64,000 nucleotides of DNA, taken from NCBI GenBank assembly GCA_029742005.1, contig GCA_029742005.1_4113.1; one strand, given 5' to 3'. Under the pieces are notes generated by a model. The model saw nothing but the letters and a program-made list of their open reading frames with translations, ran no database searches and was not told the origin of the DNA. Below are positions 1 to 64,000 of the stretch, in pieces. Positions within the stretch are counted from its first letter, which is position 1. The number at the start of each line of letters is the position of its first letter. Source of the stretch: a phage. The translations under genes and the position numbers were made by a program.

Positions 1-1
1 T

Positions 2-364
2 CATTCAGACGAAGAAATTGATGACATGGAAGCTGAACTGTCACAAGACCGCCAAATGACTGAAAAATCCCATAACGAACTACAGAAATTAATGCAATGG
101 GTTGCAGATGTTGGTGAAAAAGCTGGTGCTGATAAGAAGAGTATAAACCGAAATCTTAGTTGGATTAAAGATAAAGTTGGTAACAACGCTCGTAAACTAC
201 AAAAAGCGTGGACTGATGTAGTGAATGGTGCTGTTGACATTGATGTTGAATCCGGTGAGGCATATGATTATGCATTGACTACACTTGATGACTCTTTCCG
301 TGATTACGAAAATGGAAATGTAACTCCTTGGGAAAAGGATATCATGAGCAAATACGGTAAATGA
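2..364 (+). CDS. hypothetical protein (5' partial, continues upstream of window)
   Basis: Frame open to window start; stop at 362-364; hairpin + T-run terminator follows. Confidence 0.55.
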   Translation, partial: HSDEEIDDMEAELSQDRQMTEKSHNELQKLMQWVADVGEKAGADKKSINRNLSWIKDKVGNNARKLQKAWTDVVNGAVDIDVESGEAYDYALTTLDDSFRDYENGNVTPWEKDIMSKYGK

Positions 365-373
365 TAAAACAAA

Positions 374-400
374 AGGTTGACTTCGGTCAGCCTTTTTTTT
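374..400 (+). terminator. rho-independent terminator (GGTTGAC-TTCG-GTCAGCC + T8)
   Basis: Stem-loop followed by TTTTTTTT directly after stop. Confidence 0.7.
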
Positions 401-436
401 GTAAATACAAAAGAGGAATTAAGAAGAGGGATTACA

Positions 437-688
437 ATGAAAAAATATATTATATTTGGAATTGTATTATTTTCCAGTACTACTTATGGTGCAGATTATC
501 ATTGCTCCGTAGCAAGGCAGGATTTCAGAAATGGGGAGTTCTATACTACCTCATACACAAAAGGAATAATACACGACACCGACAGAACTATTGGATTTAA
601 TGCGTTTGACAACAAAGATTCATATACTTCAGGTATACTATCTGAGCGTAAGACGGATGTACTCGGAATAGAAAAAGAGTTTCGGTGA
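437..688 (+). CDS. small secreted/membrane-anchored protein (N-terminal signal-like segment)
   Basis: ATG preceded by AAGAGGG; hydrophobic N-terminus MKKYIIFGIVLFSSTTYGA. Confidence 0.55.
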   Translation: MKKYIIFGIVLFSSTTYGADYHCSVARQDFRNGEFYTTSYTKGIIHDTDRTIGFNAFDNKDSYTSGILSERKTDVLGIEKEFR

Positions 689-692
689 TTCC

Positions 693-1022
693 GTGGCAAT
701 GTGTAATGACATTGAAAGTACTAAAAAAATTTATTATAATAATGAAATAAATTATCGTTTTCATAATTTAACCACAAATAAAAGTTTACTATTTTACAAT
801 TGTAAAGAAGTAAAATTCCCACCAGACAATAGCTGTACTCCAACTAATCAACCCCCAGCACAATGTAATACTCCCTCTGAACCTGATAAAAATAAAAAAG
901 ACAAAGATAAAGATAAAAAAGAAGACAAAAAACCTTTAAAAGATAAAAAGAAAGATAAAAAACCTAATCCGTTTAAAAATAATAAACCAGCACAACCCGA
1001 TATGACGTGTAAAATAAAATAA
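693..1022 (+). CDS. hypothetical Lys/Asp-rich low-complexity protein
   Basis: 109-aa ORF with KDKDKDKK repeats and several Cys; no RBS checked. Confidence 0.4.
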   Translation: MAMCNDIESTKKIYYNNEINYRFHNLTTNKSLLFYNCKEVKFPPDNSCTPTNQPPAQCNTPSEPDKNKKDKDKDKKEDKKPLKDKKKDKKPNPFKNNKPAQPDMTCKIK

Positions 1023-1031
1023 GGATATAAA

Positions 1032-1451
1032 ATGAAAAAGATTTTTTTAAGTATTATTTTAGTACTTTTTAGTTTTAATGTATATGCAGCAGATGCTAAA
1101 CAGGTTGCTAATACAGTAAAAGATGTTATAGTAGACAATGCTCCTACCTTAGAGGAAATTGGGGTAAAAACTTGTGATATTGTAATATATAATTTAGTTA
1201 ATGATGAACGAGTTATGTTGAATACGTATGAACAAGTAGTCCCATTGGTTGAATCTGGTGCTGCTTTTAGCTTTACATATAAAGTTAAATTAACAGGAGG
1301 GGTTGAAGTTAATCTTGACATTGATACCGCTTCAGTACTAAAAGATAAACTAGGATATGTGTTCAATCGTATTCGTGAAGAAGGTCATCTTAAGTATGTT
1401 TATGAAAGTAAAATACTAAAACGTGCAATAGTTATAGAAAACTGTAAATGA
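1032..1451 (+). CDS. secreted protein with signal peptide
   Basis: RBS AAGGAT; N-terminus MKKIFLSIILVLFSFNVYAADA; terminator downstream. Confidence 0.65.
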   Translation: MKKIFLSIILVLFSFNVYAADAKQVANTVKDVIVDNAPTLEEIGVKTCDIVIYNLVNDERVMLNTYEQVVPLVESGAAFSFTYKVKLTGGVEVNLDIDTASVLKDKLGYVFNRIREEGHLKYVYESKILKRAIVIENCK

Positions 1452-1458
1452 TAATAAA

Positions 1459-1485
1459 AGGGTTGACTTCGGTCAGCCTTTTTTG
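1459..1485 (+). terminator. rho-independent terminator; stem carries TTGACT
   Basis: GGTTGACTTCGGTCAGCC hairpin + TTTTTTG. Confidence 0.65.
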
Positions 1486-1520
1486 TTATGATGTTGATAT
1501 TAACTACAGAGGATAAAGTA

Positions 1521-2162
1521 ATGACTAAGCAAGAAATATTCAAAACTTTAATTGACATTTTGCGTCCATCAAAAACTCGTTGTGCGATGGAGTTTGATAT
1601 TCCTTATGCTGAACGCGTAATCTTTCCACAAGTTAAAGCTGCTGGACTTACTTTGCTTGGAATGGGGATGTACTCTGTAGTAGTTGAACATAAAAACTAT
1701 CCTGGGCGTGCATTTAAAGTAACCACTTCACGCTGGGATGGTTTTCGTGCTTATGCAATGTACTGCATTGAAAACGCAGGAACCAAGTTTCTTCCAGTGA
1801 TCTACAGTGCAAACGAACAAGGAAACTTTGGATGGTATGAGATGGACAAGTACTATCCTATAATTAAACAAAAAAATAATTATGATGACTTTGTTAGTAC
1901 TAAAATTGGAGATTTATATTCTTATGCACATGCTGGTCAGTATGCTACTTCAGTGAATGATATGCGTGGAAATTCTGAAGAGATTGCTATTGCGACGGTC
2001 GCTGCTAACATCATGAAAGAGTTTCACGGGCGTTTTGTACCAGACATTCATTCCAGTAATGTCATGATGGATAAAGATGGCAATGTATTCATTACTGATC
2101 CTCTTTCGTGTGATGTACGTAGAGAAATACCAGTTACTGAAGAAGATCCAGTTTTTTATTGA
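1521..2162 (+). CDS. hypothetical protein, possible kinase/phosphotransferase-like fold
   Basis: RBS GAGGA before ATG; C-terminal DIHSSNVMMDKDGNVFITDP resembles a catalytic loop plus DFG-like motif. Confidence 0.45.
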   Translation: MTKQEIFKTLIDILRPSKTRCAMEFDIPYAERVIFPQVKAAGLTLLGMGMYSVVVEHKNYPGRAFKVTTSRWDGFRAYAMYCIENAGTKFLPVIYSANEQGNFGWYEMDKYYPIIKQKNNYDDFVSTKIGDLYSYAHAGQYATSVNDMRGNSEEIAIATVAANIMKEFHGRFVPDIHSSNVMMDKDGNVFITDPLSCDVRREIPVTEEDPVFY

Positions 2163-2224
2163 CAGAACTGATGTAATGAGGTATTCTTAATAAACCATTA
2201 AAAAGTGCGGTAAAGGATAAAATC

Positions 2225-2506
2225 ATGCGTTCATTTGAAAACTTAATAGGTAAGAATCTTTTATCTGAAATTGATGCAGACGTTAAAGAATTATCCAAAT
2301 CAAAAAGTTACATTCATTTGGATGAACTATTTGTTAAGTACGGTGAGATTGGTTTTAAGTCATTATTTGTTTTTACTATGAAAGTACATAGTTTAAAGTA
2401 CTTCGATTTGAGTGCTAAAGATGGTGAACCGAATCTATATTACATGTATTACCTTAAGAACAAAGATGAAGCTAATACATTACTCTCTGAATATATATTG
2501 GGGTAA
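2225..2506 (+). CDS. hypothetical protein
   Basis: RBS AAAGGATAAAATC-ATG; 93-aa ORF. Confidence 0.55.
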   Translation: MRSFENLIGKNLLSEIDADVKELSKSKSYIHLDELFVKYGEIGFKSLFVFTMKVHSLKYFDLSAKDGEPNLYYMYYLKNKDEANTLLSEYILG

Positions 2507-2508
2507 AA

Positions 2509-2847
2509 ATGGAACAATATTTTGAATTAATAAACAAAGTATCATTTTATGTAGTATCTTTGGTTTGGGTGTATTATATGTTTTGCTACATTATTGCATT
2601 CTTCCGATACACTACTTTATATGAACGTATCTACTATGATGCCCCAATTTCATTCTTGATGTTTTGTGCATGTACGTGGGGAATATTAGAAGTACTGATA
2701 TGTGGGTATAGTACTGATGAATTAAATCTGGTATCGGTGTTGACTGGGTTTTCATTTGTTGTTATGATAGCTGCCGTTCCAGTATGGTTGTTCTTTGGAC
2801 TAGTTCATCGCATTGATATATGGCGTTCTAATATCCCTGAAAAGTAA
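2509..2847 (+). CDS. small multi-pass membrane protein, family A
   Basis: Hydrophobic segments; basic C-terminus ..RSNIPEK; paralog of the 7584-10023 array. Confidence 0.55.
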   Translation: MEQYFELINKVSFYVVSLVWVYYMFCYIIAFFRYTTLYERIYYDAPISFLMFCACTWGILEVLICGYSTDELNLVSVLTGFSFVVMIAAVPVWLFFGLVHRIDIWRSNIPEK

Positions 2848-2856
2848 GGATTGGTA

Positions 2857-3198
2857 ATGATTTATTACACTAACATGTTTGCCTATGCTGTTGCTTGCAT
2901 TTACATTGTTTACTTCTTATTCGGTGGAGTACTGTGCTTCTTTAAGTACAAAACGTTGTTCAACCGAATGTACCCAAATCATCCAATTGTAGTTGTACTT
3001 TTGATTCTTTCAGTTTCTCAAATAATCGTTGAAACTACAATGGGTATCAGTAGTGTACATTATAGTTTTGGTACTATAGTAATTATTACTATGCTTATTG
3101 CATACATTTTAGTACTTGGATATGGTATCTTTGGTAATATTGGTATGAAAATGTATCATCGAATTAAAACATTACGTGATAATCTACCGGAGCGTTGA
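2857..3198 (+). CDS. small multi-pass membrane protein, family A
   Basis: RBS AAGGA; C-terminus ..LRDNLPER; table start at 2851 is TTG, ATG at 2857 used. Confidence 0.55.
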   Translation: MIYYTNMFAYAVACIYIVYFLFGGVLCFFKYKTLFNRMYPNHPIVVVLLILSVSQIIVETTMGISSVHYSFGTIVIITMLIAYILVLGYGIFGNIGMKMYHRIKTLRDNLPER

Positions 3199-3199
3199 T

Positions 3200-3544
3200 A
3201 TGTATAATTTGAACCTAATCTCATATATTATAACAACACTGTTTACATTCTATGCCTTTGTTGGTATAATCCTACTGTACTTTAAATTTTATAAAGTGTT
3301 TAACCGTTTCTATCCTTCAATGGAGAATGAGTTTTTCTTTGTGTTGTACGTATGTTACACATTCATGGCTACATGTTTCACTGTAGTCGATGGTGTCATC
3401 GGCATTAAAACTGCTGCACCAAATGGTAGTACGCTGGTTGCATTTATTCTTACCGGATTCCTTGCAACTTATATTGCCTTCATTGCAACATGGTCAGTGG
3501 TTGAATTTCTCTTGCGACTACGAAAGAATATGCCGAATCGATAG
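3200..3544 (+). CDS. small multi-pass membrane protein, family A
   Basis: RBS GGAG; C-terminus ..RKNMPNR; ATG at 3200 used instead of upstream GTG. Confidence 0.55.
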   Translation: MYNLNLISYIITTLFTFYAFVGIILLYFKFYKVFNRFYPSMENEFFFVLYVCYTFMATCFTVVDGVIGIKTAAPNGSTLVAFILTGFLATYIAFIATWSVVEFLLRLRKNMPNR

Positions 3545-3553
3545 GAGACATAT

Positions 3554-3808
3554 ATGTTTGCATTGCGTAACAAAAACACTAAAGAAATATTATGTTTAGA
3601 TACCGTATGGGATTGTGCGGGATCAACTACAGTTCTTGAAGAAGGAACTGGATATTGCGTGTTTGTTGTACATGATAGGAATGAACTCGAATTATTACTT
3701 GCTGAGTTCAATGCTGGTGGTAATCCTAACAGTACTGAATACCCTGAGATTATCAATCCAGCACCACCAGGCTCTTATGAAATTCTACAACTGTGGGAGT
3801 TGAAGTAA
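3554..3808 (+). CDS. hypothetical protein
   Basis: RBS TAGGAGA; 84 aa. Confidence 0.55.
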   Translation: MFALRNKNTKEILCLDTVWDCAGSTTVLEEGTGYCVFVVHDRNELELLLAEFNAGGNPNSTEYPEIINPAPPGSYEILQLWELK

Positions 3809-4188
3809 TGCGTCAAATGCACAAAGTAACCGAGCTAAACAAGCGTCTGGTTAAACAATCAATGTTCGAGGATAAAGAGTCTTATTATAACTTTAAACGT
3901 GCAGTAGAGGCTGCTATCCACATTCAGAAGCTTAAAGAACGTGGTTGTATTATTCTGGAAAATGGTTCGGAAGTTGTAACGGATGACTTTAGTGTAGCGT
4001 TTGATGTTTCACCTGACGGGACGCTATCAATGCCCCGCTTAGGAACTGGAAACATGACTGTTTGGGTTGGCTTCACTATGGGGAATGTACCTGGTACTGT
4101 GTACGTAGATGATGCGGAATTGAAAGACAGTTTCAAAAACTTATCTTATCTTGAACCACAATACGCACATGAAATGAATTTATTTTGA
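3808..4188 (+). CDS. hypothetical protein
   Basis: ATG overlaps preceding stop (TAATG); RBS GGGAG. Confidence 0.55.
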   Translation: MRQMHKVTELNKRLVKQSMFEDKESYYNFKRAVEAAIHIQKLKERGCIILENGSEVVTDDFSVAFDVSPDGTLSMPRLGTGNMTVWVGFTMGNVPGTVYVDDAELKDSFKNLSYLEPQYAHEMNLF

Positions 4189-4189
4189 G

Positions 4190-4218
4190 TTGACAAACAC
4201 ATTCAGTACTGTATAATG
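4190..4218 (+). promoter_or_regulatory. sigma70-like promoter (TTGACA-17-TATAAT) followed by 5' stem-loop at 4227-4246
   Basis: Exact consensus hexamers with 17-nt spacer; GGGATGA/TCATCCC hairpin downstream. Confidence 0.65.
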
Positions 4219-4264
4219 CTTATCAAGGGGATGAATTTCTCATCCCTACAATCGAGGAACTACC

Positions 4265-4819
4265 ATGATTACTTTTAAGAAAACTGCTAACCACATCCAT
4301 GAAATCTACATTAACGGTCACAAAGCTGGCCTTCTTCGTTTACTCGCCCATCATCCTGATGTTACCGTATCTGATAATGAACCTAAAGATTGGCGTGTAT
4401 TTTTCTTTGGAAAGTACAGTGATTTTCAAGTATCAAACCTGAAGAACATTCGTTCAGTATGCACGTTAACTGAAATTAAAGAAAAGTTAGAAAAAGCATT
4501 GAAAACTAATCCAGATGGTGTTCTTCCACCTGATAACTTTGTAGAGAAAGGTTATGCATTAGCTCATTTCAAAGATGGTACTATTCAATCTATCAGTACT
4601 GAATATGAATATCAATGGACTGAGTACTTCACTTATGGATCGCGTAATACATTGATGGCTTCACGTAGTAAATTGGAAGAAGTACTGACTCGTATGAATG
4701 AACGCGAACGTCAATTTTATGACAAACCAGAAATGTGGAGTTCAACTTACATTGACCGTATTGACTATGTTATTATGACTCCAATCTTTGACACTGCTTA
4801 CTATGATTCTTTGAAATAA
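4265..4819 (+). CDS. hypothetical protein
   Basis: RBS GAGGAA; 184 aa; downstream of promoter + hairpin. Confidence 0.6.
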   Translation: MITFKKTANHIHEIYINGHKAGLLRLLAHHPDVTVSDNEPKDWRVFFFGKYSDFQVSNLKNIRSVCTLTEIKEKLEKALKTNPDGVLPPDNFVEKGYALAHFKDGTIQSISTEYEYQWTEYFTYGSRNTLMASRSKLEEVLTRMNERERQFYDKPEMWSSTYIDRIDYVIMTPIFDTAYYDSLK

Positions 4820-4830
4820 GGATAACTTAT

Positions 4831-5007
4831 ATGAAACTACGTACTCGTAATCGACTGATGGATGCACTGTACCATGAACAGCTTTCACTGAATGAAGTGA
4901 AGCGACAGTTAATGTACACATATCTGTTACCCGCTCGCATTGCAAAACAACGTGCTAAAGAATTGCTGAAAGAAGCAATCGAGTACTGGGAATCTGATTC
5001 GTACTAA
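4831..5007 (+). CDS. small hypothetical protein (58 aa)
   Basis: RBS TAAGGA before ATG; absent from ORF track because under 60 aa. Confidence 0.45.
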   Translation: MKLRTRNRLMDALYHEQLSLNEVKRQLMYTYLLPARIAKQRAKELLKEAIEYWESDSY

Positions 5008-5035
5008 TTGTCACGTTAATTAAGTGAGGCGATAA

Positions 5036-5287
5036 ATGAAAATTTTATTAGTTCTAATACTACTAATTGTTTTACCATTTACGTTAGTATCCCCTGGACT
5101 TGCATGGAATGTGTTTGTGTACTTAGTATGTACTATTGTAGTAAATGGTATCTTGTTCTTAGTTCTATTCATAAATGGAATAGGACACGGTGGAGGATGG
5201 ACCAGTACTGCTGATATTGTACATAAAACCACTATGTCTTTATTTGTAGTGTGGAATTTATTCTGGACTTGGTTTGTGTTCTTCTAA
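5036..5287 (+). CDS. small membrane protein
   Basis: RBS GTGAGG; strongly hydrophobic 83 aa. Confidence 0.55.
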   Translation: MKILLVLILLIVLPFTLVSPGLAWNVFVYLVCTIVVNGILFLVLFINGIGHGGGWTSTADIVHKTTMSLFVVWNLFWTWFVFF

Positions 5288-5299
5288 TTAAAAAAAAAT

Positions 5300-5671
5300 A
5301 TGAATATAGATTTGAAAGGTGCAACCCGAACTGTCATACTCATTGGGGAATATGCTATCAAGATTCCAACCTTTAAAAGTTGGAAGCTATTCTTAACAGG
5401 GATGATAGCTAACCTCAATGAACGTTCTTGGATGCAGTACTCCAAGCGTAGTGATAGTGGTATCTGCCCTACGTTGTGGTCATCATGTACTGGACTAGTA
5501 ACTGTACAGAAACGTTGTAAGCCAGTACAACATAGGGGTTTATTTTGGGTGGAGTTGTGTGCTTTAGCATTGAATTCAGAGTTAAGTACTGACTTCTTCT
5601 ATTCAGATGCGAAGCCAGAAAACTTTGGGTATCTGGGTGGTAAGTTAGTTAAACTTGATTATGGAGATTAA
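5300..5671 (+). CDS. small protein with kinase-like motifs
   Basis: GATRTV..YAIKIP then DAKPENFG and KLDYGD, resembling Gly-loop/Lys/catalytic loop/DFG; only 123 aa. Confidence 0.4.
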   Translation: MNIDLKGATRTVILIGEYAIKIPTFKSWKLFLTGMIANLNERSWMQYSKRSDSGICPTLWSSCTGLVTVQKRCKPVQHRGLFWVELCALALNSELSTDFFYSDAKPENFGYLGGKLVKLDYGD

Positions 5672-5672
5672 T

Positions 5673-6095
5673 ATGTACGCACTGTATAATAAAGAAAAGA
5701 AACAATTTGCTAAGGTTGAAAAATCGATTGATACATTTGGCATGTTTAAGTACTGTATTGTGACGGACCCATATGCTAACTTGTATTACGTTCTTGATGA
5801 CGTATCAGTACTGCAACGATTGCTTGAACGTTCCAAAAGCCAATGCCAAGGTATCCATGATGGTTCAACTTATGAAACACCTGAGTGTTCCTATGGCTAT
5901 CTGGATGGGTATGAGATTGTGAAGTTGGGTGCATTGTTGATTAATGAGGAATTTATGAAACTATGTACATGTGATGATTGTGGTAAACAAATACCAGAAA
6001 GTGAAGTATATCGTAATGAAACTGCATTCGGTGATGATGGTGACTACTGCCAGGATTGTTTTTACGAGAACCATTATGATTTTGGCGATGATTAA
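5673..6095 (+). CDS. hypothetical protein with C-terminal Cys-rich (zinc-ribbon-like) region
   Basis: RBS GGAG; C-terminal CTCDDCGK..(21)..CQDC. Confidence 0.5.
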   Translation: MYALYNKEKKQFAKVEKSIDTFGMFKYCIVTDPYANLYYVLDDVSVLQRLLERSKSQCQGIHDGSTYETPECSYGYLDGYEIVKLGALLINEEFMKLCTCDDCGKQIPESEVYRNETAFGDDGDYCQDCFYENHYDFGDD

Positions 6096-6099
6096 AACA

Positions 6100-6127
6100 A
6101 AGGGTTGACTTCGGTCAGCCCTTTTTG
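6100..6127 (+). terminator. rho-independent terminator overlapping a promoter -35
   Basis: AGGGTTGACTTCGGTCAGCCCT hairpin + TTTTTG. Confidence 0.65.
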
Positions 6128-6134
6128 TTATAAT
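6105..6134 (+). promoter_or_regulatory. promoter TTGACT-18-TATAAT embedded in terminator
   Basis: -35 lies in hairpin stem; -10 TATAAT at 6129-6134. Confidence 0.5.
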
Positions 6135-6162
6135 CATTTCATCGAAACGAGAGGATGAATAC

Positions 6163-6678
6163 ATGACACGCATTAACTTAGTACACGTTAAAGAACTTGC
6201 TGACCAACATCTGATGGCTGAATATCGTGAACTCCCACGTGTATTTGGTGCTGTACAAAAACACGTTCAAGCACGTAAGCGTGTACGTGATTTCAAAATT
6301 AACAGTACTTACCTGTTAGGTTCAGGTCATGTAACATTCTTCTACAACAAGTTATTGTACTTACAGAAGCGTCATATTGATATTGTTAACGAATGTTTGC
6401 GTCGTGGTATGAAGATTCAAAACACTGAAGTAAACGACATTAGCGGATTCCCTGCTGAGTTTTGTAATGACTACGTACCATCGGAGTCAGAGATTAAAAT
6501 GTCTCGTGAGCGTTTGATTGAGAAGCTACAGATGAAGCCTACGTGGTATAAATTTACTGACGTTGAACGCCCACAGTATGTTAAAGATATGCAGGACGTA
6601 AGTAGTAATATAGAATCTAGTACTGATTTGTTCGACGAAATTGAAGAACAAATCAAAGATGAAATGAATAATTATTAA
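6163..6678 (+). CDS. denV: pyrimidine-dimer DNA glycosylase / endonuclease V
   Basis: N-terminal 130 aa closely match the T4 DenV sequence as recalled ([46 protein letters not shown]); acidic C-terminal extension. Confidence 0.88.
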
Positions 6679-6683
6679 AGAAA

Positions 6684-6710
6684 AGGGTTGACTTCGGTCA
6701 GCCCTTTTTG
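6684..6710 (+). terminator. rho-independent terminator overlapping a promoter -35
   Basis: GGGTTGACTTCGGTCAGCCC + TTTTTG. Confidence 0.65.
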
Positions 6711-6718
6711 CTATAATT
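6688..6718 (+). promoter_or_regulatory. promoter TTGACT-19-TATAAT embedded in terminator
   Basis: Same composite as at 6100; spacer is long (19). Confidence 0.4.
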
Positions 6719-6745
6719 ATTTCATCAACTGATGAGGATAACGAA

Positions 6746-7516
6746 ATGACCAGAGAAGCACGTAGCATTCAAATCCAGAAAAACTTCAACTCCATGATGG
6801 TTGCTCTTGAGTGTTTGCTCGATGATAGCAGTACTGTAAAAAGTATGGTTGTCAGCGGTGCACCTGGTGTTGGTAAGACTTACACCCTGTCACAACGCCT
6901 CCAGAAAGCTCATGACGCAGCAGAATGGAACGTAGCTACTATCAGTGGTAAGATGACTACTCTTGCTCTGTATGAAGTTCTGTACAAGAATCGTCACAGC
7001 ACTAACGTATTAGTACTGGATGATATGGACAGCATCTTTGATTCAGAAGACGGTATGAACCTGCTCAAAGCAGTACTGGACAGCGGTAAACGTACTGTGT
7101 CTTACATGACTAGCTCTAAGTACTTAACTACCAACGGTATCCCTAACAGCTTTGATTTTAACGGTCGTATCGTATTCATTACTAACAAAGATTTAGCACT
7201 GAATGCTAAAGCTAAAACCAAAATGTCTGCTCACTATGCTGCTCTTATGTCTCGCTCTGTGTATGTTGACTTACAGATCCAGACTAAAAGCGATATCATG
7301 ATTCACATTGAAAACGTAATGAACAAGACCAACATCCTGTCAACTAAAGGTGTTAATAGTAATGGTAGTAAAGCAATCCTGAATTGGATGCTGAAACATG
7401 AAGATGCACTTCGTGCCCCTTCACTGCGTATGCCTCTGTTGATTTCAGCAGTATACAACAACAACCCGTATGATTGGGAAGAGCAGTGCGAAAACTTGTT
7501 CCTTGAGAAAATTTAA
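6746..7516 (+). CDS. P-loop NTPase (AAA-like ATPase)
   Basis: Walker A GAPGVGKT and Walker B-like VLVLDDMD; RBS GAGGA. Confidence 0.6.
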   Translation: MTREARSIQIQKNFNSMMVALECLLDDSSTVKSMVVSGAPGVGKTYTLSQRLQKAHDAAEWNVATISGKMTTLALYEVLYKNRHSTNVLVLDDMDSIFDSEDGMNLLKAVLDSGKRTVSYMTSSKYLTTNGIPNSFDFNGRIVFITNKDLALNAKAKTKMSAHYAALMSRSVYVDLQIQTKSDIMIHIENVMNKTNILSTKGVNSNGSKAILNWMLKHEDALRAPSLRMPLLISAVYNNNPYDWEEQCENLFLEKI

Positions 7517-7525
7517 TTACATGTA

Positions 7526-7554
7526 TTGACAGTACTACACTATGGTAGTACTAT
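7526..7554 (+). promoter_or_regulatory. promoter TTGACA-17-TACTAT with inverted repeat AGTACTAC/GTAGTACT
   Basis: Consensus -35; weaker -10; palindrome spans the spacer. Confidence 0.45.
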
Positions 7555-7583
7555 AACTTAATATTCACCACCGGAGATACGAT

Positions 7584-7922
7584 ATGCTTGAGTTTTTTAA
7601 TTCAGATACAATGCTTAGTATTACTTTGATTTATCTGTTTGGTTTTTTCTTTTATCATGCACTAGTTGTAGTACTATGGTATTTTAAAAAGAAAATCGTT
7701 TTCAAACTGTATCCTGATGGAAACATTTCACTACTTCTTTTCACTATTATCCAAGGTATGTTTGCAATTGTTGGTCTTATCGCACACTTAATTTATTGTG
7801 CTAATCCACAGTTGAACTCAATATCACAATATATTGTATTCCTTGGATTACTAATTTGGGTGCTGATATACTTGTTTAATCTCATCATTAATGGTAGAGC
7901 AAAAATTCGTGGGGACTTCTAA
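7584..7922 (+). CDS. small multi-pass membrane protein, family A
   Basis: RBS GGAGA; hydrophobic; first of seven tandem paralogs. Confidence 0.55.
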   Translation: MLEFFNSDTMLSITLIYLFGFFFYHALVVVLWYFKKKIVFKLYPDGNISLLLFTIIQGMFAIVGLIAHLIYCANPQLNSISQYIVFLGLLIWVLIYLFNLIINGRAKIRGDF

Positions 7923-8269
7923 TGTTTGAATCTTATCTTGAGTTTTTAAAGAGTAGTTCTGTTGCACATTCAATTGCAGGGATTATTCTAACAGGTTATG
8001 TAACATTTTGGGTAGTTATGTTTCTAGGATGGTATTTTAAACGACAATTCTATAAGCGTAATGGTGAAGATTTTATGAATTCTTTCATTAATCAATCGTT
8101 GTTTGCATCAACATTGATAGCATGTATTGTAGCAACACTCACAGGAAAGGTACTGCCAGCATTCTCCGCAGTTTACGGTACATTGGGTATGATATGTGTA
8201 GTTTTTTACTTGACCATTAAACTTTGTTGTGTTATGATTGAACTTCGAAACAAGATACCGGAGGAATGA
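7922..8269 (+). CDS. small multi-pass membrane protein, family A
   Basis: Start overlaps previous stop; C-terminus ELRNKIPEE. Confidence 0.55.
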   Translation: MFESYLEFLKSSSVAHSIAGIILTGYVTFWVVMFLGWYFKRQFYKRNGEDFMNSFINQSLFASTLIACIVATLTGKVLPAFSAVYGTLGMICVVFYLTIKLCCVMIELRNKIPEE

Positions 8270-8604
8270 TGGAATATTTTTTACACTTACTGCCGTGGTA
8301 TATGAAAGTTAGTACTATGTACTATATTCTTAGTGCTGGATTCTACTTTCTGATGTGGTTCTTCAAACGACCAATTTCAGTATTCATCTCTGATAACATG
8401 CTGCAATTAAAATTACACGCATGGTTTTTTATGGCGATGTTTATGCCTATTATTCACTACTCAATGATTAGTAGAGGTTTACGTTCTAATGGTGAACCAA
8501 TTATATTAGTATTCTATTGGGGTTCAACTATTGCATATGTAAGTTTGTTGTTGATCCCAGCCGTTCATAAATTACGTGCTAAAGTTCCTGATGTGAGGTA
8601 CTAA
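8266..8604 (+). CDS. small multi-pass membrane protein, family A
   Basis: ATGA stop/start overlap; C-terminus KLRAKVPDVRY. Confidence 0.55.
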   Translation: MMEYFLHLLPWYMKVSTMYYILSAGFYFLMWFFKRPISVFISDNMLQLKLHAWFFMAMFMPIIHYSMISRGLRSNGEPIILVFYWGSTIAYVSLLLIPAVHKLRAKVPDVRY

Positions 8605-8918
8605 TGGATATCTTAACATTGATTTACACGTTGTATTCATTCTATTTTATTATGTGTTGGGTTGGATTTTTATTTGTACTGAAGATGTTTGATTATGTTG
8701 AAAAACAGATAAAAGAATTTTGTATTCCTTTTATTGGGTCAACCATTATTAGTATTACTTGTTTGTATTATTTGGTATGTGATCCACCTGATGATACAGC
8801 TATGATTGATTTCATGTTATTGCCAACAACTGTTATTTTTTTATGTAGTCTGATGCCACCGATTAGCCGTGGACTAACTGAATTTAGACGCAATCAAAAG
8901 CGTAAACGAGGGATGTGA
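8604..8918 (+). CDS. small multi-pass membrane protein, family A
   Basis: RBS GAGG; C-terminus EFRRNQKRKRGM. Confidence 0.55.
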   Translation: MDILTLIYTLYSFYFIMCWVGFLFVLKMFDYVEKQIKEFCIPFIGSTIISITCLYYLVCDPPDDTAMIDFMLLPTTVIFLCSLMPPISRGLTEFRRNQKRKRGM

Positions 8919-9286
8919 TGGAAATTGCACTTATTATATTAACTGCTATGTTGTTTATTAGTACAATTGTTATTATTGGCAAGTTCTTCTGTGTATCCTT
9001 CTTGGAAACCGTATACGATGAAATTGCTGATGATTATGAATTACATGCGGGATTTTTTACTACGTATTGGATTAGTTTATTACTACTTATCACTGTATGG
9101 ATTTTACATATATTCAAATGGGGTATGGTAGATGGTGATCCAGTACTGGCAATTATCTGTGTAGTGTTTGGTCTACTCGGTGGTGCTGTCCATAATCTGA
9201 TGGTAATTTGGCAAACCGTACAATATGTATTAGTTCCACATTTTCAGAGAATGCACCAAAGCATCAAATACCGCAAACGAGGATAA
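8918..9286 (+). CDS. small multi-pass membrane protein, family A
   Basis: ATG at 8918 after RBS GAGGG (ORF track starts at GTG 8915). Confidence 0.55.
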   Translation: MEIALIILTAMLFISTIVIIGKFFCVSFLETVYDEIADDYELHAGFFTTYWISLLLLITVWILHIFKWGMVDGDPVLAIICVVFGLLGGAVHNLMVIWQTVQYVLVPHFQRMHQSIKYRKRG

Positions 9287-9287
9287 C

Positions 9288-9650
9288 ATGAATAATATTG
9301 AATTATCTTTTATTGGTCAATTAATGGTAATGGCGTATACATTTATCTTCTCACTGAATGCATTCGTGTGCATTGGGAAGTACTTCCATAAGCGACCATT
9401 ATCAAATATATATGATGTAATCCAAAAGAGATATAGTCCAGCATATACTGTGTTGGGTACAGTATTCAATTTTGGTTTTATTGTATTAATAATTGGACTG
9501 TTCACATCCTCTTTGAATACAATAACCTTCGGTCTTATGATATGTTCATTGGTATTAGCCGTAATTATATGTTGTTTAGTACTACACCTTGTGATACTAT
9601 TATATATAAAGATCTCTGAAATCCACCAACGTTTGGGTATGAGGAAATAA
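9288..9650 (+). CDS. small multi-pass membrane protein, family A
   Basis: RBS GAGGA; hydrophobic. Confidence 0.55.
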   Translation: MNNIELSFIGQLMVMAYTFIFSLNAFVCIGKYFHKRPLSNIYDVIQKRYSPAYTVLGTVFNFGFIVLIIGLFTSSLNTITFGLMICSLVLAVIICCLVLHLVILLYIKISEIHQRLGMRK

Positions 9651-9651
9651 T

Positions 9652-10023
9652 ATGAGTTACCGTGAGATATTTTCCATTATTTCAATTATTATGTTCAGTA
9701 CTGGAACACTGGTATGGTTATTATATTTCTTCTGTATTAATCCAGTGTATAATATGTTATGTAATATTAAATCAAGTGCCGGATATATCACTTTTATGGT
9801 CTTTATGGGATATTATTGTCTAAGCATTTTAGGTGTTGTTTTGGTTGTTATATTTGATGTGGGGCCAAATAGTGATGGTATGGAAATACATGAATTAATA
9901 ACCATGTTTGGATGTATGATACCAACAGCACTACTGTTTGTAGCTACTGGTAGTGGATTGATAAAATTATATAATTATTTAAAATCCATTCATAATTCCA
10001 TTCATAATAAGCGTATGTCATAA
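9652..10023 (+). CDS. small multi-pass membrane protein, family A
   Basis: RBS GAGGAA; hydrophobic. Confidence 0.55.
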   Translation: MSYREIFSIISIIMFSTGTLVWLLYFFCINPVYNMLCNIKSSAGYITFMVFMGYYCLSILGVVLVVIFDVGPNSDGMEIHELITMFGCMIPTALLFVATGSGLIKLYNYLKSIHNSIHNKRMS

Positions 10024-10065
10024 TAAAAAATCCAGTACTATTAAGTACTGGATGTATAAGGAGTT

Positions 10066-10728
10066 ATGATGAAATCAAAATTAGGTTTGTTTTATAAAAA
10101 CTATTTTGTTAAACAACGTAAATTTATAAAAAAATATTTCTCTGGTGAGAAGTCTAGTCCTATAATTTTTAAAAGACCAAGTTATAATACTTACTTAGCT
10201 GGTGCTAAACAGTCTAAGAAATTTATTACTCTTTTAAATAAAAACAAAATTAAAGCTTCTTATGTTGAAACGAGAAGAAACTCATCAATAACTCCTGGTG
10301 ATTTTATTGAGTACGGATGTTTCAATATTAAGTATAATGATAATACATACTTTATGGATATTGATTGTAATACATCCAATCTTTTTAACATTGTAGTAAA
10401 TCCATTAAAACAATATAATGTTTATGGTGATTCTATTATCAAATTAATAAAAAACAAAGATGGCTTTGATTTTGAAATAAATGTTTTAGATGATAATTTT
10501 GACGAAGTACCCGTAAACCCTGAAATCTGTGATATTTTAAACAGTTTAAAAGGTAGTACCTACAATATATCATCTGATTTAATGTTTCAGTACTCATTAA
10601 TCCATAAAGATATTGAAAAGTATATTGAATGCTCCAGAATTTTGAATTTTCTCTATGATGAATTTAAAAAGAGTTCTAAAATAACTGCATACACTTTGTA
10701 CAATATTCCTAAAATGGTGAATCTTTAA
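10066..10728 (+). CDS. hypothetical protein
   Basis: RBS AAGGAG; 220 aa; converges on the minus-strand block. Confidence 0.55.
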   Translation: MMKSKLGLFYKNYFVKQRKFIKKYFSGEKSSPIIFKRPSYNTYLAGAKQSKKFITLLNKNKIKASYVETRRNSSITPGDFIEYGCFNIKYNDNTYFMDIDCNTSNLFNIVVNPLKQYNVYGDSIIKLIKNKDGFDFEINVLDDNFDEVPVNPEICDILNSLKGSTYNISSDLMFQYSLIHKDIEKYIECSRILNFLYDEFKKSSKITAYTLYNIPKMVNL

Positions 10729-11132
10729 CAAATACAGTACTGGCAACTCCACCGTCTGTAATATATTGTCCAGTACTGTAAATTTGTATACCATCGGTTA
10801 AGTAAGTTCTGTATAAAGTTGCTGTAACATATACGTTATTCATATTCATCTCTATTGGTAGTACACATTTGGTATAGGCCGACACATCTGTTTGTGTACC
10901 TATACCCAATTGACCTGCGTTATCGCCTGTGTTATTACCAGTTGCGTAAACACCCAATGAAGTTATAATATGATTAGAAAAATATGAATAACCCAAACTC
11001 TTGAGATTCTCTACTGTACAACGTACCATCTGACATAAGGGCAAAAACTGTTGTATCAGATGAAGCTATTTTTGTTACAGAAGGTTGTATGTTCTGTTTT
11101 GATGATGTGATAATTCTTCGAAAGGGTAGCAT
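10709..11132 (-). pseudogene. truncated/frameshifted RCC1-like paralog
   Basis: MLPFRR start after GGAGGA at 11132; frame breaks in 10974-11044; downstream frame has GNNTGDNAGQLGIG; total about 170 aa versus 370-395 aa for paralogs. Confidence 0.4.
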
Positions 11133-11203
11133 TGTATCCTCCAAATGTAAATCGTTATTATATTTAGGACAAAAAATGCCAGTACAAGGCACTGGCATAA
11201 AAT

Positions 11204-12373
11204 CTAAGCAGAAGGCATATCCTTCATCTTAATAAATGAAAATTGTGTACCAGTATTTGTGGTTTGATCAGTAAAATATGAATTACTACCAGCCCAGTAC
11301 AATTCATTATTAACTATACAATATATAACAGAACTCGAACTCTGTGAATACACACGACTTATATTTGATGGTTCTACTCCAGTACTGAACTGAACCGAAC
11401 CCAACTGTGAACTTGGTATCACATCAGTTGGTCTACCTAAACCATTAACACCAGCCCCACCACCACATGTATATACCCCAGTACTATCAGTTGATATATT
11501 AACATAACCATTCCCGGCATTTTCAAATAGTATTTCACTGGGAGCAACACCAAATCCTGTAAGATCTATTTTCCTGAATGTAGTGTAAACAGTAGAACCA
11601 CCAACACCTCTTCCACCATAATCATTAGAACCAGCCATATAGATACTATATCCAGAACTTCCTAAACATAATAACTGTACGTTGTCATATAATATTTGCA
11701 TAGATATAACGTTATCAGGAATACTCAATACCGTAAAAGTAGTTAAAGAAGAACTTCCAATATTACTACCAACCGATGTTCCACATCTGTAGTACTTACC
11801 GCCTTTTATATAATGGAACGATGAACCCCCTAACTTATGTGCTCCTATTGCACTTACCTCAGTATCTATGAGAATGGGAGATACAACTTTGTTATTAACA
11901 CCTAACTCAGATCTACTGTTCATACCGAACCCATATAAACGACCATCTAACATCAATATTAGTGTACTACCGGAAGTACCCGCTGACGTAAATTCTATAT
12001 TCTTTATTTGCGACACGTCAATACCTACAAATAATGAAGTTACTTCAGTCCAGTTAACATATGAACCACTAGCCCCAAAATATCCACCCATGTATAGACC
12101 TGCACAATATAATTTATTATCAACAGTCTTTATTAATGTACCGGATACACACGCCCAAAAATCATCAACTTCATAGGGTACATGTACCCAACCACCTAAT
12201 ACATCACTAGCATCCCCTGTACCTAATTTATAGTTCGAACCAGAACCACGCATGTACATATTCCCTGTACTATAAAGTAATCCGACATGTAATTGACTAC
12301 CATCCAATTTCTTTATTTCGGGAAGAGTTGGTTTAATATTTCCGTACTTTAACATTCTTCCAAAAGGTAACAT
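11204..12373 (-). CDS. RCC1-like repeat (beta-propeller) protein, MLPF family
   Basis: Start MLPFGRMLKYGN after AAAGGAGGAA; G-x-N-x-x-G-x-LG-like repeats. Confidence 0.6.
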   Translation of the reverse strand: MLPFGRMLKYGNIKPTLPEIKKLDGSQLHVGLLYSTGNMYMRGSGSNYKLGTGDASDVLGGWVHVPYEVDDFWACVSGTLIKTVDNKLYCAGLYMGGYFGASGSYVNWTEVTSLFVGIDVSQIKNIEFTSAGTSGSTLILMLDGRLYGFGMNSRSELGVNNKVVSPILIDTEVSAIGAHKLGGSSFHYIKGGKYYRCGTSVGSNIGSSSLTTFTVLSIPDNVISMQILYDNVQLLCLGSSGYSIYMAGSNDYGGRGVGGSTVYTTFRKIDLTGFGVAPSEILFENAGNGYVNISTDSTGVYTCGGGAGVNGLGRPTDVIPSSQLGSVQFSTGVEPSNISRVYSQSSSSVIYCIVNNELYWAGSNSYFTDQTTNTGTQFSFIKMKDMPSA

Positions 12374-12399
12374 AATTCCTCCTTTATTCATTATACTAT

Positions 12400-12437
12400 A
12401 TTTAATACAAAAAGAAAAGCCAGTACAGAGTACTGGC
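12400..12437 (-). terminator. terminator hairpin GCCAGTAC-N3-GTACTGGC with T-run on minus strand
   Basis: Perfect 8-bp stem; minus-strand transcript reads hairpin then TTTTCTTTTT. Confidence 0.55.
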
Positions 12438-12444
12438 CTATATT

Positions 12445-13164
12445 TTAGACTGAATTGTTAGGATAATATCTCCCACGTCCCCATATTATTCGCACAGCAC
12501 CACCACCAGCAGCCGTATAAGAAAAATTATCCCATATACTACCACCACCACCATACATCTTACCAGCACCACCACTACCAGCACCACCATTATATGAACC
12601 ATCGTATCTACCGCCAATACCATTAGCACCTTGAACAATGATACCAGTACCACCACCCGTACCAATGAACGAGGTATTATAGAATGCACCACCACCGCCG
12701 CCGCCGCCAGCACCATTTTCACCAGTGATTGCATCTCCGTTACCACCTTTACCAGTGTAGCCACCAGCACCACCACCAATGACTGCACCACCACTTACAC
12801 CAGCGTTGCCCCCATTACCACCACCATCATTAATAGCGTTAGCAGCTTTCCCACCTAGTCCACCAACCCTATATTCACCAGTGAAGCTAACACATAGTTT
12901 TTCAGTTCCACGATATAAACCGTTTTCAACTGGTGTAGTAGTGTTGGGATGTGTAAGAGAAACACTTAAGTACTCACCACTAGTAACCGGAATATTATTA
13001 CGCCACGATAAGCCGCCACCAGCACCACGTTGACCACCCGGCGAAATAACACATACTGATATTTCGGTAACGCCAGCAGGAACTGTAAATTGTGTTGTTC
13101 CTATTGTCGTGATTAATTGTTCACCATGTGGCTTATATTCAATTTTATTCCCTCCTTTATTCAT
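12445..13164 (-). CDS. glycine-rich repeat protein (possible fibre-like structural protein)
   Basis: 239 aa, long GGxGG runs in C-terminal two thirds; same upstream module as RCC1 genes. Confidence 0.55.
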   Translation of the reverse strand: MNKGGNKIEYKPHGEQLITTIGTTQFTVPAGVTEISVCVISPGGQRGAGGGLSWRNNIPVTSGEYLSVSLTHPNTTTPVENGLYRGTEKLCVSFTGEYRVGGLGGKAANAINDGGGNGGNAGVSGGAVIGGGAGGYTGKGGNGDAITGENGAGGGGGGGAFYNTSFIGTGGGTGIIVQGANGIGGRYDGSYNGGAGSGGAGKMYGGGGSIWDNFSYTAAGGGAVRIIWGRGRYYPNNSV

Positions 13165-13180
13165 TATAATATATTTAATA

Positions 13181-13211
13181 CAAAAAAGAAAAGCCAGTAC
13201 TCTGTACTGGC
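13181..13211 (-). terminator. terminator hairpin GCCAGTAC-N3-GTACTGGC with T-run
   Basis: Same hairpin as 12419-12437. Confidence 0.55.
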
Positions 13212-13218
13212 TTTTACA

Positions 13219-14409
13219 TTACAATTGTCTAGGTGTATCCAGTACATATCTATTTGTACGAGGACCACCATCATCATGCGTTCCGGTTGAATATATATTT
13301 TTCATATCAGCAGTTAGGAAAGTACGATACGAACCGCGATATATTTTAATTTTATCATACATAGAATATGTTATTCCTGACGGCAATGGACATGCAGTAA
13401 ATTTACCAATGGTAACATTAGAACCAACACCTAATGTACCAGCATAACCACTCGCATTTAAACCAGTTGCATATACACCTGTACTCGTAACTAGTATACT
13501 AGATTGTGATGCATATCCAGTATGGATTGAATAATAAGTTCCTGATGGTAATGTAGTACTATTATTCCCTAATACTGCTAGTGCTGTACTATTCGTAGTG
13601 TTATTACCCCATGCCCCATTATTAGCTAATCCACCAACTAGAAACTGACGTGCTCCTGTATTTGGATTCTCCACTAAAGCACTGACAGCACCAAATGAAC
13701 AAACAGTATATTGTAATGTTTTTGTATATGTGGTACTTGGCTTATACAAAGTATATTCATTAAATGGTGTCCATGTGGTACTAGTACTTATGCCAGATGT
13801 ACTACCACCAATATATAAATTATTTTGTGTATCAAAAAACATTGCACAGTAATTTGTTGACTGTATTTGTGCAATATCTACATCTGGTGTTACCGCTTTA
13901 ACAAATGAACCATCTGATATTTGATAAGTAGTTCCTGTACCATCTGCGAATTGTCTAGCACTATTCCACCCTGTACTCCATATTGTATTATTATCCATTA
14001 AGAAAGTAAACCATGTAGTACCTGCATACATCTGTTTAATTGAAGTACTTGAACTTTGTTTGTACAATTTTTCAATATATTGGTTATAACTTAAAAATGA
14101 TGTAGTACTAGTTTCTAAACCAATATGACTACCATATCCACAATAAAAATAATTTAAGTCCTTATCTTGAACTAACAAAGTTCCTTGTGTCATCCAGCAA
14201 TCTTTGACATTTTCTCTAATTAATGTCCACGACCTTACTGCATTATTATTTCCTCTACCAAACTTCCCAAAACTATTACTGCCTCGTGCGTATAGTTGAC
14301 CGTCGGTATAAAGTACAACAACCTCAGTATCAGTTGGTATTATTTTCTTAATTTGAAGAGGTTCAGGTGTGATATTCCCATAATCAAACATTCTAACAAA
14401 AGGTAACAT
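13219..14409 (-). CDS. RCC1-like repeat protein, MLPF family
   Basis: MLPFVRMFDYGN; RBS AAGGAGGAAAT; repeats such as YARGSNSFGKFGRGNN. Confidence 0.6.
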   Translation of the reverse strand: MLPFVRMFDYGNITPEPLQIKKIIPTDTEVVVLYTDGQLYARGSNSFGKFGRGNNNAVRSWTLIRENVKDCWMTQGTLLVQDKDLNYFYCGYGSHIGLETSTTSFLSYNQYIEKLYKQSSSTSIKQMYAGTTWFTFLMDNNTIWSTGWNSARQFADGTGTTYQISDGSFVKAVTPDVDIAQIQSTNYCAMFFDTQNNLYIGGSTSGISTSTTWTPFNEYTLYKPSTTYTKTLQYTVCSFGAVSALVENPNTGARQFLVGGLANNGAWGNNTTNSTALAVLGNNSTTLPSGTYYSIHTGYASQSSILVTSTGVYATGLNASGYAGTLGVGSNVTIGKFTACPLPSGITYSMYDKIKIYRGSYRTFLTADMKNIYSTGTHDDGGPRTNRYVLDTPRQL

Positions 14410-14478
14410 ATTTCCTCCTTATTCATTATACTATATTTAATACAAATAAGAATGCCAGTATCAAGTACTGGCATTATG

Positions 14479-15588
14479 TTATTTTGGTAAATCAATTTTA
14501 GTAAAGACTGCAACATCCTCGATTGCACCTGGAATGGCGTAATACGATCCAGTACTATACACATCTCCATTTTTGGTTAATATCGATGTCAAACCATCAC
14601 TAAAAAGAACATCCCTAATCTCACTAACTTCAACGGGTAATTGTAAATTGGTAGCACTATATATAGCACCAGTTTGAGAATTGTTTAATCCCAAACCACG
14701 GTTCGCCCCAACACCCTTCTGATATGTACTAGTAATTACCATTTGTGTAGCAGTATTTAAGGCAGGTGAATTCGTCATAAACAACGGAGAACTATTAGGC
14801 AAAGTACTTACAGGAACGGCACGGAATGTAGTCGTGCCTGAACTAAGAAAGTTTGGAGTTTGACCACATACGAAATATGATGTACCATTATAGTAATTGA
14901 ATGCATTACCACCAATGGCTGCATCGATTACACCAGAACTACGCAATCCCCAAGTGTTAATTTGTGTTTGGTTCCCCGTACCATGCTGTCCACTACTATT
15001 CCATCCAGAACTATATAGCTTATTATCTAATGTAAGATACATACTATCATTCGCATTGGTCATTACTTTACGAACGTTCGTAGCACATTGAGTTAATGTG
15101 TAAATTGATGAGGAACCAATACCCAAAGAACCACGATATCCATTATCTCCTGCACCATAGAGTACTGAATTAGTGCTAAGTACAAATATTAAACCATTTG
15201 TACATACAATATTAGCAATTTCACTTACTGGTATAGCATTGGTAAACCAATTAGTCCTTTCAACTAATACAGTACTGTAAGAAGTAGTTGTAGAAGATGA
15301 GAACCAGTACGTTTGACCTGATGTCCATATCGTATTATCATTTTTAATAATAACAAGTGTACGATCACCCACGAAAAAATTAGAAACATCTGCACTTACT
15401 AATATCCATGAAGATACCGTGTTGGTATTACCATTTCCAGATTCACCACCTTGATTTCTACCTATGTAATATAAATCATGTGAATCAGTCAATAAGAATT
15501 GACCTTGTGTAGAAGCACCAACTTTAATTATATTTTTAGGACCAGGTACAATATTTCCGTACTTAACCATTCTTGCAAAAGGTAACAT
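14479..15588 (-). CDS. RCC1-like repeat protein, MLPF family
   Basis: MLPFARMVKYGN start; 369 aa. Confidence 0.6.
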   Translation of the reverse strand: MLPFARMVKYGNIVPGPKNIIKVGASTQGQFLLTDSHDLYYIGRNQGGESGNGNTNTVSSWILVSADVSNFFVGDRTLVIIKNDNTIWTSGQTYWFSSSTTTSYSTVLVERTNWFTNAIPVSEIANIVCTNGLIFVLSTNSVLYGAGDNGYRGSLGIGSSSIYTLTQCATNVRKVMTNANDSMYLTLDNKLYSSGWNSSGQHGTGNQTQINTWGLRSSGVIDAAIGGNAFNYYNGTSYFVCGQTPNFLSSGTTTFRAVPVSTLPNSSPLFMTNSPALNTATQMVITSTYQKGVGANRGLGLNNSQTGAIYSATNLQLPVEVSEIRDVLFSDGLTSILTKNGDVYSTGSYYAIPGAIEDVAVFTKIDLPK

Positions 15589-15598
15589 AATTCTCTCC

Positions 15599-16729
15599 TT
15601 AATTTAATAATGCCCCTGGCAAATCCACTTTGACGAATTGTGCATATGCTGAGGAATTTTGATCAAAGTTTGGTCCCAATCCATAAAATGAGCTAATGCC
15701 GTCTTCATTTGTGTATATGATATAAACGTTCTTTACATCATTTCCGCATATAAATCGAATGTCTTTCGTTTGTGTTCCCGCTGGAACATTACGAAGGTTC
15801 ACAACGCCATTACTTGCATTGTTATCAGCCGACGCAATTGGTAATTGATTTTGACCATATTGACCACGCATATTTTTTGCATCTAAACCAAACACAGTAT
15901 TTGATACCGCACCAACTTTCAAAAATGAACCAAAACTATTATTGAATGACTTTGGAAATGTACCACTATAAACACTTCTCCCATCTGATAATACCGCTGA
16001 ACTGAATTTCCCGTTATTCGATATGGCAAATTCATTGTAAGGAAGTGTACCCATTTTGGTATATACAGAATATGAATTAGTGGAAGTATTATCAATAATC
16101 TTATTACCATTATATCCAATACCATACTGGTATCCGTCTGCATCTTGAACTATACACAAAGGACCACTTGGGGTTTGTGTCAACGAAACAACACGTTCAA
16201 CTTGTATATCACCAAATGTATTTCTTCGCCATGTTCTATCTATTATAGTACTAGTATTACCCAAAGATAATTCCACACTATATAATAGATTGTTTTCAGT
16301 AAAAATGGCAACATAATATGCGTGGTTAATAACTTGCTTCATCCCAGCATCAATAACTTCCTGTGGAATATGATCAGTAACATCCAACCAATCAAGGTTA
16401 GATGATGCAATATCTGGAGTACTGAATTTGTCAAATCTAGTTGAGCCACAAACTAGCACTCTATCATCATTTGTCAAAGCCACTGTGCTAGTCTGCATAT
16501 TAGAACTGAATGATTTAACATTACTAATGTTAGACTTGTACCAACCCTTATCAGCAGCACCCACCGTGAATCCGGTTCCCATTGATCCACTTGTACTTGT
16601 ACCATAAGCCCACATCTCACCACTATATGTTAGTGCCATACAGTGGCTTCCATTTGCTTGGAAATCCTTTATACCAGTGGGAGCAACCACTGTATTCCCA
16701 TAATCAAACATTCTAACAAAAGGTAACAT
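15599..16729 (-). CDS. RCC1-like repeat protein, MLPF family
   Basis: MLPFVRMFDYGN after GGAGAT; track start MEILV is the SD region. Confidence 0.6.
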   Translation of the reverse strand: MLPFVRMFDYGNTVVAPTGIKDFQANGSHCMALTYSGEMWAYGTSTSGSMGTGFTVGAADKGWYKSNISNVKSFSSNMQTSTVALTNDDRVLVCGSTRFDKFSTPDIASSNLDWLDVTDHIPQEVIDAGMKQVINHAYYVAIFTENNLLYSVELSLGNTSTIIDRTWRRNTFGDIQVERVVSLTQTPSGPLCIVQDADGYQYGIGYNGNKIIDNTSTNSYSVYTKMGTLPYNEFAISNNGKFSSAVLSDGRSVYSGTFPKSFNNSFGSFLKVGAVSNTVFGLDAKNMRGQYGQNQLPIASADNNASNGVVNLRNVPAGTQTKDIRFICGNDVKNVYIIYTNEDGISSFYGLGPNFDQNSSAYAQFVKVDLPGALLN

Positions 16730-16804
16730 AACTAAAATCTCCATATAATAATTATAATGTATTTACAAAAAAATACCAGTACATATTTCAGTACTGGCAT
16801 TTTG

Positions 16805-17932
16805 TTAAAATGGTAAATCTATTTGTTTAGTAAATGTCATACTTAGTGGTATTGAACACATTGACGCATTTCTCCCATTTAAATTGGACGGAGGCTGTCC
16901 GTTCATCCATATATTGGTATCGTCGTAAAAAGTACTCCACCACGTAGAACCTTCCGTATGAAGATTAATATTAAAATCAGGGAATTGACATTCTTGAAAA
17001 ACATCAAAAAACGGGATAGATGATACACTACTACCAGTAAATGGAGTGTAGCCTGTTGACATTAATTTATTAGTATCCGAATTTACCAAAAAGATAACAG
17101 AACCAGTATTGAATGGTGAATATTTTGGATACAAATTACTCATATCACCGATAGTGAAGTTGATATCAAATATTTTACTATGCTTACCAGTTCCTGAAAG
17201 TGTAGTACCAGTTACATATATTTTATTATCAGTTGTTCCCATGACAAACCCAATTCCAAATCCCACACAAAATGTTATGTCATATGGTATATTATCAAAG
17301 AGTGGGACAAACGTTGTGGCATCACCAGTAGTAGCTTTTATTTGATAGCTATTATTTGCCCCAGCACCCCAAACAGTACCATTTGATTTCACTTTGAATA
17401 TACTATCTCCTATGTAGTGACCGTATATACTATCAACTTCAGTATCAAGTTTTGTCCATTGTGATACAAAGTTTTTATGCCCTAAACCTAAACAACCATT
17501 GCGGTTTAGTCCCCTGCCGTATAGTGTACCATCATTCATCAGTACAAATGTTGTGTATCCACAAAGCATTTTTTTGATTTGTGTAACATCAATACCAGCA
17601 AAAAAACCACTCCAATCAGTATATCCTTGTTGGATTGCGTTTGATTTGGTGAATGACATAGTTGGTCCTGAACCATATATTTTACCATCTTTTATAATCA
17701 CTGAATAAGAACCTAACCATACATCTTGAACATTCTCACTAATTGTTTTCAATTCACCATATGCAGAGAATGGAGTACTTTGCCCTGCACTATATGATGA
17801 ATCTTCACCGTGTGCATATAATGTTCCATTTTCTGTTAGAATCATTTCCAAATATACACAATTGACAATTTTCTTTATTTTATTAACTTCTATTTTATTT
17901 CCGTACGCTAACATCCTTGCAAAAGGTAACAT
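16805..17932 (-). CDS. RCC1-like repeat protein, MLPF family
   Basis: MLPFARMLAYGN; YGRGLNRNGCLGLGH repeat. Confidence 0.6.
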   Translation of the reverse strand: MLPFARMLAYGNKIEVNKIKKIVNCVYLEMILTENGTLYAHGEDSSYSAGQSTPFSAYGELKTISENVQDVWLGSYSVIIKDGKIYGSGPTMSFTKSNAIQQGYTDWSGFFAGIDVTQIKKMLCGYTTFVLMNDGTLYGRGLNRNGCLGLGHKNFVSQWTKLDTEVDSIYGHYIGDSIFKVKSNGTVWGAGANNSYQIKATTGDATTFVPLFDNIPYDITFCVGFGIGFVMGTTDNKIYVTGTTLSGTGKHSKIFDINFTIGDMSNLYPKYSPFNTGSVIFLVNSDTNKLMSTGYTPFTGSSVSSIPFFDVFQECQFPDFNINLHTEGSTWWSTFYDDTNIWMNGQPPSNLNGRNASMCSIPLSMTFTKQIDLPF

Positions 17933-18007
17933 AACTAAAATCTCCATATAATAATTATAATGTATTTACAAAAAAATACCAGCACATATTTCAGTACTGG
18001 TATAATG

Positions 18008-19180
18008 TTATGGTAAAATAATAGCTTGTAACGAACTCATACCCAATGTTGGAACACTCGCCTGTGGTGCTGGTGCATTCACTTTTGGTGATGAAACCGC
18101 ATAAGTCATTCCTGTACCCAAATCTGGATCAAAAACTACAGAACAATAATCCCCATTGTATATAAGTCCATTAGTATATCCTTGTACACTTTGAATGCAT
18201 TTCGTGAACGTACCAATGTCAGTAGTGGCATTTATTAAGTTCCTCCCACGGTAGCCACATGTGTATATGAAATTATCATCACCTATGTACATACTCGCAT
18301 TCCCAGAAGAACTACATAGATAAGACATATAAGCACGCATGTTTTTAGGAGCAACTGACAATGTACCAGCATAGAATTTATTATTCATACCCGAAATATC
18401 ACCATCACCCAAAGCACCAAAACTCCCCCAACCAGTACCATAATATCTCTTATCACTCAAGAATATAATACAGTTGTTATTACACATCTTGACTTGATAT
18501 ATCAATGAAGGATCAACCCCAGGGAATGATTCAGTGTATGTTAGAACAGCCAGATCAGTACTGGCATTACATTGATGATATGTATTAGTACCAGCGGACA
18601 ATATTGTACCATCAACTAATAGAATCCTCGAAGTGCCAGTACCAGCAATACAAGCAACAGCATTACCTGTATATATTTTTCTGAAAGTAAAGAAACCAAC
18701 AGTCTTACTCCCCTGTCCACTCCAACCAGTATTATCAACACCACATGCCCATACTGAACCATCTTGCATGATCATCATTACACCATAGCGTTCTATCGAA
18801 ATATAGACAATCTTCGTAGTATCAACTGCACTAAATCTAGAAGTTATATCAGTCCAAACCTTTACACTCACCGCCGTCGCACCGAAAGTAGGATCTTCCC
18901 CTGCTATCATTATCCTACCATTGTTAGTCAGATACATTGTCTGACTATAACCAGTACTACAAAACTTAACACTATCAGTCTCTGGAACTTTTAACCACTC
19001 GTTGTAACGTGTTACGTTAGTGTTATTATCTAACTGATAATAGTTATTCATCCCAGATACATATAACACACCATCCTTTATTAAACTATAAGTCGCACTA
19101 TAGTCACTACAGGTATAACGTGTACCCACAGGTCGCTCAACGACGTTCCCATATTCTAACATCCTTACAAAAGGCAACAT
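18008..19180 (-). CDS. RCC1-like repeat protein, MLPF family
   Basis: MLPFVRMLEYGN; no clear SD; start uncertain. Confidence 0.5.
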   Translation of the reverse strand: MLPFVRMLEYGNVVERPVGTRYTCSDYSATYSLIKDGVLYVSGMNNYYQLDNNTNVTRYNEWLKVPETDSVKFCSTGYSQTMYLTNNGRIMIAGEDPTFGATAVSVKVWTDITSRFSAVDTTKIVYISIERYGVMMIMQDGSVWACGVDNTGWSGQGSKTVGFFTFRKIYTGNAVACIAGTGTSRILLVDGTILSAGTNTYHQCNASTDLAVLTYTESFPGVDPSLIYQVKMCNNNCIIFLSDKRYYGTGWGSFGALGDGDISGMNNKFYAGTLSVAPKNMRAYMSYLCSSSGNASMYIGDDNFIYTCGYRGRNLINATTDIGTFTKCIQSVQGYTNGLIYNGDYCSVVFDPDLGTGMTYAVSSPKVNAPAPQASVPTLGMSSLQAIILP

Positions 19181-19221
19181 AACTAAATACCAGAACATAT
19201 TTCAGTACTGGTATCGTAGCG

Positions 19222-20364
19222 TTAAAATGGCATCTTAACCTCTTTATATACTAATATATCACCGGATAAACCAGGAAACGCAGAACCATTACCACATGCA
19301 TATATAGTACTGTCATTCCACGCCGCTTGATGGTAATTACCTATAGTACATTTATAATTCGATAAATCAGTCACACCAGGTGTTAGTACATAATATACTG
19401 GTCCACTAGGTAAATTAAAATCAAATCTACCAAAGTAGTTCAAACCAGATGAATAGGACTTGTCATTAGCAAATATTACAGTACCATCTTCTGTAAAAGA
19501 ACTGTGAGAAATGTCTTTGAGATTGTTCACAACACCAGACGGTATTGATGTATTCAACGTAAAGGACGTCAATGGTGCTGCACTCGGTGTGTTGTTCGCC
19601 GTGTAACCATAATATGCATAACCAGCTACATATACACTCGAATCTGAACAAAATAAAAATGCACTCCTATAACCCAACCTAATACTCTCTATAGTCTTAC
19701 TAAAAGTAACTTTAGTAAAGGTAGGAACTAAACCACTATATCCTACCCCACATGTACCAAAATCATTCTTCCCAGTACTGTACAATTCGTTATTATTTGT
19801 AAGGTAAAATGACGCAGCAGCACCGCTATCTAAAGTACTGTAAACGTCTTTTACATTACTCGCAATCAATTTAAATGCACTCAATACGGTAGCCGAACCA
19901 TTGTTAGACAGCGTTGTTGAATCCGTGCCTTGTCCTATTGTATATAAATCTCCAGTACTAGTCAAAACAAATATACCATTAGTCGCCATAACAATTCTGT
20001 CATTCTTTAAATTAAATGAACTAAAAAGTGTACTTATATCAGTAAAGGTAGTATAACGCCCACTCTGCCCTATACTCGATAAATTCCCACTCAAATAAAC
20101 CTTATTATCATTACCAACAGCTACATAACAACCCCACCCAGCATATATCTGATCAATGCCTTGTATCGGTATTTGTAACCATTCACTACCAGTTACCGAA
20201 GCAGTACTTCCAGTTCCAAGTTCACCAGAGTTATTAGCTCCGAATACATATAAATTCCCACTATCCGATAAAACAACTGTATTACCAACTCCAGTTTTTA
20301 TATCCTTGATACCATTCTTAGGAGCAACATTCCCATAATCAAACATTCTAACAAAAGGTAACAT
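19222..20364 (-). CDS. RCC1-like repeat protein, MLPF family
   Basis: MLPFVRMFDYGN; RBS GGAGGGAAAT. Confidence 0.6.
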   Translation of the reverse strand: MLPFVRMFDYGNVAPKNGIKDIKTGVGNTVVLSDSGNLYVFGANNSGELGTGSTASVTGSEWLQIPIQGIDQIYAGWGCYVAVGNDNKVYLSGNLSSIGQSGRYTTFTDISTLFSSFNLKNDRIVMATNGIFVLTSTGDLYTIGQGTDSTTLSNNGSATVLSAFKLIASNVKDVYSTLDSGAAASFYLTNNNELYSTGKNDFGTCGVGYSGLVPTFTKVTFSKTIESIRLGYRSAFLFCSDSSVYVAGYAYYGYTANNTPSAAPLTSFTLNTSIPSGVVNNLKDISHSSFTEDGTVIFANDKSYSSGLNYFGRFDFNLPSGPVYYVLTPGVTDLSNYKCTIGNYHQAAWNDSTIYACGNGSAFPGLSGDILVYKEVKMPF

Positions 20365-20436
20365 ATTTCCCTCCTTTATTCATTATACTATATTTAATCA
20401 AAAATAAAAGCCAGTACTTGAGTACTGGCATAGTAT

Positions 20437-21564
20437 TCAAAAAGGTAAATCAATTTGCTTAGTAATAATAGTATCTAACGGTATTGAACACAATGAGAAA
20501 TTCTTTCCACCCGTATTTTCAGGATTATATCCATTCATCCATACATTATTACCTTCGTAAAATGTATTCCAGTATAAAGCCCCACTATATCGTGTATTCG
20601 AATTGAACGATGGAAAGTTGAATTCTTGGAATGATGTAAAATATGGAATGGAACTTGAACTACTTCCCGTAAATGGGGTATACCCAGTTGCTATTAGTTT
20701 GTTTGTATCTGCATTAATTAAAAATACAACACTAGTCGAATAGTCCAACGAATCAGGATGATATATATTACTCATATCACCTATAGTAAAACCAACATCA
20801 AAAACTTTACTATGTGCACCACTACCAGCAAAAGTAGTTCCAGTTGCATATATTTTATTATCAGATGTTATCATTACAAAACCAACACCAGAAACAAAAC
20901 TGCATTTTATATCATAAGATATATCATCAAACAACGGAACAAATGTGGTTGCATCACCCGATGTTGCTTTAACTTGAAAGCTGTTATTTGAACCTGAACC
21001 ATATACAGTTCCATCGTTTTTAATCTTAAACAATGTATCGCCAAGGTAACCGCCAAATATATTATCCACATTAGTGTCAAGTACAGTCCACGCTGAAACA
21101 TAATTTTTATGTCCTAAACCTAATGCACCACTTCGATTCCATCCTCTTCCATAAAGTGTTCCGTCTTTCATTAATATAAATGCTGTATAACCACATAACA
21201 TTTTTTTAATTTGGGTAACATCTATACCAGTGAAATACACAGCCCAGTCAGTATATCCTTGTTGGAAAGTATCAGAATTCGTGAATGCATATGTTGGACC
21301 TGAACCATATATTTTATCACCTTTAATAACAACGGAAAACAATCCTAACCATAAGTCATCAACTTCAGTTGTGATTTGTTGAACTGCTCCTAACGATACA
21401 AACTTTGTACTTAAACCCGCATTATAGTTTGAATCTTCACCGTGTGCATATACAGTGCCATCTTGCATTAGAAACATTTCAAGAGTGCCACTAACAACAC
21501 TTTTCTTTATATTATTAACTTCGATTATATTCCCATAATCAAACATTCTAACAAAAGGTAACAT
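20437..21564 (-). CDS. RCC1-like repeat protein, MLPF family
   Basis: MLPFVRMFDYGN; YGRGWNRSGALGLGH repeat; closest paralog of 16805-17932. Confidence 0.6.
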   Translation of the reverse strand: MLPFVRMFDYGNIIEVNNIKKSVVSGTLEMFLMQDGTVYAHGEDSNYNAGLSTKFVSLGAVQQITTEVDDLWLGLFSVVIKGDKIYGSGPTYAFTNSDTFQQGYTDWAVYFTGIDVTQIKKMLCGYTAFILMKDGTLYGRGWNRSGALGLGHKNYVSAWTVLDTNVDNIFGGYLGDTLFKIKNDGTVYGSGSNNSFQVKATSGDATTFVPLFDDISYDIKCSFVSGVGFVMITSDNKIYATGTTFAGSGAHSKVFDVGFTIGDMSNIYHPDSLDYSTSVVFLINADTNKLIATGYTPFTGSSSSSIPYFTSFQEFNFPSFNSNTRYSGALYWNTFYEGNNVWMNGYNPENTGGKNFSLCSIPLDTIITKQIDLPF

Positions 21565-21636
21565 AATTCCCTCCTTTATTCATTATACTTTATTTAATAC
21601 AAATAAGAATTCCTGTATCGAGTACTGGCATTCAAT

Positions 21637-22785
21637 TTATTGTAAAAAGGACATATCTACTTCTGTATAACTAAGAATGTTTTGACCAGCAATTCCACCC
21701 ATTACTACTATTGCATACCCACAATAATATAATTTCCCAGTGTCCGTAAGTATAAGTGAACCAGAAGGTGTTCTTACCAAATTACACGAACTATTAAAAG
21801 AAGTATACGAAGGAGTATAGGAGTACTGATTAATATTATTACCAACACCTAATTGACCACCCCTATTCGAACCAGATGCATAAAGTACTTCATCTGCTTT
21901 GACAATATGTGATGCCATGTTAGCAACACATGCATATACACCATATACCCCTGTACTCAATAATGTAGGAGTCTTGTATTGAATATCAGTACTAGTAGAT
22001 GTTCCACCTGTGCCAAATTCATTACCATATTGTGCTCCGTACTGCTTCCCACATGCGTACAAATTATTATCCGATTTGATAAAAAATGTACTCTGATAAC
22101 TTACATCAAAATCTATAACATCCGAAGAAATCATCGTTACCCCAGTAATCGAAGTTTGATTACCAGTACCCAACTGGTAGTAATAGTTAAAACCACAACC
22201 CCATAAAGTATTATCTTCTTTTAGGTATATGTTACCAACTGCCTTTTTAACCGAAGTTATAGTATCTACCCTTTTGAATGTGTTAAAAGAATTAATGTTT
22301 GTACCATCACCAAATGATGATAGGTTCGAGTTATTGTTAACTCCACAACAATACAACGTACCATCGTTTGTTATCAAATTCACCTTCATATCATTAAAAC
22401 TACTCATGTATTTTATATCAGAAACATTAATACCACCTGATGTTATCCATGTAGTACAGTCCGTCCATAACGTCTTCCTATCAGTTACCCCAGTAAATGC
22501 CTTCGTGTTACCAGTGATAAACACTTTACCAGTACCCTTTTCTTCATACAATTGACAATCACTACTGTTATCTTCCAATAAAACCCTCTGTACATTCTCT
22601 GCACAAAGAATAAATTTACTCGATGCTACACCTGTTCCAGTACCCCAATTCGTCGCAGAAGATGCATACAACTTATGTGTTAGTGTATCATGCAAATACA
22701 TAGAACCACTAGAATATATTTTAAAACGCCCAGAGTTGGTAGGTGCTTCATTCCCATAATCAAACATTCTAACAAAAGGTAACAT
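21637..22785 (-). CDS. RCC1-like repeat protein, MLPF family
   Basis: MLPFVRMFDYGN after AAAGGAGGAAAT; track start MNKGGN covers the SD. Confidence 0.6.
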   Translation of the reverse strand: MLPFVRMFDYGNEAPTNSGRFKIYSSGSMYLHDTLTHKLYASSATNWGTGTGVASSKFILCAENVQRVLLEDNSSDCQLYEEKGTGKVFITGNTKAFTGVTDRKTLWTDCTTWITSGGINVSDIKYMSSFNDMKVNLITNDGTLYCCGVNNNSNLSSFGDGTNINSFNTFKRVDTITSVKKAVGNIYLKEDNTLWGCGFNYYYQLGTGNQTSITGVTMISSDVIDFDVSYQSTFFIKSDNNLYACGKQYGAQYGNEFGTGGTSTSTDIQYKTPTLLSTGVYGVYACVANMASHIVKADEVLYASGSNRGGQLGVGNNINQYSYTPSYTSFNSSCNLVRTPSGSLILTDTGKLYYCGYAIVVMGGIAGQNILSYTEVDMSFLQ

Positions 22786-22827
22786 ATTTCCTCCTTTATT
22801 CATTATATCATATTTACCCCATAACCC

Positions 22828-22856
22828 TTGACATCCTTTCAGTACTGGTGTACTAT
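22828..22856 (+). promoter_or_regulatory. promoter TTGACA-17-TACTAT heading the 22.9-26.9 kb array
   Basis: Consensus -35, 17-nt spacer containing CAGTACTG. Confidence 0.5.
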
Positions 22857-22881
22857 AGAAGGAATATAAGGAGAACTACAC

Positions 22882-23109
22882 ATGACAGCTACACTTAAGT
22901 ACTACATTAATACTCTAAATGAACTAGAGTACGGTAAGTTTCTCGCGGATTGTTCGTGGCTAATAGAGCTAAAAACACATAACAGTACTGGATGTAACCT
23001 TATGCTGAACAATGCACTTGATACCCTTGTAGTGAGTATTTTACACAGCAACATCTGCGGGAATAGCAATAAACAATTATCAAAAATCTTAGTACTGGTA
23101 GCTATATGA
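22882..23109 (+). CDS. small hypothetical protein (family B-like)
   Basis: RBS TAAGGAG; 75 aa. Confidence 0.5.
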   Translation: MTATLKYYINTLNELEYGKFLADCSWLIELKTHNSTGCNLMLNNALDTLVVSILHSNICGNSNKQLSKILVLVAI

Positions 23110-23318
23110 ACACTATGAACATTAAACAGTACTACATCGATGCACTACCAACAAAAGGTCTACGAGAAAGCCTACTGTATACACAAAATAATTTTATACA
23201 CTACAAACGTTATCCTAAACTCCTGAACTCGTACAGGAATAATAACATAAGAAATGCTTTACAAGGGGTAGAAAGTATGCAATACTATTACATCCTTACC
23301 CTTTTAATCGAGTACTAA
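23106..23318 (+). CDS. small protein, family B
   Basis: ATGA overlap; MNTMNIKQYY.., C-terminus LTLLIEY. Confidence 0.5.
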   Translation: MNTMNIKQYYIDALPTKGLRESLLYTQNNFIHYKRYPKLLNSYRNNNIRNALQGVESMQYYYILTLLIEY

Positions 23319-23319
23319 T

Positions 23320-23505
23320 ATGTATAAAGAATTCTACTGTAGTAAGCTGCACAAGCAATACCGAGATTCATTCCCCAATGAACCTATGGACATGAATAGT
23401 CCATTTTATAAATTTGACTTCAGACTGGAGACACGTTATGCAATAGAACATCAATTTCCTGAAACTAAGTACTTATCTATCATGAACCTCATCTTTAAGT
23501 TCTAA
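23320..23505 (+). CDS. small protein, family B
   Basis: 61 aa, tightly packed. Confidence 0.45.
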   Translation: MYKEFYCSKLHKQYRDSFPNEPMDMNSPFYKFDFRLETRYAIEHQFPETKYLSIMNLIFKF

Positions 23506-23516
23506 AAGAGTACTAT

Positions 23517-23729
23517 ATGAAAACTATGAACATTCATCAGTACTACTTAGATATTCTCCCTAAAGATGTGCAGAACATCCTTAAACAAGAATTCAGTACT
23601 TTAAAAAACCTTAAAAGATCCGCACCGAATGTACTCATCCTGCACCAAATAAATGTAGTTGATAATATTCTACAAGGTGTACCAGGAACCGAGTACTTTA
23701 ATATAGTAAGGCTAATTACATTACAATGA
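23517..23729 (+). CDS. small protein, family B
   Basis: MKTMNIHQYY.., paralog of 23106. Confidence 0.5.
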   Translation: MKTMNIHQYYLDILPKDVQNILKQEFSTLKNLKRSAPNVLILHQINVVDNILQGVPGTEYFNIVRLITLQ

Positions 23730-23911
23730 ATCATATAAGCTACTATTACCAAAAACTATCCGACCGAGACAAGTACAGCCACAACTCCCATGTATGGTAC
23801 TACAAACGCGGTAGTATAAGGGACAAACAACATTACTTCTGTACTGCTATAAAAGAAAAACTAACAACTAAGTACACGTACAGAGCAGTACTGAAACTTA
23901 TTGATATGTAA
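23726..23911 (+). CDS. small protein, family B
   Basis: ATGA overlap; C-terminus KYTYRAVLKLIDM. Confidence 0.5.
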   Translation: MNHISYYYQKLSDRDKYSHNSHVWYYKRGSIRDKQHYFCTAIKEKLTTKYTYRAVLKLIDM

Positions 23912-23921
23912 AGAGAATACT

Positions 23922-24107
23922 ATGAATACATTTGAGTACTATACAAATAAACTATCTATGCCAGAAAGATCTCATCTCTATGTGTGGAGAAATGCGTATA
24001 AAAGCGGCAATAAACTTATACAAAGAAATTCCCTTACAGTGTGTACAAATTTAATTAAAGCAGAGTACCGCACATATATTGAAGTACTGAAACTAATCTC
24101 TATCTAA
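23922..24107 (+). CDS. small protein, family B
   Basis: RBS AAGAGA; C-terminus EYRTYIEVLKLISI. Confidence 0.5.
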   Translation: MNTFEYYTNKLSMPERSHLYVWRNAYKSGNKLIQRNSLTVCTNLIKAEYRTYIEVLKLISI

Positions 24108-24115
24108 GGTACTCT

Positions 24116-24295
24116 ATGCAAGAATTCTATATCTATAAACTTCAGCACAAAGATAGATACAACTATAATAAATTCCAAAGGTACTACACAGTCGGGAACA
24201 AAAGAGATAAAAAACGATACTTTCTATCATGTACAGTAGAAGCACAAAACGAAAAGTACACGTACAGAGAAGTACTGAAACTCATCTCAATCTAA
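24116..24295 (+). CDS. small protein, family B (59 aa)
   Basis: RBS TAAGG; C-terminus KYTYREVLKLISI; missing from ORF track. Confidence 0.5.
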   Translation: MQEFYIYKLQHKDRYNYNKFQRYYTVGNKRDKKRYFLSCTVEAQNEKYTYREVLKLISI

Positions 24296-24303
24296 GGAAT
24301 AAT

Positions 24304-24483
24304 ATGCAAGAATACTATATAGAACACATAAGCATTAAAGACCGTTTCATGTACGACACCTTCGTGAAGTACTACAACCTGGCAACTAACAGTACTAAAA
24401 ATATTAATCTCAATAGCTGCATTCATCAGGCACTAACAAAAGATAATCCCTTCAGGGAAATCCTCGCTCTCGCATCTGTATAA
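24304..24483 (+). CDS. small protein, family B
   Basis: RBS TAAGGAA; MQEYYIEH.. Confidence 0.5.
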   Translation: MQEYYIEHISIKDRFMYDTFVKYYNLATNSTKNINLNSCIHQALTKDNPFREILALASV

Positions 24484-24494
24484 AGGAATCTAAT

Positions 24495-25154
24495 ATGAAA
24501 CTTAATGCACACAGTAAACAATACCTTAAGCACTTTAAGTACCTCAACAGTATTCAAGCAGAATCTTTTACACCAACATATACTTACGACCCGTGTGTAC
24601 TAAAGAAACGAAATAAAAAGAAAAAATCCAGAAATGTTCTCGTATCTAAGAACCTCAAATCGTACTTGAAGAAAAATAATATAGCTCTTGCTTTTATTAA
24701 TATCTATAATACTGATTTAAAAGTATTGAGTACTAATACCAGCACAAAAGCACTAAAGAATGCATCTATCTATATACACATGGATAATATCCCGTGTACT
24801 ATAATTCTATCTTTCGGGAATGTATACTTCTTCGGGAATTGTAATAGCACCCATGATATCAGTACTGCACAATTCCAAATCGGCGATATGTACTGCATGG
24901 GTTCAGAAAAAATACACGATAACATGCACTTCTTCCAAAAGCAACGTACTAACGAAACTGATACAGTACTGCAATTCCTCAAAGAATTACAAGGCAAAGA
25001 ATTATCAGAAGAAGATCTATTCATGTACAGTACTGTAATCGATAATCCAGAACTCTATAAAAACGCGTACAATCTAACAAAACATGTACAGGAACTTATC
25101 AGTACTGATAAGAAATTTCATCACCTCATTACGTATATTTCAAACTATGTATAA
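24495..25154 (+). CDS. hypothetical protein (219 aa) inside small-gene array
   Basis: RBS AAAGGAA; Lys-rich N-terminal region. Confidence 0.55.
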   Translation: MKLNAHSKQYLKHFKYLNSIQAESFTPTYTYDPCVLKKRNKKKKSRNVLVSKNLKSYLKKNNIALAFINIYNTDLKVLSTNTSTKALKNASIYIHMDNIPCTIILSFGNVYFFGNCNSTHDISTAQFQIGDMYCMGSEKIHDNMHFFQKQRTNETDTVLQFLKELQGKELSEEDLFMYSTVIDNPELYKNAYNLTKHVQELISTDKKFHHLITYISNYV

Positions 25155-25329
25155 AGAATACTACAAAGATAAAATCCCAATGCATCTACAACACCATATA
25201 CCAAACGTTGCATTGGGTATCAAAGATCACGCAAAGATAATGTTCCAACAATGTACTAAGTACACGCTCATATACGATGATAATCCATATATGCTGTACT
25301 ACGTAGTAATGCTAACATTCAGGTACTAA
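25147..25329 (+). CDS. small protein, family B
   Basis: MYKEYYKD.., C-terminus VVMLTFRY. Confidence 0.5.
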   Translation: MYKEYYKDKIPMHLQHHIPNVALGIKDHAKIMFQQCTKYTLIYDDNPYMLYYVVMLTFRY

Positions 25330-25330
25330 T

Positions 25331-25510
25331 ATGAATACTTATAAAGAATTCTACCTCTCGTACCTTAATTCCGATATAGTAACATCCAATACATTCAGTA
25401 CTAAAATTATCTATAATGAATTAATGAAAGAATGTATTAACGGTGCTATTAACCCTAAAGATACGTATGACTTGTACTATGCAGTACTAACCCTTGTTTT
25501 CACGAAATAA
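25331..25510 (+). CDS. small protein, family B (59 aa)
   Basis: MNTYKEFY.., C-terminus LTLVFTK; missing from ORF track. Confidence 0.5.
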   Translation: MNTYKEFYLSYLNSDIVTSNTFSTKIIYNELMKECINGAINPKDTYDLYYAVLTLVFTK

Positions 25511-25518
25511 CACATAAT

Positions 25519-25710
25519 ATGAATAACCACAAAGAATACTACATAGAGAAACTCCCAATGTATCTCCAACACCTTGTACCAACAGAACCATTGGGTATAG
25601 AAAAAAACTACGAAAAAGACTACTTCATTCAGTGCACTAAATCCTCGATATATATTGAAGACTATAATCGAGTACTGTATCACATCCTTTTACTAATATA
25701 TAGGTACTAA
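25519..25710 (+). CDS. small protein, family B
   Basis: MNNHKEYYIEKLPMYLQH.., C-terminus LLLIYRY. Confidence 0.5.
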   Translation: MNNHKEYYIEKLPMYLQHLVPTEPLGIEKNYEKDYFIQCTKSSIYIEDYNRVLYHILLLIYRY

Positions 25711-25711
25711 T

Positions 25712-25894
25712 ATGCACAAAGAATACTACACACAATTTCTCCCCAGCATTTTTGAACACTACGCCAGATACAAAGTCCCTATGGATAACGATTTGGCAGT
25801 ACTGGGATTCAATAACTGCATAGAACGAAGTATAGAAAATAGTAGTAGTTATGACCAGCTATATAACACTATCCTACTTATATTCAGGTACTAA
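25712..25894 (+). CDS. small protein, family B
   Basis: MHKEYYTQF.., C-terminus ILLIFRY. Confidence 0.5.
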   Translation: MHKEYYTQFLPSIFEHYARYKVPMDNDLAVLGFNNCIERSIENSSSYDQLYNTILLIFRY

Positions 25895-25895
25895 T

Positions 25896-26081
25896 ATGCA
25901 TAAAGAATACTACACACAATTTGTTAAAGGGAACTACAAACATGCCGTACCCAGAACCCCTTTAAATTCTCATGACCCAAGTACTATATTCTTGTTTAAT
26001 GACGCAATACGTACAGTACTCAATACTAAAGATGAAGATGTGCAGTACGTATTCTTACTATTACTTATATACAGACACTAA
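25896..26081 (+). CDS. small protein, family B
   Basis: MHKEYYTQF.., C-terminus LLLLIYRH. Confidence 0.5.
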   Translation: MHKEYYTQFVKGNYKHAVPRTPLNSHDPSTIFLFNDAIRTVLNTKDEDVQYVFLLLLIYRH

Positions 26082-26086
26082 CTAAT

Positions 26087-26296
26087 ATGAATAAAGAACA
26101 TAAAGAATTCTACTCCAAATACATAAGCCCCTCAGAACAAATGTTTCTAAGGACTACTCCACCTTTAAGTACTAATACATTTTTCGGCAGAGTATGCTAC
26201 AATAATTGTATTCAAATGACTTTAAACGCAAACGAAGATGGTAACAGTACTAACCTGTACTCAGGTATCATAGGTATACTATTCCTGTATGAATAA
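26087..26296 (+). CDS. small protein, family B
   Basis: MNKEHKEFY.. Confidence 0.5.
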   Translation: MNKEHKEFYSKYISPSEQMFLRTTPPLSTNTFFGRVCYNNCIQMTLNANEDGNSTNLYSGIIGILFLYE

Positions 26297-26477
26297 TTAC
26301 AAAGACTTCTATTTGAATACACTACCTACTGTACTTTCTCTAAGTGCTCAATGTAAAATCCCGCTGGATAATGCTTACGCCAGATATAGCTATTCCATAA
26401 CTGTTAATCGATGTATAGAGAATCATTGCAGTACTAACCAGTACTATAACATAATCCTACTTATATTCAGGTACTAA
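26289..26477 (+). CDS. small protein, family B
   Basis: MNNYKDFY.., C-terminus ILLIFRY. Confidence 0.5.
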   Translation: MNNYKDFYLNTLPTVLSLSAQCKIPLDNAYARYSYSITVNRCIENHCSTNQYYNIILLIFRY

Positions 26478-26478
26478 T

Positions 26479-26625
26479 ATGAATAAAGAACATAAAGAAT
26501 TCTATATACGAAAACTAACATTCGTCCCCGTAAGAATATATAAAGAATGCGACCCAAGATTATACCTATGGCACTTCAATGAGTGCATAAAAGATTCTAT
26601 ATACCATAAGAACTATAAAGAATAA
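26479..26625 (+). CDS. small protein, family B (48 aa, possibly truncated)
   Basis: MNKEHKEFY.. N-terminus; short; missing from ORF track. Confidence 0.35.
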   Translation: MNKEHKEFYIRKLTFVPVRIYKECDPRLYLWHFNECIKDSIYHKNYKE

Positions 26626-26676
26626 TTGTGCTCAGTACTAACACTAGTACTATCATATTAATTAATAGAGAATACT

Positions 26677-26868
26677 ATGTATAAAAACTTCTATATAAGT
26701 AAACTAAAAGAAAATGAACAAGTATGGATTAGATCTATAATTCCACTGGCATTTAATAGATATGCATTTAACAGATGTACCGAGATTGCTATAGACCCTT
26801 ATAATATTAAAGAGAATGTACAGTATAATCAGTACTACTATATCTTAATGCTTATATATAGAAAGTAA
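26677..26868 (+). CDS. small protein, family B
   Basis: MYKNFYISKL.., C-terminus LMLIYRK. Confidence 0.5.
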   Translation: MYKNFYISKLKENEQVWIRSIIPLAFNRYAFNRCTEIAIDPYNIKENVQYNQYYYILMLIYRK

Positions 26869-27506
26869 TTAAACACAAGTAGACAGGGGAAGCTCCTAGT
26901 GAACAACCTTTATGTACAGGCGAATTGTTAAAATTCAGCCTGGACAAATGCGATCACTAGGATTCTCCCCAGGCTAAACCCCGTAATCATAGGTAGTCAT
27001 AAGTAATCATATATAAACATTTATATGAGCACCGTAGAATCACAGAATGATTATATATGATTCAGTACTGATTAGTATAGACAAGATTGCTCAAGAATGC
27101 ACGGAAATGTGTGTGAATGATTCAGTACTGATATCCCACTAAGTAGGCAGAGGAAGTCTGCCGTACTTTTTAGTTTCCAAGCTCCTTTTCCATTTTTCAA
27201 ATTACATCAAATGTAATCAAAAGTAATCACGCAATGATTAGTACTGAATTATTACTTTCACCTTAATTTCAATGACCCCTTTACCCTTCGGGGTAAAATT
27301 CCATTACCCCTTGAGGCTCCAGCAAAAAGTTGGTTAGTACTCCATCCTAAATCTCGATCCTAAAAATTTTGGAGTACCTATGAAATAAAAGTTGGATCTT
27401 CGAAAGTTGAAATTTACGTTGGGACGTTTATGATTTGTGGGATATAATGATGTTTGTAGTCGGGTAGTTCTCAAGAATATCAGTACTGAATAATGAAAGA
27501 AAGCTA

Positions 27507-27534
27507 TTGACATTATGATTCAGTACTGTATAAT
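27507..27534 (+). promoter_or_regulatory. promoter TTGACA-16-TATAAT in non-coding region
   Basis: Consensus hexamers; no protein ORF downstream. Confidence 0.5.
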
Positions 27535-27540
27535 GTTCTA

Positions 27541-27655
27541 CATAGCTTCAAGGGGTGATGAGTTGCTGCGAACAATTCATTTACTCTACCTCCTGTCGTG
27601 AGACAGTACAGAAAAGATAGTTCCTCCTGTGGTGGTACATCTTTTTGAACCTCAT
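27541..27655 (+). ncRNA. candidate small non-coding transcript
   Basis: Promoter upstream, no credible ORF, T-run near 27650. Confidence 0.25.
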
Positions 27656-27726
27656 ATGAAAATCGTAATAACAGTACTGATATTAACAGAATGGTGTCAG
27701 TACTGATTTTAATCTAAAGCATTATG

Positions 27727-27746
27727 CCACCAGCACAAGCTGGTGG
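27727..27746 (+). repeat. inverted Chi octamers forming hairpin CCACCAGC-ACAA-GCTGGTGG
   Basis: Perfect 8-bp inverted repeat whose arms are the E. coli Chi octamer and its complement. Confidence 0.6.
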
Positions 27747-27889
27747 ATTCCCTCTAACAGTATTCAGTACTACATGATAGTCTTCATCCTCCTAGGGTAA
27801 CATAGTGAGGGCTATGATGGCAGTACTGAATACTCCCTTTCAAAAGATAGATCTATGGTATAGTACTGACGGATTTTGGGCGTAGTTAC

Positions 27890-28060
27890 CCTGGATGGAT
27901 TTTGGACGTAGATATGTCTAGCCCTCCAGAAGTCTGGAAGTAAAGATGGCTATCCATCTAGACGGCTAAACGGCTAGATTTCTGGATGGCTGGATGGCTA
28001 GACGTTTGGACGGCTAAACGGCTAGATGGTTACACGTCTGGAAGTATAGACGGCTAAATC
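27890..28060. repeat. iteron-like direct repeat cluster
   Basis: GACGGCTAAACGGCTAGAT at 27961 and 28009, partial at 28049; TCTGGAAGTA twice; palindrome AGATGGCTATCCATCT. Confidence 0.6.
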
Positions 28061-28816
28061 AAAATTTTATTTTGTTTTTTCCAATAGTTCCCCTACCGCG
28101 TGGGGATAGTTTCCCCGCAGTATCTGGAGTTAGATTTTTCTGAATCTGGAATCATTATCTTATAAACTGGGGGCAATGTCAACCGCCTGGACGGATATTT
28201 TTAAAAATTTTTTCAGTACTGAATTTTGGGCGTAACTATGCACCCGGTGGGCTATAGTCTTTCTCGACTTGATGGAACTATTATACAGTACTGAAAAAAT
28301 AAAGCAATACCCTGGAAGCAAAAAAGTTTTAATTAATTTGCTTGCCATCCTGGGCCGTACTATGGTACTATATTTCAGTACTGAGAAAGTGCGTTTACCT
28401 GCTAGGGTGCGGGAGTGTATCCTTTTTTTATATCTTGAATTTTGGGCGTAATTCCGCACCCTCTGGGGTTTCCGCTTTCTCGCGTCTATGTAGTAATTAT
28501 ACGCTTTTTCAGGATCAAGTCAATACCTAAAAACAAAATAATTGAAAATAATTTAACGCGTTTAAACGGCCCGTAACGCCCTGGAATGATTGGAATGGTG
28601 CAAATGTATAGCTTAGGTGTATTAATGCGTTAGAATGCGTCTGAGGCCGTTTTACGGGGTATGGGGATGATTTAGTGGATTGATTCAGTACTGAATGATA
28701 GTACTACTATATAGAAAGATAGTTCCCCTGGATGGTTGCAGTACTGAATGATAGTACTGAATAATAGTTCCCCTATATAGAAAGAAAACTATTTTAAAAG
28801 TATTTGTAGAAAGTAC

Positions 28817-28844
28817 TTGCAAACTATGTTTAACGGCGTATAAT
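28817..28844 (+). promoter_or_regulatory. promoter TTGCAA-16-TATAAT followed by 5' stem-loop at 28856-28877
   Basis: First PeSL-like unit of the 28.8-45.3 kb region. Confidence 0.6.
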
Positions 28845-28899
28845 GTTTTACATCGAGAGCGGGAACACTTCCCGCTACACTTTAAGAGAGATTAATACG

Positions 28900-29262
28900 A
28901 TGGCGACTCAAATCACTAAAATCATGCTTAACCTGGTAAACTTCCGCGATGAGATGAAAGGTCTTCCGGCTGAAACTGTAAAAATTCACATTGCAGCTTA
29001 TCGGGAACTTATTGCAATGTTGCCGCTTAAGCGTGAACAATACGCCGCTACTTTGATGCTTGATTCAATGATCCATATAATGATCTCAAATGATTTAACG
29101 ATGGTTTATCAGTATATGGGTGAATTGTTCGCGGTGTATAGTAAACCAGTACCAGGAATGGAAAGTACAGAAGTATTACACGGTTTAAATTTAAAACAAG
29201 ATGCATGGGATAATATGCCTCGTTTCCTGGTATGGGCTGACAGTGGCAAGATTTACGAATAA
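28900..29262 (+). CDS. hypothetical protein
   Basis: ATG after RBS and hairpin; track start 28843 lies in the promoter. Confidence 0.55.
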   Translation: MATQITKIMLNLVNFRDEMKGLPAETVKIHIAAYRELIAMLPLKREQYAATLMLDSMIHIMISNDLTMVYQYMGELFAVYSKPVPGMESTEVLHGLNLKQDAWDNMPRFLVWADSGKIYE

Positions 29263-29276
29263 GTTTTAGAAAGTAC

Positions 29277-29304
29277 TTGCAAACTAAGTTTAAAAGCGTA
29301 TAAT
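29277..29304 (+). promoter_or_regulatory. promoter TTGCAA-16-TATAAT followed by stem-loop GTGGGGAATAGTTCCCCAC
   Basis: Same architecture as 28817. Confidence 0.6.
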
Positions 29305-29355
29305 GTTTTACATCAGGTGGGGAATAGTTCCCCACTATATAAGAGGATTAAAAAA

Positions 29356-29595
29356 ATGGCTAAATCAAAAATGTTCTTGGGTCACAAAAACAAAACTCAT
29401 TGGAATGTAAGCCTTTGGATTAATAACGATGAGTCATTGTACCGGTTGGCCCAGGACTTTATTGCCGCCAATACTAATCGCAATGATGCGGCCCGTCATA
29501 TGATGTTATTTTTAGAACAGACTGGACAATATAAAACACCGGACGGATTCAAATATAGCACTACTGCGATCCGTGCGGCGATGGTTGGAATGTAA
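29356..29595 (+). CDS. hypothetical protein
   Basis: RBS AAGAGGA; MAKSKMF.. Confidence 0.55.
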   Translation: MAKSKMFLGHKNKTHWNVSLWINNDESLYRLAQDFIAANTNRNDAARHMMLFLEQTGQYKTPDGFKYSTTAIRAAMVGM

Positions 29596-29609
29596 TAGAA
29601 TTTATTTAA

Positions 29610-29643
29610 AGTACTATCGCAAAAAATGATAGTACTTTATAAT
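29610..29643 (+). promoter_or_regulatory. promoter with operator-like inverted repeat AGTACTATC-N9-GATAGTACT before TATAAT
   Basis: Perfect 9-bp arms; -10 at 29638-29643; weak -35. Confidence 0.45.
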
Positions 29644-29680
29644 AGTGTTTTATTCATACACCAACGATAAGGGCAACAGC

Positions 29681-29947
29681 ATGAATATTAAGTATTTTGC
29701 GACGCGTGAACAAGCTCGGATCGCCGCACGCCAGGACGGGGCAACGTTTAAAGATATGGGCGTACAATCGGAACGTGGTAAACGTTGGGCCATTATAAAG
29801 CGTAGTACCGCCAGATCATTACAGTACTGGCTATCTGCTTTAAAGCGTCCTGATAGTGTATCGCGTCGCGTGGTAGAAATAAAGCACGACCGCAAGGGCA
29901 ACCGCGTTACTGTGTACAGTACTAAAAAGATAGCAGTACTTGAATAA
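29681..29947 (+). CDS. hypothetical protein, KYFATREQAR family
   Basis: Paralog of 40678-41073 (shared ..FATREQARI.AR..G.TFKDMG.. and ..HDRKGNRVTVYS..). Confidence 0.55.
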   Translation: MNIKYFATREQARIAARQDGATFKDMGVQSERGKRWAIIKRSTARSLQYWLSALKRPDSVSRRVVEIKHDRKGNRVTVYSTKKIAVLE

Positions 29948-30131
29948 AAGTACTTGCATACTATGTTTAAAGGCGTATAATGTTTTACATCAGGACGGGG
30001 AACGAAATAAGTAACTTCCCGTTAAGTAGCCCAGGAGTAAGGCACACGAAAAACTCCCCTGATAAAATAGTTTGACAAATGTTTTTAAAAGCGTATAATA
30101 CTTACATCAACTACTGAATGAGGGTTACAAA
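29946..30131 (+). repeat. dual-promoter repeat unit, copy 1
   Basis: Near-identical to 39417-39601; promoters at 29954-29981 and 30072-30099. Confidence 0.6.
29988..30070 (+). ncRNA. candidate small RNA between tandem promoters
   Basis: Hairpin ACGGGGAA..CTTCCCCGT; no ATG-initiated ORF; conserved in second copy. Confidence 0.3.
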
Positions 30132-30743
30132 ATGAAAACTATCACTACTACTACTTTCGTTATGGCTTTTTCTGAATTGAACGCAGAACAACAAACGTCA
30201 GCTATCGAACTGGTTCGGGATCGGGAACGTTCAAGCGGTGATGATTTCTTTTCTGAGTCAGTGATCGAGTACTATAAAGAAACAGTACTACCAGAATATG
30301 GAATTGATGACGCTGATTTGCAATTCAGTGGTTTTTGGTCGCAGGGTGACGGTGCATCAATCAGTACTGACCACGTTGACGCAGTGAAGTTTTTACGCAA
30401 GATTAAAGCATTAACTAAGTATCGTTCTATCCGTCACCTGCTGAATGAAGATGATTTGGCGATGAGTGTAAAGCGTTCTCACTCCCACTACTCGCATGAA
30501 AACACTGTAAGCGGGTACATTGAATCGGGGTACACTGATTTAACCGCAAAACAAGAAACGTTAGTTAATGAGCTTGAGGAACTACTCACTGAAACTATTC
30601 GTGAATTATCCCGCAAGTTGTACCGTGATTTAGAGAATGCATATGAGGATCAATTCACTACTGAAAACATTACGGCACTGATTGAGGGTAACGAATATCA
30701 ATTCAATGTTATTGATGGCGTAGTAGAATCTATCGAATATTAA
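30132..30743 (+). CDS. hypothetical protein
   Basis: 203 aa after promoter 30072-30099. Confidence 0.6.
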   Translation: MKTITTTTFVMAFSELNAEQQTSAIELVRDRERSSGDDFFSESVIEYYKETVLPEYGIDDADLQFSGFWSQGDGASISTDHVDAVKFLRKIKALTKYRSIRHLLNEDDLAMSVKRSHSHYSHENTVSGYIESGYTDLTAKQETLVNELEELLTETIRELSRKLYRDLENAYEDQFTTENITALIEGNEYQFNVIDGVVESIEY

Positions 30744-30799
30744 TTCAGTACTGAATCAATGGCGGGAGTGGTTCCCGCCTATAACCAGGAGTAAGCATC

Positions 30800-31033
30800 A
30801 TGTTCGAACAAATTCAAACGACCACAAGCCGGAGCGGAACGAAAGTACATTACATCGCTGATACTGATAAAGGTGTACCCTATTGTGCTGTACACGTAAA
30901 TACTGACGGTGACTATTGGTTAACTGTATACGGGCGTTACTCGTTTGCTTTTAGTGCACATTGTAAGATCCTGGAAGTAGTGAAGCCTACCGGTAAGAAT
31001 ATCACGCCGGGAAAATGTTTTACTAAGCACTAA
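30800..31033 (+). CDS. hypothetical protein, family with 31955-32191
   Basis: RBS AGGAG; shares GVPYCAVHVNT..YW.TVYG.YSF and ..PTGKNIT. Confidence 0.55.
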   Translation: MFEQIQTTTSRSGTKVHYIADTDKGVPYCAVHVNTDGDYWLTVYGRYSFAFSAHCKILEVVKPTGKNITPGKCFTKH

Positions 31034-31119
31034 AAAGTACTTGCATACTAAGTTTAAAAGCGTATAATACTTTATATCGAGGCGGGGGAATGGTTCCCGC
31101 CTTTACTGAGGATTATCTA

Positions 31120-31407
31120 ATGAGCAAAGTAATTAACTATACAGTACTAAGCAAGTCATTATCTATTAGCCAGTGCACCGATGGTTTTTGGCTGTACGAT
31201 GAAACGCGTGGCATGAATTTAGCTATGCGGGAGAAAACTGCTGAGGCGGCGTATTTACAAGCCCTGGAATACTACCAGGAACGTTTAAAGGAAGTAGAAA
31301 ACAATTATCAAAATTTAAAAGAGAAAGTAGATAATTTCGTTGGTCAATTCGTTGACGATGACGAGGAAGACGGGCACTACTGCAACCGTTGCGGATCTTA
31401 CAATTAA
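31120..31407 (+). CDS. hypothetical protein with C-terminal CxxC
   Basis: Promoter + hairpin GGCGGGGGAATGGTTCCCGCC upstream; RBS GAGGA. Confidence 0.55.
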   Translation: MSKVINYTVLSKSLSISQCTDGFWLYDETRGMNLAMREKTAEAAYLQALEYYQERLKEVENNYQNLKEKVDNFVGQFVDDDEEDGHYCNRCGSYN

Positions 31408-31489
31408 GTACTTGCAATTAGTTTTCAGTACTGTATAATGGTTTACATCAAAGGGAGAAATGGTTCTCCCTGGTAATGAGGAAAATAAA

Positions 31490-31711
31490 ATGGCTAATAT
31501 CACTACTCTTTCCCAACTGGAAGCACTGGTTAAATCTATGCGGGAACATGCCGACAAAATCGGCGTACAAGATCCAGCCGTTTGCTTTTGCGACGAATTG
31601 AATGATGATACCCTGGTAATAGCAGAAGTCCAGGACGTTTCTAACTATTCCTCGCGTTACACTGGCGGCGTAGCAAATAAAGGTGACTTCTGTTTATACC
31701 TTACAAAATAA
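31490..31711 (+). CDS. hypothetical protein
   Basis: Promoter + hairpin GGGAGAAATGGTTCTCCC upstream; RBS GAGGAA. Confidence 0.55.
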   Translation: MANITTLSQLEALVKSMREHADKIGVQDPAVCFCDELNDDTLVIAEVQDVSNYSSRYTGGVANKGDFCLYLTK

Positions 31712-31714
31712 CAA

Positions 31715-31747
31715 CGCGGGGAGATAATAACTCCCCGTTACTTTTTC
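31715..31747 (+). terminator. rho-independent terminator
   Basis: CGCGGGGAG..CTCCCCGT hairpin + TTACTTTTTC. Confidence 0.6.
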
Positions 31748-31954
31748 AGTACTGAATCATTTAATAGACGGATCTATGCACCCGGTGGGTTAGTGACTGT
31801 TTCGTCTTGATGTAGTAATTATGCCAGTACTGGATGCACTTGTCAACAATTATTTTTCAAATACTTTTTATTAAAATACTTGCAATTAGTTTTTAAACGC
31901 GTATAATGTTTTGCATAGGGGGAGCGGTTCCCCTGGTAACTAAGGAATAATAAA

Positions 31955-32191
31955 ATGCTTGAACAAATCAAATCAACGTCTTCGAATGTAACGGGAACGG
32001 TAGCACACTTTACTAGTGATGAATCGCGGGGCGTTCCCTATTGTGCTGTACATGTAAACACTGAGGGTAACTACTGGTTTACGGTTTACGGTTCATATTC
32101 ATTTGGACGGCCAGGGCATCAAAAAATTCTGGATAAAGTACAGCCAACGGGTAAAAATATCACTGCTGAAATGTTTTATAAAAAATCATAA
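31955..32191 (+). CDS. hypothetical protein, paralog of 30800-31033
   Basis: Promoter + hairpin upstream; RBS TAAGGAA. Confidence 0.55.
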   Translation: MLEQIKSTSSNVTGTVAHFTSDESRGVPYCAVHVNTEGNYWFTVYGSYSFGRPGHQKILDKVQPTGKNITAEMFYKKS

Positions 32192-32275
32192 AGTACTTGC
32201 AATTAGTTTTTAGTACTGTATAATATTTTACATCGCAAGGGGGAGCGGTTCCCCCTGGTAACTAAGGATAATCAA

Positions 32276-32575
32276 ATGAAAATTGCAATCATCGCCCTGG
32301 CTTTATCTGTTTCCTCTTTCGCTGTTAATGCGTCATTAGATGTAAGTAGTGAAAAATTCATTCAGTGCACTGTTGCAATGACCGATGAAAGTACTGGCGA
32401 GATTGTTTTAAAGGATTTAGAGATCCAGCCGGAAGCATTTAAAAACGGGCCGTTCCATGAAGAAGACGAAAAAGGTAGCACGACAATTTATTACGATGCA
32501 AGTACTAAACGCGGTTCGGTCACTGTTATGGATACTGAGAAAGTAACTCATACTGGCGTTATTAATTGCCGTTGA
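32276..32575 (+). CDS. secreted protein with signal peptide
   Basis: MKIAIIALALSVSSFAVNA; promoter + hairpin upstream. Confidence 0.6.
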   Translation: MKIAIIALALSVSSFAVNASLDVSSEKFIQCTVAMTDESTGEIVLKDLEIQPEAFKNGPFHEEDEKGSTTIYYDASTKRGSVTVMDTEKVTHTGVINCR

Positions 32576-32596
32576 TAGATACTACGGGGTAACATC

Positions 32597-32827
32597 ATGA
32601 CTAAGCGAATTGTTTTACTTAACGAAAGCAGTACTACACAACTACTTAACGCCGTGCATTATGATATTGAAACGAGCGTTAATCTTATCAGTACTGTCGT
32701 ACTGTTGGACACTGGAAAGGTCGCCAATGATAAAGCGATTGCAGGTATACTAACGGATCTTGAGCCTGGTAGCAGTGCACCAATAACGTTAAATGGTAAA
32801 GTGTTTAACATTTTACTTACTGATTAA
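32597..32827 (+). CDS. hypothetical protein
   Basis: 76-aa ORF, terminator immediately downstream. Confidence 0.5.
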   Translation: MTKRIVLLNESSTTQLLNAVHYDIETSVNLISTVVLLDTGKVANDKAIAGILTDLEPGSSAPITLNGKVFNILLTD

Positions 32828-32833
32828 GTACAT

Positions 32834-32856
32834 AGCCCACCCGGTGGGCTTTTTTG
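32834..32856 (+). terminator. rho-independent terminator AGCCCACC-CGGTGGGCT + T-run
   Basis: Perfect stem + TTTTTTG. Confidence 0.7.
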
Positions 32857-33059
32857 TTTTTGTAGTATCGTAGTACTGAGATACTTTGAAAATAGTTTTA
32901 AAAAATAGTTGACATTACCGCAGAAAAGCGTAGAATGTATTACATCAAGACGGGGAGCACTAAGTAGACCGCCAGTAAGTCGAACGAAAAACTGGACACG
33001 TCGAGAAAACTTTGATACACTAATAAACGTAAACTAAACTTTAATTGAGGATTTATAAA

Positions 33060-33542
33060 ATGGCTAATGTAAAATCATTCATCAAAGCACTGGTAGCAAA
33101 TGAAACTAACGTCGCGGCAGAGATCCTGGCTGATCTGGATAACGATACCATGAAAGCGGTACGCAATAATTTTAACATCGCTTATAGTACTGCGAAAGAA
33201 CTACAAGCAAATAAAGCGGCAGAAATTGAAGCGGCAAAGGCGGCCCGTGAAGCAGAACTACAAGCAACAATTGAAAGTATCCAGGCGGCAGTAGTTGGAT
33301 TGGATCTGGAAGTAGTTACAGAGATGGCACAAAAAGCCCTGGCGGTTAAGTATGGGGAAGATAAGCCGGAATCTAAGCCTAAAAAATGGATTCAAAAACG
33401 TGTAGCGGTAGTACTGGACAACGGGGAAGAATATCTGATTCCGGTGCGTGGTAACTGCATTGCGGTAGTACTGGATGCGATTAACTCCAGTGGTATGACT
33501 CGCGAGGAATGGATCGAAGCTCATCGCAAAGTGGAAGCATAA
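33060..33542 (+). CDS. hypothetical Ala-rich protein
   Basis: RBS GAGGA; long 5' UTR after promoter TTGACA..TAGAAT near 32909. Confidence 0.55.
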   Translation: MANVKSFIKALVANETNVAAEILADLDNDTMKAVRNNFNIAYSTAKELQANKAAEIEAAKAAREAELQATIESIQAAVVGLDLEVVTEMAQKALAVKYGEDKPESKPKKWIQKRVAVVLDNGEEYLIPVRGNCIAVVLDAINSSGMTREEWIEAHRKVEA

Positions 33543-33563
33543 CAATTAAAGTACTGAATCACT

Positions 33564-33590
33564 AGCCCACCTTAAACGGTGGGCTTTTTT
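33564..33590 (+). terminator. rho-independent terminator AGCCCACC-TTAAAC-GGTGGGCT + T-run
   Basis: Stem + TTTTTTG. Confidence 0.7.
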
Positions 33591-33609
33591 GTGTTTATCG
33601 TTTACCAGG

Positions 33610-33679
33610 CCACCAGCACCGCCTAGAAACGATTCTAACGCATTAAACTGATTATCTGATGCATTGCCCTAGCTGGTGG
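33610..33679 (+). repeat. inverted Chi octamers separated by about 55 nt
   Basis: CCACCAGC at 33610-33617 and GCTGGTGG at 33672-33679. Confidence 0.5.
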
Positions 33680-33827
33680 CGTTAAGGCTGTAAGAACGCG
33701 ATTGAGAGCGTTTAAAGTATTTTGCAAAAAGTAATAAAAAGTACTTGCACGATTAAGAGATTAGCGTATAATGTTTTACATCGAGAGGGGGAAACGGTTC
33801 TCCTTCCAAATCAAAGGAATTAAAACA

Positions 33828-34055
33828 ATGGCTATCGTAATCACTCGCGTAACTGGTACTACTGGCAATTCTTCTACTGTTGCTGTAATTACTAATAAGA
33901 AAGGTGCGGAATTGCATTTTGCAATGGATAAATGGGCCGTTAATGAGTTCGGTCAGTGGGCAAGTGTAGCATACATTGAAACCTATCAAGTGCCGTCAAT
34001 TAGTTTAACTGATTTGGGCGTTGAGCGTATCCTTTGCCTGGATGAATTAAATTAA
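33828..34055 (+). CDS. hypothetical protein
   Basis: Promoter + hairpin upstream; RBS AAAGGAA. Confidence 0.55.
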   Translation: MAIVITRVTGTTGNSSTVAVITNKKGAELHFAMDKWAVNEFGQWASVAYIETYQVPSISLTDLGVERILCLDELN

Positions 34056-34141
34056 AAAAGTACTTGCAAAGTAAATCAGATAAAGTATAATACATTACAT
34101 CAAGGGGAGAAATGGTTCTCCCTGATAATGAGGAAACTAAT

Positions 34142-34285
34142 ATGAAAACTTGTCAATGTGGTAAAAAATCTATTACTGGTTTAAAGCGGGGCGTTGCACT
34201 TTGCCAGTACCATTATAATTTACAAGTATGGGGTAAAGAATGGGCCGACCAGGTGGAAGCAGCAAAGAAAGCAAAAAGTAAGTAA
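34142..34285 (+). CDS. small Cys-containing protein (47 aa)
   Basis: Promoter + hairpin upstream; RBS GAGGAA; CQCG..CQYH. Confidence 0.45.
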   Translation: MKTCQCGKKSITGLKRGVALCQYHYNLQVWGKEWADQVEAAKKAKSK

Positions 34286-34297
34286 AAATATTATCAC

Positions 34298-34333
34298 AGT
34301 ACTATTGACATAGTTTGATAGTACTGGCATAAT
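34298..34333 (+). promoter_or_regulatory. promoter TTGACA-17-CATAAT bracketed by inverted repeat CAGTACTAT/ATAGTACTG
   Basis: IR arms flank -35 and fill the spacer; same unit at 37151, 40593, 43371. Confidence 0.55.
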
Positions 34334-34366
34334 AGATTTTATCAAGACAACTAAGAGGAAATTAAA

Positions 34367-34711
34367 ATGGCTAATATCAACACTATCGCAAAACAAAATA
34401 TCAACCTGTCTTCTGTTGAAGTTGTACATATTGCCGCTCGGCGTTGGTTCCAGGCTTCATATGGTAACACTTATTTCTCTTTAAGTGTAGACGTAGAAAT
34501 TGATGGTAATTTTATTGAAGTAGTAAACGTGCCGTTCCAATATGGATACGGGGATCACTTTGACACTGTAGCAATGGAAGAATTTAGCAAGGTTATTAAT
34601 ATGGAAGATAAGGAGTTTACACGCGGAACGTACCTTTCACGTTTTTGCCGTGATAATAATATCACTGTTTATAGTTCTGTTAGTGATGTTAAACGCAAAA
34701 AAGATCTTTAA
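34367..34711 (+). CDS. hypothetical protein, paralog of 40255-40578
   Basis: Shared ..GNTY.S..V..YGYG.. and C-terminal VKRKKD. Confidence 0.55.
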   Translation: MANINTIAKQNINLSSVEVVHIAARRWFQASYGNTYFSLSVDVEIDGNFIEVVNVPFQYGYGDHFDTVAMEEFSKVINMEDKEFTRGTYLSRFCRDNNITVYSSVSDVKRKKDL

Positions 34712-34791
34712 TTAGCTTTACTTTATGCAGATACTTTGATATAGTGTCTGCATAGGGGAAAGAAATTAAATTAACTTAAGAGGATAGTATA

Positions 34792-35061
34792 ATGAAAAAT
34801 ATCAGTACTTTAATCGATGCAGGTACACATGTTCGGCGGTCAATGGTTGCAACCAGTACTACAAAACAAGTAGCGAGCGGTTATCTTGTATTTGTGCACG
34901 ATGGTAAACTCCTGGAACGTTCAATCAATTTTGATGTTAAAAACAATTGCCGTTTTATTATCTTTCGCCGTGAACAATATAAGATCGACATTCCAGCGAA
35001 GCCCATTAGCGGGGCGTATAACGTCTATTCATTGTTTGAGCGTCAACCATACACCTATTAA
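34792..35061 (+). CDS. hypothetical protein
   Basis: RBS AAGAGGA. Confidence 0.5.
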   Translation: MKNISTLIDAGTHVRRSMVATSTTKQVASGYLVFVHDGKLLERSINFDVKNNCRFIIFRREQYKIDIPAKPISGAYNVYSLFERQPYTY

Positions 35062-35112
35062 TCAAAACATCGTTAGCGGTTGATTTAGGCCGCTTATATT
35101 GAGGATTATACC

Positions 35113-35385
35113 ATGAACGTTAATCAAGTACTGAATGAGATCGAAAGCATCATTAAACCGATGAAGCGTACTGATGCTATGTTAACACCGGAAGAATGCC
35201 GCCTATATGAGCGTTATAGCGTCGAACAAGTCCAGGCAATGGCTATGGCTACCCCAGCCGTTAAACCGCCTGAGAATGCGTTACAGGACGTTACAGGGGA
35301 TTATATCATCAATCCAGTACTAGGGAAGATGGCTGCAATCACCGAAGATCAACAAGACTACTTAAGCCAGTACTTAAAAGGTTAA
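35113..35385 (+). CDS. hypothetical protein
   Basis: RBS GAGGA. Confidence 0.5.
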   Translation: MNVNQVLNEIESIIKPMKRTDAMLTPEECRLYERYSVEQVQAMAMATPAVKPPENALQDVTGDYIINPVLGKMAAITEDQQDYLSQYLKG

Positions 35386-35390
35386 TTAAT

Positions 35391-35600
35391 ATGCTTACTG
35401 TACAGGATAAGATCGACATCTTAAAGGTTAATATGTATGTGATTGATGCCGTACCTGGTAAAGTATTTGCATACGATGATAGTACTGTAAGCGATTTCTA
35501 CTATAGCCAGGACGTGGGGGATCTTTCTGTACAGTCGGTTATTGAAAACGTAGTTAATGCAGCGTATGAGCATTTACTTTCAAATAGTACTTGCAATTAG
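35391..35600 (+). CDS. hypothetical protein
   Basis: 69-aa ORF; weak RBS. Confidence 0.4.
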   Translation: MLTVQDKIDILKVNMYVIDAVPGKVFAYDDSTVSDFYYSQDVGDLSVQSVIENVVNAAYEHLLSNSTCN

Positions 35601-35669
35601 TTTTTAAACGCGTATAATGTTTTACATGAAGGGGAGAAATGATTCTCCCCACTAATTAAGGAATATGAA

Positions 35670-35816
35670 ATGAAAGCATCAAAAAAGAGTAATACCAAGA
35701 AAGCATGTTCACCTTTCGCTGGGGTATTCCCTTTACGTTTCGTTGATGAAGTAGTTTCCTACCCGCCGGGCCTTACTCCTGAGATGGTAGAAAGTTTGCG
35801 TAAATCTAAAAAATAG
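35670..35816 (+). CDS. small hypothetical protein (48 aa)
   Basis: Promoter + hairpin GGGGAGAAATGATTCTCCCC upstream; RBS TAAGGAA. Confidence 0.45.
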   Translation: MKASKKSNTKKACSPFAGVFPLRFVDEVVSYPPGLTPEMVESLRKSKK

Positions 35817-35897
35817 TACTTGCAATTAGTTTTTAGTACTGTATAATAGTTTACATGAAGGGGAGAAATGGTTCTCCCCAATAACAGGAGAATCAAA

Positions 35898-36050
35898 ATG
35901 AAACAATACAACGCTCGGTTTGATGTTACTATCGGTAACGGCAAAGGTCAATTCTCTTTCAGTACTCGCAAAAGTTATACAGAAAACTTCCTGCGTAATT
36001 GTGCACTGACCGCCGCACAAATTAAACATTATTTTCAGGCTAAAAAATGA
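35898..36050 (+). CDS. small hypothetical protein (50 aa)
   Basis: Promoter + hairpin upstream; RBS AGGAGAA. Confidence 0.5.
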   Translation: MKQYNARFDVTIGNGKGQFSFSTRKSYTENFLRNCALTAAQIKHYFQAKK

Positions 36051-36136
36051 AAACATTAGCTTACTATAGTTCGGCCCTGGTCGGTGCATTGATCGCGGCG
36101 TTGTTAGTAACCTATCTATTCTTTATGGTGATTTAA
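36047..36136 (+). CDS. tiny hydrophobic peptide (29 aa)
   Basis: ATGA overlap with upstream gene; one predicted TM helix. Confidence 0.3.
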   Translation: MKTLAYYSSALVGALIAALLVTYLFFMVI

Positions 36137-36280
36137 ATGAATCCAACAGGTTTAAACTATAAAAGTTGTTCGGCGTTTACGAAAGCAAATAAAGCGAATG
36201 CACGTAAAGCGAAAGTACAGGAATACATCAAGCAAGGCATGACGCGAAAGGCGGCGATTCTAAAAGCTAAAAATAAATGA
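36137..36280 (+). CDS. small basic protein (47 aa)
   Basis: Starts right after previous stop; Lys/Ala-rich; terminator follows. Confidence 0.35.
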   Translation: MNPTGLNYKSCSAFTKANKANARKAKVQEYIKQGMTRKAAILKAKNK

Positions 36281-36285
36281 AAAAA

Positions 36286-36319
36286 GTGGTTGACTCCGGT
36301 CAGCCATTTTGCTATTATA
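36286..36319 (+). terminator. terminator-promoter composite (hairpin with TTGACT, then TATTAT)
   Basis: TGGTTGACTCCGGTCAGCCA hairpin; -35 36290-36295; -10 36314-36319. Confidence 0.55.
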
Positions 36320-36490
36320 TATTCATTGAGAGATAGCTCACTAGCCCACAGGGTGCATAAGTGTATCTATTATATAAGTATTGAGTACTGAAAACTATTT
36401 TTAAAAAGTACTTGCAAACTATCTCAATTGGCGTATAATGTTTTACATCGCAAGGGGAAACGGTTTCCCCTGGTAATAAGGAAACGAATC

Positions 36491-36832
36491 ATGACTATCT
36501 CAATTGCTCAATCTAACTTTGAAAACGAAATCATCGCCCAGGCACTGCGTTTAAATGATGGTCGGGCCGAAATTAATTACGGTTTCAATTCAGGCGGTTG
36601 CGAAAAATATCAGTACTTTGTAACGGCTGATGGCGGTGTCCTGGGGATCAATACAGTTATTGTAAACATTCAGAAAATTAATTTCAATGATCCAGAAGAT
36701 AGCCAGTTTTACATCACGGGTGTGAACGTGAACTATGAGGATGATTATCTAACTGATGATCACACTGGCGAGAAGTTAGAAAGTGCATACGGTGAAGATG
36801 ATTATCAGTCCGGTCCAGAAGATTTTGAATAA
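36491..36832 (+). CDS. hypothetical acidic protein
   Basis: Promoter + hairpin upstream; RBS AAGGAAA. Confidence 0.55.
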   Translation: MTISIAQSNFENEIIAQALRLNDGRAEINYGFNSGGCEKYQYFVTADGGVLGINTVIVNIQKINFNDPEDSQFYITGVNVNYEDDYLTDDHTGEKLESAYGEDDYQSGPEDFE

Positions 36833-36927
36833 TATTAAAAAATAGTTTGACAATAGATTATAGTACTGTATAATAAGTTACATCAAGGGGAGAAATGATT
36901 CTCCCCCACTAACAAAGAGAAAACAAA

Positions 36928-37140
36928 ATGGCTAATATCTGCACTGTACTGAAAAATGCAAAACAAGTTTTATTTTCTGATCATGAAAATTTCAACAAGG
37001 ATATTACGGGCGTTCGGAATATCAAAGATGTAAAAAGTGTTATGGGTATCTATTGCAATATGAAACGTGTTGGTACGTTCGGCGACAAAGTACTATACCA
37101 GGCAGGGGATTATAACTTTACATTAACCATTATCAATTAA
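36928..37140 (+). CDS. hypothetical protein
   Basis: Promoter + hairpin upstream. Confidence 0.5.
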   Translation: MANICTVLKNAKQVLFSDHENFNKDITGVRNIKDVKSVMGIYCNMKRVGTFGDKVLYQAGDYNFTLTIIN

Positions 37141-37150
37141 AATATATTAC

Positions 37151-37187
37151 CAGTACTATTGACAATGATTGATAGTACTGGCATAAT
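37151..37187 (+). promoter_or_regulatory. promoter TTGACA-17-CATAAT bracketed by IR CAGTACTAT/ATAGTACTG
   Basis: -35 37159-37164; -10 37182-37187. Confidence 0.55.
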
Positions 37188-37231
37188 AACTTTTATCAAC
37201 AGTAGTTAACTTAACAAAAGAGAGAAACAAA

Positions 37232-37375
37232 ATGATCGCACTAGATTCATTCATCGACGCAGTACTGGCAAAAACTGGCGAGGATCTGACCGCAGAACAA
37301 TACGCGATGATCGAACAATGTCAGCAAAACGGTAAATCGGTGAAAGATACTGTTAAGATTATCCGCAAGATGTAA
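37232..37375 (+). CDS. small hypothetical protein (47 aa)
   Basis: RBS AGAGAGAAA; hairpin with Chi octamer downstream. Confidence 0.45.
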   Translation: MIALDSFIDAVLAKTGEDLTAEQYAMIEQCQQNGKSVKDTVKIIRKM

Positions 37376-37474
37376 GATTATAGCCCACTGGTTAACGCTG
37401 GTGGGCTATAATTCATTACCCTATACAATGCCAGTACTAAACCGTTTATCTCGTTAGAATGCGTTACAGGACGT

Positions 37475-37678
37475 TTGACAATGATTAGCATGAAATCAGT
37501 ACAAAAACAAATAGAAACATTATCAAAAATTAAACGTAAACAATACTCCTTAGAATATAATATCAATGGTAACTATCATCTAATGAAAGAAAATAATTTT
37601 ATAGTCATTGATGAATCATTGCAAATTATTAGTATAGTACTGAAAGCATTAATCAATGACAGAAAAAAGTTAAAATAA
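37475..37678 (+). CDS. hypothetical protein
   Basis: ORF only; start uncertain (alternative ATG at 37490). Confidence 0.4.
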   Translation: MTMISMKSVQKQIETLSKIKRKQYSLEYNINGNYHLMKENNFIVIDESLQIISIVLKALINDRKKLK

Positions 37679-37935
37679 TGGCTGTAGGATTCGCGAAAGA
37701 CGGGGCCGAGCAAGACGAGATTAACGCAGTGATTCAGGCCGCCGTAAACCACGCTAGAAAGCAAATTAACGCACAAATAGAATCACTGATACATTGCCGC
37801 GACTGCGGCGATATAATCCCTGAGAAACGACGCCAGGCCGTTAAGGGATGTAAGTACTGCATAACTTGCCAGGAGGATCATGATAGTACTTTTAAACGTC
37901 CCCCGCGTAATTGTTGGCATAGATCTATGAGATAA
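37678..37935 (+). CDS. TraR/DksA-type C4 zinc-finger protein
   Basis: CRDCGDIIPEKRRQAVKGCKYCITCQ = CxxC-N17-CxxC typical of the family. Confidence 0.55.
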   Translation: MAVGFAKDGAEQDEINAVIQAAVNHARKQINAQIESLIHCRDCGDIIPEKRRQAVKGCKYCITCQEDHDSTFKRPPRNCWHRSMR

Positions 37936-38016
37936 AAAGTATTGACAGTACTATCCAGTAGTGTTATAGTACTTACATCAAGGGGAAACATCTTCCCCTA
38001 CTAAGAGGAAATGAAA

Positions 38017-38205
38017 ATGGAAAACTTATCAAGTATTTTAGTACAAGATGATTTCGGTAATCCTGGAAGTGCTATCATTGTTCGGGGTAATAAAGCAACA
38101 TTTGTTATTGCTGGTGGACCTGTACAGCGTAGCATTAAAAACAATGCCGTTACTATTAATAATGTACGCTATCGCTTAGATAAAGAATTGATTCATAAAC
38201 TGTAA
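38017..38205 (+). CDS. hypothetical protein
   Basis: Promoter + hairpin upstream; RBS AAGAGGAAA. Confidence 0.5.
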   Translation: MENLSSILVQDDFGNPGSAIIVRGNKATFVIAGGPVQRSIKNNAVTINNVRYRLDKELIHKL

Positions 38206-38232
38206 TATTAATTTAATAGAGGATAACAATAA

Positions 38233-38556
38233 ATGTACATTCATACTACTATCACAAAGGAAGTCCGTTGCCAGTTCGAAAGTATTCCGGGCGTATGTTT
38301 CATCACTGGTACGTTTTCCCCTGGTGATCGTGATAATCCAGTACTGTTACAATTACGCCATCCATCATGGGATAAAGCATTTGATCTACCGTTGAATGAA
38401 TTCGCAACTACTGCTGAAAAGTACATTAAAAATATTCGCGAGAATGATCGACTATTCATTAATGCTTTTAGTGATTCCGCGTTAAGCGAGATCCACGGCG
38501 TATTGGTTGCAATCATGGAATCAATGGAGAAAACTAAATTCAAACAAGGTGAATAA
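38233..38556 (+). CDS. hypothetical protein
   Basis: RBS TAGAGGA. Confidence 0.55.
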   Translation: MYIHTTITKEVRCQFESIPGVCFITGTFSPGDRDNPVLLQLRHPSWDKAFDLPLNEFATTAEKYIKNIRENDRLFINAFSDSALSEIHGVLVAIMESMEKTKFKQGE

Positions 38557-38639
38557 AAACTATTGACAATGTAATCTAGTACTGTATAATAAGTTACATG
38601 AAGGGGAGAAATGATTCTCCCCACTGAGAGGAAAGAAAA

Positions 38640-38852
38640 ATGCAAGGTCAACTAATCGTTCGTAAATGGTCTGATACTAACGAAAAACCGTGGGATGTAC
38701 AATACATCGGACCGGACGGTGTTTCACGTTATCAACCTGGCGTAACGCATAGTACTGAGCAATATGCCGCCGCTCACCGCGAACGCCTGTTAGAATCCAT
38801 GAAACAGGGATTCTGTGAAAAATTCATTCAAGATCATTGGCTGAAAGATTAA
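38640..38852 (+). CDS. hypothetical protein
   Basis: Promoter TTGACA-16-TATAAT + hairpin upstream; RBS GAGAGGAAA. Confidence 0.55.
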   Translation: MQGQLIVRKWSDTNEKPWDVQYIGPDGVSRYQPGVTHSTEQYAAAHRERLLESMKQGFCEKFIQDHWLKD

Positions 38853-38869
38853 TATAAGGAGTACAGCTT

Positions 38870-38962
38870 ATGCAAATGAATCCGATGATTATTGTTTTAG
38901 CTGTACTTATGATCATTCATGCAATTGTAGAAGTATTAACGCAATCAGGAGTAATAAAATGA
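38870..38962 (+). CDS. tiny hydrophobic peptide (30 aa)
   Basis: RBS TAAGGAG; one TM-like segment. Confidence 0.35.
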   Translation: MQMNPMIIVLAVLMIIHAIVEVLTQSGVIK

Positions 38963-39132
38963 TTCAAGTAGAATTATCAGTACTGAAAGATCTGTTTTAT
39001 CGGATTGGTACTACTGGCGAATATCCGAAGGGTGATAATGCAAAACTTTACGTATCACTCGACTTATGGCAACGCGAACAATTAGCAACAGCGTGGCGTA
39101 AAGGTAAAGCAGATCGCGAGGTGAAAGCATGA
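38959..39132 (+). CDS. small hypothetical protein (57 aa)
   Basis: ATGA overlap with upstream ORF. Confidence 0.4.
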   Translation: MIQVELSVLKDLFYRIGTTGEYPKGDNAKLYVSLDLWQREQLATAWRKGKADREVKA

Positions 39133-39278
39133 AAGAATTCTTATTCGAAGTAGTGTTCCAGGGCGTAGGAAGTAACCAACTGATTCGATCAAGTGGTTAC
39201 AATGTTAACCAGGCATGGAATAACATTAAACAAATGTACCCGAACGCTATCACCTATCGCAACCCAAAACAAGTTTAA
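39129..39278 (+). CDS. small hypothetical protein (49 aa)
   Basis: ATGA overlap; terminator-promoter follows. Confidence 0.4.
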   Translation: MKEFLFEVVFQGVGSNQLIRSSGYNVNQAWNNIKQMYPNAITYRNPKQV

Positions 39279-39292
39279 AAAGAATTGAAAAA

Positions 39293-39325
39293 GGGATTGA
39301 CTCCGGTCAGTCCCTTTGCTATTAT
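39293..39325 (+). terminator. terminator-promoter composite
   Basis: GGGATTGACTCCGGTCAGTCCC hairpin; TTGACT-17-TATTAT. Confidence 0.6.
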
Positions 39326-39416
39326 ATATTCATTGAAACAATCTAGCCCACAGGGTGCATAAATGTATCTATTGTTTGCTGGTGGCTAGTACTATCAAGT
39401 ACTGAAAACTATTTTT

Positions 39417-39601
39417 AAAAAGTACTTGCAAAGTATCACGATAAGCGTATAATGTTTTACATCAGGACGGGGAACGAAACAAGTAACTCCCCGTTAAGTA
39501 GTCCAGGAGTAAGACATACGAAAACCTCCCCTGATAAAATAGTTTGACAATAGAAATTAAACGAGTATAATACTTACATCAACCACAAAGAGGAATACAA
39601 A
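39417..39601 (+). repeat. dual-promoter repeat unit, copy 2
   Basis: Near-identical to 29946-30131. Confidence 0.6.
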
Positions 39602-39802
39602 ATGAAACATTTTACTTTCGGTGTAGTAGGCTTTACAGTATCCAGCGGCGTTTATAAATCAGAACGCGGTGCTAAAAATGCAGCAAGTCGGGCGTATGGT
39701 TCACAGCGTGACTTACAGGTCGGTTATATTAGTAACATTAATAACATGTTTATTCCTGTTTCACAGCGTAAAGCGGGTAACATGAAATGGGAAACAATTT
39801 GA
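39602..39802 (+). CDS. hypothetical protein
   Basis: RBS AAGAGGAA. Confidence 0.5.
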   Translation: MKHFTFGVVGFTVSSGVYKSERGAKNAASRAYGSQRDLQVGYISNINNMFIPVSQRKAGNMKWETI

Positions 39803-39891
39803 TAAAATAGTTTGACAATAGTTTTTAGTACTGTATAATAGTTTACATCAAGTGGGGAATAGTTCCCCACCTAACAAAGAGAGAAATTAAA

Positions 39892-40167
39892 ATGCGGATT
39901 CTACTGACAGCTAACGAAATCGAGCAAGTACTGACTACTAACCTGGAAGACTGGAAACGTGATGCAGATATCCAGGCGGTTCAATGCCTTAACGATAAGT
40001 TAACGCCAGATGACTTAAGCACGATTGTTGATCCACAATTTTATGAAGATATTCACGACATGGATTTAAGCGTAGAGGATGTACTTGATAAGCACTACAT
40101 TGATACTGATTTACAGGTTTACGGTCGTAAAAACTTTATCACTATTCACGACATTTACAATACTTAA
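39892..40167 (+). CDS. hypothetical acidic protein
   Basis: Promoter + hairpin GTGGGGAATAGTTCCCCAC upstream. Confidence 0.55.
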   Translation: MRILLTANEIEQVLTTNLEDWKRDADIQAVQCLNDKLTPDDLSTIVDPQFYEDIHDMDLSVEDVLDKHYIDTDLQVYGRKNFITIHDIYNT

Positions 40168-40254
40168 GTATTGACAAAGTATCTTAGTACTGTATAATAG
40201 TTTACATCAAGTGAGGGGAATGGTTCCCCTCCTAACAAAAAGAGAGAAATTAAA

Positions 40255-40578
40255 ATGGCTATGATCCTTACCCAGAAAGTAGAAATGAAAATTGTAACTT
40301 CCTTTGACATTAAAGTTAATCGGTGGACTGATAGCCACGGCAATACTTACCACTCATGCTACGTGTCTGCATTGATTGGTGACCGCTGGGAAGACCTGGG
40401 ACATGAAACCTTTACTTACGGTTACGGTACACAAGGCGAATACACGGGCTTGGAGATCATTAAAGAAACTGTAATAGGTTTCAACCCGAAAGAGAAAGTA
40501 CTACACAGAATTGAGGATGAGATCAACAAAGAAATTACAGTTCGTTACTACGATGTAAAACGTAAGAAAGACATGTAA
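40255..40578 (+). CDS. hypothetical protein, paralog of 34367-34711
   Basis: Promoter + hairpin upstream; C-terminus VKRKKDM. Confidence 0.55.
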   Translation: MAMILTQKVEMKIVTSFDIKVNRWTDSHGNTYHSCYVSALIGDRWEDLGHETFTYGYGTQGEYTGLEIIKETVIGFNPKEKVLHRIEDEINKEITVRYYDVKRKKDM

Positions 40579-40592
40579 TAGAATCCATTTAA

Positions 40593-40629
40593 AGTACTAT
40601 TTGACATTACCCAGATAGTACTTTATAAT
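40593..40629 (+). promoter_or_regulatory. promoter TTGACA-17-TATAAT bracketed by IR AGTACTAT/ATAGTACT
   Basis: -35 40601-40606; -10 40624-40629. Confidence 0.6.
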
Positions 40630-40677
40630 AGACTCTAACTTGTAGTACTAATTAACTTAACTAATAGGATGTACACC

Positions 40678-41073
40678 ATGATTACTAAATTCTTCGCTAC
40701 CCGTGAACAAGCTCGCATCGTTGCCCGTGAAGAAGGTGAAACATTTAAAGACATGGGCAAAGATGCACCGAAAGGACAACGCTGGGCGGTACAGTTCAAA
40801 GAGATCTCTGATATTGTGAATTCACCTGAACCAGTACTTACTGAAGCAGAACTAAAGCAAGCTCAAGAACTGGCTGAAGTACTGAACGCTCAAGATGACT
40901 TCTTGGAAGGTTCTGATATTCAAGTACAAGTGAATAGTAATGCATGGACTCACGCGGATCACCTGGCAAACCTTAAGCGTCCAAGTGAACTGATTCGTAA
41001 CCAGAAAGAGATCCGTCATGACCGTAAAGGAAACCGTGTAACAGTATACAGTAAACGCCGCCAGGTTATCTAA
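40678..41073 (+). CDS. hypothetical protein, KFFATREQAR family
   Basis: Paralog of 29681-29947. Confidence 0.55.
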   Translation: MITKFFATREQARIVAREEGETFKDMGKDAPKGQRWAVQFKEISDIVNSPEPVLTEAELKQAQELAEVLNAQDDFLEGSDIQVQVNSNAWTHADHLANLKRPSELIRNQKEIRHDRKGNRVTVYSKRRQVI

Positions 41074-41095
41074 TAACTTGCAGTACTAACAACAC

Positions 41096-41120
41096 GGCGG
41101 GTTCAGTTCCCGCCTTTTTT
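41096..41120 (+). terminator. rho-independent terminator
   Basis: GGCGGG-TTCAGTT-CCCGCC + TTTTTT. Confidence 0.7.
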
Positions 41121-41135
41121 ATAGGATAAACTAAA

Positions 41136-41390
41136 ATGATGAAGGTACAACTATCTAAAGATAATATCTTGCGGGTACACTATAAAGCACCACAGAGAAT
41201 CATCACAAAGGCCGTACAGCTTGCTAATGAGTTTATTAATGGTAGTCTATTACCCAGGAAGTTAAGCAACGGAAAACTACGTGTTATCGATGTAGACACT
41301 AACAATAGAATAGTAATTGAGAGTACTGGAAAAATTAATCTATATGAACACCAACAATACAATAAAAAAATAAAACTAATATCACGTTGA
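41136..41390 (+). CDS. hypothetical protein
   Basis: RBS TAGGATAAA. Confidence 0.5.
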   Translation: MMKVQLSKDNILRVHYKAPQRIITKAVQLANEFINGSLLPRKLSNGKLRVIDVDTNNRIVIESTGKINLYEHQQYNKKIKLISR

Positions 41391-41446
41391 CAGTACTCAA
41401 TTGTTTTAGTATTATGTATCTATACCAACACAGAGAGAGAAACAAA

Positions 41447-41665
41447 ATGAAATTATCTAAAATCGAAAAGAAAACTATTGATGAAGCAGTGAAGCACGGT
41501 TATACCTTTCGTAATGATTCACATTTTACCAATTTTCAACAAGGGTATCGTACTATTAAAAAACTAATTGACAAAGGTTTATTAGTTGAAGTCAATAACG
41601 GCAATGGCATTGAGTATCAACCAACACAAGACGCATTATCACTAAAGAAATATTCTATTATCTAA
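41447..41665 (+). CDS. hypothetical protein
   Basis: Promoter TTGACAGTACTCAATTGTTTTAG-TATTAT upstream. Confidence 0.5.
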   Translation: MKLSKIEKKTIDEAVKHGYTFRNDSHFTNFQQGYRTIKKLIDKGLLVEVNNGNGIEYQPTQDALSLKKYSII

Positions 41666-41722
41666 TTGACAGTACTCAAATGTTTTAGTACTATGTACGC
41701 ATACCAACACGGGGAAAACAAA

Positions 41723-41950
41723 ATGATTACTTTAGAAAAACGTATCAAAGAGACTACAACGCTGGTGGAACTGTTAACCGTTCTTAAATGCCGGGTAACT
41801 CCATTCAGTACACCGGACTTTATCAACATGGTGGACGTTAACGGTCGATATCGTATTGCGGTCGAACAAGGTACGGCAAAAGTATTCAGTACTAAAAATA
41901 CGCGTGAAGTATTCCACGCAGTTCAAGTAAAAAAAAGTAGTTGCCATTGA
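41723..41950 (+). CDS. hypothetical protein
   Basis: Near-identical duplicated promoter upstream. Confidence 0.5.
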   Translation: MITLEKRIKETTTLVELLTVLKCRVTPFSTPDFINMVDVNGRYRIAVEQGTAKVFSTKNTREVFHAVQVKKSSCH

Positions 41951-41997
41951 TAGTAAAGTACTGTAATATAGTTTCATTAACTCAAGGAGTCAACACA

Positions 41998-42582
41998 ATG
42001 CGTAACTATACTAAATTCATCCGTTCACTTCATGCAATGGAAACCAACAAAGAGATCCTTTCAGCTTGTCGGTTAGCTGGACTGGAGATCGTCGGTGCGG
42101 GTTCTTCCCGTATTGTATTCGCTTTAAATGATCGGTTAGTGATTAAGGTCGCGAATTGTGATGCGGGTGTAGAACAAAATGAAACTGAATGTAAGGTATG
42201 GAATTTTTTAGATTATGACCGTCCGCACCTTAAACAGTTCTTTGCCAAGGTGCATATGCATTTATGCGATCCTGATAATCTGTTTATTGTTATGGATCGT
42301 TTGAGTACTGCAAGCAAAGGCAGTGTAAAGCATGTAAACGCGTGCAATGAGTTAAAGTACAATATTAAACGTAATACGGTAGAACGCCAACACCATTTCG
42401 CTGATGCTCTCAATCACGTTGATGATACATTATCCACACTAACGATAAGAGATATCAGAAAACAGAATATCGGCCAGGATCGCAACGGCTTGATTAAAGT
42501 ACTTGATTACGGTTTAACCCGCAATATCTGGAATCAGTACTATAAAAAACGTGATGTTAACGCGATAACTATAACACGATAA
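41998..42582 (+). CDS. protein kinase-like protein
   Basis: GAGSSRIVF (Gly loop), VIKVA (Lys), IRDIRKQN (catalytic loop), KVLDYG (DFG-like); RBS AAGGAG. Confidence 0.5.
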   Translation: MRNYTKFIRSLHAMETNKEILSACRLAGLEIVGAGSSRIVFALNDRLVIKVANCDAGVEQNETECKVWNFLDYDRPHLKQFFAKVHMHLCDPDNLFIVMDRLSTASKGSVKHVNACNELKYNIKRNTVERQHHFADALNHVDDTLSTLTIRDIRKQNIGQDRNGLIKVLDYGLTRNIWNQYYKKRDVNAITITR

Positions 42583-42596
42583 AAAAGATTAAAAAA

Positions 42597-42629
42597 GGGA
42601 TTGACTCCAGTCAGTCCCTTTGCTATTAT
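42597..42629 (+). terminator. terminator-promoter composite
   Basis: GGGATTGACTCCAGTCAGTCCC hairpin; TTGACT-17-TATTAT. Confidence 0.6.
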
Positions 42630-42803
42630 ATATTCATTGAGAGATAACTCACTGACCCATAGGGTGCGGAAGTGTATCTATTATATAAGTATTCAGTACT
42701 GAAAACTATTTGATAAAAAGTACTTGCAAACTATCTCAAAGAGCGTATAATGTTTTATATCGAGAGGGGGAAATGGTTTCCCCTCAAGTCCAGGAGATAC
42801 ACC

Positions 42804-43067
42804 ATGAACACTATCGAAATCACTATCAATGCACACGTATACGACAACGTAGTACTGCAAACTACTATGACCGCTAACGATACCAGTACTTTGCGGAATA
42901 CTGTTATTAGTGCTGTATGTGCCGCTATCGGTGATGTCGCCCTGGAAAATGCAAAACACGTAAACGATGGTTTCACTATGTGCAAACGTGATAACGCAAA
43001 ACATATCATCGTAGAAGGTTACGGCGGTGTAGAATATAATGTTTATATGAAAAAAGTACTTGCATAG
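42804..43067 (+). CDS. hypothetical protein
   Basis: Promoter + hairpin GAGAGGGGGAAATGGTTTCCCCTC upstream. Confidence 0.55.
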   Translation: MNTIEITINAHVYDNVVLQTTMTANDTSTLRNTVISAVCAAIGDVALENAKHVNDGFTMCKRDNAKHIIVEGYGGVEYNVYMKKVLA

Positions 43068-43134
43068 TACTGAATAAAGCGTATAATGTTTTGCATAGGG
43101 GGAGATATCCTCCCCCACTAAAAGGAGTATTAAA

Positions 43135-43359
43135 ATGGCTAACTTTGATGAACTGATGCGGGAAGTAGCTAACCTGGCAGAAGAGAAGAAATCATTCGAT
43201 TCTATCTATAACACCGCTCACCGTGATTCAGTACTGGCATGTAACCAGGATCAAAAAGATGAACTAATCGCCACATATCATGAAGCATGGAAGTACTACC
43301 GACAATGGGAGAAAGAAGAAAGCGAGTCTACCATCGAAGGTATCAATAATCTAATCTAA
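43135..43359 (+). CDS. hypothetical protein
   Basis: Promoter + hairpin upstream; RBS AAGGAG. Confidence 0.55.
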   Translation: MANFDELMREVANLAEEKKSFDSIYNTAHRDSVLACNQDQKDELIATYHEAWKYYRQWEKEESESTIEGINNLI

Positions 43360-43370
43360 AAGTTTTATTT

Positions 43371-43407
43371 CAGTACTATTGACATAGCTTGATAGTACTG
43401 ATATGAT
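43371..43407 (+). promoter_or_regulatory. promoter TTGACA-17-TATGAT bracketed by IR CAGTACTAT/ATAGTACTG
   Basis: -35 43379-43384; -10 43402-43407. Confidence 0.55.
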
Positions 43408-43434
43408 AACTTTACTAACTAAAGGGGAAACATA

Positions 43435-43692
43435 ATGGAACAGTTCACACAATATCGGGTAAATCCTCAAGCGATGGCCTACGTAGAAGACCATAAAACG
43501 TTACCAGTACTGCAACCAGTTAAAGGCCATATCTATCGTGCAATGTCGTGGAGTGCGGCCCAGGATGGATATAAAACCGTCGCCGTGGGGATGTATTGCG
43601 GGAATGGTGAATGGTTTGATCCTAACAATCCGATTGCACTTGACAGTACTGAAAAAATGAAATGGGCCGACTACATCGAAGATATTTCATAA
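43435..43692 (+). CDS. hypothetical protein
   Basis: RBS AAAGGGGAAA. Confidence 0.55.
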   Translation: MEQFTQYRVNPQAMAYVEDHKTLPVLQPVKGHIYRAMSWSAAQDGYKTVAVGMYCGNGEWFDPNNPIALDSTEKMKWADYIEDIS

Positions 43693-43782
43693 AAACTATT
43701 TGACAGTACTAACCAGTAATGTATAATGTTTTACATAGAGCGGGGGAATAGTTCTCCCGCCAATAGTTTGGAGTAAAACATT

Positions 43783-43983
43783 ATGTCTATCGCTATCGCC
43801 CTGGTTGAAGTACTGAAAGAAGCTAAAGCCAACCTTATCGATGTACAGATTAAGGAATTGCAAAACGGCTTAATCGGCTGTACTTGTACCGCTGGTGGAG
43901 CGGCAGACTATCGAGAACACGAATCACTCGAATCACTGGTTCGGTATCTTACCATGATCGTTGATGATTGGAGAATCATCTAA
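43783..43983 (+). CDS. hypothetical protein
   Basis: Promoter + hairpin GCGGGGGAATAGTTCTCCCGC upstream. Confidence 0.55.
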   Translation: MSIAIALVEVLKEAKANLIDVQIKELQNGLIGCTCTAGGAADYREHESLESLVRYLTMIVDDWRII

Positions 43984-44000
43984 CAAAAAAGAATAAAAAA

Positions 44001-44033
44001 GGGATTGACTCCGGTCAGTCCCTTTGCTATTAT
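44001..44033 (+). terminator. terminator-promoter composite
   Basis: GGGATTGACTCCGGTCAGTCCC hairpin; TTGACT-17-TATTAT. Confidence 0.6.
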
Positions 44034-44228
44034 ATACGCATAGACAAAAACTAGCCCACTGGGTGCATAAGTGTATCCAAAATATATAGTTAATAACGGT
44101 GAGTAACTATCTGCTGGTGGAGTGAAAACTATTAATAAAAAAAGTATTGACAAAGTATATCAGTACTGCGATAATGTATCTCGTAGGGCGGCAATGGTGC
44201 GACGGCCCACAAAGTTAGGAGATTCAAA

Positions 44229-44561
44229 ATGACTACTTCAATCGCTATCGTTAAAGCTTTCATCCGTACTAATGTTTCCTCTGTATTCATCGACGGCCTC
44301 GACCGTAACGTAGAATACTCAATCATTATCGCACAAACGGCAAACGGTTCTCGGTACATCCTGAATGATAGTGAAGCAAATCACTACTACTTCACTAAAG
44401 CCACTGGCTTTAAACGCATCGATGCTGATGTAGTATACGCTAAGATGAATAAGCTGGTAGATAAGATTAACGCTAAAGGTACTATAGATTTACAGTACTG
44501 GACCGAAACCGATCCAGAATATGGATCTCACCGCTACCTGAATCCAGGTATTAAAATGTAA
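44229..44561 (+). CDS. hypothetical protein
   Basis: RBS TAGGAGA. Confidence 0.55.
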   Translation: MTTSIAIVKAFIRTNVSSVFIDGLDRNVEYSIIIAQTANGSRYILNDSEANHYYFTKATGFKRIDADVVYAKMNKLVDKINAKGTIDLQYWTETDPEYGSHRYLNPGIKM

Positions 44562-44650
44562 AAAGTACTTGCATAGTACTTAGATTCATGTATAATGTTT
44601 TACATAGAGAGGGGGAAATGGTTCTCCCTCCTAAATTAAGGAGTTTTATC

Positions 44651-45052
44651 ATGACCTTCTCAATCACTTCCTTCGCTGACGTTTTAGTACTGGCTCGGAC
44701 TTTTGGTAAAGATGCACTGGAGTACGCTGTAAGTAATGGCACTATCCAACCGGAACAGTGCCGCATCATTGGAAACTGCAAACGTTGGGCGGTATCCAAT
44801 ACTATTGCACTGGAAAACTTCAACGATGGCAACAATGAATATTCTGTTGATGCAGTATTCGAAGCCGTAGACCTGGGCGGTATCTATAACACTAACCTGA
44901 ATGATGTGCGTATCGTTCGCACTGGCTTCGGTGCTTATGATGTATCTATCCGTGAAGCTATGGACAAGGGATACATTAGCAAGGACCAGTTAGCTTACAT
45001 CATGCAGCAAACTAAGGAGCGTAACGAAGCCCGTACTATCTTAGGGTTGTAA
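44651..45052 (+). CDS. hypothetical protein
   Basis: Promoter + hairpin GAGAGGGGGAAATGGTTCTCCCTC upstream; RBS AAGGAG. Confidence 0.55.
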   Translation: MTFSITSFADVLVLARTFGKDALEYAVSNGTIQPEQCRIIGNCKRWAVSNTIALENFNDGNNEYSVDAVFEAVDLGGIYNTNLNDVRIVRTGFGAYDVSIREAMDKGYISKDQLAYIMQQTKERNEARTILGL

Positions 45053-45120
45053 GCGTTACACATCACCAAACATCATAGGCCGCCTTGTAGCGGCCTTAAC
45101 TATATCAGGAGTACATACAC

Positions 45121-45330
45121 ATGATCTATACAGTATATAGCGTTCTAGGTACTATTGCAGGCGTACACGATAACGTCGATAGTGCTATGCGTACAGTACT
45201 GCAACAGGTTCCACTAAAGCCTAAGACCATTAAGCAGATGACAGCACGATTAACCAGGGCGACGGCTGGCGTGGAAGTATGGCAGGACTATGGGGATACA
45301 CAGATAATCGTAAGCGTAACGAAGGATTAA
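45121..45330 (+). CDS. hypothetical protein
   Basis: RBS TCAGGAG. Confidence 0.5.
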   Translation: MIYTVYSVLGTIAGVHDNVDSAMRTVLQQVPLKPKTIKQMTARLTRATAGVEVWQDYGDTQIIVSVTKD

Positions 45331-45561
45331 TGCGTAAAAGGATTTAGTACTGAATCAAAAAAAAGTCAAGGCATTTTTTTCATGCGTCGAAAAAAAACTT
45401 AACCAGTACACTATCACGCATGAAATAATTTTGACCAGTGATTATATCTCTTGCCCTAAAGGGCGGGTAATGTCTTAGCGAGCATATTGGAGTTCTTGGG
45501 TAGGACAAAATTATTTCTTGTGCTATAATTATATCGAATGTAATCATAGAAAGGAGTCCCT

Positions 45562-45759
45562 ATGCGTATTTTAACTGAAGAAGAGCACAACCACACACTC
45601 ATATCCAACATGGCATATATCCTACATATGTCACATATCCGTGGTATTGCATATAAGCGTGAATTGGTTATGAAACTTTTCATAGGAACTAACTATCAAG
45701 AAAAGTATATCGAACTATACTTACAAGAATTACGAAGGGACATAAAAGGAAGACGATGA
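45562..45759 (+). CDS. small protein, LGTNYQ-motif family C
   Basis: RBS AAAGGAG; ..FIGTNYQEKY.. Confidence 0.55.
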   Translation: MRILTEEEHNHTLISNMAYILHMSHIRGIAYKRELVMKLFIGTNYQEKYIELYLQELRRDIKGRR

Positions 45760-45956
45760 AAATGCGTATTTTAAATAAAGAAGATTATCAAGAACTGTTA
45801 TGTAAAAACATGGTAAAGATTTATAACACAGACACAAACTTAGAACGAATTGAGTTATACCTTTTGATTACATTGGGAACAAGCTATCAGAGAAGATGGG
45901 TGATTCAATATATGGATGCATTGAAAAATGAAATATTGTCCACGAGGAAACAATGA
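45756..45956 (+). CDS. small protein, family C
   Basis: ATGA overlap; ..LGTSYQRR.. Confidence 0.5.
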   Translation: MKMRILNKEDYQELLCKNMVKIYNTDTNLERIELYLLITLGTSYQRRWVIQYMDALKNEILSTRKQ

Positions 45957-46162
45957 AAACTATAACACGAACCCAATCATACGGTCTTATCTTGAGATAC
46001 ATGGACTTAATGTTGGATATCAGCAAAGACCTTCCTAAAACTGCAATTGAAGTTACAAGAGCAGAGATCCGCATGTTGGCTGTACTGAACACAAACCATC
46101 AGGAAGAGTATGTTGATGATTGGATTAATTTTTTAATTCAAGATATAAAGAGTAAACTATGA
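45953..46162 (+). CDS. small protein, family C
   Basis: ATGA overlap; ..LNTNHQEEY.. Confidence 0.5.
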   Translation: MKTITRTQSYGLILRYMDLMLDISKDLPKTAIEVTRAEIRMLAVLNTNHQEEYVDDWINFLIQDIKSKL

Positions 46163-46371
46163 TTTTTTTAACACCAGAAGAATATAAGATACGTTTTGTT
46201 TCTGTCCAGAATAAAATCTTAATTATATACAATTCAAATGCAGACCTTAACTTATCAAGGGTATTAGAAAAAGATTTACTTATGGGTGCATTTTTGGATA
46301 CAGACTTTCAGGAGTATTATGTAGGGGAATACTTAATTGCACTCAAGAATTATATTAAGAGTAAACTATGA
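46159..46371 (+). CDS. small protein, family C
   Basis: ATGA overlap; ..LDTDFQEYY.. Confidence 0.5.
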   Translation: MIFLTPEEYKIRFVSVQNKILIIYNSNADLNLSRVLEKDLLMGAFLDTDFQEYYVGEYLIALKNYIKSKL

Positions 46372-46583
46372 ATATCATTGCAAACTCAAATCAATATACC
46401 GAACGCGTCGCTGCAAGACAACTTGAAATTCTCATAGTATACGAAGAGACTTCTGATTTAAACTTAGCCGAGGTATTGGAAAATGATATACTATTGGGTG
46501 CATTCCTCGGCACAGACTATCAGGAGCACTTCTTGAATGAGTATATAATTGCACTCCAGAAATACATTAAGAGCAAACTATGA
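46368..46583 (+). CDS. small protein, family C
   Basis: ATGA overlap; ..LGTDYQEHF.. Confidence 0.5.
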   Translation: MNIIANSNQYTERVAARQLEILIVYEETSDLNLAEVLENDILLGAFLGTDYQEHFLNEYIIALQKYIKSKL

Positions 46584-46816
46584 AACATTTAAGTAACTCC
46601 GAGAAGAATAAAATTATCGTTGCTGCAATAAACAAATATTTTACACTTCCTCACACAGAAGGTTTATGTGTAAGAGAACACAGGATAAACACCACCGATA
46701 TACGCATGATGGCTGTACTGGGGACTAACTTTCAGAAGGAGTATGTTGATGCACACATTACCGCACTGATGAACTTTATAATGGGAAAGGTAAATGAAAC
46801 ACTTAACACTAGATGA
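46580..46816 (+). CDS. small protein, family C
   Basis: ATGA overlap; ..LGTNFQKEY.. Confidence 0.5.
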   Translation: MKHLSNSEKNKIIVAAINKYFTLPHTEGLCVREHRINTTDIRMMAVLGTNFQKEYVDAHITALMNFIMGKVNETLNTR

Positions 46817-47051
46817 ATATGAAACTATAGTCCGTAAACTAACCCCTATAGCAAGGATAGTCTACGATGACCCCAGCCTTACATGGAACCAAATGCGAGC
46901 TAAAGTTAATGAGCTATGGTTGCTGTACTTTATGGGAACGCAATATCAAGATAAGTTTTGCACAGAATATGTCGAACAATTAATGAATGTTATACAGGAT
47001 AAACTAGATGATTATTGGCTCGCAAAACATGAAGACTTTATCAGGAGTTGA
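46794..47051 (+). CDS. small protein, family C
   Basis: ..MGTQYQDKF.. Confidence 0.5.
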   Translation: MKHLTLDEYETIVRKLTPIARIVYDDPSLTWNQMRAKVNELWLLYFMGTQYQDKFCTEYVEQLMNVIQDKLDDYWLAKHEDFIRS

Positions 47052-47280
47052 GTATCAAACTGCCCTATTCTCTTTAATCCATACCCTTAGAAAAAACAAT
47101 GCCTTACATGGTGCACCTGAAGTGGATGTTATCAACGGTGAACTTTATCTGATGAAATTCATTGGAACAAACTATCAAGATCTGTTCATTCAACGATACC
47201 TATCAGCATTAAGAAACCAAATCCAATATAAAACCATCAAGGCCAAAAAAGAATGGAATAAACAATGCGACACAGACTAA
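47029..47280 (+). CDS. small protein, family C
   Basis: ..IGTNYQDLF..; start uncertain. Confidence 0.45.
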   Translation: MKTLSGVEYQTALFSLIHTLRKNNALHGAPEVDVINGELYLMKFIGTNYQDLFIQRYLSALRNQIQYKTIKAKKEWNKQCDTD

Positions 47281-47516
47281 ATCACAAAATGTATTGTAAA
47301 CTATTGCAGACACTGGCACAGAAACACTATGACACGGTATCTGAAATATTACCCTATGATATCATGCGTTTACTTCACTGTGAGGCCGAGATGCTTGTAC
47401 TGATGACAGGCACAGATAAAAAAGCAATTGCCAAATCAATAGATATGTTCATCGAAGCACAATGTCAACACATTAGAACCGAGATATGGAGGCGAGAGAA
47501 TGATAACCCTAAATGA
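47265..47516 (+). CDS. small protein, family C (divergent)
   Basis: ..MTGTDKKAI.. Confidence 0.45.
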   Translation: MRHRLNHKMYCKLLQTLAQKHYDTVSEILPYDIMRLLHCEAEMLVLMTGTDKKAIAKSIDMFIEAQCQHIRTEIWRRENDNPK

Positions 47517-47715
47517 GTATCAGTATCATTGGAGGTTACAAGCTATAAGAAGGAAAGTTGTTAGTATTTCTTTAGACAAGTCTATTGCACAAGAGGACAA
47601 ATGTGTTATAATAGCTGAAATGAAGTTGGGTGTTTTCGTAGGGACAAACTATCAAAACATCTACACTGACGTATTGTTAAGTGTCTTACGTAACAAGGTG
47701 ATATCAAAAGAATGA
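47500..47715 (+). CDS. small protein, family C
   Basis: ..VGTNYQNIY.. Confidence 0.5.
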   Translation: MITLNEYQYHWRLQAIRRKVVSISLDKSIAQEDKCVIIAEMKLGVFVGTNYQNIYTDVLLSVLRNKVISKE

Positions 47716-47930
47716 GAAAATTACAAGGCTTTGAATACATCAGGCTCCTGAAAACATGTGGCAGCAGAAGGAGAATGATATCAAGCGATAAGAGCATCTC
47801 TATTGACCTGAAGCACGCAATGAAAGCTGAACTCTATGTATGAGCACTATTGGGGACAAACTATCAACAAATGTATGTAGACCTATGGATTGATGCATTA
47901 GTCAAGGAGGTCCAAAGTAAATGCAAATGA
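47712..47930 (+). pseudogene. family C member interrupted by in-frame TGA at 47841-47843
   Basis: ATGA overlap start; 43 codons, TGA, then ALLGTNYQQMYVDLWIDALVKEVQSKCK in the same frame. Confidence 0.5.
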
Positions 47931-48139
47931 TTAATTTAAGTAAAGATGAATTTTATGTTCTACTGGCGAAAACTTATTCATTACGCAAGGCCGTTTATGA
48001 TAGTCACATTATTGAACCAACAAAGAAGTTGATTTTAGTATCTGAGATAAAGATGCTTTCAGTCTTAGGAACAAACTACCAAGAGAATGCTGTACTGTTG
48101 TTAATTGATGCCCTCAAGAGAGAGATACAAAGTAAATGA
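47927..48139 (+). CDS. small protein, family C
   Basis: ATGA overlap; ..LGTNYQENA.. Confidence 0.5.
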   Translation: MINLSKDEFYVLLAKTYSLRKAVYDSHIIEPTKKLILVSEIKMLSVLGTNYQENAVLLLIDALKREIQSK

Positions 48140-48375
48140 TTCATTTATCTTACCATGATTATCAAAAACGTTTAAATGCATCAAGGGATATAAGAATTCA
48201 AATCTTCAATAACAAAAAATTGAAACCTGACACCAGAAGAATCAAAATAATCGAAGCAGAGTTATGCAACTTCCTGGGGACGAACTATCAGGCAGGTAAG
48301 GTAAAAAACTATCTTAGAGAACTCATGAATTGTATCGAAAATAAATGCGATGCTTTGGAGGATAAAAATGATTAA
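48136..48375 (+). CDS. small protein, family C
   Basis: ATGA overlap; ..LGTNYQAGK.. Confidence 0.5.
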   Translation: MIHLSYHDYQKRLNASRDIRIQIFNNKKLKPDTRRIKIIEAELCNFLGTNYQAGKVKNYLRELMNCIENKCDALEDKND

Positions 48376-48625
48376 TTTAAATTCTGATGAATATCATGAA
48401 CGCATGGCTAAAATCTCAACTAAACGAAATGAAATCTATCACAACCCAGAAATTCAACACAGTAAGAAAATGATTATGATGCGTGAGTTAAAGTTGGGTG
48501 TATTCTTAGGAACAAACTATCAAGAACCAGAGGTCCAACGCGTATTAAATGAATTACTAATGGAAATCAGAGGTAAGCTTTACTTTCATCAAATGACCCA
48601 ACCACTGAGGTGTACTGTGAAATGA
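48368..48625 (+). CDS. small protein, family C
   Basis: RBS GGAGGA; ..LGTNYQEPE.. Confidence 0.5.
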   Translation: MINLNSDEYHERMAKISTKRNEIYHNPEIQHSKKMIMMRELKLGVFLGTNYQEPEVQRVLNELLMEIRGKLYFHQMTQPLRCTVK

Positions 48626-48837
48626 TCAACATCACATTACAAGAAAGATTCATCCGAATCAACTATGCAATTTCCAAATTAGATGCTACAATAGGATTTC
48701 AAAGTCTACCGTTCAAAACCAGAATGATATTAGAGTGCGAAGCCAGGTTAGGTGTACTGTTAGGGACGCAACACCAACAACGATATGTGGAAATCTGGAT
48801 TGATCTTTTAACCCAAAATGCACATGAGAGAATGTAA
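48622..48837 (+). CDS. small protein, family C
   Basis: ..LGTQHQQRY.. Confidence 0.5.
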   Translation: MINITLQERFIRINYAISKLDATIGFQSLPFKTRMILECEARLGVLLGTQHQQRYVEIWIDLLTQNAHERM

Positions 48838-49068
48838 ATGCAAAATGAAATGATATACTTAACACATGATGAATTTCAAGAGAAGATGTTAAAAGCCAAT
48901 AACATTACTCTTAAGTTCGTTCCAAATCAATCAATATATGAAATGTCTGCGAATGTATTGTTTGAGAAGCTACCATACGTTCTTGGAACTGATAAACAAG
49001 AATTTATGGTTCAAAATATGATTGAGCATCTTGCAATGAGTATTATGGAAAAAGTAAATGCAAAATGA
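48838..49068 (+). CDS. small protein, family C (divergent)
   Basis: ..LGTDKQEFM..; start may be 48850. Confidence 0.45.
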   Translation: MQNEMIYLTHDEFQEKMLKANNITLKFVPNQSIYEMSANVLFEKLPYVLGTDKQEFMVQNMIEHLAMSIMEKVNAK

Positions 49069-49318
49069 AATGAAATACTTAACATATAATGAATACGTCG
49101 AGAGATTAGTTAGTGCCAAGAGATATGCCAATCAACTTCCTAATGATCCAAACCAAACCCCAGAGGAAAAGAATGCGGAAGCTCTATTCCAAGCACTACC
49201 ATACCTTCTTGGAACTGATAGGCAGGAGTATCACGTTGAACGTATAATTAAATCTCTTAAAATCACTATTAAGGAAAAAGTAAATGCAAAAGGAAATGAT
49301 ATACTTAACAGACGATGA
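49058..49318 (+). CDS. small protein, family C (divergent)
   Basis: ..LGTDRQEYH..; start may be 49070. Confidence 0.45.
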   Translation: MQNEMKYLTYNEYVERLVSAKRYANQLPNDPNQTPEEKNAEALFQALPYLLGTDRQEYHVERIIKSLKITIKEKVNAKGNDILNRR

Positions 49319-49541
49319 GTTAAAAGAACGATTAATTAAATCCAGAAAACTTACAAATCAACTTCCAAACGACACAAACAAGTCACCTGCCGAAAGGAGT
49401 GCAGAAGTTTTATACATTCAACTCATGTACTTTCTTGGAACTGACAGACAAGAGTATTACATTGAAAGTATGCTTCGATATCTTAAATTCTCTATAAAGG
49501 AAAAGATACATGCTCAAGAATTTAAAAATCCTAACAGCTAA
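49284..49541 (+). CDS. small protein, family C (divergent)
   Basis: ..LGTDRQEYY..; start may be 49296. Confidence 0.45.
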   Translation: MQKEMIYLTDDELKERLIKSRKLTNQLPNDTNKSPAERSAEVLYIQLMYFLGTDRQEYYIESMLRYLKFSIKEKIHAQEFKNPNS

Positions 49542-49767
49542 TGAATATCATAAGATTGTAATGGAAACTAATAGTGCTTACGCTAAAAAATCAAACCCAA
49601 AGTATATACTGGAACACACATTTGAAGAACGTCAATTAGCTCTAGTTGAAGCAAAACTTCTTGCACTATTAGGAACAAACTATCAGGAAGAATACAATAG
49701 AAAACTAATATACCTTTTAACTAAACACATCAGGAAAAGAAAAAAGCATGAAACACTTGACAGATGA
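49510..49767 (+). CDS. small protein, family C
   Basis: ..LGTNYQEEY.. Confidence 0.5.
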   Translation: MLKNLKILTANEYHKIVMETNSAYAKKSNPKYILEHTFEERQLALVEAKLLALLGTNYQEEYNRKLIYLLTKHIRKRKKHETLDR

Positions 49768-49978
49768 TGAACATGGGCTTATAGTAATGGATGTAATCAA
49801 CATCGAATTCAAAAAGTTGATACGCTACCGTTGTTATGAAGATAAGCAACTCGTTCTAGCAGAACAGAAGTTGTTTCGACTCTTAAACACAAACTACCAA
49901 GCACAATACGAAGAATCGTATATGTACCTTTTGGCGAGGAAAGCAAAAAGAGATTATGAAAATTTTAAGCCACGATAA
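49748..49978 (+). CDS. small protein, family C
   Basis: ..LNTNYQAQY.. Confidence 0.5.
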   Translation: MKHLTDDEHGLIVMDVINIEFKKLIRYRCYEDKQLVLAEQKLFRLLNTNYQAQYEESYMYLLARKAKRDYENFKPR

Positions 49979-50171
49979 ACAAACAGAATTGTTAATCTTT
50001 AATACAAGTAAATTCTTAAACATAACATTGTCTGATATAGATGAGGATGAAAAAGAGTTACTTAGAGCAGATTTAAGAGTTCTTTTATATATTGGAACTA
50101 ACTTCCAAGAGCAATTCGTTGAGGACTACATCGATGAACTTAAAGAATCTGTACTGAGAACATGCAAATGA
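49956..50171 (+). CDS. small protein, family C
   Basis: ..IGTNFQEQF.. Confidence 0.5.
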   Translation: MKILSHDKQTELLIFNTSKFLNITLSDIDEDEKELLRADLRVLLYIGTNFQEQFVEDYIDELKESVLRTCK

Positions 50172-50413
50172 AAATCCTTTCACCAAGTGAATACCACGAA
50201 CTATTAAGTAGTTTAATTCTAAAATTGTATATAGCAAAGACCACAGATTTACCAGATGAAGAAAAAAATATTCTAATGAGTGAAATCTATGTTAATTCTA
50301 CCCTAGGGACTAACTATCAAGAATGTAATATTAATGATTACATCAAAGAACTAAAAAGGTTTATCCAATGCAAATGCGAATCATTACCGGAGAAGAATAC
50401 CGAACAATCATAA
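50168..50413 (+). CDS. small protein, family C
   Basis: ATGA overlap; ..LGTNYQECN..; 3' end runs into next gene. Confidence 0.5.
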   Translation: MKILSPSEYHELLSSLILKLYIAKTTDLPDEEKNILMSEIYVNSTLGTNYQECNINDYIKELKRFIQCKCESLPEKNTEQS

Positions 50414-50610
50414 ATGGACTGTTTTTGAAGTTATTTGCCATTAACACATCAAAACTACCAGATACGGATAAAATTATTAAGTTAAATGAAATCTACGTTC
50501 AAGCTACTCTAGGAACTAACTATCAAGAAGCCAATGTGTATAATTACATTAATACACTTAAAAGGGTAATACAATTAAAATGCACAGACAGCACATACAC
50601 AAACCCCTAG
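50374..50610 (+). CDS. small protein, family C
   Basis: ..LGTNYQEAN..; near-duplicate of 50168. Confidence 0.5.
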   Translation: MRIITGEEYRTIINGLFLKLFAINTSKLPDTDKIIKLNEIYVQATLGTNYQEANVYNYINTLKRVIQLKCTDSTYTNP

Positions 50611-50810
50611 GAACAGCAGAATACATTGAACTAATGGCAGCAAACTTCTCATCCTTTCAGAAACTGATGCAAGAATCAAATAATGATTTAGAATATCATA
50701 TCAAAAGTTCAGATTTAAGATTGTTACTCACTCTAGGAACAGACAGTCAGTACAAATTCGTACAGGAGCATATTAGAGCACTTTTAAATGGCATCAGGAA
50801 TAAACTATGA
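50580..50810 (+). CDS. small protein, family C (divergent)
   Basis: ..LGTDSQYKF.. Confidence 0.45.
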   Translation: MHRQHIHKPLGTAEYIELMAANFSSFQKLMQESNNDLEYHIKSSDLRLLLTLGTDSQYKFVQEHIRALLNGIRNKL

Positions 50811-51022
50811 AGGTAATATCAAACCAAGAGTACTTGGCACTATTCAGAAAAAATAGTCAAGAATTTCTGAATCTTGATACAAGAACTGATATAAGTGAAC
50901 TTGAAAAAAATCTTTTGCGTTCAGAGATGATAGTACTGACACTCTTAGGAACACAGCACCAAGAGAGAACTGTTAATTCACACATAGGGATTCTTATACA
51001 GATAGTACAGGAAAAGATATGA
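50807..51022 (+). CDS. small protein, family C (divergent)
   Basis: ATGA overlap; ..LGTQHQERT.. Confidence 0.5.
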   Translation: MKVISNQEYLALFRKNSQEFLNLDTRTDISELEKNLLRSEMIVLTLLGTQHQERTVNSHIGILIQIVQEKI

Positions 51023-51240
51023 GAATCATAACACAACAAGATATTCTTAAGTTCACAAGGGTTCATGCATCTGAATTTGATGCTATATTATCAAAAAGTT
51101 ACAACAACCCTTATACAGAAGATGTACACTACAGTGAATTATGGGTGTATATACTTTTAGGTACAGATCATCAAGAGCAAGCAGTACAGAAGTATTTGTT
51201 AGCGTTAAGTACTGCTACTGCTAATGGAGTATGTGTTTAA
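51019..51240 (+). CDS. small protein, family C (divergent)
   Basis: ATGA overlap; ..LGTDHQEQA.. Confidence 0.5.
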   Translation: MRIITQQDILKFTRVHASEFDAILSKSYNNPYTEDVHYSELWVYILLGTDHQEQAVQKYLLALSTATANGVCV

Positions 51241-51241
51241 T

Positions 51242-51484
51242 ATGAAAGTACTGACAGAATTAGAAATGTATCATAGATTTAATAAGTACTATCATTTACT
51301 TAAACCTATACAGAGGATTAAGTGTCCCTTTGTAGTGAAACAGGTATTAATTTATGAGCATAAGTTATTTGTATCATTAGGTACGAATGAACAAGAGTAT
51401 TATTTGAAGTTGTACTTAATTACTTTAATTGAATTGATTAATTACAAAACTCAGAAAGCGAAGAAATCTAAAAATGAAAACTAA
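51242..51484 (+). CDS. small protein, family C (divergent)
   Basis: RBS GGAG; ..LGTNEQEYY.. Confidence 0.5.
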   Translation: MKVLTELEMYHRFNKYYHLLKPIQRIKCPFVVKQVLIYEHKLFVSLGTNEQEYYLKLYLITLIELINYKTQKAKKSKNEN

Positions 51485-51815
51485 AATTCAACTCAGGGTA
51501 TACATATCGTATGAAAATATATACGTTAAAAGTAGTCTATGTAAAGATGTAATGGACTACAAAGGTAAACCATTCACAGTTACTTACAGTTTAACAGGAG
51601 GTTTATATATCTCTTTTGCTAATTACGAAAATAATATGTACGAACACATTGACATTGAAGATTTAAGTACTTTATCACCAGAGGAATACTTCCAGGAATC
51701 ATTAGTATGGGATTTAGAGTTCCCTATGCCATTAGTACATAAGATGATAGTACTAATGAAAGAATCTAAACAGGAGCCTAATAGTGCTTATGAAGAACAC
51801 ATTATTGAGTATTAA
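51474..51815 (+). CDS. FQ-motif family D protein inside family C array
   Basis: ..SPEEYFQESLVWDLEF.. Confidence 0.5.
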   Translation: MKTKIQLRVYISYENIYVKSSLCKDVMDYKGKPFTVTYSLTGGLYISFANYENNMYEHIDIEDLSTLSPEEYFQESLVWDLEFPMPLVHKMIVLMKESKQEPNSAYEEHIIEY

Positions 51816-51827
51816 GAGTACTGATAT

Positions 51828-52043
51828 ATGAAAAGATTATCATACAAAGATTACAGTAAACTTATCAGTACTTTACAACCAGAAATTAGAAGAATTAATT
51901 ATCTTCCTATATCTAACGAAGAACGTGTAGTACTGAAAAATGAGTTAATCTTAAAACGCACAGTAGGTACTAACTATCAAGATAATAGTGTTCGCGATTT
52001 AATTAGAGGGTTAATGATCACAATAAAGGCCAAGTGCTATTGA
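51828..52043 (+). CDS. small protein, family C
   Basis: ..VGTNYQDNS.. Confidence 0.5.
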   Translation: MKRLSYKDYSKLISTLQPEIRRINYLPISNEERVVLKNELILKRTVGTNYQDNSVRDLIRGLMITIKAKCY

Positions 52044-52107
52044 CAGTACTTGACGGAGCTTTTCATTACTGATATAGTGCATCAACGTTAATCATAGGGT
52101 ACAGATT

Positions 52108-52353
52108 ATGTTAAAATTTTTAAATTTCCTTATCGTCTTGTGTATTGTTCTTGGAATTGCACCGTTTGTATTAGCGTATCTGGATTCAGATGAAATGCAG
52201 AAGATGAATTGCACAAAGACAGGACAGAGTAGAGAAGAGACGGTTATGATGCCTGTAACGGTTATTGTGAATAACATACCAATTACGAACATGATTCCTA
52301 CCCTAACGACAACGTACCAGTACTCTTGTGCTGACGGAGAGAGGTGGAGATGA
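52108..52353 (+). CDS. small membrane protein
   Basis: Hydrophobic N-terminus; RBS ATAGGG weak. Confidence 0.45.
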   Translation: MLKFLNFLIVLCIVLGIAPFVLAYLDSDEMQKMNCTKTGQSREETVMMPVTVIVNNIPITNMIPTLTTTYQYSCADGERWR

Positions 52354-52661
52354 AATTTAATATAGCAAAAACATCGAGTATATGTATTTTTGGTTATTCC
52401 TATGAATTGGGTGATATTGACATTCTATTGTACAAAACGAATGGTGTTATGCATTTCAAGTACCAGGATGAAGAGGCAGACAATTATCTTTTACCTAATT
52501 TAGTACAAATGCAGGAAGAGGAATTATTCCAGTACAGCTTAATATACGACATTGATATTTGCACGATGCCAGTATTAATTAGTATTCAAAAAGTGATGCT
52601 CGATATGTATGATAAGCTAATACAAGGTATGTCAGGGAGGATCATTGAAATCGATATATAA
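52344..52661 (+). CDS. FQ-motif family D protein
   Basis: ..QEEELFQYSLIYDIDI.. Confidence 0.5.
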   Translation: MEMKFNIAKTSSICIFGYSYELGDIDILLYKTNGVMHFKYQDEEADNYLLPNLVQMQEEELFQYSLIYDIDICTMPVLISIQKVMLDMYDKLIQGMSGRIIEIDI

Positions 52662-52857
52662 GAATTTACCTAATGAATATTTGTTGAAGTACAAAGAGTT
52701 TATTAAAGATGTATATGTAGATCCTTTTAATATCAAATTTGCAGAGTTCGAAGTATCATTTTATCTAGGGACAATAGTACAGGACCAATACGTTGATAAT
52801 CTAATAAGGTGTTTGAAAAAGGAGATACAATGCAGACCCAAATGTACAAAAAAATAA
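52645..52857 (+). CDS. small protein, family C (divergent)
   Basis: ..LGTIVQDQY.. Confidence 0.45.
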   Translation: MKSIYKNLPNEYLLKYKEFIKDVYVDPFNIKFAEFEVSFYLGTIVQDQYVDNLIRCLKKEIQCRPKCTKK

Positions 52858-53093
52858 ACTGTTATTTGTATGCATCAAAGTACAGGGATTTTTGTTTACG
52901 AGGGGGAGAGGAAGATTTTGCTCTGAGATTATCGGAATTTAATATGTTATTTTATCTTGGTACATCAGTACAAGAAGAAATGGTACAGAAATTTATCAAT
53001 CACCTTGTACAAAAAATTAATATGCAAATTTTGATGCTTGAGTTACAGAATGAGATAAACAAATATGAACCCAACAATAGTACAGGATCTTAA
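52830..53093 (+). CDS. small protein, family C (divergent)
   Basis: RBS AGGAGA; ..LGTSVQEEM.. Confidence 0.45.
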   Translation: MQTQMYKKINCYLYASKYRDFCLRGGEEDFALRLSEFNMLFYLGTSVQEEMVQKFINHLVQKINMQILMLELQNEINKYEPNNSTGS

Positions 53094-53454
53094 ACAAGTA
53101 ATATTCCTTTTGAATACAAGAAGTGAAATGTATACAGAGTTTAAAGAGATTAATGCATTTTATCAGAATTTTGTAATTCAAGAGTTCAGTGATTTAATTA
53201 CAGATGCATTATTTGAATTATCGGAAAAATACAAAGGAACAGAGTTCAGTGTTAAAAATGTATTACGTTCTTTATCAACGCGTATAATAAAATTAGATCA
53301 TTTCAAATTTGAAAATAAAGATTTATTCAGTCACAATCCAAGTACAGCTTTATATTTTATTCCTGATTCAGACAAAAATCATCCTATTCATTACGGATGG
53401 ATTTTGTCGTACATAGTACAAGGAAAGGAGTATCCTATTAAATGGAACGATTAG
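53065..53454 (+). CDS. hypothetical protein
   Basis: 129-aa ORF. Confidence 0.45.
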   Translation: MNPTIVQDLKQVIFLLNTRSEMYTEFKEINAFYQNFVIQEFSDLITDALFELSEKYKGTEFSVKNVLRSLSTRIIKLDHFKFENKDLFSHNPSTALYFIPDSDKNHPIHYGWILSYIVQGKEYPIKWND

Positions 53455-53602
53455 GGCGATTAGATTATTACACAATTAATACAAATTATTTGTTGCGTAA
53501 TATAAAATCCGATTACAAAATATGGATAAAGAACAGAGATAGTATGTGTTATGAATTTTATTTAGATTATGCCATCAAACGCTTTTTAAGAGAAGAACAT
53601 TA

Positions 53603-53794
53603 ATGCACACACCGCACAAAGAGCACAAAAATACAAAAACGATAAATGTTTTAAATGATTCTTTATTGGTGAGTATAAATTTATATTATAAAATTCATTT
53701 AAATGGTGGTATTGAAAATTTTAGTTATTATTTGAGTGCAATATCGCAAGAGCATTTAATATACCAAGATCATTTATTGCACCCGAATCCATAA
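53603..53794 (+). CDS. hypothetical small protein (doubtful)
   Basis: ORF only; no RBS; AT-rich. Confidence 0.25.
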   Translation: MHTPHKEHKNTKTINVLNDSLLVSINLYYKIHLNGGIENFSYYLSAISQEHLIYQDHLLHPNP

Positions 53795-53802
53795 GGCGAA
53801 TT

Positions 53803-54348
53803 ATGAATGAGATAGAATTATTAGCACACAAGATTAGTACAATAATGCTTATCCTAAATAACAACCATCCTATATCGCAGATAGATGGAATCCTGAGTCA
53901 GAGGACAGGTGGTAGTTTATATTTGACATTAACAGAGGTTATCGCAAGGAATTACATTGATATTGAAATCGAGAACAGTGATGCATCAGGAAAGGTTGAT
54001 GTAGGTGCATTAATCAGTTCAAATCCAGTATCAGCATCCCCATTGACCAAAGGTGTTAGTACAGGATTCGAAGGGTATTTGTGGTACAATACCAATGATG
54101 ATTATTTTATATATCAGCATTCCAATACAAATTATGATGAAGACAAATTTCAGTTCATAGACCCTTATGATGAAGCTGAAGTATTTCAAAAATCATTAAT
54201 CACAAAACCGCATGAGATGATGTATCTAATGTTATTCAGTACAATGCATTTGAATCCATTAATTAAAGGTTTAAAATTTTATATTCAATTGAAATTAGTC
54301 CATGTAGTTTATGATTTATTAATGCAAGGATATAGTTATGAAGTATAA
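53803..54348 (+). CDS. FQ-motif family D protein
   Basis: ..YDEAEVFQKSLITKP.. Confidence 0.5.
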   Translation: MNEIELLAHKISTIMLILNNNHPISQIDGILSQRTGGSLYLTLTEVIARNYIDIEIENSDASGKVDVGALISSNPVSASPLTKGVSTGFEGYLWYNTNDDYFIYQHSNTNYDEDKFQFIDPYDEAEVFQKSLITKPHEMMYLMLFSTMHLNPLIKGLKFYIQLKLVHVVYDLLMQGYSYEV

Positions 54349-54655
54349 AATGCTTAATACAGTATCAGGGATATATGTAGAATTAGAATCCGATTATTCA
54401 GATGGATGGAATTTTATTAAACGACACGATAGAAATACATGGTACATGGCACATTTGGATAATGACGTAATAATAGATAATTTTGTCGATTTTAATACAT
54501 TATCAGAAGAAGAATTTTTCCAAATGCAATTTGTGCTTGATACAAATGGATTTGATTTGCTATTATTAAGGAATATTCAGAAAGCGGTTAATGAATTCAT
54601 AATCCAAAATAATTCAGGTAAAATGGGGATGTTCCATGATCTGGAAGTACAATGA
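54338..54655 (+). CDS. FQ-motif family D protein
   Basis: ..LSEEEFFQMQFVLDT.. Confidence 0.5.
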   Translation: MKYKMLNTVSGIYVELESDYSDGWNFIKRHDRNTWYMAHLDNDVIIDNFVDFNTLSEEEFFQMQFVLDTNGFDLLLLRNIQKAVNEFIIQNNSGKMGMFHDLEVQ

Positions 54656-55193
54656 AATTCAGTACACCTACGCTAATGCAATCCTTATGGGACAAAAGTT
54701 AGCTTGTATTGTTGCAGCCTTATATAATGCACAGAAAGATTACAAGCGTCATATCCACAAATGTATTGGTATTATTCCATCGAAGTACAATACATATATT
54801 GCGTGCACGAGTCATTTTGATAAACGATTCAATACACCTGATACCCCAAATGCCAGTAGTGTTATTGGTCTTTTGGATTTCGCACCTGGTGCTGTTATTG
54901 GAAAGAATGATTTAGAGTACACATGGTATAATAAAAATGCCCCGTTAGTAATGGGAAAATATGATACAGAAACGAACAAAACAATAGAGTACAATACATA
55001 TAAATCAGAGGAAGAATTTTTCCAAGGTTCATTGCTTGTACCAGTGCGTTTGTTGTTTTATAATGTCCTTATTAGTACAGTACACAATAGTCCATTACAC
55101 AAGAATCACAAAATTAATTTCAATTTTTGTGCTTATGCGATTGATGGTGTGTATGAGTGTTTAATGGAGGTATTGAGTTATGAAGCTGAATAA
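54636..55193 (+). CDS. FQ-motif family D protein
   Basis: ..KSEEEFFQGSLLVP.. Confidence 0.5.
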   Translation: MIWKYNEIQYTYANAILMGQKLACIVAALYNAQKDYKRHIHKCIGIIPSKYNTYIACTSHFDKRFNTPDTPNASSVIGLLDFAPGAVIGKNDLEYTWYNKNAPLVMGKYDTETNKTIEYNTYKSEEEFFQGSLLVPVRLLFYNVLISTVHNSPLHKNHKINFNFCAYAIDGVYECLMEVLSYEAE

Positions 55194-55521
55194 TACATTT
55201 GATATTAATAAGTTAAGAGAATGGTTTTATAGTATTGAAATTGAAGCCATCCCGTATCATAGATATGAACAATATAATTTAACCAGTATTGATATCCGTG
55301 AGTTGTACGCGTATTATCAAAGTGCATTAGAGATGCATAAGTTATTTTTGAGTACAGATTTTGTTATAAATTACAATTTTGAGGAATTTAATAATTATAA
55401 TTTAGTACAGAAATATGTAGTAGCAAAGTACATGTACCTTCAAGGAATTACAAGTAATTTGGAATTCAATACAGTCCTGGCTTTAGTTGAGGTAATTTTA
55501 TGCAGTACATGTATGATTTAG
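55180..55521 (+). CDS. hypothetical protein (array member, motif not evident)
   Basis: RBS GGAGG. Confidence 0.45.
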   Translation: MKLNNTFDINKLREWFYSIEIEAIPYHRYEQYNLTSIDIRELYAYYQSALEMHKLFLSTDFVINYNFEEFNNYNLVQKYVVAKYMYLQGITSNLEFNTVLALVEVILCSTCMI

Positions 55522-55895
55522 AGTTTAGTTTAGATGCTGCCTTTAAATTTGTTCACAAGATAGAAACAATATACAGTACATTATGTGCAATACAATCAGT
55601 ATCATCTGAGTTTGATGTTGGTGAAAAATATCAGGTATGGAATAATACATTTCTAAACAAAGAACGTTGCTCTACGGGGTTTAATATTTTAACATTTAAT
55701 CCCAGCAATTGTTACCCAGAGAAGCATGAACGTTATCCGAATGACGACATGTGGTTTGATTACACAAAAGATGGTGATATGTCATCCCTTGTAGTTCCTG
55801 ATGATTTTAATGCCGAAGATTTAACGGAAGAGTGGTGGTTTCAACAGAATTTAGTTCACGATGATATTGATTTATTTTTTTTATGTAGTATTTAA
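55500..55895 (+). CDS. FQ-motif family D protein
   Basis: ..LTEEWWFQQNLVHDDIDL.. Confidence 0.5.
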   Translation: MQYMYDLEFSLDAAFKFVHKIETIYSTLCAIQSVSSEFDVGEKYQVWNNTFLNKERCSTGFNILTFNPSNCYPEKHERYPNDDMWFDYTKDGDMSSLVVPDDFNAEDLTEEWWFQQNLVHDDIDLFFLCSI

Positions 55896-56022
55896 AATGC
55901 TTTATCACAACAATATATTAAAAGATAGTGTGTTTTTTTCATGTCTATATATTGATGATTTGTACAATGAAATCCAAATCAACATTCCCAGCACGCCTGT
56001 ATCGTAAGATATGGGCTTTTTT

Positions 56023-56050
56023 CGTTTTGGTATTGACAAAGAAGTGCAAA
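56023..56050 (+). promoter_or_regulatory. internal promoter TTGACA-16-TATCAT
   Basis: Consensus -35; precedes RBS AAAGGAGAA and GTG start. Confidence 0.45.
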
Positions 56051-56089
56051 GCTGTTATCATGTGTAATCATTTTAAAGGAGAACATATA

Positions 56090-56602
56090 GTGAGTTTCAT
56101 AATCCCAAGTACATACGAAGATGCATCAAGTGCAGTTCATAAGATTCATTATATTTTTAATTTAATTATTAGATCTGCAAAAATTAAAATGTATGCACCT
56201 CTTGTGGAATACGATAAAAATGAGGAAATTTTTGTTAGCACAGACCAAATTATTTTTCCATATTTCAATGAAGATAGATTGTGGTTCATGCATTTAGCTG
56301 CATTACAAAAATATAAAATGTCAATTCGTAATAATTTGGATATACCGTTATATCATCCTGATATTGGAGAGGATGAATATTTTCAGTACAGTACAGTACA
56401 CCGCCATGAAGATATCTTTGTTGCTATGCTTATTGCTAAATTGAATACCGTTGATTTGGAGCAGTACAAATACAATAATAAATCATGTAAGATCATAATC
56501 CCTGCATTCATAGCTCTTTATGATTATGTGGTGCATAACAAAAAAGATGATACATATGCTTTCAATGAAGAGTATTTGAATTTTTTTAAGGAGAACATAT
56601 GA
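56090..56602 (+). CDS. FQ-motif family D protein
   Basis: GTG start after AAAGGAGAA; ..IGEDEYFQYSTVHRHED.. Confidence 0.5.
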   Translation: MSFIIPSTYEDASSAVHKIHYIFNLIIRSAKIKMYAPLVEYDKNEEIFVSTDQIIFPYFNEDRLWFMHLAALQKYKMSIRNNLDIPLYHPDIGEDEYFQYSTVHRHEDIFVAMLIAKLNTVDLEQYKYNNKSCKIIIPAFIALYDYVVHNKKDDTYAFNEEYLNFFKENI

Positions 56603-57126
56603 GCAGTGAAGTGCTGAAATCAATGACATTCAATGAAATTGGTGCATTTAAAGATAAGATCATTGATTGCATTGAATACATGATTTGTAGTAATATCGAA
56701 AGTATTGAGATATTTAACAAGACAAATCGCTCTTACCATATGATGTACATTGCAAACAATAATGGTATCATTCCATTTATTTCGGATAGTACAATATGGT
56801 ACGCATGTGATACGAAAAAAACCACAATAGGTTTACATTCATTTGAGACACATTATGATCTAATTATTCCTGAACATTGTATGCAAGAAGAAGAATATTT
56901 TCAAATGCAATGTATACATTCACCATTAGTGTTGTTTAGTTTATATATTATACCTTATATCACCAAATGTGTTCATGAGAATAAAGCTCCGTGGAATCAT
57001 GAATTTGTATCGTTGAAGTTATTGTATAATGTATTAGTAGAATATTATGATTACAGGCACAATGGTACAATCAGTGATGTATGGGATTTTGAATCGCTAA
57101 GGGTGAAAACATACACAGGTGAATGA
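56599..57126 (+). CDS. FQ-motif family D protein
   Basis: ..MQEEEYFQMQCIHSP.. Confidence 0.5.
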   Translation: MSSEVLKSMTFNEIGAFKDKIIDCIEYMICSNIESIEIFNKTNRSYHMMYIANNNGIIPFISDSTIWYACDTKKTTIGLHSFETHYDLIIPEHCMQEEEYFQMQCIHSPLVLFSLYIIPYITKCVHENKAPWNHEFVSLKLLYNVLVEYYDYRHNGTISDVWDFESLRVKTYTGE

Positions 57127-57742
57127 TATGACCAGAATTAAAATGTATGATTTGATGCAGTACAGTAAAATTGCCATTCCAGTGCTTAATAAAGTGCTGG
57201 ATGCATTCATTGCCAAATACCCTGAGAATTCAGTGTTATGTATTCCATTTAGTGTTCCAGATAAAGATGATATATTCCAAGTGAATGTCAGTACACGTGG
57301 TATTACATTGCAGCAGAAATACATGGATACGGAATATTATGGAATAAAGTTGGATTCAGTACAGGGTTCAAAATCAGCCTATGATTTTTTTGTTCCTAAT
57401 AATATAGAGTCATGGGAAACAAACATTTCAAAGAAAGATGAAAATGATGTTCCTATTAGTGGTGTGTTCAACAATAAAGTTTTTTATTATTACGAAACCG
57501 ACAAATTCCCTGAAGAGTTATATTACAATTCAGAAATGATTGAAGATGTAGATGCATTCATGTTTCAATTATCGTTAGTACATGATATCATTGATGTTCA
57601 AGAGTTAAGAGCAGAAATCAATTTAGCTAAAGAGTTATCGGACATGCTGCCACCGTTTAGTATGCTTTTTTGTGAAGGAGGTTATTTTTCAAAAGAAGTG
57701 TTTGAACATTTCGTAGATGTTGTAAAAGGGTTGGATATATAG
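57119..57742 (+). CDS. FQ-motif family D protein (divergent)
   Basis: ..EDVDAFMFQLSLVHDIIDV.. Confidence 0.5.
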   Translation: MNDMTRIKMYDLMQYSKIAIPVLNKVLDAFIAKYPENSVLCIPFSVPDKDDIFQVNVSTRGITLQQKYMDTEYYGIKLDSVQGSKSAYDFFVPNNIESWETNISKKDENDVPISGVFNNKVFYYYETDKFPEELYYNSEMIEDVDAFMFQLSLVHDIIDVQELRAEINLAKELSDMLPPFSMLFCEGGYFSKEVFEHFVDVVKGLDI

Positions 57743-57743
57743 T

Positions 57744-57938
57744 ATGCTTACAGTTGATGTTAAACAAAAATACCGTAAGTTTGATTGGTTCACCGACAGT
57801 TTCCAGCTTGAATTATTACATTTGAATATCTGTGAAACATTATGTGCAGAAACACAAGATGAATTTGATGATAGAGTGCTTCACATCGTAGTTCTTTCTT
57901 GCTTTAAACATTTTGGTTATTTTTTCGGACAGAATTGA
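57744..57938 (+). CDS. small hypothetical protein
   Basis: 64-aa ORF. Confidence 0.4.
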   Translation: MLTVDVKQKYRKFDWFTDSFQLELLHLNICETLCAETQDEFDDRVLHIVVLSCFKHFGYFFGQN

Positions 57939-57946
57939 GGTAAAAA

Positions 57947-58465
57947 ATGCATCAACACAAGCATCATTCATATGATTTTGCAATTAACATTATGAAGTTC
58001 ATTCGAGCGTTGGAGGATGGGAAGCTTAGTCATAAGTACACCAAAGTGGGTGACAATTGGTTCAGAAATGATGATGATGAGTTCAGAAGTCATAAGATTG
58101 TTTACAGCAATAATTACAGTGCCAATTACCTACAAGATGTAGTGATGTGTTTTGAATACGTGTTACAGTTCAGGGGTTCCATCAGTCCTGAGCTAAGAGA
58201 ACACATGTACATTCGATACCTACCAATGCTTAAGGATGAGAAATCAATATTCAATTCAGTACACCACAGAGTACGAGAGAGAACATTCAGAGATATTTTG
58301 GAAGATGAAGCTGCCTATTTTCAGCAATCATTGATTGATGCTCCTGATGTGTTACAGATGCAGAATTTGTATAATGTATTAGATGCGAACATCGATACGG
58401 ATATCTTTTTTTCCTTAAGTGATTATGAAACATTTTTGGAAGATTTAAAGGAAATAGGATTATGA
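57947..58465 (+). CDS. FQ-motif family D protein
   Basis: RBS GAGGT; ..EDEAAYFQQSLIDAPD.. Confidence 0.5.
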   Translation: MHQHKHHSYDFAINIMKFIRALEDGKLSHKYTKVGDNWFRNDDDEFRSHKIVYSNNYSANYLQDVVMCFEYVLQFRGSISPELREHMYIRYLPMLKDEKSIFNSVHHRVRERTFRDILEDEAAYFQQSLIDAPDVLQMQNLYNVLDANIDTDIFFSLSDYETFLEDLKEIGL

Positions 58466-58806
58466 GTAGATTTTCAGTTTATATAGTAAACGTCAGTAAA
58501 GATGGTAGTTTAATTGAATTTGATGTAGTTGATAACAATGATAATTCATATGGTATTAAGGTACAGGACAATGATGTACAGTTCAGTACAAGGACAAATT
58601 TTGAGAATCCAGTCCAAGTTCCGAATTTCATAGAAGATGAAGCTGCACGATTCCAATACGAAACGGCCTTTGATAATTTAGCGATGCATATTATTATGCA
58701 AGAAAGTTTAGTTCAATTGCTTCAGGTATTCAGACAAAATATATATGTACATGAAGTGTCGATTAATGGCATTCAAAGTTCCGTTTTGTTCGGTACAAAT
58801 ATGTAA
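58462..58806 (+). CDS. FQ-motif family D protein
   Basis: ATGA overlap; ..EDEAARFQYETAFD.. Confidence 0.5.
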   Translation: MSRFSVYIVNVSKDGSLIEFDVVDNNDNSYGIKVQDNDVQFSTRTNFENPVQVPNFIEDEAARFQYETAFDNLAMHIIMQESLVQLLQVFRQNIYVHEVSINGIQSSVLFGTNM

Positions 58807-58816
58807 GGAAAGTACA

Positions 58817-59371
58817 ATGAGTTCAATGAGTTTATTAGATACATTAGAAAAAGACAGAAGTGCCATTAAGAGATTAAAAAATCTTGTCCAGAGCATTGCG
58901 AACAACGCTGAGAAGTTCAGTGACAATCTTAGTATAGGTGATATAACCAGTACAGGAATAAAATCCCTGAAGTCAGATTTATTAATTCATAAGGAAGATA
59001 AATTATTATTTGTATTGAGTTCAGATTTAATGGTTGCAAGTAATGGTTTCAATTCGATATCAACACAAGATGGTAGCACAGGATTATATCTATCACAGGG
59101 TGTCCAGACGAACGAACAGAAGTGTTTTAGTTCAGGAGTACAGAATCCCTTTAAGTTCAGTACAGAACAAGCTACAGAGCTTTTAGAGGCTTCAGAAGAG
59201 ATGTTATTTCAGTACAAAACGGTTCATACAGATTTTGAATTACGATGCATGTACGCTGTTAAGCATTATGTTCAGGAGTTCGAGGATTTAAGTTATCTTT
59301 TAGTTCGAACGAATACAAAGAACATTGGTGCATTAGAAGATTACATTTCAAAAGTTGTTAAAGGTTGTTAA
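58817..59371 (+). CDS. FQ-motif family D protein
   Basis: RBS AAGGAAAG; ..SEEMLFQYKTVHTDF.. Confidence 0.5.
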   Translation: MSSMSLLDTLEKDRSAIKRLKNLVQSIANNAEKFSDNLSIGDITSTGIKSLKSDLLIHKEDKLLFVLSSDLMVASNGFNSISTQDGSTGLYLSQGVQTNEQKCFSSGVQNPFKFSTEQATELLEASEEMLFQYKTVHTDFELRCMYAVKHYVQEFEDLSYLLVRTNTKNIGALEDYISKVVKGC

Positions 59372-59380
59372 AGGGTGCTG

Positions 59381-59542
59381 ATGAAAGAGTTATTTGAAGA
59401 ACAGTTCGATACATATGTGGATAATATTCTTTATTCTAGCCGTGCTAGTCAACGAGGAAATCGTGCTTACAACATAGATTACCTATTAACGGTGCTGAGT
59501 TCACAGTACACCTACGCTGTACAGAGGACATATTATGAATAA
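59381..59542 (+). CDS. small hypothetical protein (53 aa)
   Basis: ORF overlapping next start; weak RBS. Confidence 0.3.
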   Translation: MKELFEEQFDTYVDNILYSSRASQRGNRAYNIDYLLTVLSSQYTYAVQRTYYE

Positions 59543-59738
59543 TTTTAGAGATGTTGCAAAGGAGAAGTTCAAGTGCAGTTTAGATTACGGTTTAAATGAT
59601 TTTCTTACATGCACAATGTACAGGAATGATGATTATGAGCAATCCGTAATTTCGTTGCACAGATATTTCGAAATAATTTACGCAAGATATCTTAGAAGGT
59701 TAGAGGGAATAGGGGATTGGAATTATGATTACGTTTGA
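59535..59738 (+). CDS. small hypothetical protein
   Basis: 67-aa ORF. Confidence 0.4.
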   Translation: MNNFRDVAKEKFKCSLDYGLNDFLTCTMYRNDDYEQSVISLHRYFEIIYARYLRRLEGIGDWNYDYV

Positions 59739-59949
59739 AGAGCCGGAAGTGGTATATTGCTTTAGTGTGAAAGGTTTTGAATACATGATGGATTCGATTT
59801 TGAAGGATACATATTTGGTTCAGATTGCAGTTACAGATAATACAGATAATGCATTACAGCGTGTAATGAATATGTACGAGAAGACAAGTCGAAGGCTTTG
59901 TGCAATGAAAAGGATTGAAGAAATCAAGGTTTCTAGGCTGAATAAATAG
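59725..59949 (+). CDS. small hypothetical protein
   Basis: 74-aa ORF, RBS GGAATT weak. Confidence 0.4.
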   Translation: MITFEEPEVVYCFSVKGFEYMMDSILKDTYLVQIAVTDNTDNALQRVMNMYEKTSRRLCAMKRIEEIKVSRLNK

Positions 59950-60147
59950 AGACGTTTCATTTTGACAGGCCGCAGGGGGGTCAAAAAAATTTCCGCTGAA
60001 AAACATGCTAAGGTATATGTTTAATATAAAGTTTTATATTGTGTTTTTCAGAGTACAGTTCATGTTTCCTGAAACAAAAAAAATACCCCGCCACCGAACG
60101 TGCTCCTTATATTGGAGTTTACCTTATTAATTATAGTAGAGATTAAG

Positions 60148-60525
60148 ATGGAAATAAAATATAATGAATTTTGTGCAAGGACATGGATGTACACTGGTGA
60201 GTTAGTTACGCACTCTAACTTATACAAGGGTGATTTAAACTACGCTAGGGACAAGATTTTAAAGTACTGGAATGCTGACTTTTATTTGATGGATTTTAGT
60301 ACTGGGTTTAGGGGTAAAGCAACCGAGATGTTGGACTATACAGTACTTGATGATGCTGCACTGTTTCAGGAGGCATTAGTATTTGATAAGAAGTACATCT
60401 GTACATTAGAAGAGATGATTGAATTACAGCGTAGAATTAAATGTATTCACAGGGAATGTATAGATATCTGGTGCAGTACTGGTGAAGTTGATTTTTGTAA
60501 TCATTTCAATCTAGGGGAAGTGTGA
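60148..60525 (+). CDS. FQ-motif family D protein (LFQEALVFDKKYICT subgroup)
   Basis: ..DDAALFQEALVFDKKYICTLEEMIELQ.. Confidence 0.5.
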   Translation: MEIKYNEFCARTWMYTGELVTHSNLYKGDLNYARDKILKYWNADFYLMDFSTGFRGKATEMLDYTVLDDAALFQEALVFDKKYICTLEEMIELQRRIKCIHRECIDIWCSTGEVDFCNHFNLGEV

Positions 60526-60881
60526 TGGAATTTGATTTTTTAATATCAGTACATTCTTTTAAGCACAGTTTTCAGTACTTTTGTAATTTAAACAAAGGTG
60601 ATTTAATGCACAGTGCGAATGAGTATATTCATTTTACTGATGGTAAATTCTCATTTATTGATTACAGTTCATTAGATTTTCCATACACTGATATGCCGGA
60701 CTATACATTGATGGATGCTGGTGAACTATTTCAAGCTGCATTAGTATTTGACAAGAAGTACATCTGTACATTTGAAGAAGTAATTACTATACAAAATGAA
60801 ATGAAGGTGTATGCATCGTTGAATAAACCTAATGAATGTATTAATCAAGAATACAAATTCAATATAGGAATTCCAAAATGA
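60522..60881 (+). CDS. FQ-motif family D protein (same subgroup)
   Basis: ATGA overlap; ..DAGELFQAALVFDKKYICTFEEVITIQ.. Confidence 0.55.
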   Translation: MMEFDFLISVHSFKHSFQYFCNLNKGDLMHSANEYIHFTDGKFSFIDYSSLDFPYTDMPDYTLMDAGELFQAALVFDKKYICTFEEVITIQNEMKVYASLNKPNECINQEYKFNIGIPK

Positions 60882-61237
60882 CATATGATTATTCTATGTA
60901 CTATTATAAGTTACCTAAAGGATGGGACTTGTGCTGTAATCTTATTAAGGGAGACTCGGAACATGAGTTGAGTTTATATATGCACTACAAAGATTCTTGT
61001 TTTAAATTTATTCATGTATTACATGATGGCTATGACTATGAATCTGAGAGTCTTATAGATTATACAGTACTGGACGATGGTGAACTATTTCAGGAAGCAT
61101 TAGTGTTTGATAAGAATAAGTACTCCTGTACATTTGAAGAAATGGTTTCTTTGCAAAATGAAATGAAGAGATTTGAAAAAGAAAACGTATTTAATCCATC
61201 CCCATCAAGAACGAATAATTATTATTTCAATATATGA
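60878..61237 (+). CDS. FQ-motif family D protein (same subgroup)
   Basis: ATGA overlap; ..DDGELFQEALVFDKNKYSCTFEEMVSLQ.. Confidence 0.55.
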   Translation: MTYDYSMYYYKLPKGWDLCCNLIKGDSEHELSLYMHYKDSCFKFIHVLHDGYDYESESLIDYTVLDDGELFQEALVFDKNKYSCTFEEMVSLQNEMKRFEKENVFNPSPSRTNNYYFNI

Positions 61238-61246
61238 GATTATAAA

Positions 61247-61741
61247 ATGACATTACAGAGTTCATTGGAAAAAGCAAAGAAGATTCATGAGTACATGAAT
61301 ATGGCAAAAGAAGGTTCAGTTTACGGTGTTTTCAAAGACACAAGTACTCAATATTATGTGCCAGATAACCTCCTTTATAATGACTGCTCAGATACAGAAA
61401 CGTGCGTACTGGATACAGAAACGTGCATACTAGATACCGACCCTAATGATTATGAATGTTTCATTGATATGCATAATGAGTACATGGTCTATATTAATGA
61501 TGCAGATATTACCATATACAGTACTGACTGCGATTCCGATGACATTATAATTCCGAGTGAAGTACTAGAAGGTCAGTGGGATAGTGAAGAGTATTACTTC
61601 CAACAAAGTACTGTTTACGATGATGAAGTACTTGAAGTATTAGTTATTATGTGGTACTTTAAAAGTATTGGTTCTGGGAACTTCTATTTCGATTACAGAT
61701 ACGTAACGAAAACTGTAGATAACGGTATTAACAGGGGTTGA
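61247..61741 (+). CDS. FQ-motif family D protein (EEYYFQ/WYFK subgroup)
   Basis: RBS GAGATT; ..WDSEEYYFQQSTVYDDEVLEVLVIMWYFKSI.. Confidence 0.55.
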   Translation: MTLQSSLEKAKKIHEYMNMAKEGSVYGVFKDTSTQYYVPDNLLYNDCSDTETCVLDTETCILDTDPNDYECFIDMHNEYMVYINDADITIYSTDCDSDDIIIPSEVLEGQWDSEEYYFQQSTVYDDEVLEVLVIMWYFKSIGSGNFYFDYRYVTKTVDNGINRG

Positions 61742-61742
61742 A

Positions 61743-62213
61743 ATGAGTTTAGAAAGAGCATTAGAGATTGCGAAGTTAATTGATTTATGCAGCAAAGAAA
61801 TTGTATCAAATTGTCTCAATGGATATCTATTCAAGGAAGGTAAATCATATTGTCGAATGATATACGATGACAGTAGTGAATATATCCATATGTATGAAGA
61901 AAACTTAGATGATTCTGACATAGTACTCACAGGATGTGATGTTAATTTGGAAGATAATTACATGTACTTCTGCCGTGATGCTGATATTTTAATCCAAGAT
62001 TCATTAATTCAAACAGGTGCACCAGAGGTATATCTTCCGTATTCAGTACTGGATAATAACTGGGGTAGTGAAGATTACTATTTCCAGCAGAGTACTATAT
62101 ATAATGAAGATATACTTGACAAACTTGTTATTTCGTGGTACTTTCATAACACGGATTATAGTAGCTTCTACATAGACTTGGATCTACTAAGAGTACTTAA
62201 AGAGGATATATGA
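61743..62213 (+). CDS. FQ-motif family D protein (same subgroup)
   Basis: ..WGSEDYYFQQSTIYNEDILDKLVISWYFH.. Confidence 0.55.
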   Translation: MSLERALEIAKLIDLCSKEIVSNCLNGYLFKEGKSYCRMIYDDSSEYIHMYEENLDDSDIVLTGCDVNLEDNYMYFCRDADILIQDSLIQTGAPEVYLPYSVLDNNWGSEDYYFQQSTIYNEDILDKLVISWYFHNTDYSSFYIDLDLLRVLKEDI

Positions 62214-62650
62214 GTTTAGAAAGAGCACTAGAACTAGCCAACAAAATACATCAGTACTACGATAAAATAAAAAGTGGGTTCTATGGTGATAAAGTACATG
62301 CATATGGGAATGAATATTACCTCACAGGAGTAAAGAGATACTCTAATGATATTTTACTTATGGGTCATGATAAAGACTATACTATACAGTACTCTTCATG
62401 TAGTCAATATACTAGTTTTATGGTATATATTCCTGGTACTAAGATTACTTTTGACACATCAAATACACCTGTTGACTTTGAAGTGTTGGAAGGACCGTGG
62501 GGTACTGAAGAATATTACTTCCAACAGAGTCTCATTTTTAACCAAGAAATGCTTGATTCCTTGGTTGTGTTGTGGTACTTTAAGGAATTGAATTTTGAAC
62601 CATTCTTTCTTGACTGGGGATCATGTGAGTATTTAATTTCAGGGGAATAA
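62210..62650 (+). CDS. FQ-motif family D protein (same subgroup)
   Basis: ATGA overlap; ..WGTEEYYFQQSLIFNQEMLDSLVVLWYFK.. Confidence 0.55.
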   Translation: MSLERALELANKIHQYYDKIKSGFYGDKVHAYGNEYYLTGVKRYSNDILLMGHDKDYTIQYSSCSQYTSFMVYIPGTKITFDTSNTPVDFEVLEGPWGTEEYYFQQSLIFNQEMLDSLVVLWYFKELNFEPFFLDWGSCEYLISGE

Positions 62651-62652
62651 TA

Positions 62653-63141
62653 ATGTCATTACAAAGTGCATTGAAAGAAGCAAAGAAAATTCATGAGTTC
62701 ATGATTATGGTACAGGAAGGTTCAGTACCAGGTGTATACAAAACATCAGATACGGAATTCTTCGTTAAGGATAGAGATGATTATGACGATTCAGAGGTAT
62801 GTGCAGAAACATTAGTACTGCACACTGATACTGGTGACAGTGATAACTGTGAATATCATATGTACAATCAGTACATTAGTTATTGCCGTAATGAAGATAT
62901 TACCATCTACAACACAGATAGTGATGCTGATGACACTATCATTCCTTATTCAGTACTGGAAGGTCCGTGGGATAGTGAAGAATATTACTTCCAGAATAGT
63001 ACTATCTACAATGAAGAAGAACTGGATGTTATTGTGATTATGTGGTATTTCAAAAGTATTGACTCCAGTAGTTTCTATTTTGATTATGAATATGTAGAGA
63101 ATACAGTAGGAGAAGGTAATGTCATTACAAAGTGCTCTTGA
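62653..63141 (+). CDS. FQ-motif family D protein (same subgroup)
   Basis: ..WDSEEYYFQNSTIYNEEELDVIVIMWYFKSI.. Confidence 0.55.
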   Translation: MSLQSALKEAKKIHEFMIMVQEGSVPGVYKTSDTEFFVKDRDDYDDSEVCAETLVLHTDTGDSDNCEYHMYNQYISYCRNEDITIYNTDSDADDTIIPYSVLEGPWDSEEYYFQNSTIYNEEELDVIVIMWYFKSIDSSSFYFDYEYVENTVGEGNVITKCS

Positions 63142-63571
63142 AAAAGCAAAAGAACTACATGGATACTTTGAAGATATAAAGGCCGGAAAGTTCAAAGAAG
63201 TGTACAAAGCCGAGAACGGTAACTACTACAAAGATGAAATGTATAATAACTCCGTTGGTGTAAGGGTTATTCTTGGGTTGAATTCCAATAGTCCTATATC
63301 GTTTTCTGAATACAATAGAGATGCAGAATTTATTAGTTATGTTGAAAATGGTAGCATTCGTTTTATTAATAGACAAAAACCATTAATTTTGAATTATGAA
63401 GTACTGGATGGACAGTGGAATAGTGAAGAGTATTACTTCCAAAACAGTACTGTATATGATGATGAAGTACTTGAAGCATTAGTTATTATGTGGTACTTCA
63501 AGAGTGTTAGCTGTCCTCGATTTTATTTGGATTTCGAAGATCTTCGTAAAGATCCAGAAGGTATAGAATGA
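63119..63571 (+). CDS. FQ-motif family D protein (same subgroup)
   Basis: ..WNSEEYYFQNSTVYDDEVLEALVIMWYFKSV.. Confidence 0.55.
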   Translation: MSLQSALEKAKELHGYFEDIKAGKFKEVYKAENGNYYKDEMYNNSVGVRVILGLNSNSPISFSEYNRDAEFISYVENGSIRFINRQKPLILNYEVLDGQWNSEEYYFQNSTVYDDEVLEALVIMWYFKSVSCPRFYLDFEDLRKDPEGIE

Positions 63572-63882
63572 AAAACTTATTCAGTGTTCAGTACGTTCCT
63601 GGTGAAATTGGTTTATTGTATCTATTTGACCATGATAATTCATTATTACTAGTAGTGAAGAAATGCCAAGCTAGTTCGTTTGTTGAATACATTCACGATA
63701 GTGAATACATTCCTGATTTCCTAGAGTGTGATTATCACGATGAACATGAATCATTTATTTTTCAGGAATCACTCGTTTGGGATAAGTCTATTAACTTCTT
63801 TACGTTAATTGAATTACAAAAGCAGGTGAAGTATCATTGGGATTACTTAATTACACAGGATTACATTGAGATAGAAATATAA
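63568..63882 (+). CDS. FQ-motif family D protein
   Basis: ATGA overlap; ..HESFIFQESLVWDKSINFF.. Confidence 0.5.
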   Translation: MKNLFSVQYVPGEIGLLYLFDHDNSLLLVVKKCQASSFVEYIHDSEYIPDFLECDYHDEHESFIFQESLVWDKSINFFTLIELQKQVKYHWDYLITQDYIEIEI

Positions 63883-64000
63883 TGACTAAAAATGAATTTG
63901 ATTCACTTTGTACGGTTTATAATTCATTGACAGAAATACCTGACTTTATTAATTACATTTCAGCTTTAAATCAAATTATGCATAGTTTTGAACAATCGTT
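63882..64000 (+). CDS. hypothetical protein (3' partial, continues past window end)
   Basis: ATG overlapping previous stop (TAATG); open to window end. Confidence 0.4.
   Translation, partial: MTKNEFDSLCTVYNSLTEIPDFINYISALNQIMHSFEQS

Follow-up and report, generated by a model that had tools for sequence, protein, structure and literature searches.

Putative C-terminally minimal protein-kinase-like enzymes of two families encoded by an Asteriusvirus jumbo coliphage

In canonical protein kinases, the αF helix and the regulatory and catalytic spines are regarded as structurally essential. The solved chains of OspG/NleH, HopBF1, Bud32/PRPK, RIO and ArkI are 169–270 residues long and carry C-lobe helices past the DFG motif. 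Among the homologues of the T7 gp0.7 kinase (T7K), a jumbophage clade that includes G17 and Munch has lost the shut-off (SO) domain and kept the DP motif, the Val of DP(V) not being conserved in the jumbophage proteins (PMC13645617).

The stretch of DNA analysed here, 64,000 nucleotides long and referred to below as the window, belongs to an Asteriusvirus jumbo coliphage of the 121Q/G17/Sharanji type, and its DNA identity to JP4, phAPEC6, 121Q, G17 and Sharanji is 96–98%. A sequence-only reading had pointed to three kinase-like ORFs, designated here A, B and C, and the peptides it quoted are all present at 1521..2162, 5300..5671 and 41998..42582 on the plus strand, to which all features described below belong. 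The literal pattern that it gave for them, D-x-[KH]-x-x-N followed by D-[YP]-G, occurs in B (DAKPEN...DYG) but not in A (DIHSSN...DPL) or C (DIRKQN...DYG). When the pattern was relaxed to D-x-[KHR]-x-x-N, 8–16 residues and D-[YFP]-[GLV], exactly three of the 291 six-frame ORFs with a length of 60 aa or more matched, namely A, B and C, against an average of 0.09 in residue-shuffled ORFs. The kinase-like nature of all three is supported by profile and structure searches, which gave kinase-fold matches in each case (T7 gp0.7 for A, MKK4/6/7 for the C profile and kinases for the B model), and the order and spacing of the motifs fit kinase geometry, mapping onto PKA residues about 43–186.

The three proteins have in common an ATP-binding N-lobe (G-loop, β3 Lys, αC Glu) and keep of the C-lobe only αE, the catalytic-loop Asp/Asn, β7–β8 and the metal-binding Asp (DYG/DPL). 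All lack the activation segment/P+1 loop and helices αF–αI, and end no more than 22 residues past the DFG-equivalent motif. The sequence-only reading counted them as three distinct copies; there are indeed three kinase-like genes, but only two families, since B and C are distant paralogues. Pairwise BLASTP comparisons among A, B and C gave nothing significant, and profile scans found no fourth paralogue in the window. The kinase nature of A and C had been recognised earlier in annotation and literature, and B is a 123-residue "half kinase" that ends with the last of the catalytic residues and belongs to a large, previously undescribed phage family. Taken together, A, B and C are probably C-terminally minimal protein-kinase-like (PKL) enzymes, with a putative function in early phosphorylation of host proteins.

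The T7K-family protein A

ORF A (1521..2162, 213 aa) encodes a kinase domain of the T7K family. It matches PHROG 15752 with an E-value of 1.9e-97, and its family alignment matches residues 61–225 of T7 gp0.7 with a probability of 98.5% and an E-value of 2.2e-15 (hhalign). Invariant in 19 homologues are the G-loop residues G47/G49 (1659-1667), the β3 Lys K66 (1716-1718), the catalytic loop D175-x-H177-x-x-N180 (2043-2060), and the numbered residues of the DFG-equivalent D193-P194-L-S196 (2097-2108). In the latter, which reads I-T-D193-P194-L-S196, DP replaces DFG, and both D and P are kept in 19/19 homologues. The features shared with T7K are a G-x-G-x-[FY]-S G-loop, the β3 Lys, D-[MI]-H-S-[GS]-N and I-T-D-P; the DIHSSN and ITDPLS of A correspond to DMHSGN and ITDPVS of T7, and the Ser following DP (S196) corresponds to the T7K autophosphorylation site S216. 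As in T7K, the kinase fold stops shortly past the DFG-equivalent. The protein differs from that of T7 in having DPL rather than DPV and in lacking the C-terminal shut-off/DNA-binding domain, ending 20 residues after D193; the absence of the SO domain agrees with the published jumbophage clade. Relatives of A are labelled 'protein kinase' in 121Q, JP4 and others. The start codon is ATG 1521, preceded by a GAGGA Shine–Dalgarno sequence; the ATG at 1488, which would give a longer ORF, coincides in part with a promoter-like site's -10 box. No sequence relationship of B or C to the T7 gp0.7 family was detectable.

The short B family and its longer paralogue C

ORF B (5300..5671, 123 aa) encodes a mini protein-kinase-like protein comprising Hanks subdomains I–VII only. 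It carries a G-loop with G7/R10 (5318-5329), the β3 Lys K21 (5360-5362), the αC Glu E41 (5420-5422), the catalytic loop D103-A-K105-P-E-N108 (5606-5623) and the DFG-equivalent D120-Y-G (5657-5665), and terminates one residue past D-Y-G (three past D120). The sequence-only reading had singled out C as possessing all four canonical elements, but B too has every canonical catalytic element. No Pfam kinase match was obtained for B, and no recognisable Shine–Dalgarno sequence precedes the gene. Its structural model is compact (pLDDT 90.7, pTM 0.80), with the elements in kinase order (β1–3, αC, β4–5, αE, catalytic loop, β7–8), and 100–116 of the 123 residues align on JAK, TTK, BRAF, PknB, APH, RIO and Bud32; as modelled, B shares the PKL fold over the N-lobe and catalytic core. 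Small-molecule kinases (APH) and SAICAR synthetase are also among the structural neighbours, and the fold alone therefore leaves the substrate class unfixed. The absence of αF and the spines makes autonomous catalysis by B uncertain.

At E<=1e-3, the B family comprises 1,774 clusters (50% identity), found in jumbo phages, T4-like phages, siphophages and lambdoid prophages. The remark of the sequence-only reading that B does not reach the length of a full kinase domain is literally true, but the shortness is a conserved family property and not a truncation: homologues down to 45% identity are 118–127 aa long, members are mostly 110–135 aa (alignment A5, with 75 members, has a median of 121 aa), 137 of the 150 best-matching clusters have representatives no longer than 160 aa, and 65 of the 75 aligned members end 2–3 residues after the D120 position. 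G7, R10, K21, E41 and D120 are invariant in 75/75 members. The D103 position is occupied by D in 58, E in 16 and K in 1 (D/E in 74/75), that of N108 by N or S in 75/75, while K105 is kept in 63/75. None of the 75 members matches PF00069 or PF07714, and a profile of the B family only gave nothing significant against the PDB. The longer members have unrelated C-terminal extensions, in which neither a kinase C-lobe nor a Pfam match was found. No conserved neighbouring gene family was detected around B homologues across 31 IMG/VR loci or in other contexts. A denV-like DNA glycosylase adjoins B-family genes in two unrelated lineages, and the B homologue of JS10 adjoins RNA ligase 2; such associations concern only 2–3 of about 12 lineages, the contexts being mostly unrelated. 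One B homologue has a Tad2-like gene at a distance of 1.5 kb.

ORF C (41998..42582, 194 aa) encodes a longer paralogue of B, with G-loop residues G35/R38 (42100-42111), the β3 Lys K50 (42145-42147), the αC Glu E64 (42187-42189), the catalytic Asp/Asn D152...N157 (42451-42468) and the DFG-equivalent D170-Y-G (42505-42513). Its additions relative to B are a helical extension at the N-terminus (residues 1–28), an insertion of about 30 aa past the hinge and a 22-aa tail past D-Y-G, and it ends 24 residues beyond D170. Translation starts at ATG 41998 behind an AGGAG Shine–Dalgarno sequence; the alternative TTG 41941 is spurious, since it is the -35-like box of a promoter-like site. Both B and C match PHROG 4301, an entry without assigned function, with E-values of 9.2e-44 and 2.8e-42, respectively. 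Their family alignments match each other at E 2.7e-5 (hhalign), the broad 75-member B-family profile finds C at E 6e-7, and the merged alignment retains G35, R38, K50, E64, D152, N157 and D170 (C numbering) as invariants. On the basis of these sequence comparisons, B and C are distant paralogues, and PHROG 4301, here assigned to the PKL fold, splits into two forms, a core one of about 120 aa and another of about 195 aa. Relatives of C are annotated as (putative) kinases in the GenBank records of Turkey3/5, K64-1 and Munch, as well as in one paper, and in vB_Ec-M-J the C orthologue lies within the 21.5-kb direct terminal repeat.

The sequence-only reading had proposed a Pfam search and structure prediction. 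In Pfam, C remained below the gathering thresholds of PK_Tyr_Ser-Thr (18.8 bits versus a cut-off of 23.1) and Pkinase (17.4 versus 31.7). The C-family profile matches MKK4/6/7 in the PDB at E-values of 2.6e-4 to 2e-3 over αE, the catalytic loop and DFG, along with other protein kinases, and the merged B and C profile aligns to PKA residues 68–186 and MELK (E 0.003). Structure prediction was confident for B, whereas for C it was so for the N-lobe alone, residues 106–194 having a pLDDT below 50. The Foldseek matches of the C model, to APH(2'') (E 2e-4, TM 0.35) and also PRPK/Bud32, come from a model with a poor C-terminal half; this half is supported by the sequence profiles.

With Hanks Ser/Thr kinases (PF00069/PF07714), B and C have in common the order and spacing of subdomains I–VII, including the G-loop, A-x-K, the αC Glu, D-x-K-P-E-N (in B) and D-Y-G, and the catalytic residues of these subdomains (G-loop, Lys, Glu, Asp, Asn and the DFG Asp) are all present in both. 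Unlike in Hanks kinases, the G-loop has a single Gly, its third Gly being replaced by an invariant Arg, and no His-Arg precedes the catalytic Asp. Subdomains VIII–XI are absent from B and C, that is, the activation segment/APE, the αF Asp, αG–αI and the subdomain XI Arg. B also has none of the C-lobe helices of OspG/NleH, HopBF1, Bud32/PRPK, RIO and ArkI, and no sequence-level relation of the B family to these proteins was detected. The likeness to APH is one of fold only: the H-x-D (Brenner) motif is absent, the catalytic Asp standing in Y-S-D in B and I-R-D in C, and neither has sequence past DYG able to form the C-terminal helical substrate-binding subdomain.

Expression signals

Immediately upstream of A, inside and just past a hairpin, lies a σ70-like promoter-like site (1463..1492; TTGACT, 18 nt, TATGAT, TG; 10/12 consensus matches), which judging by its sequence may function as a promoter. 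The nearest strong (>=10/12) site upstream of B, at 4190..4217, is a perfect 12/12 consensus (TTGACA, 16 nt, TATAAT). A unit transcribed from it would comprise 4265-4819, 4831-5007, 5036-5287, B and 5655-6095, and would be closed by the terminator-like hairpin AAAGGGTTGACTTCGGTCAGCCCTTT (6099..6124), which contains the -35 box of the next promoter-like site (6105-6134). Upstream of C there is a weak site at 41941..41969 (TTGCCA, 17 nt, TAATAT; 9/12), and just downstream a terminator-like hairpin AAAGGGATTGACTCCAGTCAGTCCCTTT (42594..42621), likewise containing the -35 box of the next promoter-like site (42601-42629). In total, promoter-like sites are no more numerous than in shuffled sequence.

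Proposed role and alternative explanations

The genes of A, B and C would be transcribed early by the host σ70 RNA polymerase, and their products would bind Mg-ATP in the cleft and phosphorylate Ser/Thr/(Tyr) residues that are accessible on host proteins, possibly on phage proteins too. Sequence specificity would be low, as measured for the hyperpromiscuous Ser/Thr/Tyr kinase T7K, owing to the lack of a peptide-binding lobe. The outcome would be a contribution to host take-over and the disabling of defence proteins. Early, low-specificity phosphorylation of host proteins is the likely role of the three proteins. That the B family itself is an autonomous, catalytically active phosphotransferase is a serious though tentative possibility.

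Short motifs can arise randomly, and the BLASTP comparisons among the three proteins were not significant, but the idea that A, B and C are unrelated small phage proteins whose motifs match by chance is refuted by the shuffled ORFs (0.09 expected, 3 observed) together with the profile, PHROG and structural matches, and its probability is negligible. It is also very improbable that B is a decayed or truncated pseudogene, or half of a split kinase, with the C-lobe encoded by a gene beside it. Its 123 aa correspond to about half a canonical kinase domain, end at DYG and lack a Shine–Dalgarno sequence; however, the conserved length with an end mostly 2–3 residues after DYG, the compact and confident model, and the absence both of a conserved partner in the 31 loci and of a kinase C-lobe in the extensions of longer members essentially refute this origin.

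More weight attaches to readings in which the proteins are intact but act differently. By comparison with APH and with ArkI, an RNA kinase of archaea, B and C could phosphorylate non-protein substrates; nucleotides, the ends of nucleic acids and small molecules of a signalling or antibiotic-like kind are candidates. C has only APH(2'') among its best Foldseek matches, both proteins lack the peptide-binding C-lobe, and the denV-like glycosylase and RNA ligase 2 genes are found beside B-family genes. We nevertheless consider such substrates unlikely, as the sequence motifs D-x-K-P-E-N-F-G, A-I-K and D-Y-G are those of Ser/Thr protein kinases, the significant sequence-profile matches are all to eukaryotic-type protein kinases (MKK4/6/7, MELK, PKA, TTK), the helical substrate-binding subdomain of APH is absent as well, and the neighbourhood associations are confined to a few lineages. 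With a similarly low probability, B and possibly C could be non-catalytic binders of ATP or other nucleotides that inhibit a host protein allosterically or serve as sponges or pseudokinase-like binders. B lacks αF–αI and the activation segment, the scaffold of the active conformation in canonical kinases, and its strictly invariant residues G7, R10, K21, E41 and D120 are nucleotide- or metal-binding, while the catalytic-base position and K105 vary. Nucleotide sequestration by small phage proteins is a known anti-defence strategy, and the Tad2-like gene near one B homologue would fit it. On the other hand, conservation of the catalytic base (D/E, 74/75) and the metal ligand (N/S, 75/75) exceeds the needs of binding alone, and the minimal kinases OspG and HopBF1, both among the structural matches of the B model, are active.

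We favour the view that the three proteins are phosphotransferases acting on host proteins. If the B family is active on its own, no smaller protein-kinase-like enzyme would be known, and the αF–αI scaffold and activation segment would be dispensable for phosphotransfer. In that case, the B family would also represent a very widespread class of phage effectors, possibly directed against host defence.

Three kinase-like genes and the T7-type kinase

The window shares 96–98% DNA identity with the Asteriusvirus jumbo coliphages JP4, BAU.Micro_ELP-22, phAPEC6, 121Q, G17, and Sharanji. The three stretches described in a sequence-only reading as distinct kinase copies, ORF A (1521–2162, 213 aa), ORF B (5300–5671, 123 aa), and ORF C (41998–42582, 194 aa), are genuine plus-strand ORFs that contain exactly all the peptides quoted from them, and the reported presence of kinase-like proteins in this phage was correct as stated. 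Three genes are present, but ORFs B and C belong to one family according to profile comparisons, while ORF A stands apart in hhalign. The consensus assigned to all three, D-x-[KH]-x-x-N followed by D-[YP]-G, is literally matched only by ORF B; the motifs are D-I-H-S-S-N and D-P-L in ORF A, and D-I-R-K-Q-N and D-Y-G in ORF C. None of the three ORFs reached threshold in Pfam, NCBIfam, or PADLOC scans, and the suggested Pfam check yielded only sub-threshold matches of ORF C to PK_Tyr_Ser-Thr (E 1e-3) and Pkinase (E 3e-3). No further paralogue was found in the window with five profiles.

The start codons were assigned to ATG 1521 for ORF A, with a GAGGA ribosome-binding site, ATG 5300 for ORF B, and ATG 41998 for ORF C, with an AGGAG site, and match the CDSs annotated in relatives. 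Two alternative starts, ATG 1488 for ORF A, overlapping a -10 box, and TTG 41941 for ORF C, a -35-like box, were rejected because of this overlap with promoter-like boxes and because neither has a ribosome-binding site.

ORF A is already known as a kinase: the gene is annotated as a protein kinase in the GenBank records of 121Q, JP4, and others, its orthologue was called a T7 kinase homologue in the description of phage Sharanji (PMC11895373), and its homologues carry the precomputed accession PF27024, which is absent from the local Pfam copy scanned. It matches PHROG 15752 ("protein kinase; inhibitor of host transcription...") with an E of 2e-97, and an alignment of 19 homologues was matched by hhalign to residues 61–225 of the T7 kinase gp0.7 (T7K) with a probability of 98.5% (E 2e-15). 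The conserved elements are G47-x-G49 (G-loop), F-K66, D175-x-H-x-x-N180, and I-T-D193-P194-L-S196, with DIHSSN and ITDPLS mirroring DMHSGN and ITDPVS of T7. ORF A ends 20 residues past D193 and therefore lacks the T7 shut-off (SO) domain; the jumbophage T7K clade, including Escherichia phage G17 and Salmonella phage Munch, is reported in the 2026 T7K paper (PMC13645617) to have "lost the SO domain". The ORF A family alone had no significant match in a sequence-profile search of the PDB, and an hhalign link between the T7K family and the family of ORFs B and C was looked for and not found.

The family of ORFs B and C

Pairwise BLASTP among ORFs A, B, and C revealed nothing significant, and profiles were therefore needed to relate ORF B to ORF C. 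Judged from four profile-level results, ORFs B and C are distant paralogues. Both match PHROG 4301 (function unknown) with an E of about 1e-43; hhalign aligns the two families with an E of 2.7e-5; a profile of 75 B-family members matches ORF C over its whole length (E 6e-7); and the merged alignment has 13 invariant positions, namely G35, R38, V40, K50, G57, N61, E64, D152, N157, G159, L169, D170, and G172 in ORF C numbering, which include, in kinase terms, the G-loop, the β3 Lys, the αC Glu, both the Asp and the Asn of the catalytic loop, and the Asp of D-Y-G that binds metal. ORF C is longer than ORF B by a helical extension of 28 residues at its N-terminus, about 30 residues inserted past the hinge, and a tail of 22 residues. 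The family of ORFs B and C has no model in the local Pfam copy, its homologues have no Pfam domain in precomputed annotations, and the union of ORFs B and C into one family was not found in Pfam, PHROG or GenBank annotation, or the searchable literature.

ORF B was suspected to be too short for a full kinase domain. The activation segment and helices αF–αI are indeed missing, but the length of about 120 aa is conserved: homologues both near and remote, with identities as low as 45%, invariably have 118–127 aa. When 1.84 billion cluster representatives were searched exhaustively with a profile, 1,774 B-family clusters were identified at E<=1e-3, of which 665 remained at E<=1e-10; lengths were <=160 aa in 137 of the 150 best. 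Among 75 diverse members, G7, R10, K21, E41, and D120 are invariant; position 103 is occupied by D (58 members) or E (16), K105 is kept in 63, position 108 is occupied by N (61) or S (14), and in 65 of them the protein ends 2–3 residues past D120. The family retains every residue associated with ATP, metal, and catalysis.

Structure prediction for ORF B gave a confident AlphaFold2 model (pLDDT 90.7, pTM 0.80) with elements in kinase order: β1–β3, αC, β4–β5, αE, catalytic loop, and β7–β8. The merged profile aligns to PKA residues 68–186, and to MELK with an E of 0.003; therefore, ORF B corresponds to Hanks subdomains I–VII and, unlike canonical kinases, is entirely devoid of the activation segment and helices αF–αI. 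In canonical kinases, this missing half of the fold serves stability, regulation, and substrate choice. The B family alone had no significant match in a sequence-profile search of the PDB. Its structural neighbours in BFVD are mostly uncharacterised phage proteins, including the ORF C orthologue of RaK2, two CBB proteins, and an RP12 "protein kinase domain-containing protein", with giant-virus Ser/Thr kinases scoring more weakly. In almost all of 40 inspected rows from 118 phage records, B homologues are labelled "hypothetical", while one Erwinia phage has a [quoted passage not shown]. No description of a "mini-kinase" phage family was found in the searchable literature, and a very large family of such half-kinases of about 120 aa ending at the DFG equivalent was likewise not found in Pfam, PHROG or, with one exception, GenBank annotation.

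ORF C has already been flagged as a putative kinase: its orthologue is "another protein kinase (WNN14351.1), function unknown" of Sharanji (PMC11895373), and C-type proteins are labelled "protein kinase" in several records, including K64-1, Munch, Muenster, and Turkey3/5. Its weak generic kinase matches in sub-threshold scans include PD-T4-6 kinase models. The ORF C family profile matches MKK4/6/7 across αE, the catalytic loop, and DFG (E 2.6e-4 to 2e-3), followed by about 250 further kinase chains at E<1. The predicted structure is confident only in the N-lobe (block-mean pLDDT 68–93 to residue 100 and <50 beyond), and Foldseek matches it, at low TM scores, to APH(2'') and PRPK/Bud32 (E about 2e-4). 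In cultured phages, C-type proteins were found only in Rak2-like jumbo phages infecting Escherichia, Klebsiella, Salmonella, Erwinia, Xanthomonas, and Yersinia. Four large metagenomic proteins, P0061 (923 aa), P0111 (782 aa), P0135 (638 aa), and P0162 (969 aa), consist of 3–4 tandem C-type modules, every one of which begins with a helical segment; Glu or Asp takes the place of the catalytic-loop Asn in several of the modules.

Distribution, neighbourhood, and transcription signals

Besides Asteriusvirus, the B family is carried by T4-like Dhakavirus and related phages (JS10, IME341, PaulHMueller), large phages of Aeromonas, Erwinia, Klebsiella, Ralstonia, and Rhizobium, and PaMx11-like siphophages of Pseudomonas and Xanthomonas; the laboratory phages Sharanji, JS10, and PaulHMueller have homologues. 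In two Salmonella enterica contigs (L066/L067, 6001–6372), a 123-aa homologue occupies a lambdoid prophage moron slot between the lysis cassette (holin, lysozyme, Rz) and terminase Nu1; therefore, the family is also carried by temperate phages. No relative was found in bacterial and archaeal species-representative genomes with the pattern DxKPEN[FY]GY, whose narrowness makes this weak evidence for absence.

The only recurrent neighbour of B genes, in two unrelated lineages only, is a denV-like glycosylase. In the window, this pyrimidine-dimer DNA glycosylase gene (6163–6678, Pfam Pyr_excise) lies 3' of ORF B with one ORF between; in the PaMx11-like lineage, at about a dozen loci (L031–L034, L036, L058–L063, L065; some duplicated between collections), a gene whose product is 38% identical to that of the window lies 0–220 nt 3' of the B gene. 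It is absent beside the B gene in PaMx11 itself and the other lineages checked. In JS10 (L043, 2477–3854), the B homologue is immediately upstream of rnlB (RNA ligase 2), which may be coincidental or may point to nucleic-acid repair; these adjacencies are suggestive but do not amount to a pattern. In a 64-kb phage contig (L006), a gene of the Tad2-like anti-Thoeris sponge family (2159–2524) about 1.5 kb upstream of the B homologue suggests an anti-defence or accessory region. The homologue of the 270-kb Shewanella phage SXP01 (H43, 16071–16448) is annotated "putative virion structural protein"; if proteomics underlies this label, certain mini-kinases may enter the virion and be injected.

The intervening ORF of the window (5655–6095) overlaps the end of ORF B and encodes 146 aa from TTG or 143 aa from ATG 5664, with a zinc-ribbon-like terminal CDDC...CQDC motif and no Pfam match; JP4 has a different, shorter gene and an HNH endonuclease in its place. 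Between ORFs A and B, three tandem paralogous genes (2509–2847, 2851–3198, 3176–3544; BLASTP E 7e-9 and 4e-5) encode small hydrophobic, probably membrane, proteins of 112–122 aa. Further downstream, a minus-strand tandem array (11207–22875) comprises nine paralogous genes of about 375–415 aa with 21–64% pairwise identity (11207–12457, 13222–14418, 14482–15603, 15602–16762, 16808–17965, 18011–19201, 19225–20379, 20440–21579, and 21640–22875).

Consensus matching on the plus strand predicted a hairpin-embedded promoter-like TTGACT-18-TATGAT 5' of ORF A (1463–1492), a perfect TTGACA-16-TATAAT upstream of ORF B (4190–4217), and a weak site for ORF C (41941–41969), along with terminator-like hairpins 3' of ORF B (6099–6124) and at ORF C (42594–42621); overall, promoter-like sites are no more numerous than in shuffled sequence. 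In vB_Ec-M-J, the ORF C orthologue lies within the annotated 21.5-kb direct terminal repeat; therefore, it would be diploid in virion DNA and presumably enters the cell with the first DNA. The promoter-like sites and this location fit early transcription by the host RNA polymerase.

A composite element at 1455–1492, 6099–6134, and 42594–42629 consists of a terminator-like hairpin, AAAGGG(A)TTGACT-loop-AGTCAG(C/T)CC(C)TTT, that carries a TTGACT -35 box, with a TATGAT, TATAAT or TATTAT -10 box at the right spacing; it could therefore serve as the terminator of one transcription unit and the promoter of the following one. At 40601–43407, strong sigma-70-like sites (10–12/12 matches; 40601, 41387, 41666, 42601, 42724, and 43379, plus strand) precede almost every small gene. 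The "TTG starts" of ORFs 41387, 41666, and 41941 are really -35 boxes, which explains the apparent 57% N-terminal identity between ORFs 41387–41665 and 41666–41950.

Predicted activity and significance

The best-supported reading is that ORFs A, B, and C would be early-expressed ATP-dependent phosphotransferases with rudimentary C-lobes. Given its homology to T7K, the default expectation for ORF A would be promiscuous Ser/Thr/Tyr phosphorylation of host proteins and an anti-defence role; the reported bias of T7K towards nucleic-acid-binding substrates may be missing, since ORF A has no DNA-binding SO domain. In ORFs B and C, the absence of the peptide-binding lobe predicts one of three properties: they would select little by sequence, depend on a partner from the host, or act on a substrate other than protein. 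The last would make them small-molecule or nucleic-acid kinases, which we consider unlikely. A non-catalytic nucleotide binder appears equally unlikely: strong purifying selection has conserved the catalytic residues throughout a huge family, and this conservation argues for catalysis.

That ORF B is a fragment or part of a split gene is very improbable. No conserved partner was found when neighbours at 31 IMG/VR loci were clustered and other loci inspected separately, and the widely differing neighbourhoods argue against a split kinase. Moreover, a minority of B-family members have unrelated C-terminal extensions without a kinase C-lobe, which, together with the tandem C-type modules in a few large proteins, suggests an autonomous module. 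The probability that the motifs match by chance is negligible; a slightly loosened pattern retrieves exactly ORFs A, B, and C among 291 six-frame ORFs, with 0.09 expected from shuffles.

Recent work has established the phage kinases T7K and JSS1_004 as broad anti-defence weapons. In this phage genus, a single T7K-type kinase is accompanied by two members of a second, uncharacterised kinase-like family, of which the form of about 120 residues, abundant across very different phages, is the notable part. If active, the B family would redefine the minimal kinase and constitute a new, tractable class of phage effectors; if inactive, it would represent a widespread nucleotide-binding module.

Follow-up and report, generated by a model that had tools for sequence, protein, structure and literature searches.

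Lambda S105, a class I holin of about 105 amino acids, has three transmembrane (TM) helices, an N-out/C-in topology and a short charged cytoplasmic C-terminus. T4 Imm, HK97 gp15 and P22 SieA are small inner-membrane superinfection-exclusion proteins that are early, dispensable and variable between related phages. Hyperplastic regions of T4-type phages are bounded by PeSL promoter-terminator cassettes (PMC2839356, PMC4122927). Small membrane proteins with some of these features are encoded by ten genes in a 64-kb stretch of DNA (the window), whose source phage is an Asteriusvirus, a 121Q/PBECO4-like E. coli jumbo phage. Based on sequence comparisons we propose, with a probability of roughly 0.4, that this array supplies early-made inner-membrane proteins for conflict, an exchangeable repertoire used for superinfection exclusion or anti-defence.

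Results

An earlier note on this DNA had described ten small membrane-protein genes in two tandem blocks, closely spaced or overlapping, and the ORF check bears this out. M1-M10 all lie on the plus strand and encode proteins of 104-123 aa, with M1-M3 forming block 1 (2509-3544) and M4-M10 forming block 2 (7584-10023). M1 (2509..2847; 112 aa) has three TM segments and the tail ..WRSNIPEK and belongs to phrog_19285. M2 (2857..3198) has 113 aa from ATG 2857 or 115 aa from TTG 2851 and ends in ..LRDNLPER, while M3 (3200..3544) has 114 aa from ATG 3200, the start annotated in relatives, or 122 aa from GTG 3176, and ends in ..LRKNMPNR. Block 2 opens with M4 (7584..7922; 112 aa; tail ..GRAKIRGDF; phrog_19454), M5 (7922..8269; 115 aa; GWYFKR motif after TM1; tail ..LRNKIPEE; phrog_19046) and M6 (8266..8604; 112 aa; WFFKRP motif; tail ..LRAKVPDVRY; phrog_27396), the least hydrophobic of the ten. 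These are followed by M7 (8604..8918; 104 aa; tail ..FRRNQKRKRGM; phrog_33258 and, weakly, phrog_16874), M8 (8918..9286; 122 aa, or 123 aa from GTG 8915; GKFFCV motif; tail ..MHQSIKYRKRG; phrog_26405), M9 (9288..9650; 120 aa; GKYFHKRP motif; tail ..IHQRLGMRK) and M10 (9652..10023; 123 aa; tail ..IHNSIHNKRMS; phrog_27618). Adjoining genes are spaced by -4 to +9 nt, with stop/start codon overlaps of 1-4 nt throughout block 2, and a GGAG/GAGG-like Shine-Dalgarno sequence precedes every gene (10/10). Against close orthologues, where substitutions suffice, dN/dS values are 0.03-0.56; array values of 0.1-0.56 are below 1 but exceed those of neighbouring genes (0.03-0.25). The ten ORFs are genuine genes, preceded by ribosome-binding sites, tightly coupled and under purifying selection.

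The ten proteins constitute one very divergent family with two subfamilies. Subfamily A (M1-M6) carries the tail motif R-x-K-I-P-E and subfamily B (M7-M10) the tail motif H-x-x-I-K-x-KR, and motifs common to the members stand at fixed positions. Pairwise identity is 15-25%, most BLASTP pairs are non-significant, and kinship is visible only with profiles. The members are nevertheless alignable, if weakly: profile-profile comparisons (hhalign) gave scores of 25-74 (M1-M2 74; M5-M6 39; M8-M10 38 over 115 columns; M8-M9 37) whereas reversed-sequence controls stayed at or below about 21. Two unrelated membrane proteins of the same genomes showed no profile-profile link to the family. Leave-one-group-out HMMs outscored segment-preserving shuffles for eight of the ten members, with 0 or 1 of 300 decoys matching the real score, and M6 was recognised by the subfamily A profile with 0/500 decoys reaching the real score. 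M7 is the weakest member by sequence; its window copy was marginal (17/500 decoys), and its orthologues from A4, L011 and Hallingskeid gave 0/500 each. Two further ORFs with at least three hydrophobic segments occur in the window, one at 12486-12794 on the minus strand, wholly within a 239-aa ORF (12445-13164), and one at 848-1366, which overlaps plus-strand ORFs. Neither matched the family profiles, so within the 64-kb window the family is confined to the two blocks.

Hydropathy analysis located three hydrophobic segments in every member, at approximately residues 10-30, 46-66 and 78-100. This topology is consistent in all ten, and of the "three or four" segments proposed earlier only three were found. 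The basic C-terminal tail described at the same time is pronounced, since the tail regions of 27 members hold 125 K+R versus 38 D+E. K+R counts by region are 10 for the N-terminus, 75 for loop 1, 12 for loop 2 and 125 for the tail, a distribution that predicts an N-out/C-in topology. The array proteins are therefore predicted to have three TM helices, a periplasmic N-terminus and a basic cytoplasmic tail, presumably in the inner membrane. AlphaFold models of M1 (pLDDT 69) and M10 (AF2; pLDDT 74) have a common layout of TM1, a short loop helix, TM2 and a long TM3 helix that runs into the tail.

Searches of Pfam, NCBIfam, PADLOC and PDB sequences returned no match to the array proteins. Pfam includes both holin and Imm models; no Pfam or NCBIfam holin model matched at E <= 1. 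Two Foldseek searches (BFVD and PDB) gave no fold match. An exhaustive profile search of 1.84 billion proteins retrieved only 31 clusters, all of 89-127 aa and matching over nearly their full length, and the family is clade-restricted. All but one of the ten proteins belong over their full length to the orphan families phrog_19285, 19454, 19046, 27396, 33258, 26405 and 27618, all annotated "unknown function", with E-values of 1e-46 to 1e-70 except for M3 (4e-4, phrog_19285); M9 has a weak match alone (phrog_26405, E 0.042). M5 cross-matches phrog_19454, 27396 and 16874, the last annotated "membrane protein". Such weak cross-matches between PHROGs already hint at relatedness. The present comparisons unite what PHROGs keeps as seven or more separate families in a single superfamily, which has two subfamilies and whose order in the arrays is conserved.

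Arrays of 8-12 members, with A-type genes ahead of B-type genes, lie downstream of a T4 NrdC.10-like ATPase in RaK2-like phages of E. coli, Klebsiella and Erwinia. M4-M8 and M10 have one-to-one orthologues in the Klebsiella phages, while the Erwinia and metagenomic arrays match at the subfamily level, again A-type then B-type. Because orthologues are kept separately and in the same order in other jumbo phages, the duplications must be old and the copies individually maintained; the array represents ancient paralogy rather than recent amplification. The tandem array pointed out in the earlier note is thus real, but it is neither recent nor unusual in its setting: the window has at least four other tandem paralogue families, and paralogue arrays are a general habit of this phage group. 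Copy number nonetheless varies. Block 1 has 1 to 3 copies, with no member in the 7 kb upstream of the Klebsiella ATPase; M4, M5 and M7 are duplicated in some lineages (M4 in 121Q, UE-S1 and ph0011); the 121Q orthologue of M7 is split into gp228 and gp229; and M5 of SD-2_S15 is truncated.

Between closely related phages the array proteins are hypervariable. Those of JNE01, A4 and Turkey5 are only 23-65% identical to the window, whereas the flanking g4265, g4831, X5036, g5300 and denV are mostly 90-100% identical (g4265 is 78% in Turkey5). In blastn comparisons, DNA similarity stops at the edges of the arrays and at PeSL promoter-terminator repeats, and replacement in A4 and JNE01 was en bloc rather than gene by gene. 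The hypervariability reflects whole-array replacement by deeply diverged alleles and not demonstrable positive selection, as dN/dS remains below 1. Within orthologue groups, conservation is highest in loop 1 and lowest in TM2, loop 2 and TM3, and the best-conserved residues face the cytoplasm. The upstream ATPase (6746..7516, plus strand; P-loop/AAA, phrog_1250) is 96% identical in A4, where the array is 25-65% identical, and 59% identical in UE-S1 and ph0011, where the array is 71-90% identical; ATPase and array alleles recombine independently.

Each block is preceded by a sigma-70-type promoter-like site on the plus strand. The first, TTGACA-17-TATTCT (2159..2187), lies in the gap ahead of the block 1 operon; 121Q, UE-S1 and ph0011 keep the TTGACAGAACT...-10 arrangement there, and A4 has a PeSL promoter in its place. 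The second, TTGACA-17-TACTAT with a palindromic spacer (7526..7554), lies directly before M4 and is kept before the first array gene in 121Q, UE-S1, ph0011, JNE01 and Turkey5, even though the JNE01 and Turkey5 arrays behind it have only 31-55% protein identity. Strong plus-strand promoter matches are concentrated in the intergenic 5% of the region (5/13; P = 3e-4). A PeSL-like promoter/terminator hairpin repeat, GGTTGACTTCGGTCAGCC (6686..6703, plus strand), occurs in four exact copies, with 0.01 expected by chance, and coincides with blastn breakpoints at 6677-6700, marking a recombination breakpoint left of the ATPase-array module. Two soluble proteins of unknown function, both encoded on the plus strand, co-vary with the blocks. 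The 93-aa product of the first gene of the block 1 operon (2225..2506; phrog_37917) shares 53-60% identity with its A4 and Turkey5 counterparts, and conserved genes further downstream are 90-100% identical in those phages. The 220-aa product of the last gene of the plus-strand unit (10066..10728; phrog_34359) has 32% identity in JNE01 and Turkey5 and no counterpart in A4. Neighbouring genes are of early type (a T7-like kinase, DenV and the NrdC.10-like ATPase). The conserved predicted sigma-70-type promoters ahead of both arrays imply early expression, and most likely host RNA polymerase would transcribe the array early as two translationally coupled operons. In the 121Q record, gp199 and gp201 carry a virion-protein mark and gp207-209 and gp224-232 do not; by this marking the array proteins are not structural.

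Discussion

Cassette-like arrays that are hypervariable between otherwise near-identical phages are best accounted for by exclusion or conflict roles, and we infer a conflict function for the family. In conflicts with other phages or with the host, the accessory repertoire would act at the infected cell's cytoplasmic membrane, probably by blocking genome entry of superinfecting phages or by neutralising membrane-embedded host defence effectors. A common chassis, consisting of the conserved cytoplasm-facing TM1, the aromatic-Phe-Lys/Arg motif after it, loop 1 and the tail motif, could serve insertion, oligomerisation or binding of a shared partner, whereas the more variable TM2-loop2-TM3 hairpin could confer specificity for a different target in each paralogue. 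Phages exchange entire arrays as cassettes. Several observations sit uneasily with a conflict role. A pure arms race would be expected to turn over more than the one-to-one Klebsiella orthologues of M4-M8 and M10, a pattern that better suits co-operating subunits; the hypervariability stems from array replacement with dN/dS below 1; the best-conserved residues are cytoplasmic, not where an incoming injection apparatus is first met; and Pfam, NCBIfam, PADLOC, PDB sequences and Foldseek give no homologue of known function.

The kept orthologues lead to the main rival, a less probable though serious one, in which the paralogues are distinct subunits of a hetero-oligomeric inner-membrane assembly (a channel, platform or anchor), translated together from the coupled operon and perhaps using the conserved motifs of their cytoplasmic loop and tail to work with the neighbouring NrdC.10-like ATPase. 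The A-then-B order shared by Klebsiella, Erwinia and metagenomic relatives, the stop/start overlaps of block 2, the en bloc replacement in A4 and JNE01 and the peak of conservation on the cytoplasmic face all agree with such an assembly, as does the position of the ATPase, which directly precedes the array in each examined lineage that has one (121Q, KP13-7/RaK2, Hallingskeid and metagenomic contig L011). A fixed set of subunits, however, is difficult to reconcile with 8-12 members, lineage-specific duplications, a block 1 that varies from 1 to 3 copies and was not found in the 7 kb upstream of the Klebsiella ATPase, and split or truncated members in sequenced phages. Partnership with the ATPase is likewise countered by independent recombination of the two (A4; UE-S1 and ph0011), by occurrence of the same ATPase family without any array in T-even phages and in the related PA5oct-like phages, for which RNA-seq data exist, and by the location of block 1 in a separate operon 4 kb from the ATPase.

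It is doubtful that the proteins are host-takeover effectors, each binding, inhibiting or re-tuning a host inner-membrane machine (a transporter, the respiratory chain, the divisome, Sec/YidC or FtsH) for the long jumbo-phage cycle. Such a role would suit small integral membrane proteins with conserved cytoplasmic motifs in an early-type context beside a T7 gp0.7-like host-shutoff kinase. M5 and M7 also weakly match phrog_16874, whose PHROGs category is "moron, auxiliary metabolic gene and host takeover", but that category is a label and not a tested function. E. coli strains share highly conserved inner-membrane machines, so effectors of these should not be 23-65% identical beside flanks of 90-100%, and one target class would need ten or more paralogues.

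Lysis control, with holins, antiholins or pinholins timing the signal-anchor-release endolysin of Rak2-like phages, is quite unlikely, even though the length, three TM domains, N-out/C-in topology and charged tail of the array proteins reproduce class I holin architecture. Rak2-like endolysins do carry a transmembrane domain at the N-terminus, and a holin is not described in the CBB paper (PMC5259590). The endolysin homologue, however, is 121Q gp532, about 300 genes from gp207-232 (PMC5259590), and the array neighbourhood is without a lysis gene. In the fEgEco12 genome, whose paper reports genes for holin and lysozyme, the part that matches window 2213-10053 is annotated with an endonuclease V, an HNH endonuclease and 20 hypothetical proteins. 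No holin model matched the array proteins, the conserved sigma-70-type promoters of both arrays are of the kind typical for early genes, no late-type signal was seen, and ten paralogues with cassette hypervariability are unlike holins. Finally, the view that these are unrelated or decaying hydrophobic ORFs, alike in architecture without common descent or function, is largely refuted: low identity, non-significant BLASTP pairs, the division among seven PHROGs and the marginal M7 window copy would fit it, but the members score above reversed and segment-shuffled controls in profile-profile and leave-one-out tests, no link joins them to other membrane proteins of these genomes, shared motifs hold fixed positions, and every member is under purifying selection, has a ribosome-binding site and has orthologues in phages of three host genera.

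Compared with class I holins of the lambda S105 type, the array proteins are alike in size, three TM helices, N-out/C-in topology and charged C-terminus. They differ in having no sequence match, no adjoining endolysin or spanin and early sigma-70-type promoters, in comprising ten paralogues rather than one gene, and in lacking a dual-start motif with a charged residue between the starts. Like T4 Imm (PF14373, Imm_superinfect), HK97 gp15 and P22 SieA, they are small phage inner-membrane proteins that vary between relatives; T4 Imm, to which no sequence similarity was found, is a single-copy protein of 83 aa with two TM segments, as opposed to ten copies with three. As in T4-type hyperplastic regions, the window has an exactly repeated hairpin that contains a -35 box and precedes a -10 box, related phages lose sequence similarity at the repeats, and the cargo consists of small genes of unknown function. 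Unlike those regions, the array belongs to a jumbo phage of the Rak2-like type, block 2 is bordered directly on its left by a plain promoter gap (7518-7584) without a PeSL, and the cargo is a set of conserved, ordered paralogues instead of random ORFans.

Two blocks of translated genes in an Asteriusvirus genome

Asteriusvirus phages (fEgEco12, UE-S1, ph0011, 121Q and PBECO4) matched window positions 2000-10500 at 87-98% identity by megablast, which identifies the window as part of a Rak2-like myovirus genome of approximately 350 kb. Every gene in 1-10728 is carried on the + strand, including those for a T7 gp0.7-like protein kinase (1488-2162), the pyrimidine-dimer glycosylase DenV (6163-6678) and a P-loop ATPase homologous to T4 NrdC.10 (6746-7516). 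The ATPase matched 1310 phage records, mostly T-even-like, and the sole matches in a scan of IMG/VR with it were 121Q and RaK2 themselves. Ten small membrane-protein genes had been proposed in this region, and all ten ORFs were found as described, each on the + strand; the coordinates given here are for ATG starts. Block 1 comprises M1 (2509-2847), M2 (2857-3198) and, as its last member, M3 (3200-3544); block 2 comprises M4 (7584-7922), M5 (7922-8269), M6 (8266-8604), M7 (8604-8918), M8 (8918-9286), M9 (9288-9650) and M10 (9652-10023). Neighbouring M genes are spaced by -4 to +9 nt, and a GGAG/GAGG-type ribosome-binding site lies ahead of each. Measured against the UE-S1, ph0011 and 121Q orthologues, dN/dS of the M genes was 0.03-0.56 where substitutions sufficed, somewhat more relaxed than the 0.03-0.25 of the neighbouring genes. 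The ribosome-binding sites and dN/dS values together indicate that M1-M10 are translated and subject to purifying selection. Of the 121Q products, gp199 and gp201 carry a virion-protein flag in the database record, whereas the array products gp207-209 and gp224-232 carry none.

One divergent family with two subfamilies

Pairwise BLASTP was significant for M1-M2 and M2-M3 only, with M4-M5 and M8-M9 borderline, and PHROGs split the ten proteins over seven families, all of unknown function. For profile-profile comparison, orthologues from seven Asteriusvirus genomes were assembled into one alignment per paralogue, with reversed sequences as the control; these controls never scored above ~21. Scores reached 74 (M1-M2) and 55 (M1-M3) in block 1, and 39 (M5-M6), 38 (M8-M10, over 115 columns), 37 (M8-M9) and 30 (M4-M5) in block 2. 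Links also crossed the blocks, with M1-M5 at 34 and M1-M4 at 29 (94 columns, in register), and M4 scored 36 with J135, a block 1-type gene of phage JNE01. Two negative controls, the 83-aa hydrophobic protein encoded at 5036-5287 and 121Q gp189, linked to no family member by profile comparison and were ruled out as members.

Membership was also examined with leave-one-group-out HMMs, each scored on the left-out window protein against 300 decoys shuffled within topological segments. For eight of the ten members 0 or 1 decoy reached the real protein (z = 4.0-7.8), whereas M6 was marginal and M7 failed. In a second test, sequences from Klebsiella, Erwinia and metagenomic loci were added to the subfamily profiles and 500 decoys were used. 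M6 and its orthologues passed with the profile of subfamily A (0/500), as did the M7 orthologues of A4, the metagenomic locus L011 and the Erwinia phage Hallingskeid (0/500 each). However, 17 of the 500 decoys reached the real score of window M7 with the enriched profile, and M7 is therefore a weak family member. The A- and B-profiles also recognised members across the subfamily divide, namely M4 (0/500), M10 (1/500) and M8 (2/500).

Subfamily A (M1-M6) is marked in the alignment by W/Y-F/Y-F-K-K/R directly after the first transmembrane segment (TM1), Y-P/D in loop 1 and the tail motif L/F-R-x-K/N-I/L-P-E/D/N; the corresponding elements of subfamily B (M7-M10) are G-K-F/Y-F-C/H, Y-D-x-I and H-x-x-I-K-x-K/R-K/R. 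The motifs are degenerate in M4 (tail RAKIRGDF) and M7 (VGFLF; tail FRRNQKRKR), and F32 is the only nearly invariant position in the family alignments. At the M2-to-M3 (3185-3198) and M5-to-M6 (8256-8269) junctions the Pro-Glu codons of the tail, CCGGAG, are at the same time the Shine-Dalgarno sequence of the next gene, so part of the tail conservation could reflect constraint at the nucleotide level. The tail motif is, however, kept with other codons in M1 (CCT GAA), in M3 and in distant homologues. From these profile comparisons we conclude that M1-M10 form one old, very divergent family, of which M7 is the least secure member. The earlier note's ten-member family was thus borne out, being alignable via profiles above both reversed and segment-shuffled controls, most weakly for M7. 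Seven PHROG families of 'unknown' function merge into one with a defined topology, motifs and distribution.

Topology and structure models

A Kyte-Doolittle scan placed three hydrophobic segments in each of the ten proteins (104-123 aa), at approximately residues 10-30, 46-66 and 78-100, with the lowest hydrophobicity in M6. Lysine and arginine residues, counted over 27 family members, numbered 10 in the N-terminus, 75 in loop 1, 12 in loop 2 and 125 in the C-terminal tail, a distribution that by the positive-inside rule predicts an N-out/C-in topology. All ten proteins and their orthologues in seven other phages share this predicted orientation, a length of 100-130 aa and three TM helices. 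AlphaFold models of moderate confidence were obtained for M1 with the family alignment (pLDDT 69; helices 2-31, 35-41, 45-65 and 74-107) and for M10 with the subfamily alignment (pLDDT 74; helices 3-26, 30-37, 42-68 and 79-122). As modelled, the cytoplasmic loop of both contains a short helix in addition to the three membrane helices, the third of which extends into the basic tail. Three or four hydrophobic segments had originally been proposed; hydropathy and the AlphaFold models agree on three and show no fourth.

The 64-kb window holds two further ORFs with at least three hydrophobic segments, 12486-12794, which lies inside ORF 12445-13164, and 848-1366, which overlaps + strand ORFs. Family profiles match neither.

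Several other groups of paralogues occupy the window. About ten tandem paralogues of 369-396 aa (11204-22803, -), beginning MNKGG..LPF and labelled RCC1-like 'regulator of chromosome condensation' in relatives, adjoin the membrane-protein array on the opposite strand, the run being broken by a glycine-rich 239-aa ORF (12445-13164). Some 25 tandem genes at 46159-52043 (+) form a large paralogue family of 70-90 aa proteins with similar N-termini (..L(T/S)..EY..) and ends in ..LGTN, ..LGTD or ..VGTN, and about ten ORFs at 22882-26868 (+) encode 60-85 aa proteins with an N-terminal (K/E)-(Q/E)-(Y/F)-Y-x-x-x-L motif. Five tandem paralogues of 146-164 aa beginning MSL(Q/E)(S/R)ALE.AKKIH (61247-63571, +) stand directly downstream of two 119-aa paralogues (60522-61237, +). 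Lastly, phrog_8563 matches both an 84-aa protein following block 1 (3554-3808, +) and the N-terminal part of a 146-aa protein (5655-6095, +), so that another duplicated small gene occurs in the same region as the blocks.

Distribution and order of the array

With the ten-member profile, 26 clusters were matched among 5.8 billion proteins in a word-indexed search, and an exhaustive HMMER search with a profile of 20 sequences, run over 1.84 billion representatives, returned only 31 proteins at E <= 0.001. All 31 are 89-127 aa long and were matched over nearly their full length except for two shortened copies (P0024 and P0036), and the newly found distant members bear the same motifs, for example WFFKVPYY...LRNKIPNRWE. 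The same 256-aa ATPase followed by a coupled array was found in the Klebsiella phage KP13-7/RaK2, an Alcyoneusvirus (8 members), in Hallingskeid (10 members) and in L011 (12 members). This arrangement, with A-type genes preceding B-type genes, is common to window block 2, 121Q, UE-S1, ph0011, JNE01, A4, Turkey5, KP13-7/RaK2, Hallingskeid and L011, and the Klebsiella phage has recognisable orthologues of M4, M5, M6, M7, M8 and M10. Block 1 is a separate A-type outpost downstream of the kinase gene. When family HMMs were run over the 686 ORFs of the window and thirteen other loci, matches were confined to the arrays, with none in T6 or the PA5oct-like phage Ettore, although both carry the ATPase.

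Since arrays are shared across genera, the duplications must be older than the split of the enterobacterial Rak2-like genera. The 'tandem amplification' of the earlier note therefore needs rewording: the genes are tandem paralogues, but their paralogy is ancient rather than recent, the copies being individually retained with lineage-specific extras. The latter are duplications of M4 in 121Q, UE-S1 and ph0011, of M7 in JNE01 and Turkey5, and of M5 in KP13-7. A conserved 42-aa soluble ORF (MKPEQWII.DMRAMR...) lies within the Klebsiella (L008, 8076-8204), metagenomic (L011, 4614-4742) and Erwinia (L015, 8613-8741) arrays and is absent from that of the window.

Variability and cassette exchange

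Array proteins of JNE01, A4 and Turkey5 are only 23-65% identical to those of the window, nearly as distant as the Klebsiella-phage copies (22-39%), whereas most proteins encoded between the blocks or beside them (g4265, g4831, the 83-aa protein, g5300 and DenV) are 90-100% identical, except g4265 of Turkey5 (78%). The very hydrophobic 83-aa protein (5036-5287, +), encoded between the blocks, is 96-99% identical in the Asteriusvirus loci that have it, including ones with highly divergent arrays, a sharp contrast between membrane proteins 2-3 kb apart. By blastn, DNA similarity to related phages ends at the array borders, that to A4 at 7518, two bases beyond the ATPase stop codon. Two soluble genes co-vary with the arrays, 2225-2506 with block 1 and 10066-10728 with block 2. 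Co-variation of ATPase and array was considered and rejected, since ATPase alleles (~96% identical to the window in 121Q and A4, ~57-59% in UE-S1, ph0011, JNE01 and Turkey5) assort independently of the array alleles on either side. Conservation within groups of orthologues is highest in loop 1, TM1 and the tail and lowest in TM2, loop 2 and TM3. In 121Q the M7 orthologue (L002, 17664-17979) is divided in the annotation between two short genes, gp228 and gp229, and the M5 orthologue of Salmonella phage SD-2_S15 (L007, 9001-9201) is truncated; these broken copies are either dispensable members or sequencing errors.

An exact 18-mer hairpin, GGTTGACTTCGGTCAGCC, occurs at window positions 375-392, 1461-1478, 6103-6120 and 6686-6703 (+), with 0.01 copies expected by chance, and blastn breakpoints fall near its copies (398, ~1440, 6086-6103 and 6677-6700). 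Variants were seen at 36288, 39295 and 44003. A -35 box lies within the hairpin, and a T-run and TATAAT come after it, a make-up that suggests terminator and early promoter functions in one element. In T4-type phages such promoter-terminator cassettes, termed PeSLs, reportedly bring about the shuffling of modules (PMC2839356, PMC4122927). The window hairpin may correspond to them, its copies lying close to places where related genomes lose similarity; the array's own borders, however, at 7518-7584 and ~10711-10999, are not PeSLs.

Signals for early expression

Sigma-70-type promoter-like sites precede the operons of block 1 (2159-2187, TTGACA-17-TATTCT) and block 2 (7526-7554, TTGACA-17-TACTAT), and intergenic DNA, which makes up 5% of the region, holds five of the 13 best + strand promoter matches (P = 3e-4). 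In 121Q, UE-S1, ph0011, JNE01 and Turkey5 the arrangement TTGACAGTACT...-10 precedes the array's first gene, and is kept although coding sequences of JNE01 and Turkey5 are down to 31-55% identity; block 1 of A4 has a PeSL upstream. From these promoter predictions we infer that the arrays may be transcribed early by host polymerase. RNA-seq of PA5oct was considered for timing and is not applicable, the PA5oct-like Ettore having the ATPase without the array.

Proposed function

Our preferred reading, to which we assign a probability of about 0.4, is that these are accessory, early, inner-membrane proteins for conflict at the infected-cell membrane. Likely activities would be the exclusion of superinfecting phages, as performed by the sequence-unrelated T4 Imm, and the neutralisation of membrane-embedded host defence effectors. 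The conserved elements facing the cytoplasm could form a shared chassis, with specificity set by the variable TM2-loop2-TM3 hairpin.

The main rival, which we hold possible but rather less probable, envisages the paralogues as subunits that build one hetero-oligomeric assembly in the membrane, perhaps in association with the ATPase. One-to-one orthology and gene order are conserved, the members are translationally coupled and the arrays are replaced en bloc, all of which would suit such an assembly; yet copy number varies, members are broken in some phages, and the ATPase assorts independently and has homologues without arrays. In a further proposal, which seems to us unlikely, the 8-12 members of an array would each supply a distinct three-helix subunit to a hetero-oligomeric inner-membrane machine built by the phage. 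This machine would be specific to enterobacterial Rak2-like jumbo phages and would assemble co-translationally and early, with the conserved motifs of the cytoplasmic loop and tail possibly coupling it to the ATPase. Similarly doubtful is the idea that the proteins are host-takeover effectors acting on conserved host membrane machines, which we ranked lower because it fits poorly with their hypervariability.

Lysis control by family members calls for comparison with class I holins, which produce lesions in the membrane at a programmed time, are expressed late and are encoded in a lysis cassette with an endolysin or spanin. The family is like them in its predicted three TM domains, N-out/C-in orientation and charged cytoplasmic C-terminus. 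However, no curated holin model of Pfam or NCBIfam matches it at E <= 1, conserved sigma-70-type promoters, rather than late ones, are predicted before both operons, and no lysis domain was found in any neighbouring gene (1488-10728). The endolysin of the Rak2 group is a transmembrane-anchored lysozyme with the 121Q homologue gp532 (CBB paper, PMC5259590), far from the 121Q array genes gp207-209 and gp224-232. Promoter type, location and copy number all contradict a role in lysis, which we accordingly ranked lower and regard as improbable. That the ten ORFs resemble one another by mere chance is contradicted by the control tests, and for that reason ranks as very improbable.

If the family is a repertoire for exclusion or anti-defence, its existence would help to explain how slow, costly jumbo-phage infections are protected. 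Such a repertoire would also be relevant to therapy cocktails containing Asteriusvirus, since such genes would cause phage-phage interference. If the proteins instead form a multi-subunit complex, they would represent a new viral membrane machine rather than independent exclusion factors. The practical gain is for now modest.

Comparison with known families and systems

No model in Pfam, NCBIfam or PADLOC, those for Imm_superinfect and every holin family among them, matched any of M1-M10 at E <= 1, and a search of all PDB sequences with the family profile at E <= 10 gave only sub-threshold compositional matches. Fold searches of BFVD with the M1 model and of PDB with the M10 model returned nothing below E = 1. 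The top PDB matches of M10 were generic three-helix membrane subunits such as SdhC, and the top BFVD matches of M1 were two adjacent 'putative membrane proteins' of phage CBB, which are probably distant relatives. In ph0011, annotation notes tie Phi92_gp231 and gp233 to the ATPase and to the orthologue of M4, a lead that was dropped because tblastn of M4 at E <= 1 gave no phi92 record. The papers searched on 121Q, PBECO4, RaK2, CBB, Sharanji, fEgEco12 and UE-S1, and a 2026 jumbo-phage review, do not describe the family, and database records label the genes 'hypothetical' or 'putative membrane' proteins.

T4 Imm, which keeps the DNA of superinfecting phages from entering the cell, has approximately 80 aa and two transmembrane segments. 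The family differs from it in having 104-123 aa and three segments, and none of the ten members matched its model (PF14373, Imm_superinfect) at E <= 1. A 'superinfection immunity protein' of Hallingskeid at the position equivalent to block 1 was set aside, scoring 15.9 bits with Imm_superinfect against a cut-off of 27.9.

To our knowledge, virulent phages make a large and almost uncharacterised class of small early membrane proteins. The few understood cases, such as T4 Imm and Sp or HK97 gp15, control entry into the infected cell. M1-M10 represent a new, clade-restricted family in this familiar class of small accessory membrane proteins from the plastic early regions of large virulent phages. 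What is unusual is the ordered array of 8-12 paralogues, which is conserved in jumbo phages that infect three genera of hosts (Escherichia/Salmonella, Klebsiella and Erwinia), is swapped wholesale as a cassette among near-identical phages, and bears clear, mutable motifs on the cytoplasmic face.

Follow-up and report, generated by a model that had tools for sequence, protein, structure and literature searches.

Putative terminator-promoter cassettes of a RaK2-like jumbo coliphage and their likeness to the PeSLs of T4-like phages

A hairpin with a run of T behind it and the hexamer TTGACT inside its stem recurs between the genes of a phage, and it raises the question of whether the same few bases can end one transcript and begin the next. 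The question concerns the window, by which we mean the whole 64,000-nucleotide stretch of phage DNA that was analyzed (contig GCA_029742005.1_4113.1). A first-pass annotation had placed the element at eight positions, and each of them was found again, always on the plus strand. We call the hairpin together with its promoter-like hexamers a composite and refer to its copies by number.

Eight hairpins in a jumbo coliphage

The window has a G+C content of about 35% and is 90-98% identical, in mosaic blocks, to the Asteriusvirus jumbo coliphages fEgEco12, SP27, phAPEC6, PBECO4, 121Q, G17, and slurp01. Asteriusvirus comprises RaK2-like myoviruses of 350-385 kb, and by sequence similarity the source of the window is an Asteriusvirus-type (RaK2-like) jumbo coliphage. 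No related record covered at least 80% of the window between 30 and 54 kb. Small genes, mostly of unknown function, are dense on the plus strand at 1-10 kb and 28-64 kb, and the surroundings of the composites are mostly ORFan genes. Among the exceptions are a denV-type pyrimidine dimer glycosylase gene (6163-6678), a gene for a P-loop/AAA-like protein of 256 aa (6746-7516), and the gene downstream of composite 2 (1521-2162), which is a protein kinase according to the annotation of relatives.

Exact copies of TTGACTYCGGTCA start at 377, 1463, 6105, 6688, 36290, 39297, and 44005, and an eighth copy at 42601 has one mismatch in its loop (UCCA). All eight are on the plus strand, and none was expected by chance. 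When up to two mismatches to TTGACTYCGGTCA were allowed, 10 matches were found compared to a mean of 2.0 in shuffled sequences, and none of the shuffles gave as many. Two groups can be told apart among the copies. Group A, at 374, 1459, 6100, and 6684, reads (A)AAGG(G)-TTGAC-TTCG-GTCAG-CC(C)-T5-8, and group B, at 36286, 39293, 42597, and 44001, reads AAAGGGA-TTGAC-TCCG-GTCAG-TCCC-TTT, with GTGG/CCAT taking the place of the outer stem in the copy at 36286. The hairpin consensus given earlier needs a slight correction: its loop, written as TCGG, should be the four bases TTCG or TCCG closed by a C-G pair, i.e., a C(UNCG)G tetraloop. Every composite is co-oriented with its flanking genes and is set between a stop codon and an SD. 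The features of the eight sites are as follows.

371-396, plus strand: composite 1 (group A), hairpin AAAAGGTTGACTTCGGTCAGCCTTTT of 11 bp, UUCG loop, T8, -14.3 kcal/mol
377-382, plus strand: TTGACT of composite 1; TGTAAATA at 400-407; next gene starts at 437
1456-1483, plus strand: composite 2 (group A), hairpin of 12 bp, UUCG loop, T6, -15.7 kcal/mol, starting 4 nt past the stop codon of ORF 1032-1451
1463-1492, plus strand: putative promoter of composite 2, TTGACT 1463-1468, 18-bp spacer, TG 1484-1485, TATGAT 1487-1492; SD at about 1509, ATG at 1521
6099-6124, plus strand: composite 3 (group A), hairpin AAAGGGTTGACTTCGGTCAGCCCTTT of 11 bp, UUCG loop, T5, starting 3 nt past the stop codon of ORF 5655-6095
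6105-6134, plus strand: putative promoter of composite 3, TTGACT 6105-6110, 18-bp spacer, TG 6126-6127, TATAAT 6129-6134; predicted +1 at A 6141 (C-A-T context), SD at 6151, ATG at 6163 (denV-type gene)
6680-6709, plus strand: composite 4 (group A), hairpin of 13 bp, UUCG loop, T5, -18.8 kcal/mol, starting 1 nt past the denV stop codon (ORF end 6678)
6688-6717, plus strand: putative promoter of composite 4, TTGACT 6688-6693, 18-bp spacer, TGc, TATAAT 6712-6717; predicted +1 near 6724, ATG at 6746 (256-aa P-loop/AAA-like protein)
36283-36318, plus strand: composite 5 (group B), hairpin 36283-36310 of 12 bp, UCCG loop, GTGG/CCAT outer stem, T4, -16.9 kcal/mol; putative promoter with -35 at 36290-36295, 17-bp spacer, TGc, TATTAT 36313-36318
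39290-39325, plus strand: composite 6 (group B), hairpin 39290-39317 of 12 bp, UCCG loop, only TTT after the stem, -19.5 kcal/mol; putative promoter with -35 at 39297-39302 and TATTAT 39320-39325
42594-42629, plus strand: composite 7 (group B), hairpin 42594-42621, UCCA loop, -17.6 kcal/mol; putative promoter with -35 at 42601-42606 and TATTAT 42624-42629
43998-44033, plus strand: composite 8 (group B), hairpin 43998-44025, -19.5 kcal/mol; putative promoter with -35 at 44005-44010 and TATTAT 44028-44033

Terminator and promoter features of the same bases

Folded as RNA, the eight hairpins have 11-13 bp when the A·U extension is included, with energies of -14.3 to -19.5 kcal/mol and z-scores of -4.4 to -6.3 against shuffles. 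Composite 3 folds at -17.6 kcal/mol (z -6.2), and its antisense strand at only -12.0. The antisense strand is generally about 6 kcal/mol weaker because a conserved U·G pair of the sense RNA turns into a C·A mismatch there. A terminator consensus scan returned 371-396 and 6099-6124 among its best sites, and in a separate stem scan all eight composites were among the longest stems of the plus strand. Group A hairpins begin 1-4 nt past the upstream stop codon and end in T5-8; in group B only T3-4 adjoins the stem, followed by GCTATTAT. As a set, the composites show what defines an intrinsic terminator, a GC-rich hairpin with a U-tract, co-oriented with the upstream gene; group B is borderline in this respect. 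Since just 3-4 U adjoin the stem, termination in group B may be weak, and with its U-tract short and interrupted this terminator is probably the leakier of the two.

Comparison of 44 distinct copies, collected from the window, its Asteriusvirus relatives, and IMG/VR contigs of other genera, allowed the hairpin to be examined across several phage genera. Many of the copies are related by descent, so that the counts given here are not independent events. Overall, 96% of cells pair. Two-sided changes occur in the outer stem at columns 9-30, 10-29, and 12-27 (pair sets AU/GC/GU, GC/AU/UA, and GC/AU). The inner five pairs were picked by folding, which makes their 100% pairing a matter of construction and leaves only the direction of variation informative: the partners of TTGAC vary only to wobbles (U·G 41 vs. 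U-A 3; U-A 39 vs. U·G 5; G-C 42 vs. G·U 2). The loops vary while the stem is kept, with UUCG, UCCG, UUAG, GAAA, GAGA, and others found and the UNCG and GNRA types predominating.

These observations bear on the reading that the element is a promoter only, with an inverted repeat that is either incidental or the DNA operator of a dimeric phage regulator that shuts early promoters. The palindrome TGAC-N4-GTCA does lie over the -35, which is the classical position of a repressor operator, and the U-tract of group B is poor. However, the conserved U·G wobble and the wobble-only changes in the 3' arm can pair only in sense-strand RNA, the outer stem shows covariation, and the loops are free. Together with the A-run and T-run flanks and the start of group A hairpins close behind the stop codon, which are terminator-like, this suggests a role at the level of RNA, as a terminator or as a stabilizer of the 3' end. 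On the strength of the G·U wobbles confined to the sense strand, the covariation of the outer stem, and the freedom of the loops, the operator for a dimeric protein was rejected, and the promoter-only reading as a whole seems to us very improbable.

The promoter reading was supported at seven of the eight sites, where TTGACT is followed, after a spacer of 17-18 bp, by TGn and then TATAAT, TATTAT, or TATGAT (at least 5/6 matches to the -10 consensus). The earlier count of six sites with TATAAT (6129 and 6712) or TATTAT (36313, 39320, 42624, and 44028) was right, and the TATGAT at 1487 is a seventh fit beyond it. The TG of these seven sites falls at -15/-14, as in an extended -10. In composite 3, 11 of the 12 consensus positions are matched and the TG is present. 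Composite 1, at 374, has no sigma-70 -10 and continues with TGTAAATA instead. Of 87 distinct copies with the hairpin, 79 have an A 7 nt past the -10; it is preceded by C or T and followed by T (Y-A-T), while positions 1-5 vary. Promoter-like sites without the hairpin had no such Y-A-T start-site pattern. Composite 1 apart, the composites carry the TG, the TAnnnT, and the purine start that mark a putative extended -10 sigma-70 promoter. From these features we infer that E-sigma70 would initiate at the composites and that transcription would terminate there as well.

Could the promoter hexamers be an accident? A terminator-only reading would take TTGAC for a convenient stem sequence and the TATAAT-like hexamers for AT-rich background, and would predict no transcription starts. 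It draws on the absence of a -10 at 374, on the records of G17 and GAP32, whose annotators marked the element as an ARNold terminator only, and on bacterial genomes. The exact 20-mer hairpin GGGTTGACTTCGGTCAGCCC was found 47 times in 34 IMG/VR stretches and nine times in 596 Gb of bacterial genomes, and the bacterial copies, on nine contigs, have the T-run only. The same comparison also weakens this reading, since TGn-TAnnnT stands 17-18 bp after the -35 in 35 of 43 distinct viral copies and in 0/9 bacterial ones; it suggests that the hairpin can be a plain terminator and that the -10 is an addition specific to phages. Furthermore, TTGAC is invariant in the 44 distinct copies and is confined to the 5' arm, with no case in the 3' arm, while its pairing partners vary. 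Y-A-T is conserved at the distance of a start site, and an SD and ATG follow downstream. In the record of Yersinia phage fHe-Yen9-03, TTGACT and the downstream hexamer are annotated as -35/-10 signals. On four lines of comparative evidence, the promoter signature is more than an accident of stem sequence, and we consider a terminator alone very unlikely.

Leader repeats and homology breakpoints

The group B composite is the first ~45 bp of a repeat of ~215 bp. This repeat is found at 8-22 places per Asteriusvirus genome, compared to 4-9 places for elements like those of group A. The direct terminal repeat annotated in phage vB_Ec-M-J includes the ~215-bp repeat. The parts that follow the composites in the window are listed here.

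36319-36490, plus strand: conserved non-coding leader after composite 5; ATG at 36491
36343-36357, plus strand: motif AGCCCACAGGGTGCA in the composite 5 leader
36412-36439, plus strand: putative second promoter in the composite 5 leader, TTGCAA 36412-36417, 16-bp spacer, TATAAT 36434-36439
5' of ATG 36491, plus strand: GGGGAAAcGGTTTCCCC hairpin and SD of the composite 5 leader
39326-39601, 42630-42800, and 44034-44228, plus strand: equivalent leaders of the other group B composites

Past the composite, the repeat goes on with a conserved RNCCCA-NN-GGGTGC motif and a putative second promoter (AAAAAGTAC-TTGCAA, then TATAAT after a 16-bp spacer); a GGGGAAA...TTCCCC hairpin and an SD come next. 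RNAalifold, applied to 23 group B leader copies, returned just an invariant 4-bp CCC/GGG hairpin and no covariation. The tRNA and Rfam scans of the whole window had no matches; thus, no known RNA gene accounts for the conserved sequence 3' of the group B composites.

The composites also coincide with places where related genomes part. Homology blocks shared with fEgEco12, UE-S1, Ecwhy_1, Turkey3, and phAPEC6 start at 6086-6099 or 6665-6681 and end at 6700. In UE-S1 and Ecwhy_1, homology stops at 6700, which is inside the hairpin of composite 4, and the block that follows this end begins at 6665-6681. Four Salmonella phages begin to match the window at 369-371, and several relatives at 36268 and 39277, which are 15-18 nt upstream of composites 5 and 6. 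The interval from denV to the 256-aa gene contains only a composite in the window and 0-3 extra genes in relatives: two in UE-S1, three in Ecwhy_1, and three in phAPEC6. Turkey3 has a different gene set in the interval, without denV. Composites or half composites mark these cassette junctions. After denV, UE-S1 and Ecwhy_1 carry a half composite (5' arm, loop, and GTCA) that runs into unrelated DNA, and the Ecwhy_1 copy has TTAAC as a decayed -35.

Of all 102 block ends, 9 are no more than 45 nt from a composite, compared to about 2 expected, with the reservation that these events are not independent. A rule that breakpoints always fall at the 35-bp composite fails for group B, where the majority of ends are at other places, such as the 3' end of the ~215-bp leader; in the region of 30-48 kb, most homology breakpoints are off the 35-bp composite itself. 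We infer that recombination caused the breakpoints. Tandem gene duplication was ruled out as the source of the repeats because the proteins that flank them have no similarity to one another.

A repeat in many copies, at indel junctions and in unrelated phage families, could also be a selfish mobile element, MITE-like or associated with homing, that spreads itself and has no regulatory role. In fEgEco12 it even adjoins an HNH endonuclease gene. Such elements would not account for what was found at the copies: beyond the hairpin there are no terminal inverted repeats, target-site duplications are absent, every copy is co-oriented and sits exactly between a stop codon and an SD, and the constraints fit promoter and terminator positions base by base. 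We find a purely selfish repeat scarcely credible.

A proposed dual role and its known relatives

Taken together, it is likely that the composites are dual terminator-promoter regulatory cassettes of a RaK2-like phage, the counterpart of the PeSLs described below, and that they also serve as recombination substrates. In the RNA of the upstream gene, the stretch A3-4 G2-3 UUGAC-UNCG-GUCAG C2-3 U3-8 would fold into a hairpin of 11-13 bp with an extra-stable C(UNCG)G cap and a U-tract, which would act as an intrinsic terminator and protect the 3' end of the upstream transcript. The terminator looks strong in group A (5-8 U) and leakier in group B (UUU, then GCUAUUAU). As duplex DNA, the same bases would form a near-consensus promoter for host sigma-70. 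The A-tract lies at the position of an UP element, the 5' stem arm provides the -35 TTGACT, the 3' arm and the T-run fill the 17-18 bp spacer, and TGn with TATAAT or TATTAT supplies the extended -10. The A in the Y-A-T context 7 nt past the -10 is the likely start site. An SD and ATG would follow about 25 nt further in group A, and in group B a conserved leader of about 170-275 nt would intervene. Each small early gene or gene group could in this way be insulated from its upstream neighbor and transcribed anew. Since numerous intergenic sites share 35-60 bp (group A) or ~215 bp (group B) of nearly the same sequence, the cassettes could be substrates for homologous recombination, by which genes would be gained, lost, and swapped there.

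The first-pass annotation had already proposed a terminator and a promoter within the same ~35 bp. The sequence and comparative evidence favors this dual reading, for an element of ~35-55 bp; the mechanism offered with it, a competition between hairpin formation and -35 recognition, was mis-stated. The hairpin is a structure of the nascent RNA; sigma region 4 recognizes the -35 in duplex DNA. As these are different molecules, they would not compete, barring cruciform extrusion, which is marginal for arms of 11-13 bp (DNA hairpin of about -9.7 kcal/mol).

Another possible explanation of the overlap is that it exists chiefly to pass the terminating polymerase on to the overlapping promoter. The point of RNA release would be at about -20 to -13 of the promoter, and since this is within the promoter spacer, the polymerase would sit on the promoter after termination. 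E. coli RNA polymerase can stay on the DNA after intrinsic termination, slide, and re-initiate nearby (PMC6978380, PMC10372574). Nevertheless, compactness and shared origin explain the overlap equally, and nothing in the sequence requires coupling. Sigma would have to rebind, competition between an RNA hairpin and a DNA -35 is not physically direct, and the stem-loops of PeSLs, which occupy five positions relative to the promoter (PMC2839356), speak against a mechanism tied to one overlap. Coupling of termination to re-initiation is conceivable and is not needed to explain the overlap; as its chief reason we judge it very improbable.

PeSLs (promoter-early stem-loops) are conserved composite promoter-terminator motifs of T4-like phages and were described in RB49/phi1, PST/T4, and nt-1/KVP40 (Arbiol et al. 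2010, PMC2839356; Comeau et al. 2014, PMC4122927). Their five subclasses have the stem-loop between the promoter boxes, upstream, downstream, overlapping the -35, or overlapping the -10, and those of RB49/phi1 were experimentally strong promoters and effective terminators (PMC2839356). PeSLs are concentrated in hyperplastic regions. They border ORFans, occur where indels do, leave "half" elements behind, and form mini-circles (PMC2839356, PMC4122927).

The composites and the PeSLs share an upstream stop codon, an AT-rich tract, a sigma-70-like -35 and -10, a stable stem-loop, and an SD with a start codon. Both allow the stem-loop to overlap the -35, have their copies crowded among small ORFans, and stand at indel or replacement junctions with half elements. 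Considered feature by feature, the sigma-70-like promoter was found at seven of the eight sites (not at 374), and the stem-loop is that of the -35 overlap subclass. The AT-rich tract, the stop codon, and the SD are all present in group A, with SD and ATG about 25 nt past the -10; group B has them only partly because 170-275 nt of leader precede the SD. Many conserved copies lie amid small ORFan genes, and indels and half elements coincide with them, more weakly so for group B. The consensus stem of the nt-1 PeSLs, A3-4G3-loop-C3T3-4, matches the outer stem of the composites, and the KVP40-like phage ValKK3 has an almost identical composite after rIIB. Residence in a T4-like (Straboviridae) genome is the one feature that does not apply, and it concerns the place of first discovery rather than the nature of the element. 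Judged by sequence-level features, all of which they share, the composites are the counterpart of PeSLs in a RaK2-like phage.

There are also differences. The host genome of the composites is a RaK2-like jumbo phage outside the Straboviridae, and a single overlap geometry and a single hairpin prevail, with TTGAC in the 5' arm, a UNCG loop, and a fixed U·G wobble. The composites have an extended -10 (TGn), and group B is placed within a longer leader repeat with two promoters. PeSL activities and mini-circles were shown in RB49/phi1 by reporter assays and inverse PCR (PMC2839356); for the composites, both activities are predicted. In the literature on Asteriusvirus, RaK2, GAP32, and CBB that we searched, neither PeSLs nor promoter-terminator composites were found, only separate predictions; the CBB paper gives RpoD-like promoters and terminators separately.

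If both activities are real, the composites would account for how a 350-kb phage can have the host polymerase transcribe its hundreds of tiny early genes as units that are separately insulated and strongly driven, and for the mosaic early regions that distinguish isolates. The PeSL concept would extend from T4-like to RaK2-like jumbo phages. This kind of element is already known and would not surprise specialists in phage transcription. For annotation, both labels are due to an element that is now a "terminator" or a "-35/-10" depending on the record. As to earlier description, the first-pass annotation was written without the extended -10, the PeSL class, the breakpoint coincidence, and the ~215-bp group B leader. 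For engineering, a unit of 55 bp could be used as an insulator-plus-promoter part.

The placement of a -35 inside the stem of a UNCG-capped terminator is repeated, with hardly a base changed, in several phage families. Vibrio phage ValKK3, Aeromonas AS-zj, Cronobacter CR3, and Brochothrix A9 all carry close to the same 30-35 nt, U·G wobble included. For some copies, the similarity runs on into a CATCGAAACGA leader. A stem of at least 8 bp, a 4-nt loop, and a -35 in the 5' arm leave 6-7 nt for the T-run and TGn before the -10, and since this geometry is so tightly constrained, convergence is possible. Horizontal spread of the cassette is the alternative. A broader proposal is that a cassette of ~35-60 bp (A-tract, GGGTTGAC-UUCG-GTCAGCCC, T-run, TGnTATWAT, and often the CATCGAAACGA leader) is a shared "adaptor" that travels among unrelated phage families, near-identical copies being present in RaK2-like phages, KVP40-like and Aeromonas Straboviridae, Certrevirus CR3, and the phage A9 of Gram-positive Brochothrix. 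Genes bracketed by it would recombine into any genome that bears the cassette and be expressed at once, and termination in the spacer might pass RNA polymerase to the overlapping promoter. We put this proposal forward as a speculation that is rather unlikely to hold in full.

Parts of the composite resemble other known systems. C(UUCG)G tetraloop hairpins were reportedly found by Tuerk and colleagues in 1988 in intercistronic regions of T4, as Rho-independent terminators. Intrinsic terminators of the UUCG type and the composites are alike in the GC-rich stem, the UNCG loop closed by C-G, the U-tract, and the position just past a stop codon. Unlike in plain terminators, the stem of a composite encodes a -35 and its U-tract lies within a promoter spacer, and in group B this tract is short and interrupted. 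With extended -10 promoters and the strong early promoters of coliphages, the composites share TTGACT, a spacer of 17-18 bp, TGnTATAAT, an A-tract, and a purine 7 nt past the -10. They differ in that spacer and -35 must be self-complementary with the upstream flank and in that recognition by sigma-70 is putative, as the phages encode an RpoD-like sigma factor of their own (shown for related phages; PMC5259590).

The denV cassette (6100-6709), finally, is comparable to lambdoid morons: both are single-gene units with their own transcription signals that are present or absent between relatives. The signals of morons are not conserved repeats and are not thought to drive mobility. In the composites, unlike in morons, every cassette has the same signal on its flanks, with the breakpoints located within that signal.

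AGTACT palindrome excess

The commonest hexamer in the window was the palindrome AGTACT, which occurs 269 times compared to about 22 expected from base composition. For the heptamer AGTACTG the count was 249, where shuffles gave about 8, and the context of AGTACT is often CAGTACTG. AGTACT is found in coding as well as non-coding DNA.

AGTACT and AGTACTG, counted against base composition and shuffles respectively
Whole window, for example 3730-3737, 27672-27705 and 36384-36390

A palindrome excess on this scale is unusual for a phage, and no mention of it was found in the literature searched. Loci from other RaK2-like genera (fHe-Yen9-03, GAP32, CBB, RaK2 and Serratia BF) also showed an excess of AGTACT, at 7-17-fold. 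Among the phages compared, the excess was absent from unrelated ones that share the composite hairpin. The AGTACT excess may be of more interest than the terminator-promoter composites themselves.

The composite in other phages and in bacteria

A near-identical composite of 30-35 nt, including the U·G wobble, was found in phages of the Straboviridae, Vequintavirinae and Herelleviridae. In CR3 and ValKK3 the similarity runs on into a GAAACGAAAC leader, the CR3 form of which is CATCGAAACGAAAC. This likeness across families may have arisen by convergence or by horizontal transfer.

Compared loci that bear the composite or its hairpin
L012, ValKK3, composite
L013, AS-zj, composite
L014, CR3, composite
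L015, L034 and L040, Brochothrix A9, composite
L050-L058, bacterial contigs (Vibrio, Bdellovibrio, Bacteroidetes MAGs and Clostridia MAGs), exact 20-mer hairpin

A scan of bacterial genomes, 596 Gb in all, turned up nine copies of the exact 20-mer hairpin, compared to about one expected, and in these nine copies the hairpin is followed by a T-run alone. Some of the bacterial contigs may be phage DNA inside MAGs.

Repeated elements near promoters

In all four group B composites, which open the repeated leader, the motif RNCCCA-NN-GGGTGC follows the -10 at a distance of about 25 or 31 nt; certain other strong promoters have it farther downstream. GAP32 and jumbo-phage contigs from IMG/VR keep the motif too. 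Its sole predicted structure is a 4-bp CCC/GGG hairpin, without covariation; one might speculate that the motif acts as a boxB/nut-like or protein-binding element.

A second repeated regulatory cassette occurs in at least 17 plus-strand copies across 28808-44575, in the order AAAAAGTACTTGCAAA, a 16-bp spacer, TATAAT, gttttacatc, a 5' UTR hairpin of GGGGAAAnGGTTCCCC type, SD and ATG.

Motif and cassette copies
36343-36357, 39345-39359, 42654-42668 and 44053-44067, plus strand, invariant RNCCCA-NN-GGGTGC motif
28253, 28469 and 31791, minus strand, invariant RNCCCA-NN-GGGTGC motif
36403-36439, 39417-39453 and 42715-42751, plus strand, example copies of the second cassette

Minus-strand hairpins and homology ends

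Between tandem RCC1-repeat genes on the minus strand there is a separate hairpin-plus-promoter family, distinct from the composites. Its layout is (A)GCCAGTAC, loop, GTACTGGC, T-run and TGTA(TT)AAATA..TATAAT..AGGAGG.

RCC1-region hairpin-promoters
10053-10030, 11198-11176, 12439-12417 and 13215-13189, minus strand
14475-14451, 16803-16770, 18003-17976 and 20429-20410, minus strand

After the composite at 374, TTTTGTAAATAC comes next (397-408) in place of a sigma-70 -10 and resembles the late-type TAAATA motif that follows the minus-strand hairpins.

Homology with three relatives breaks off at 10053, where one RCC1-region hairpin has its base. The final 150 nt or so before composite 3 (5945-6095) form the 3' end of ORF 5655-6095 and are without a counterpart in the five relatives compared, whose homology ends at 5939-5947. 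At this place, fEgEco12 has the end of a different gene together with a gene for an HNH endonuclease.
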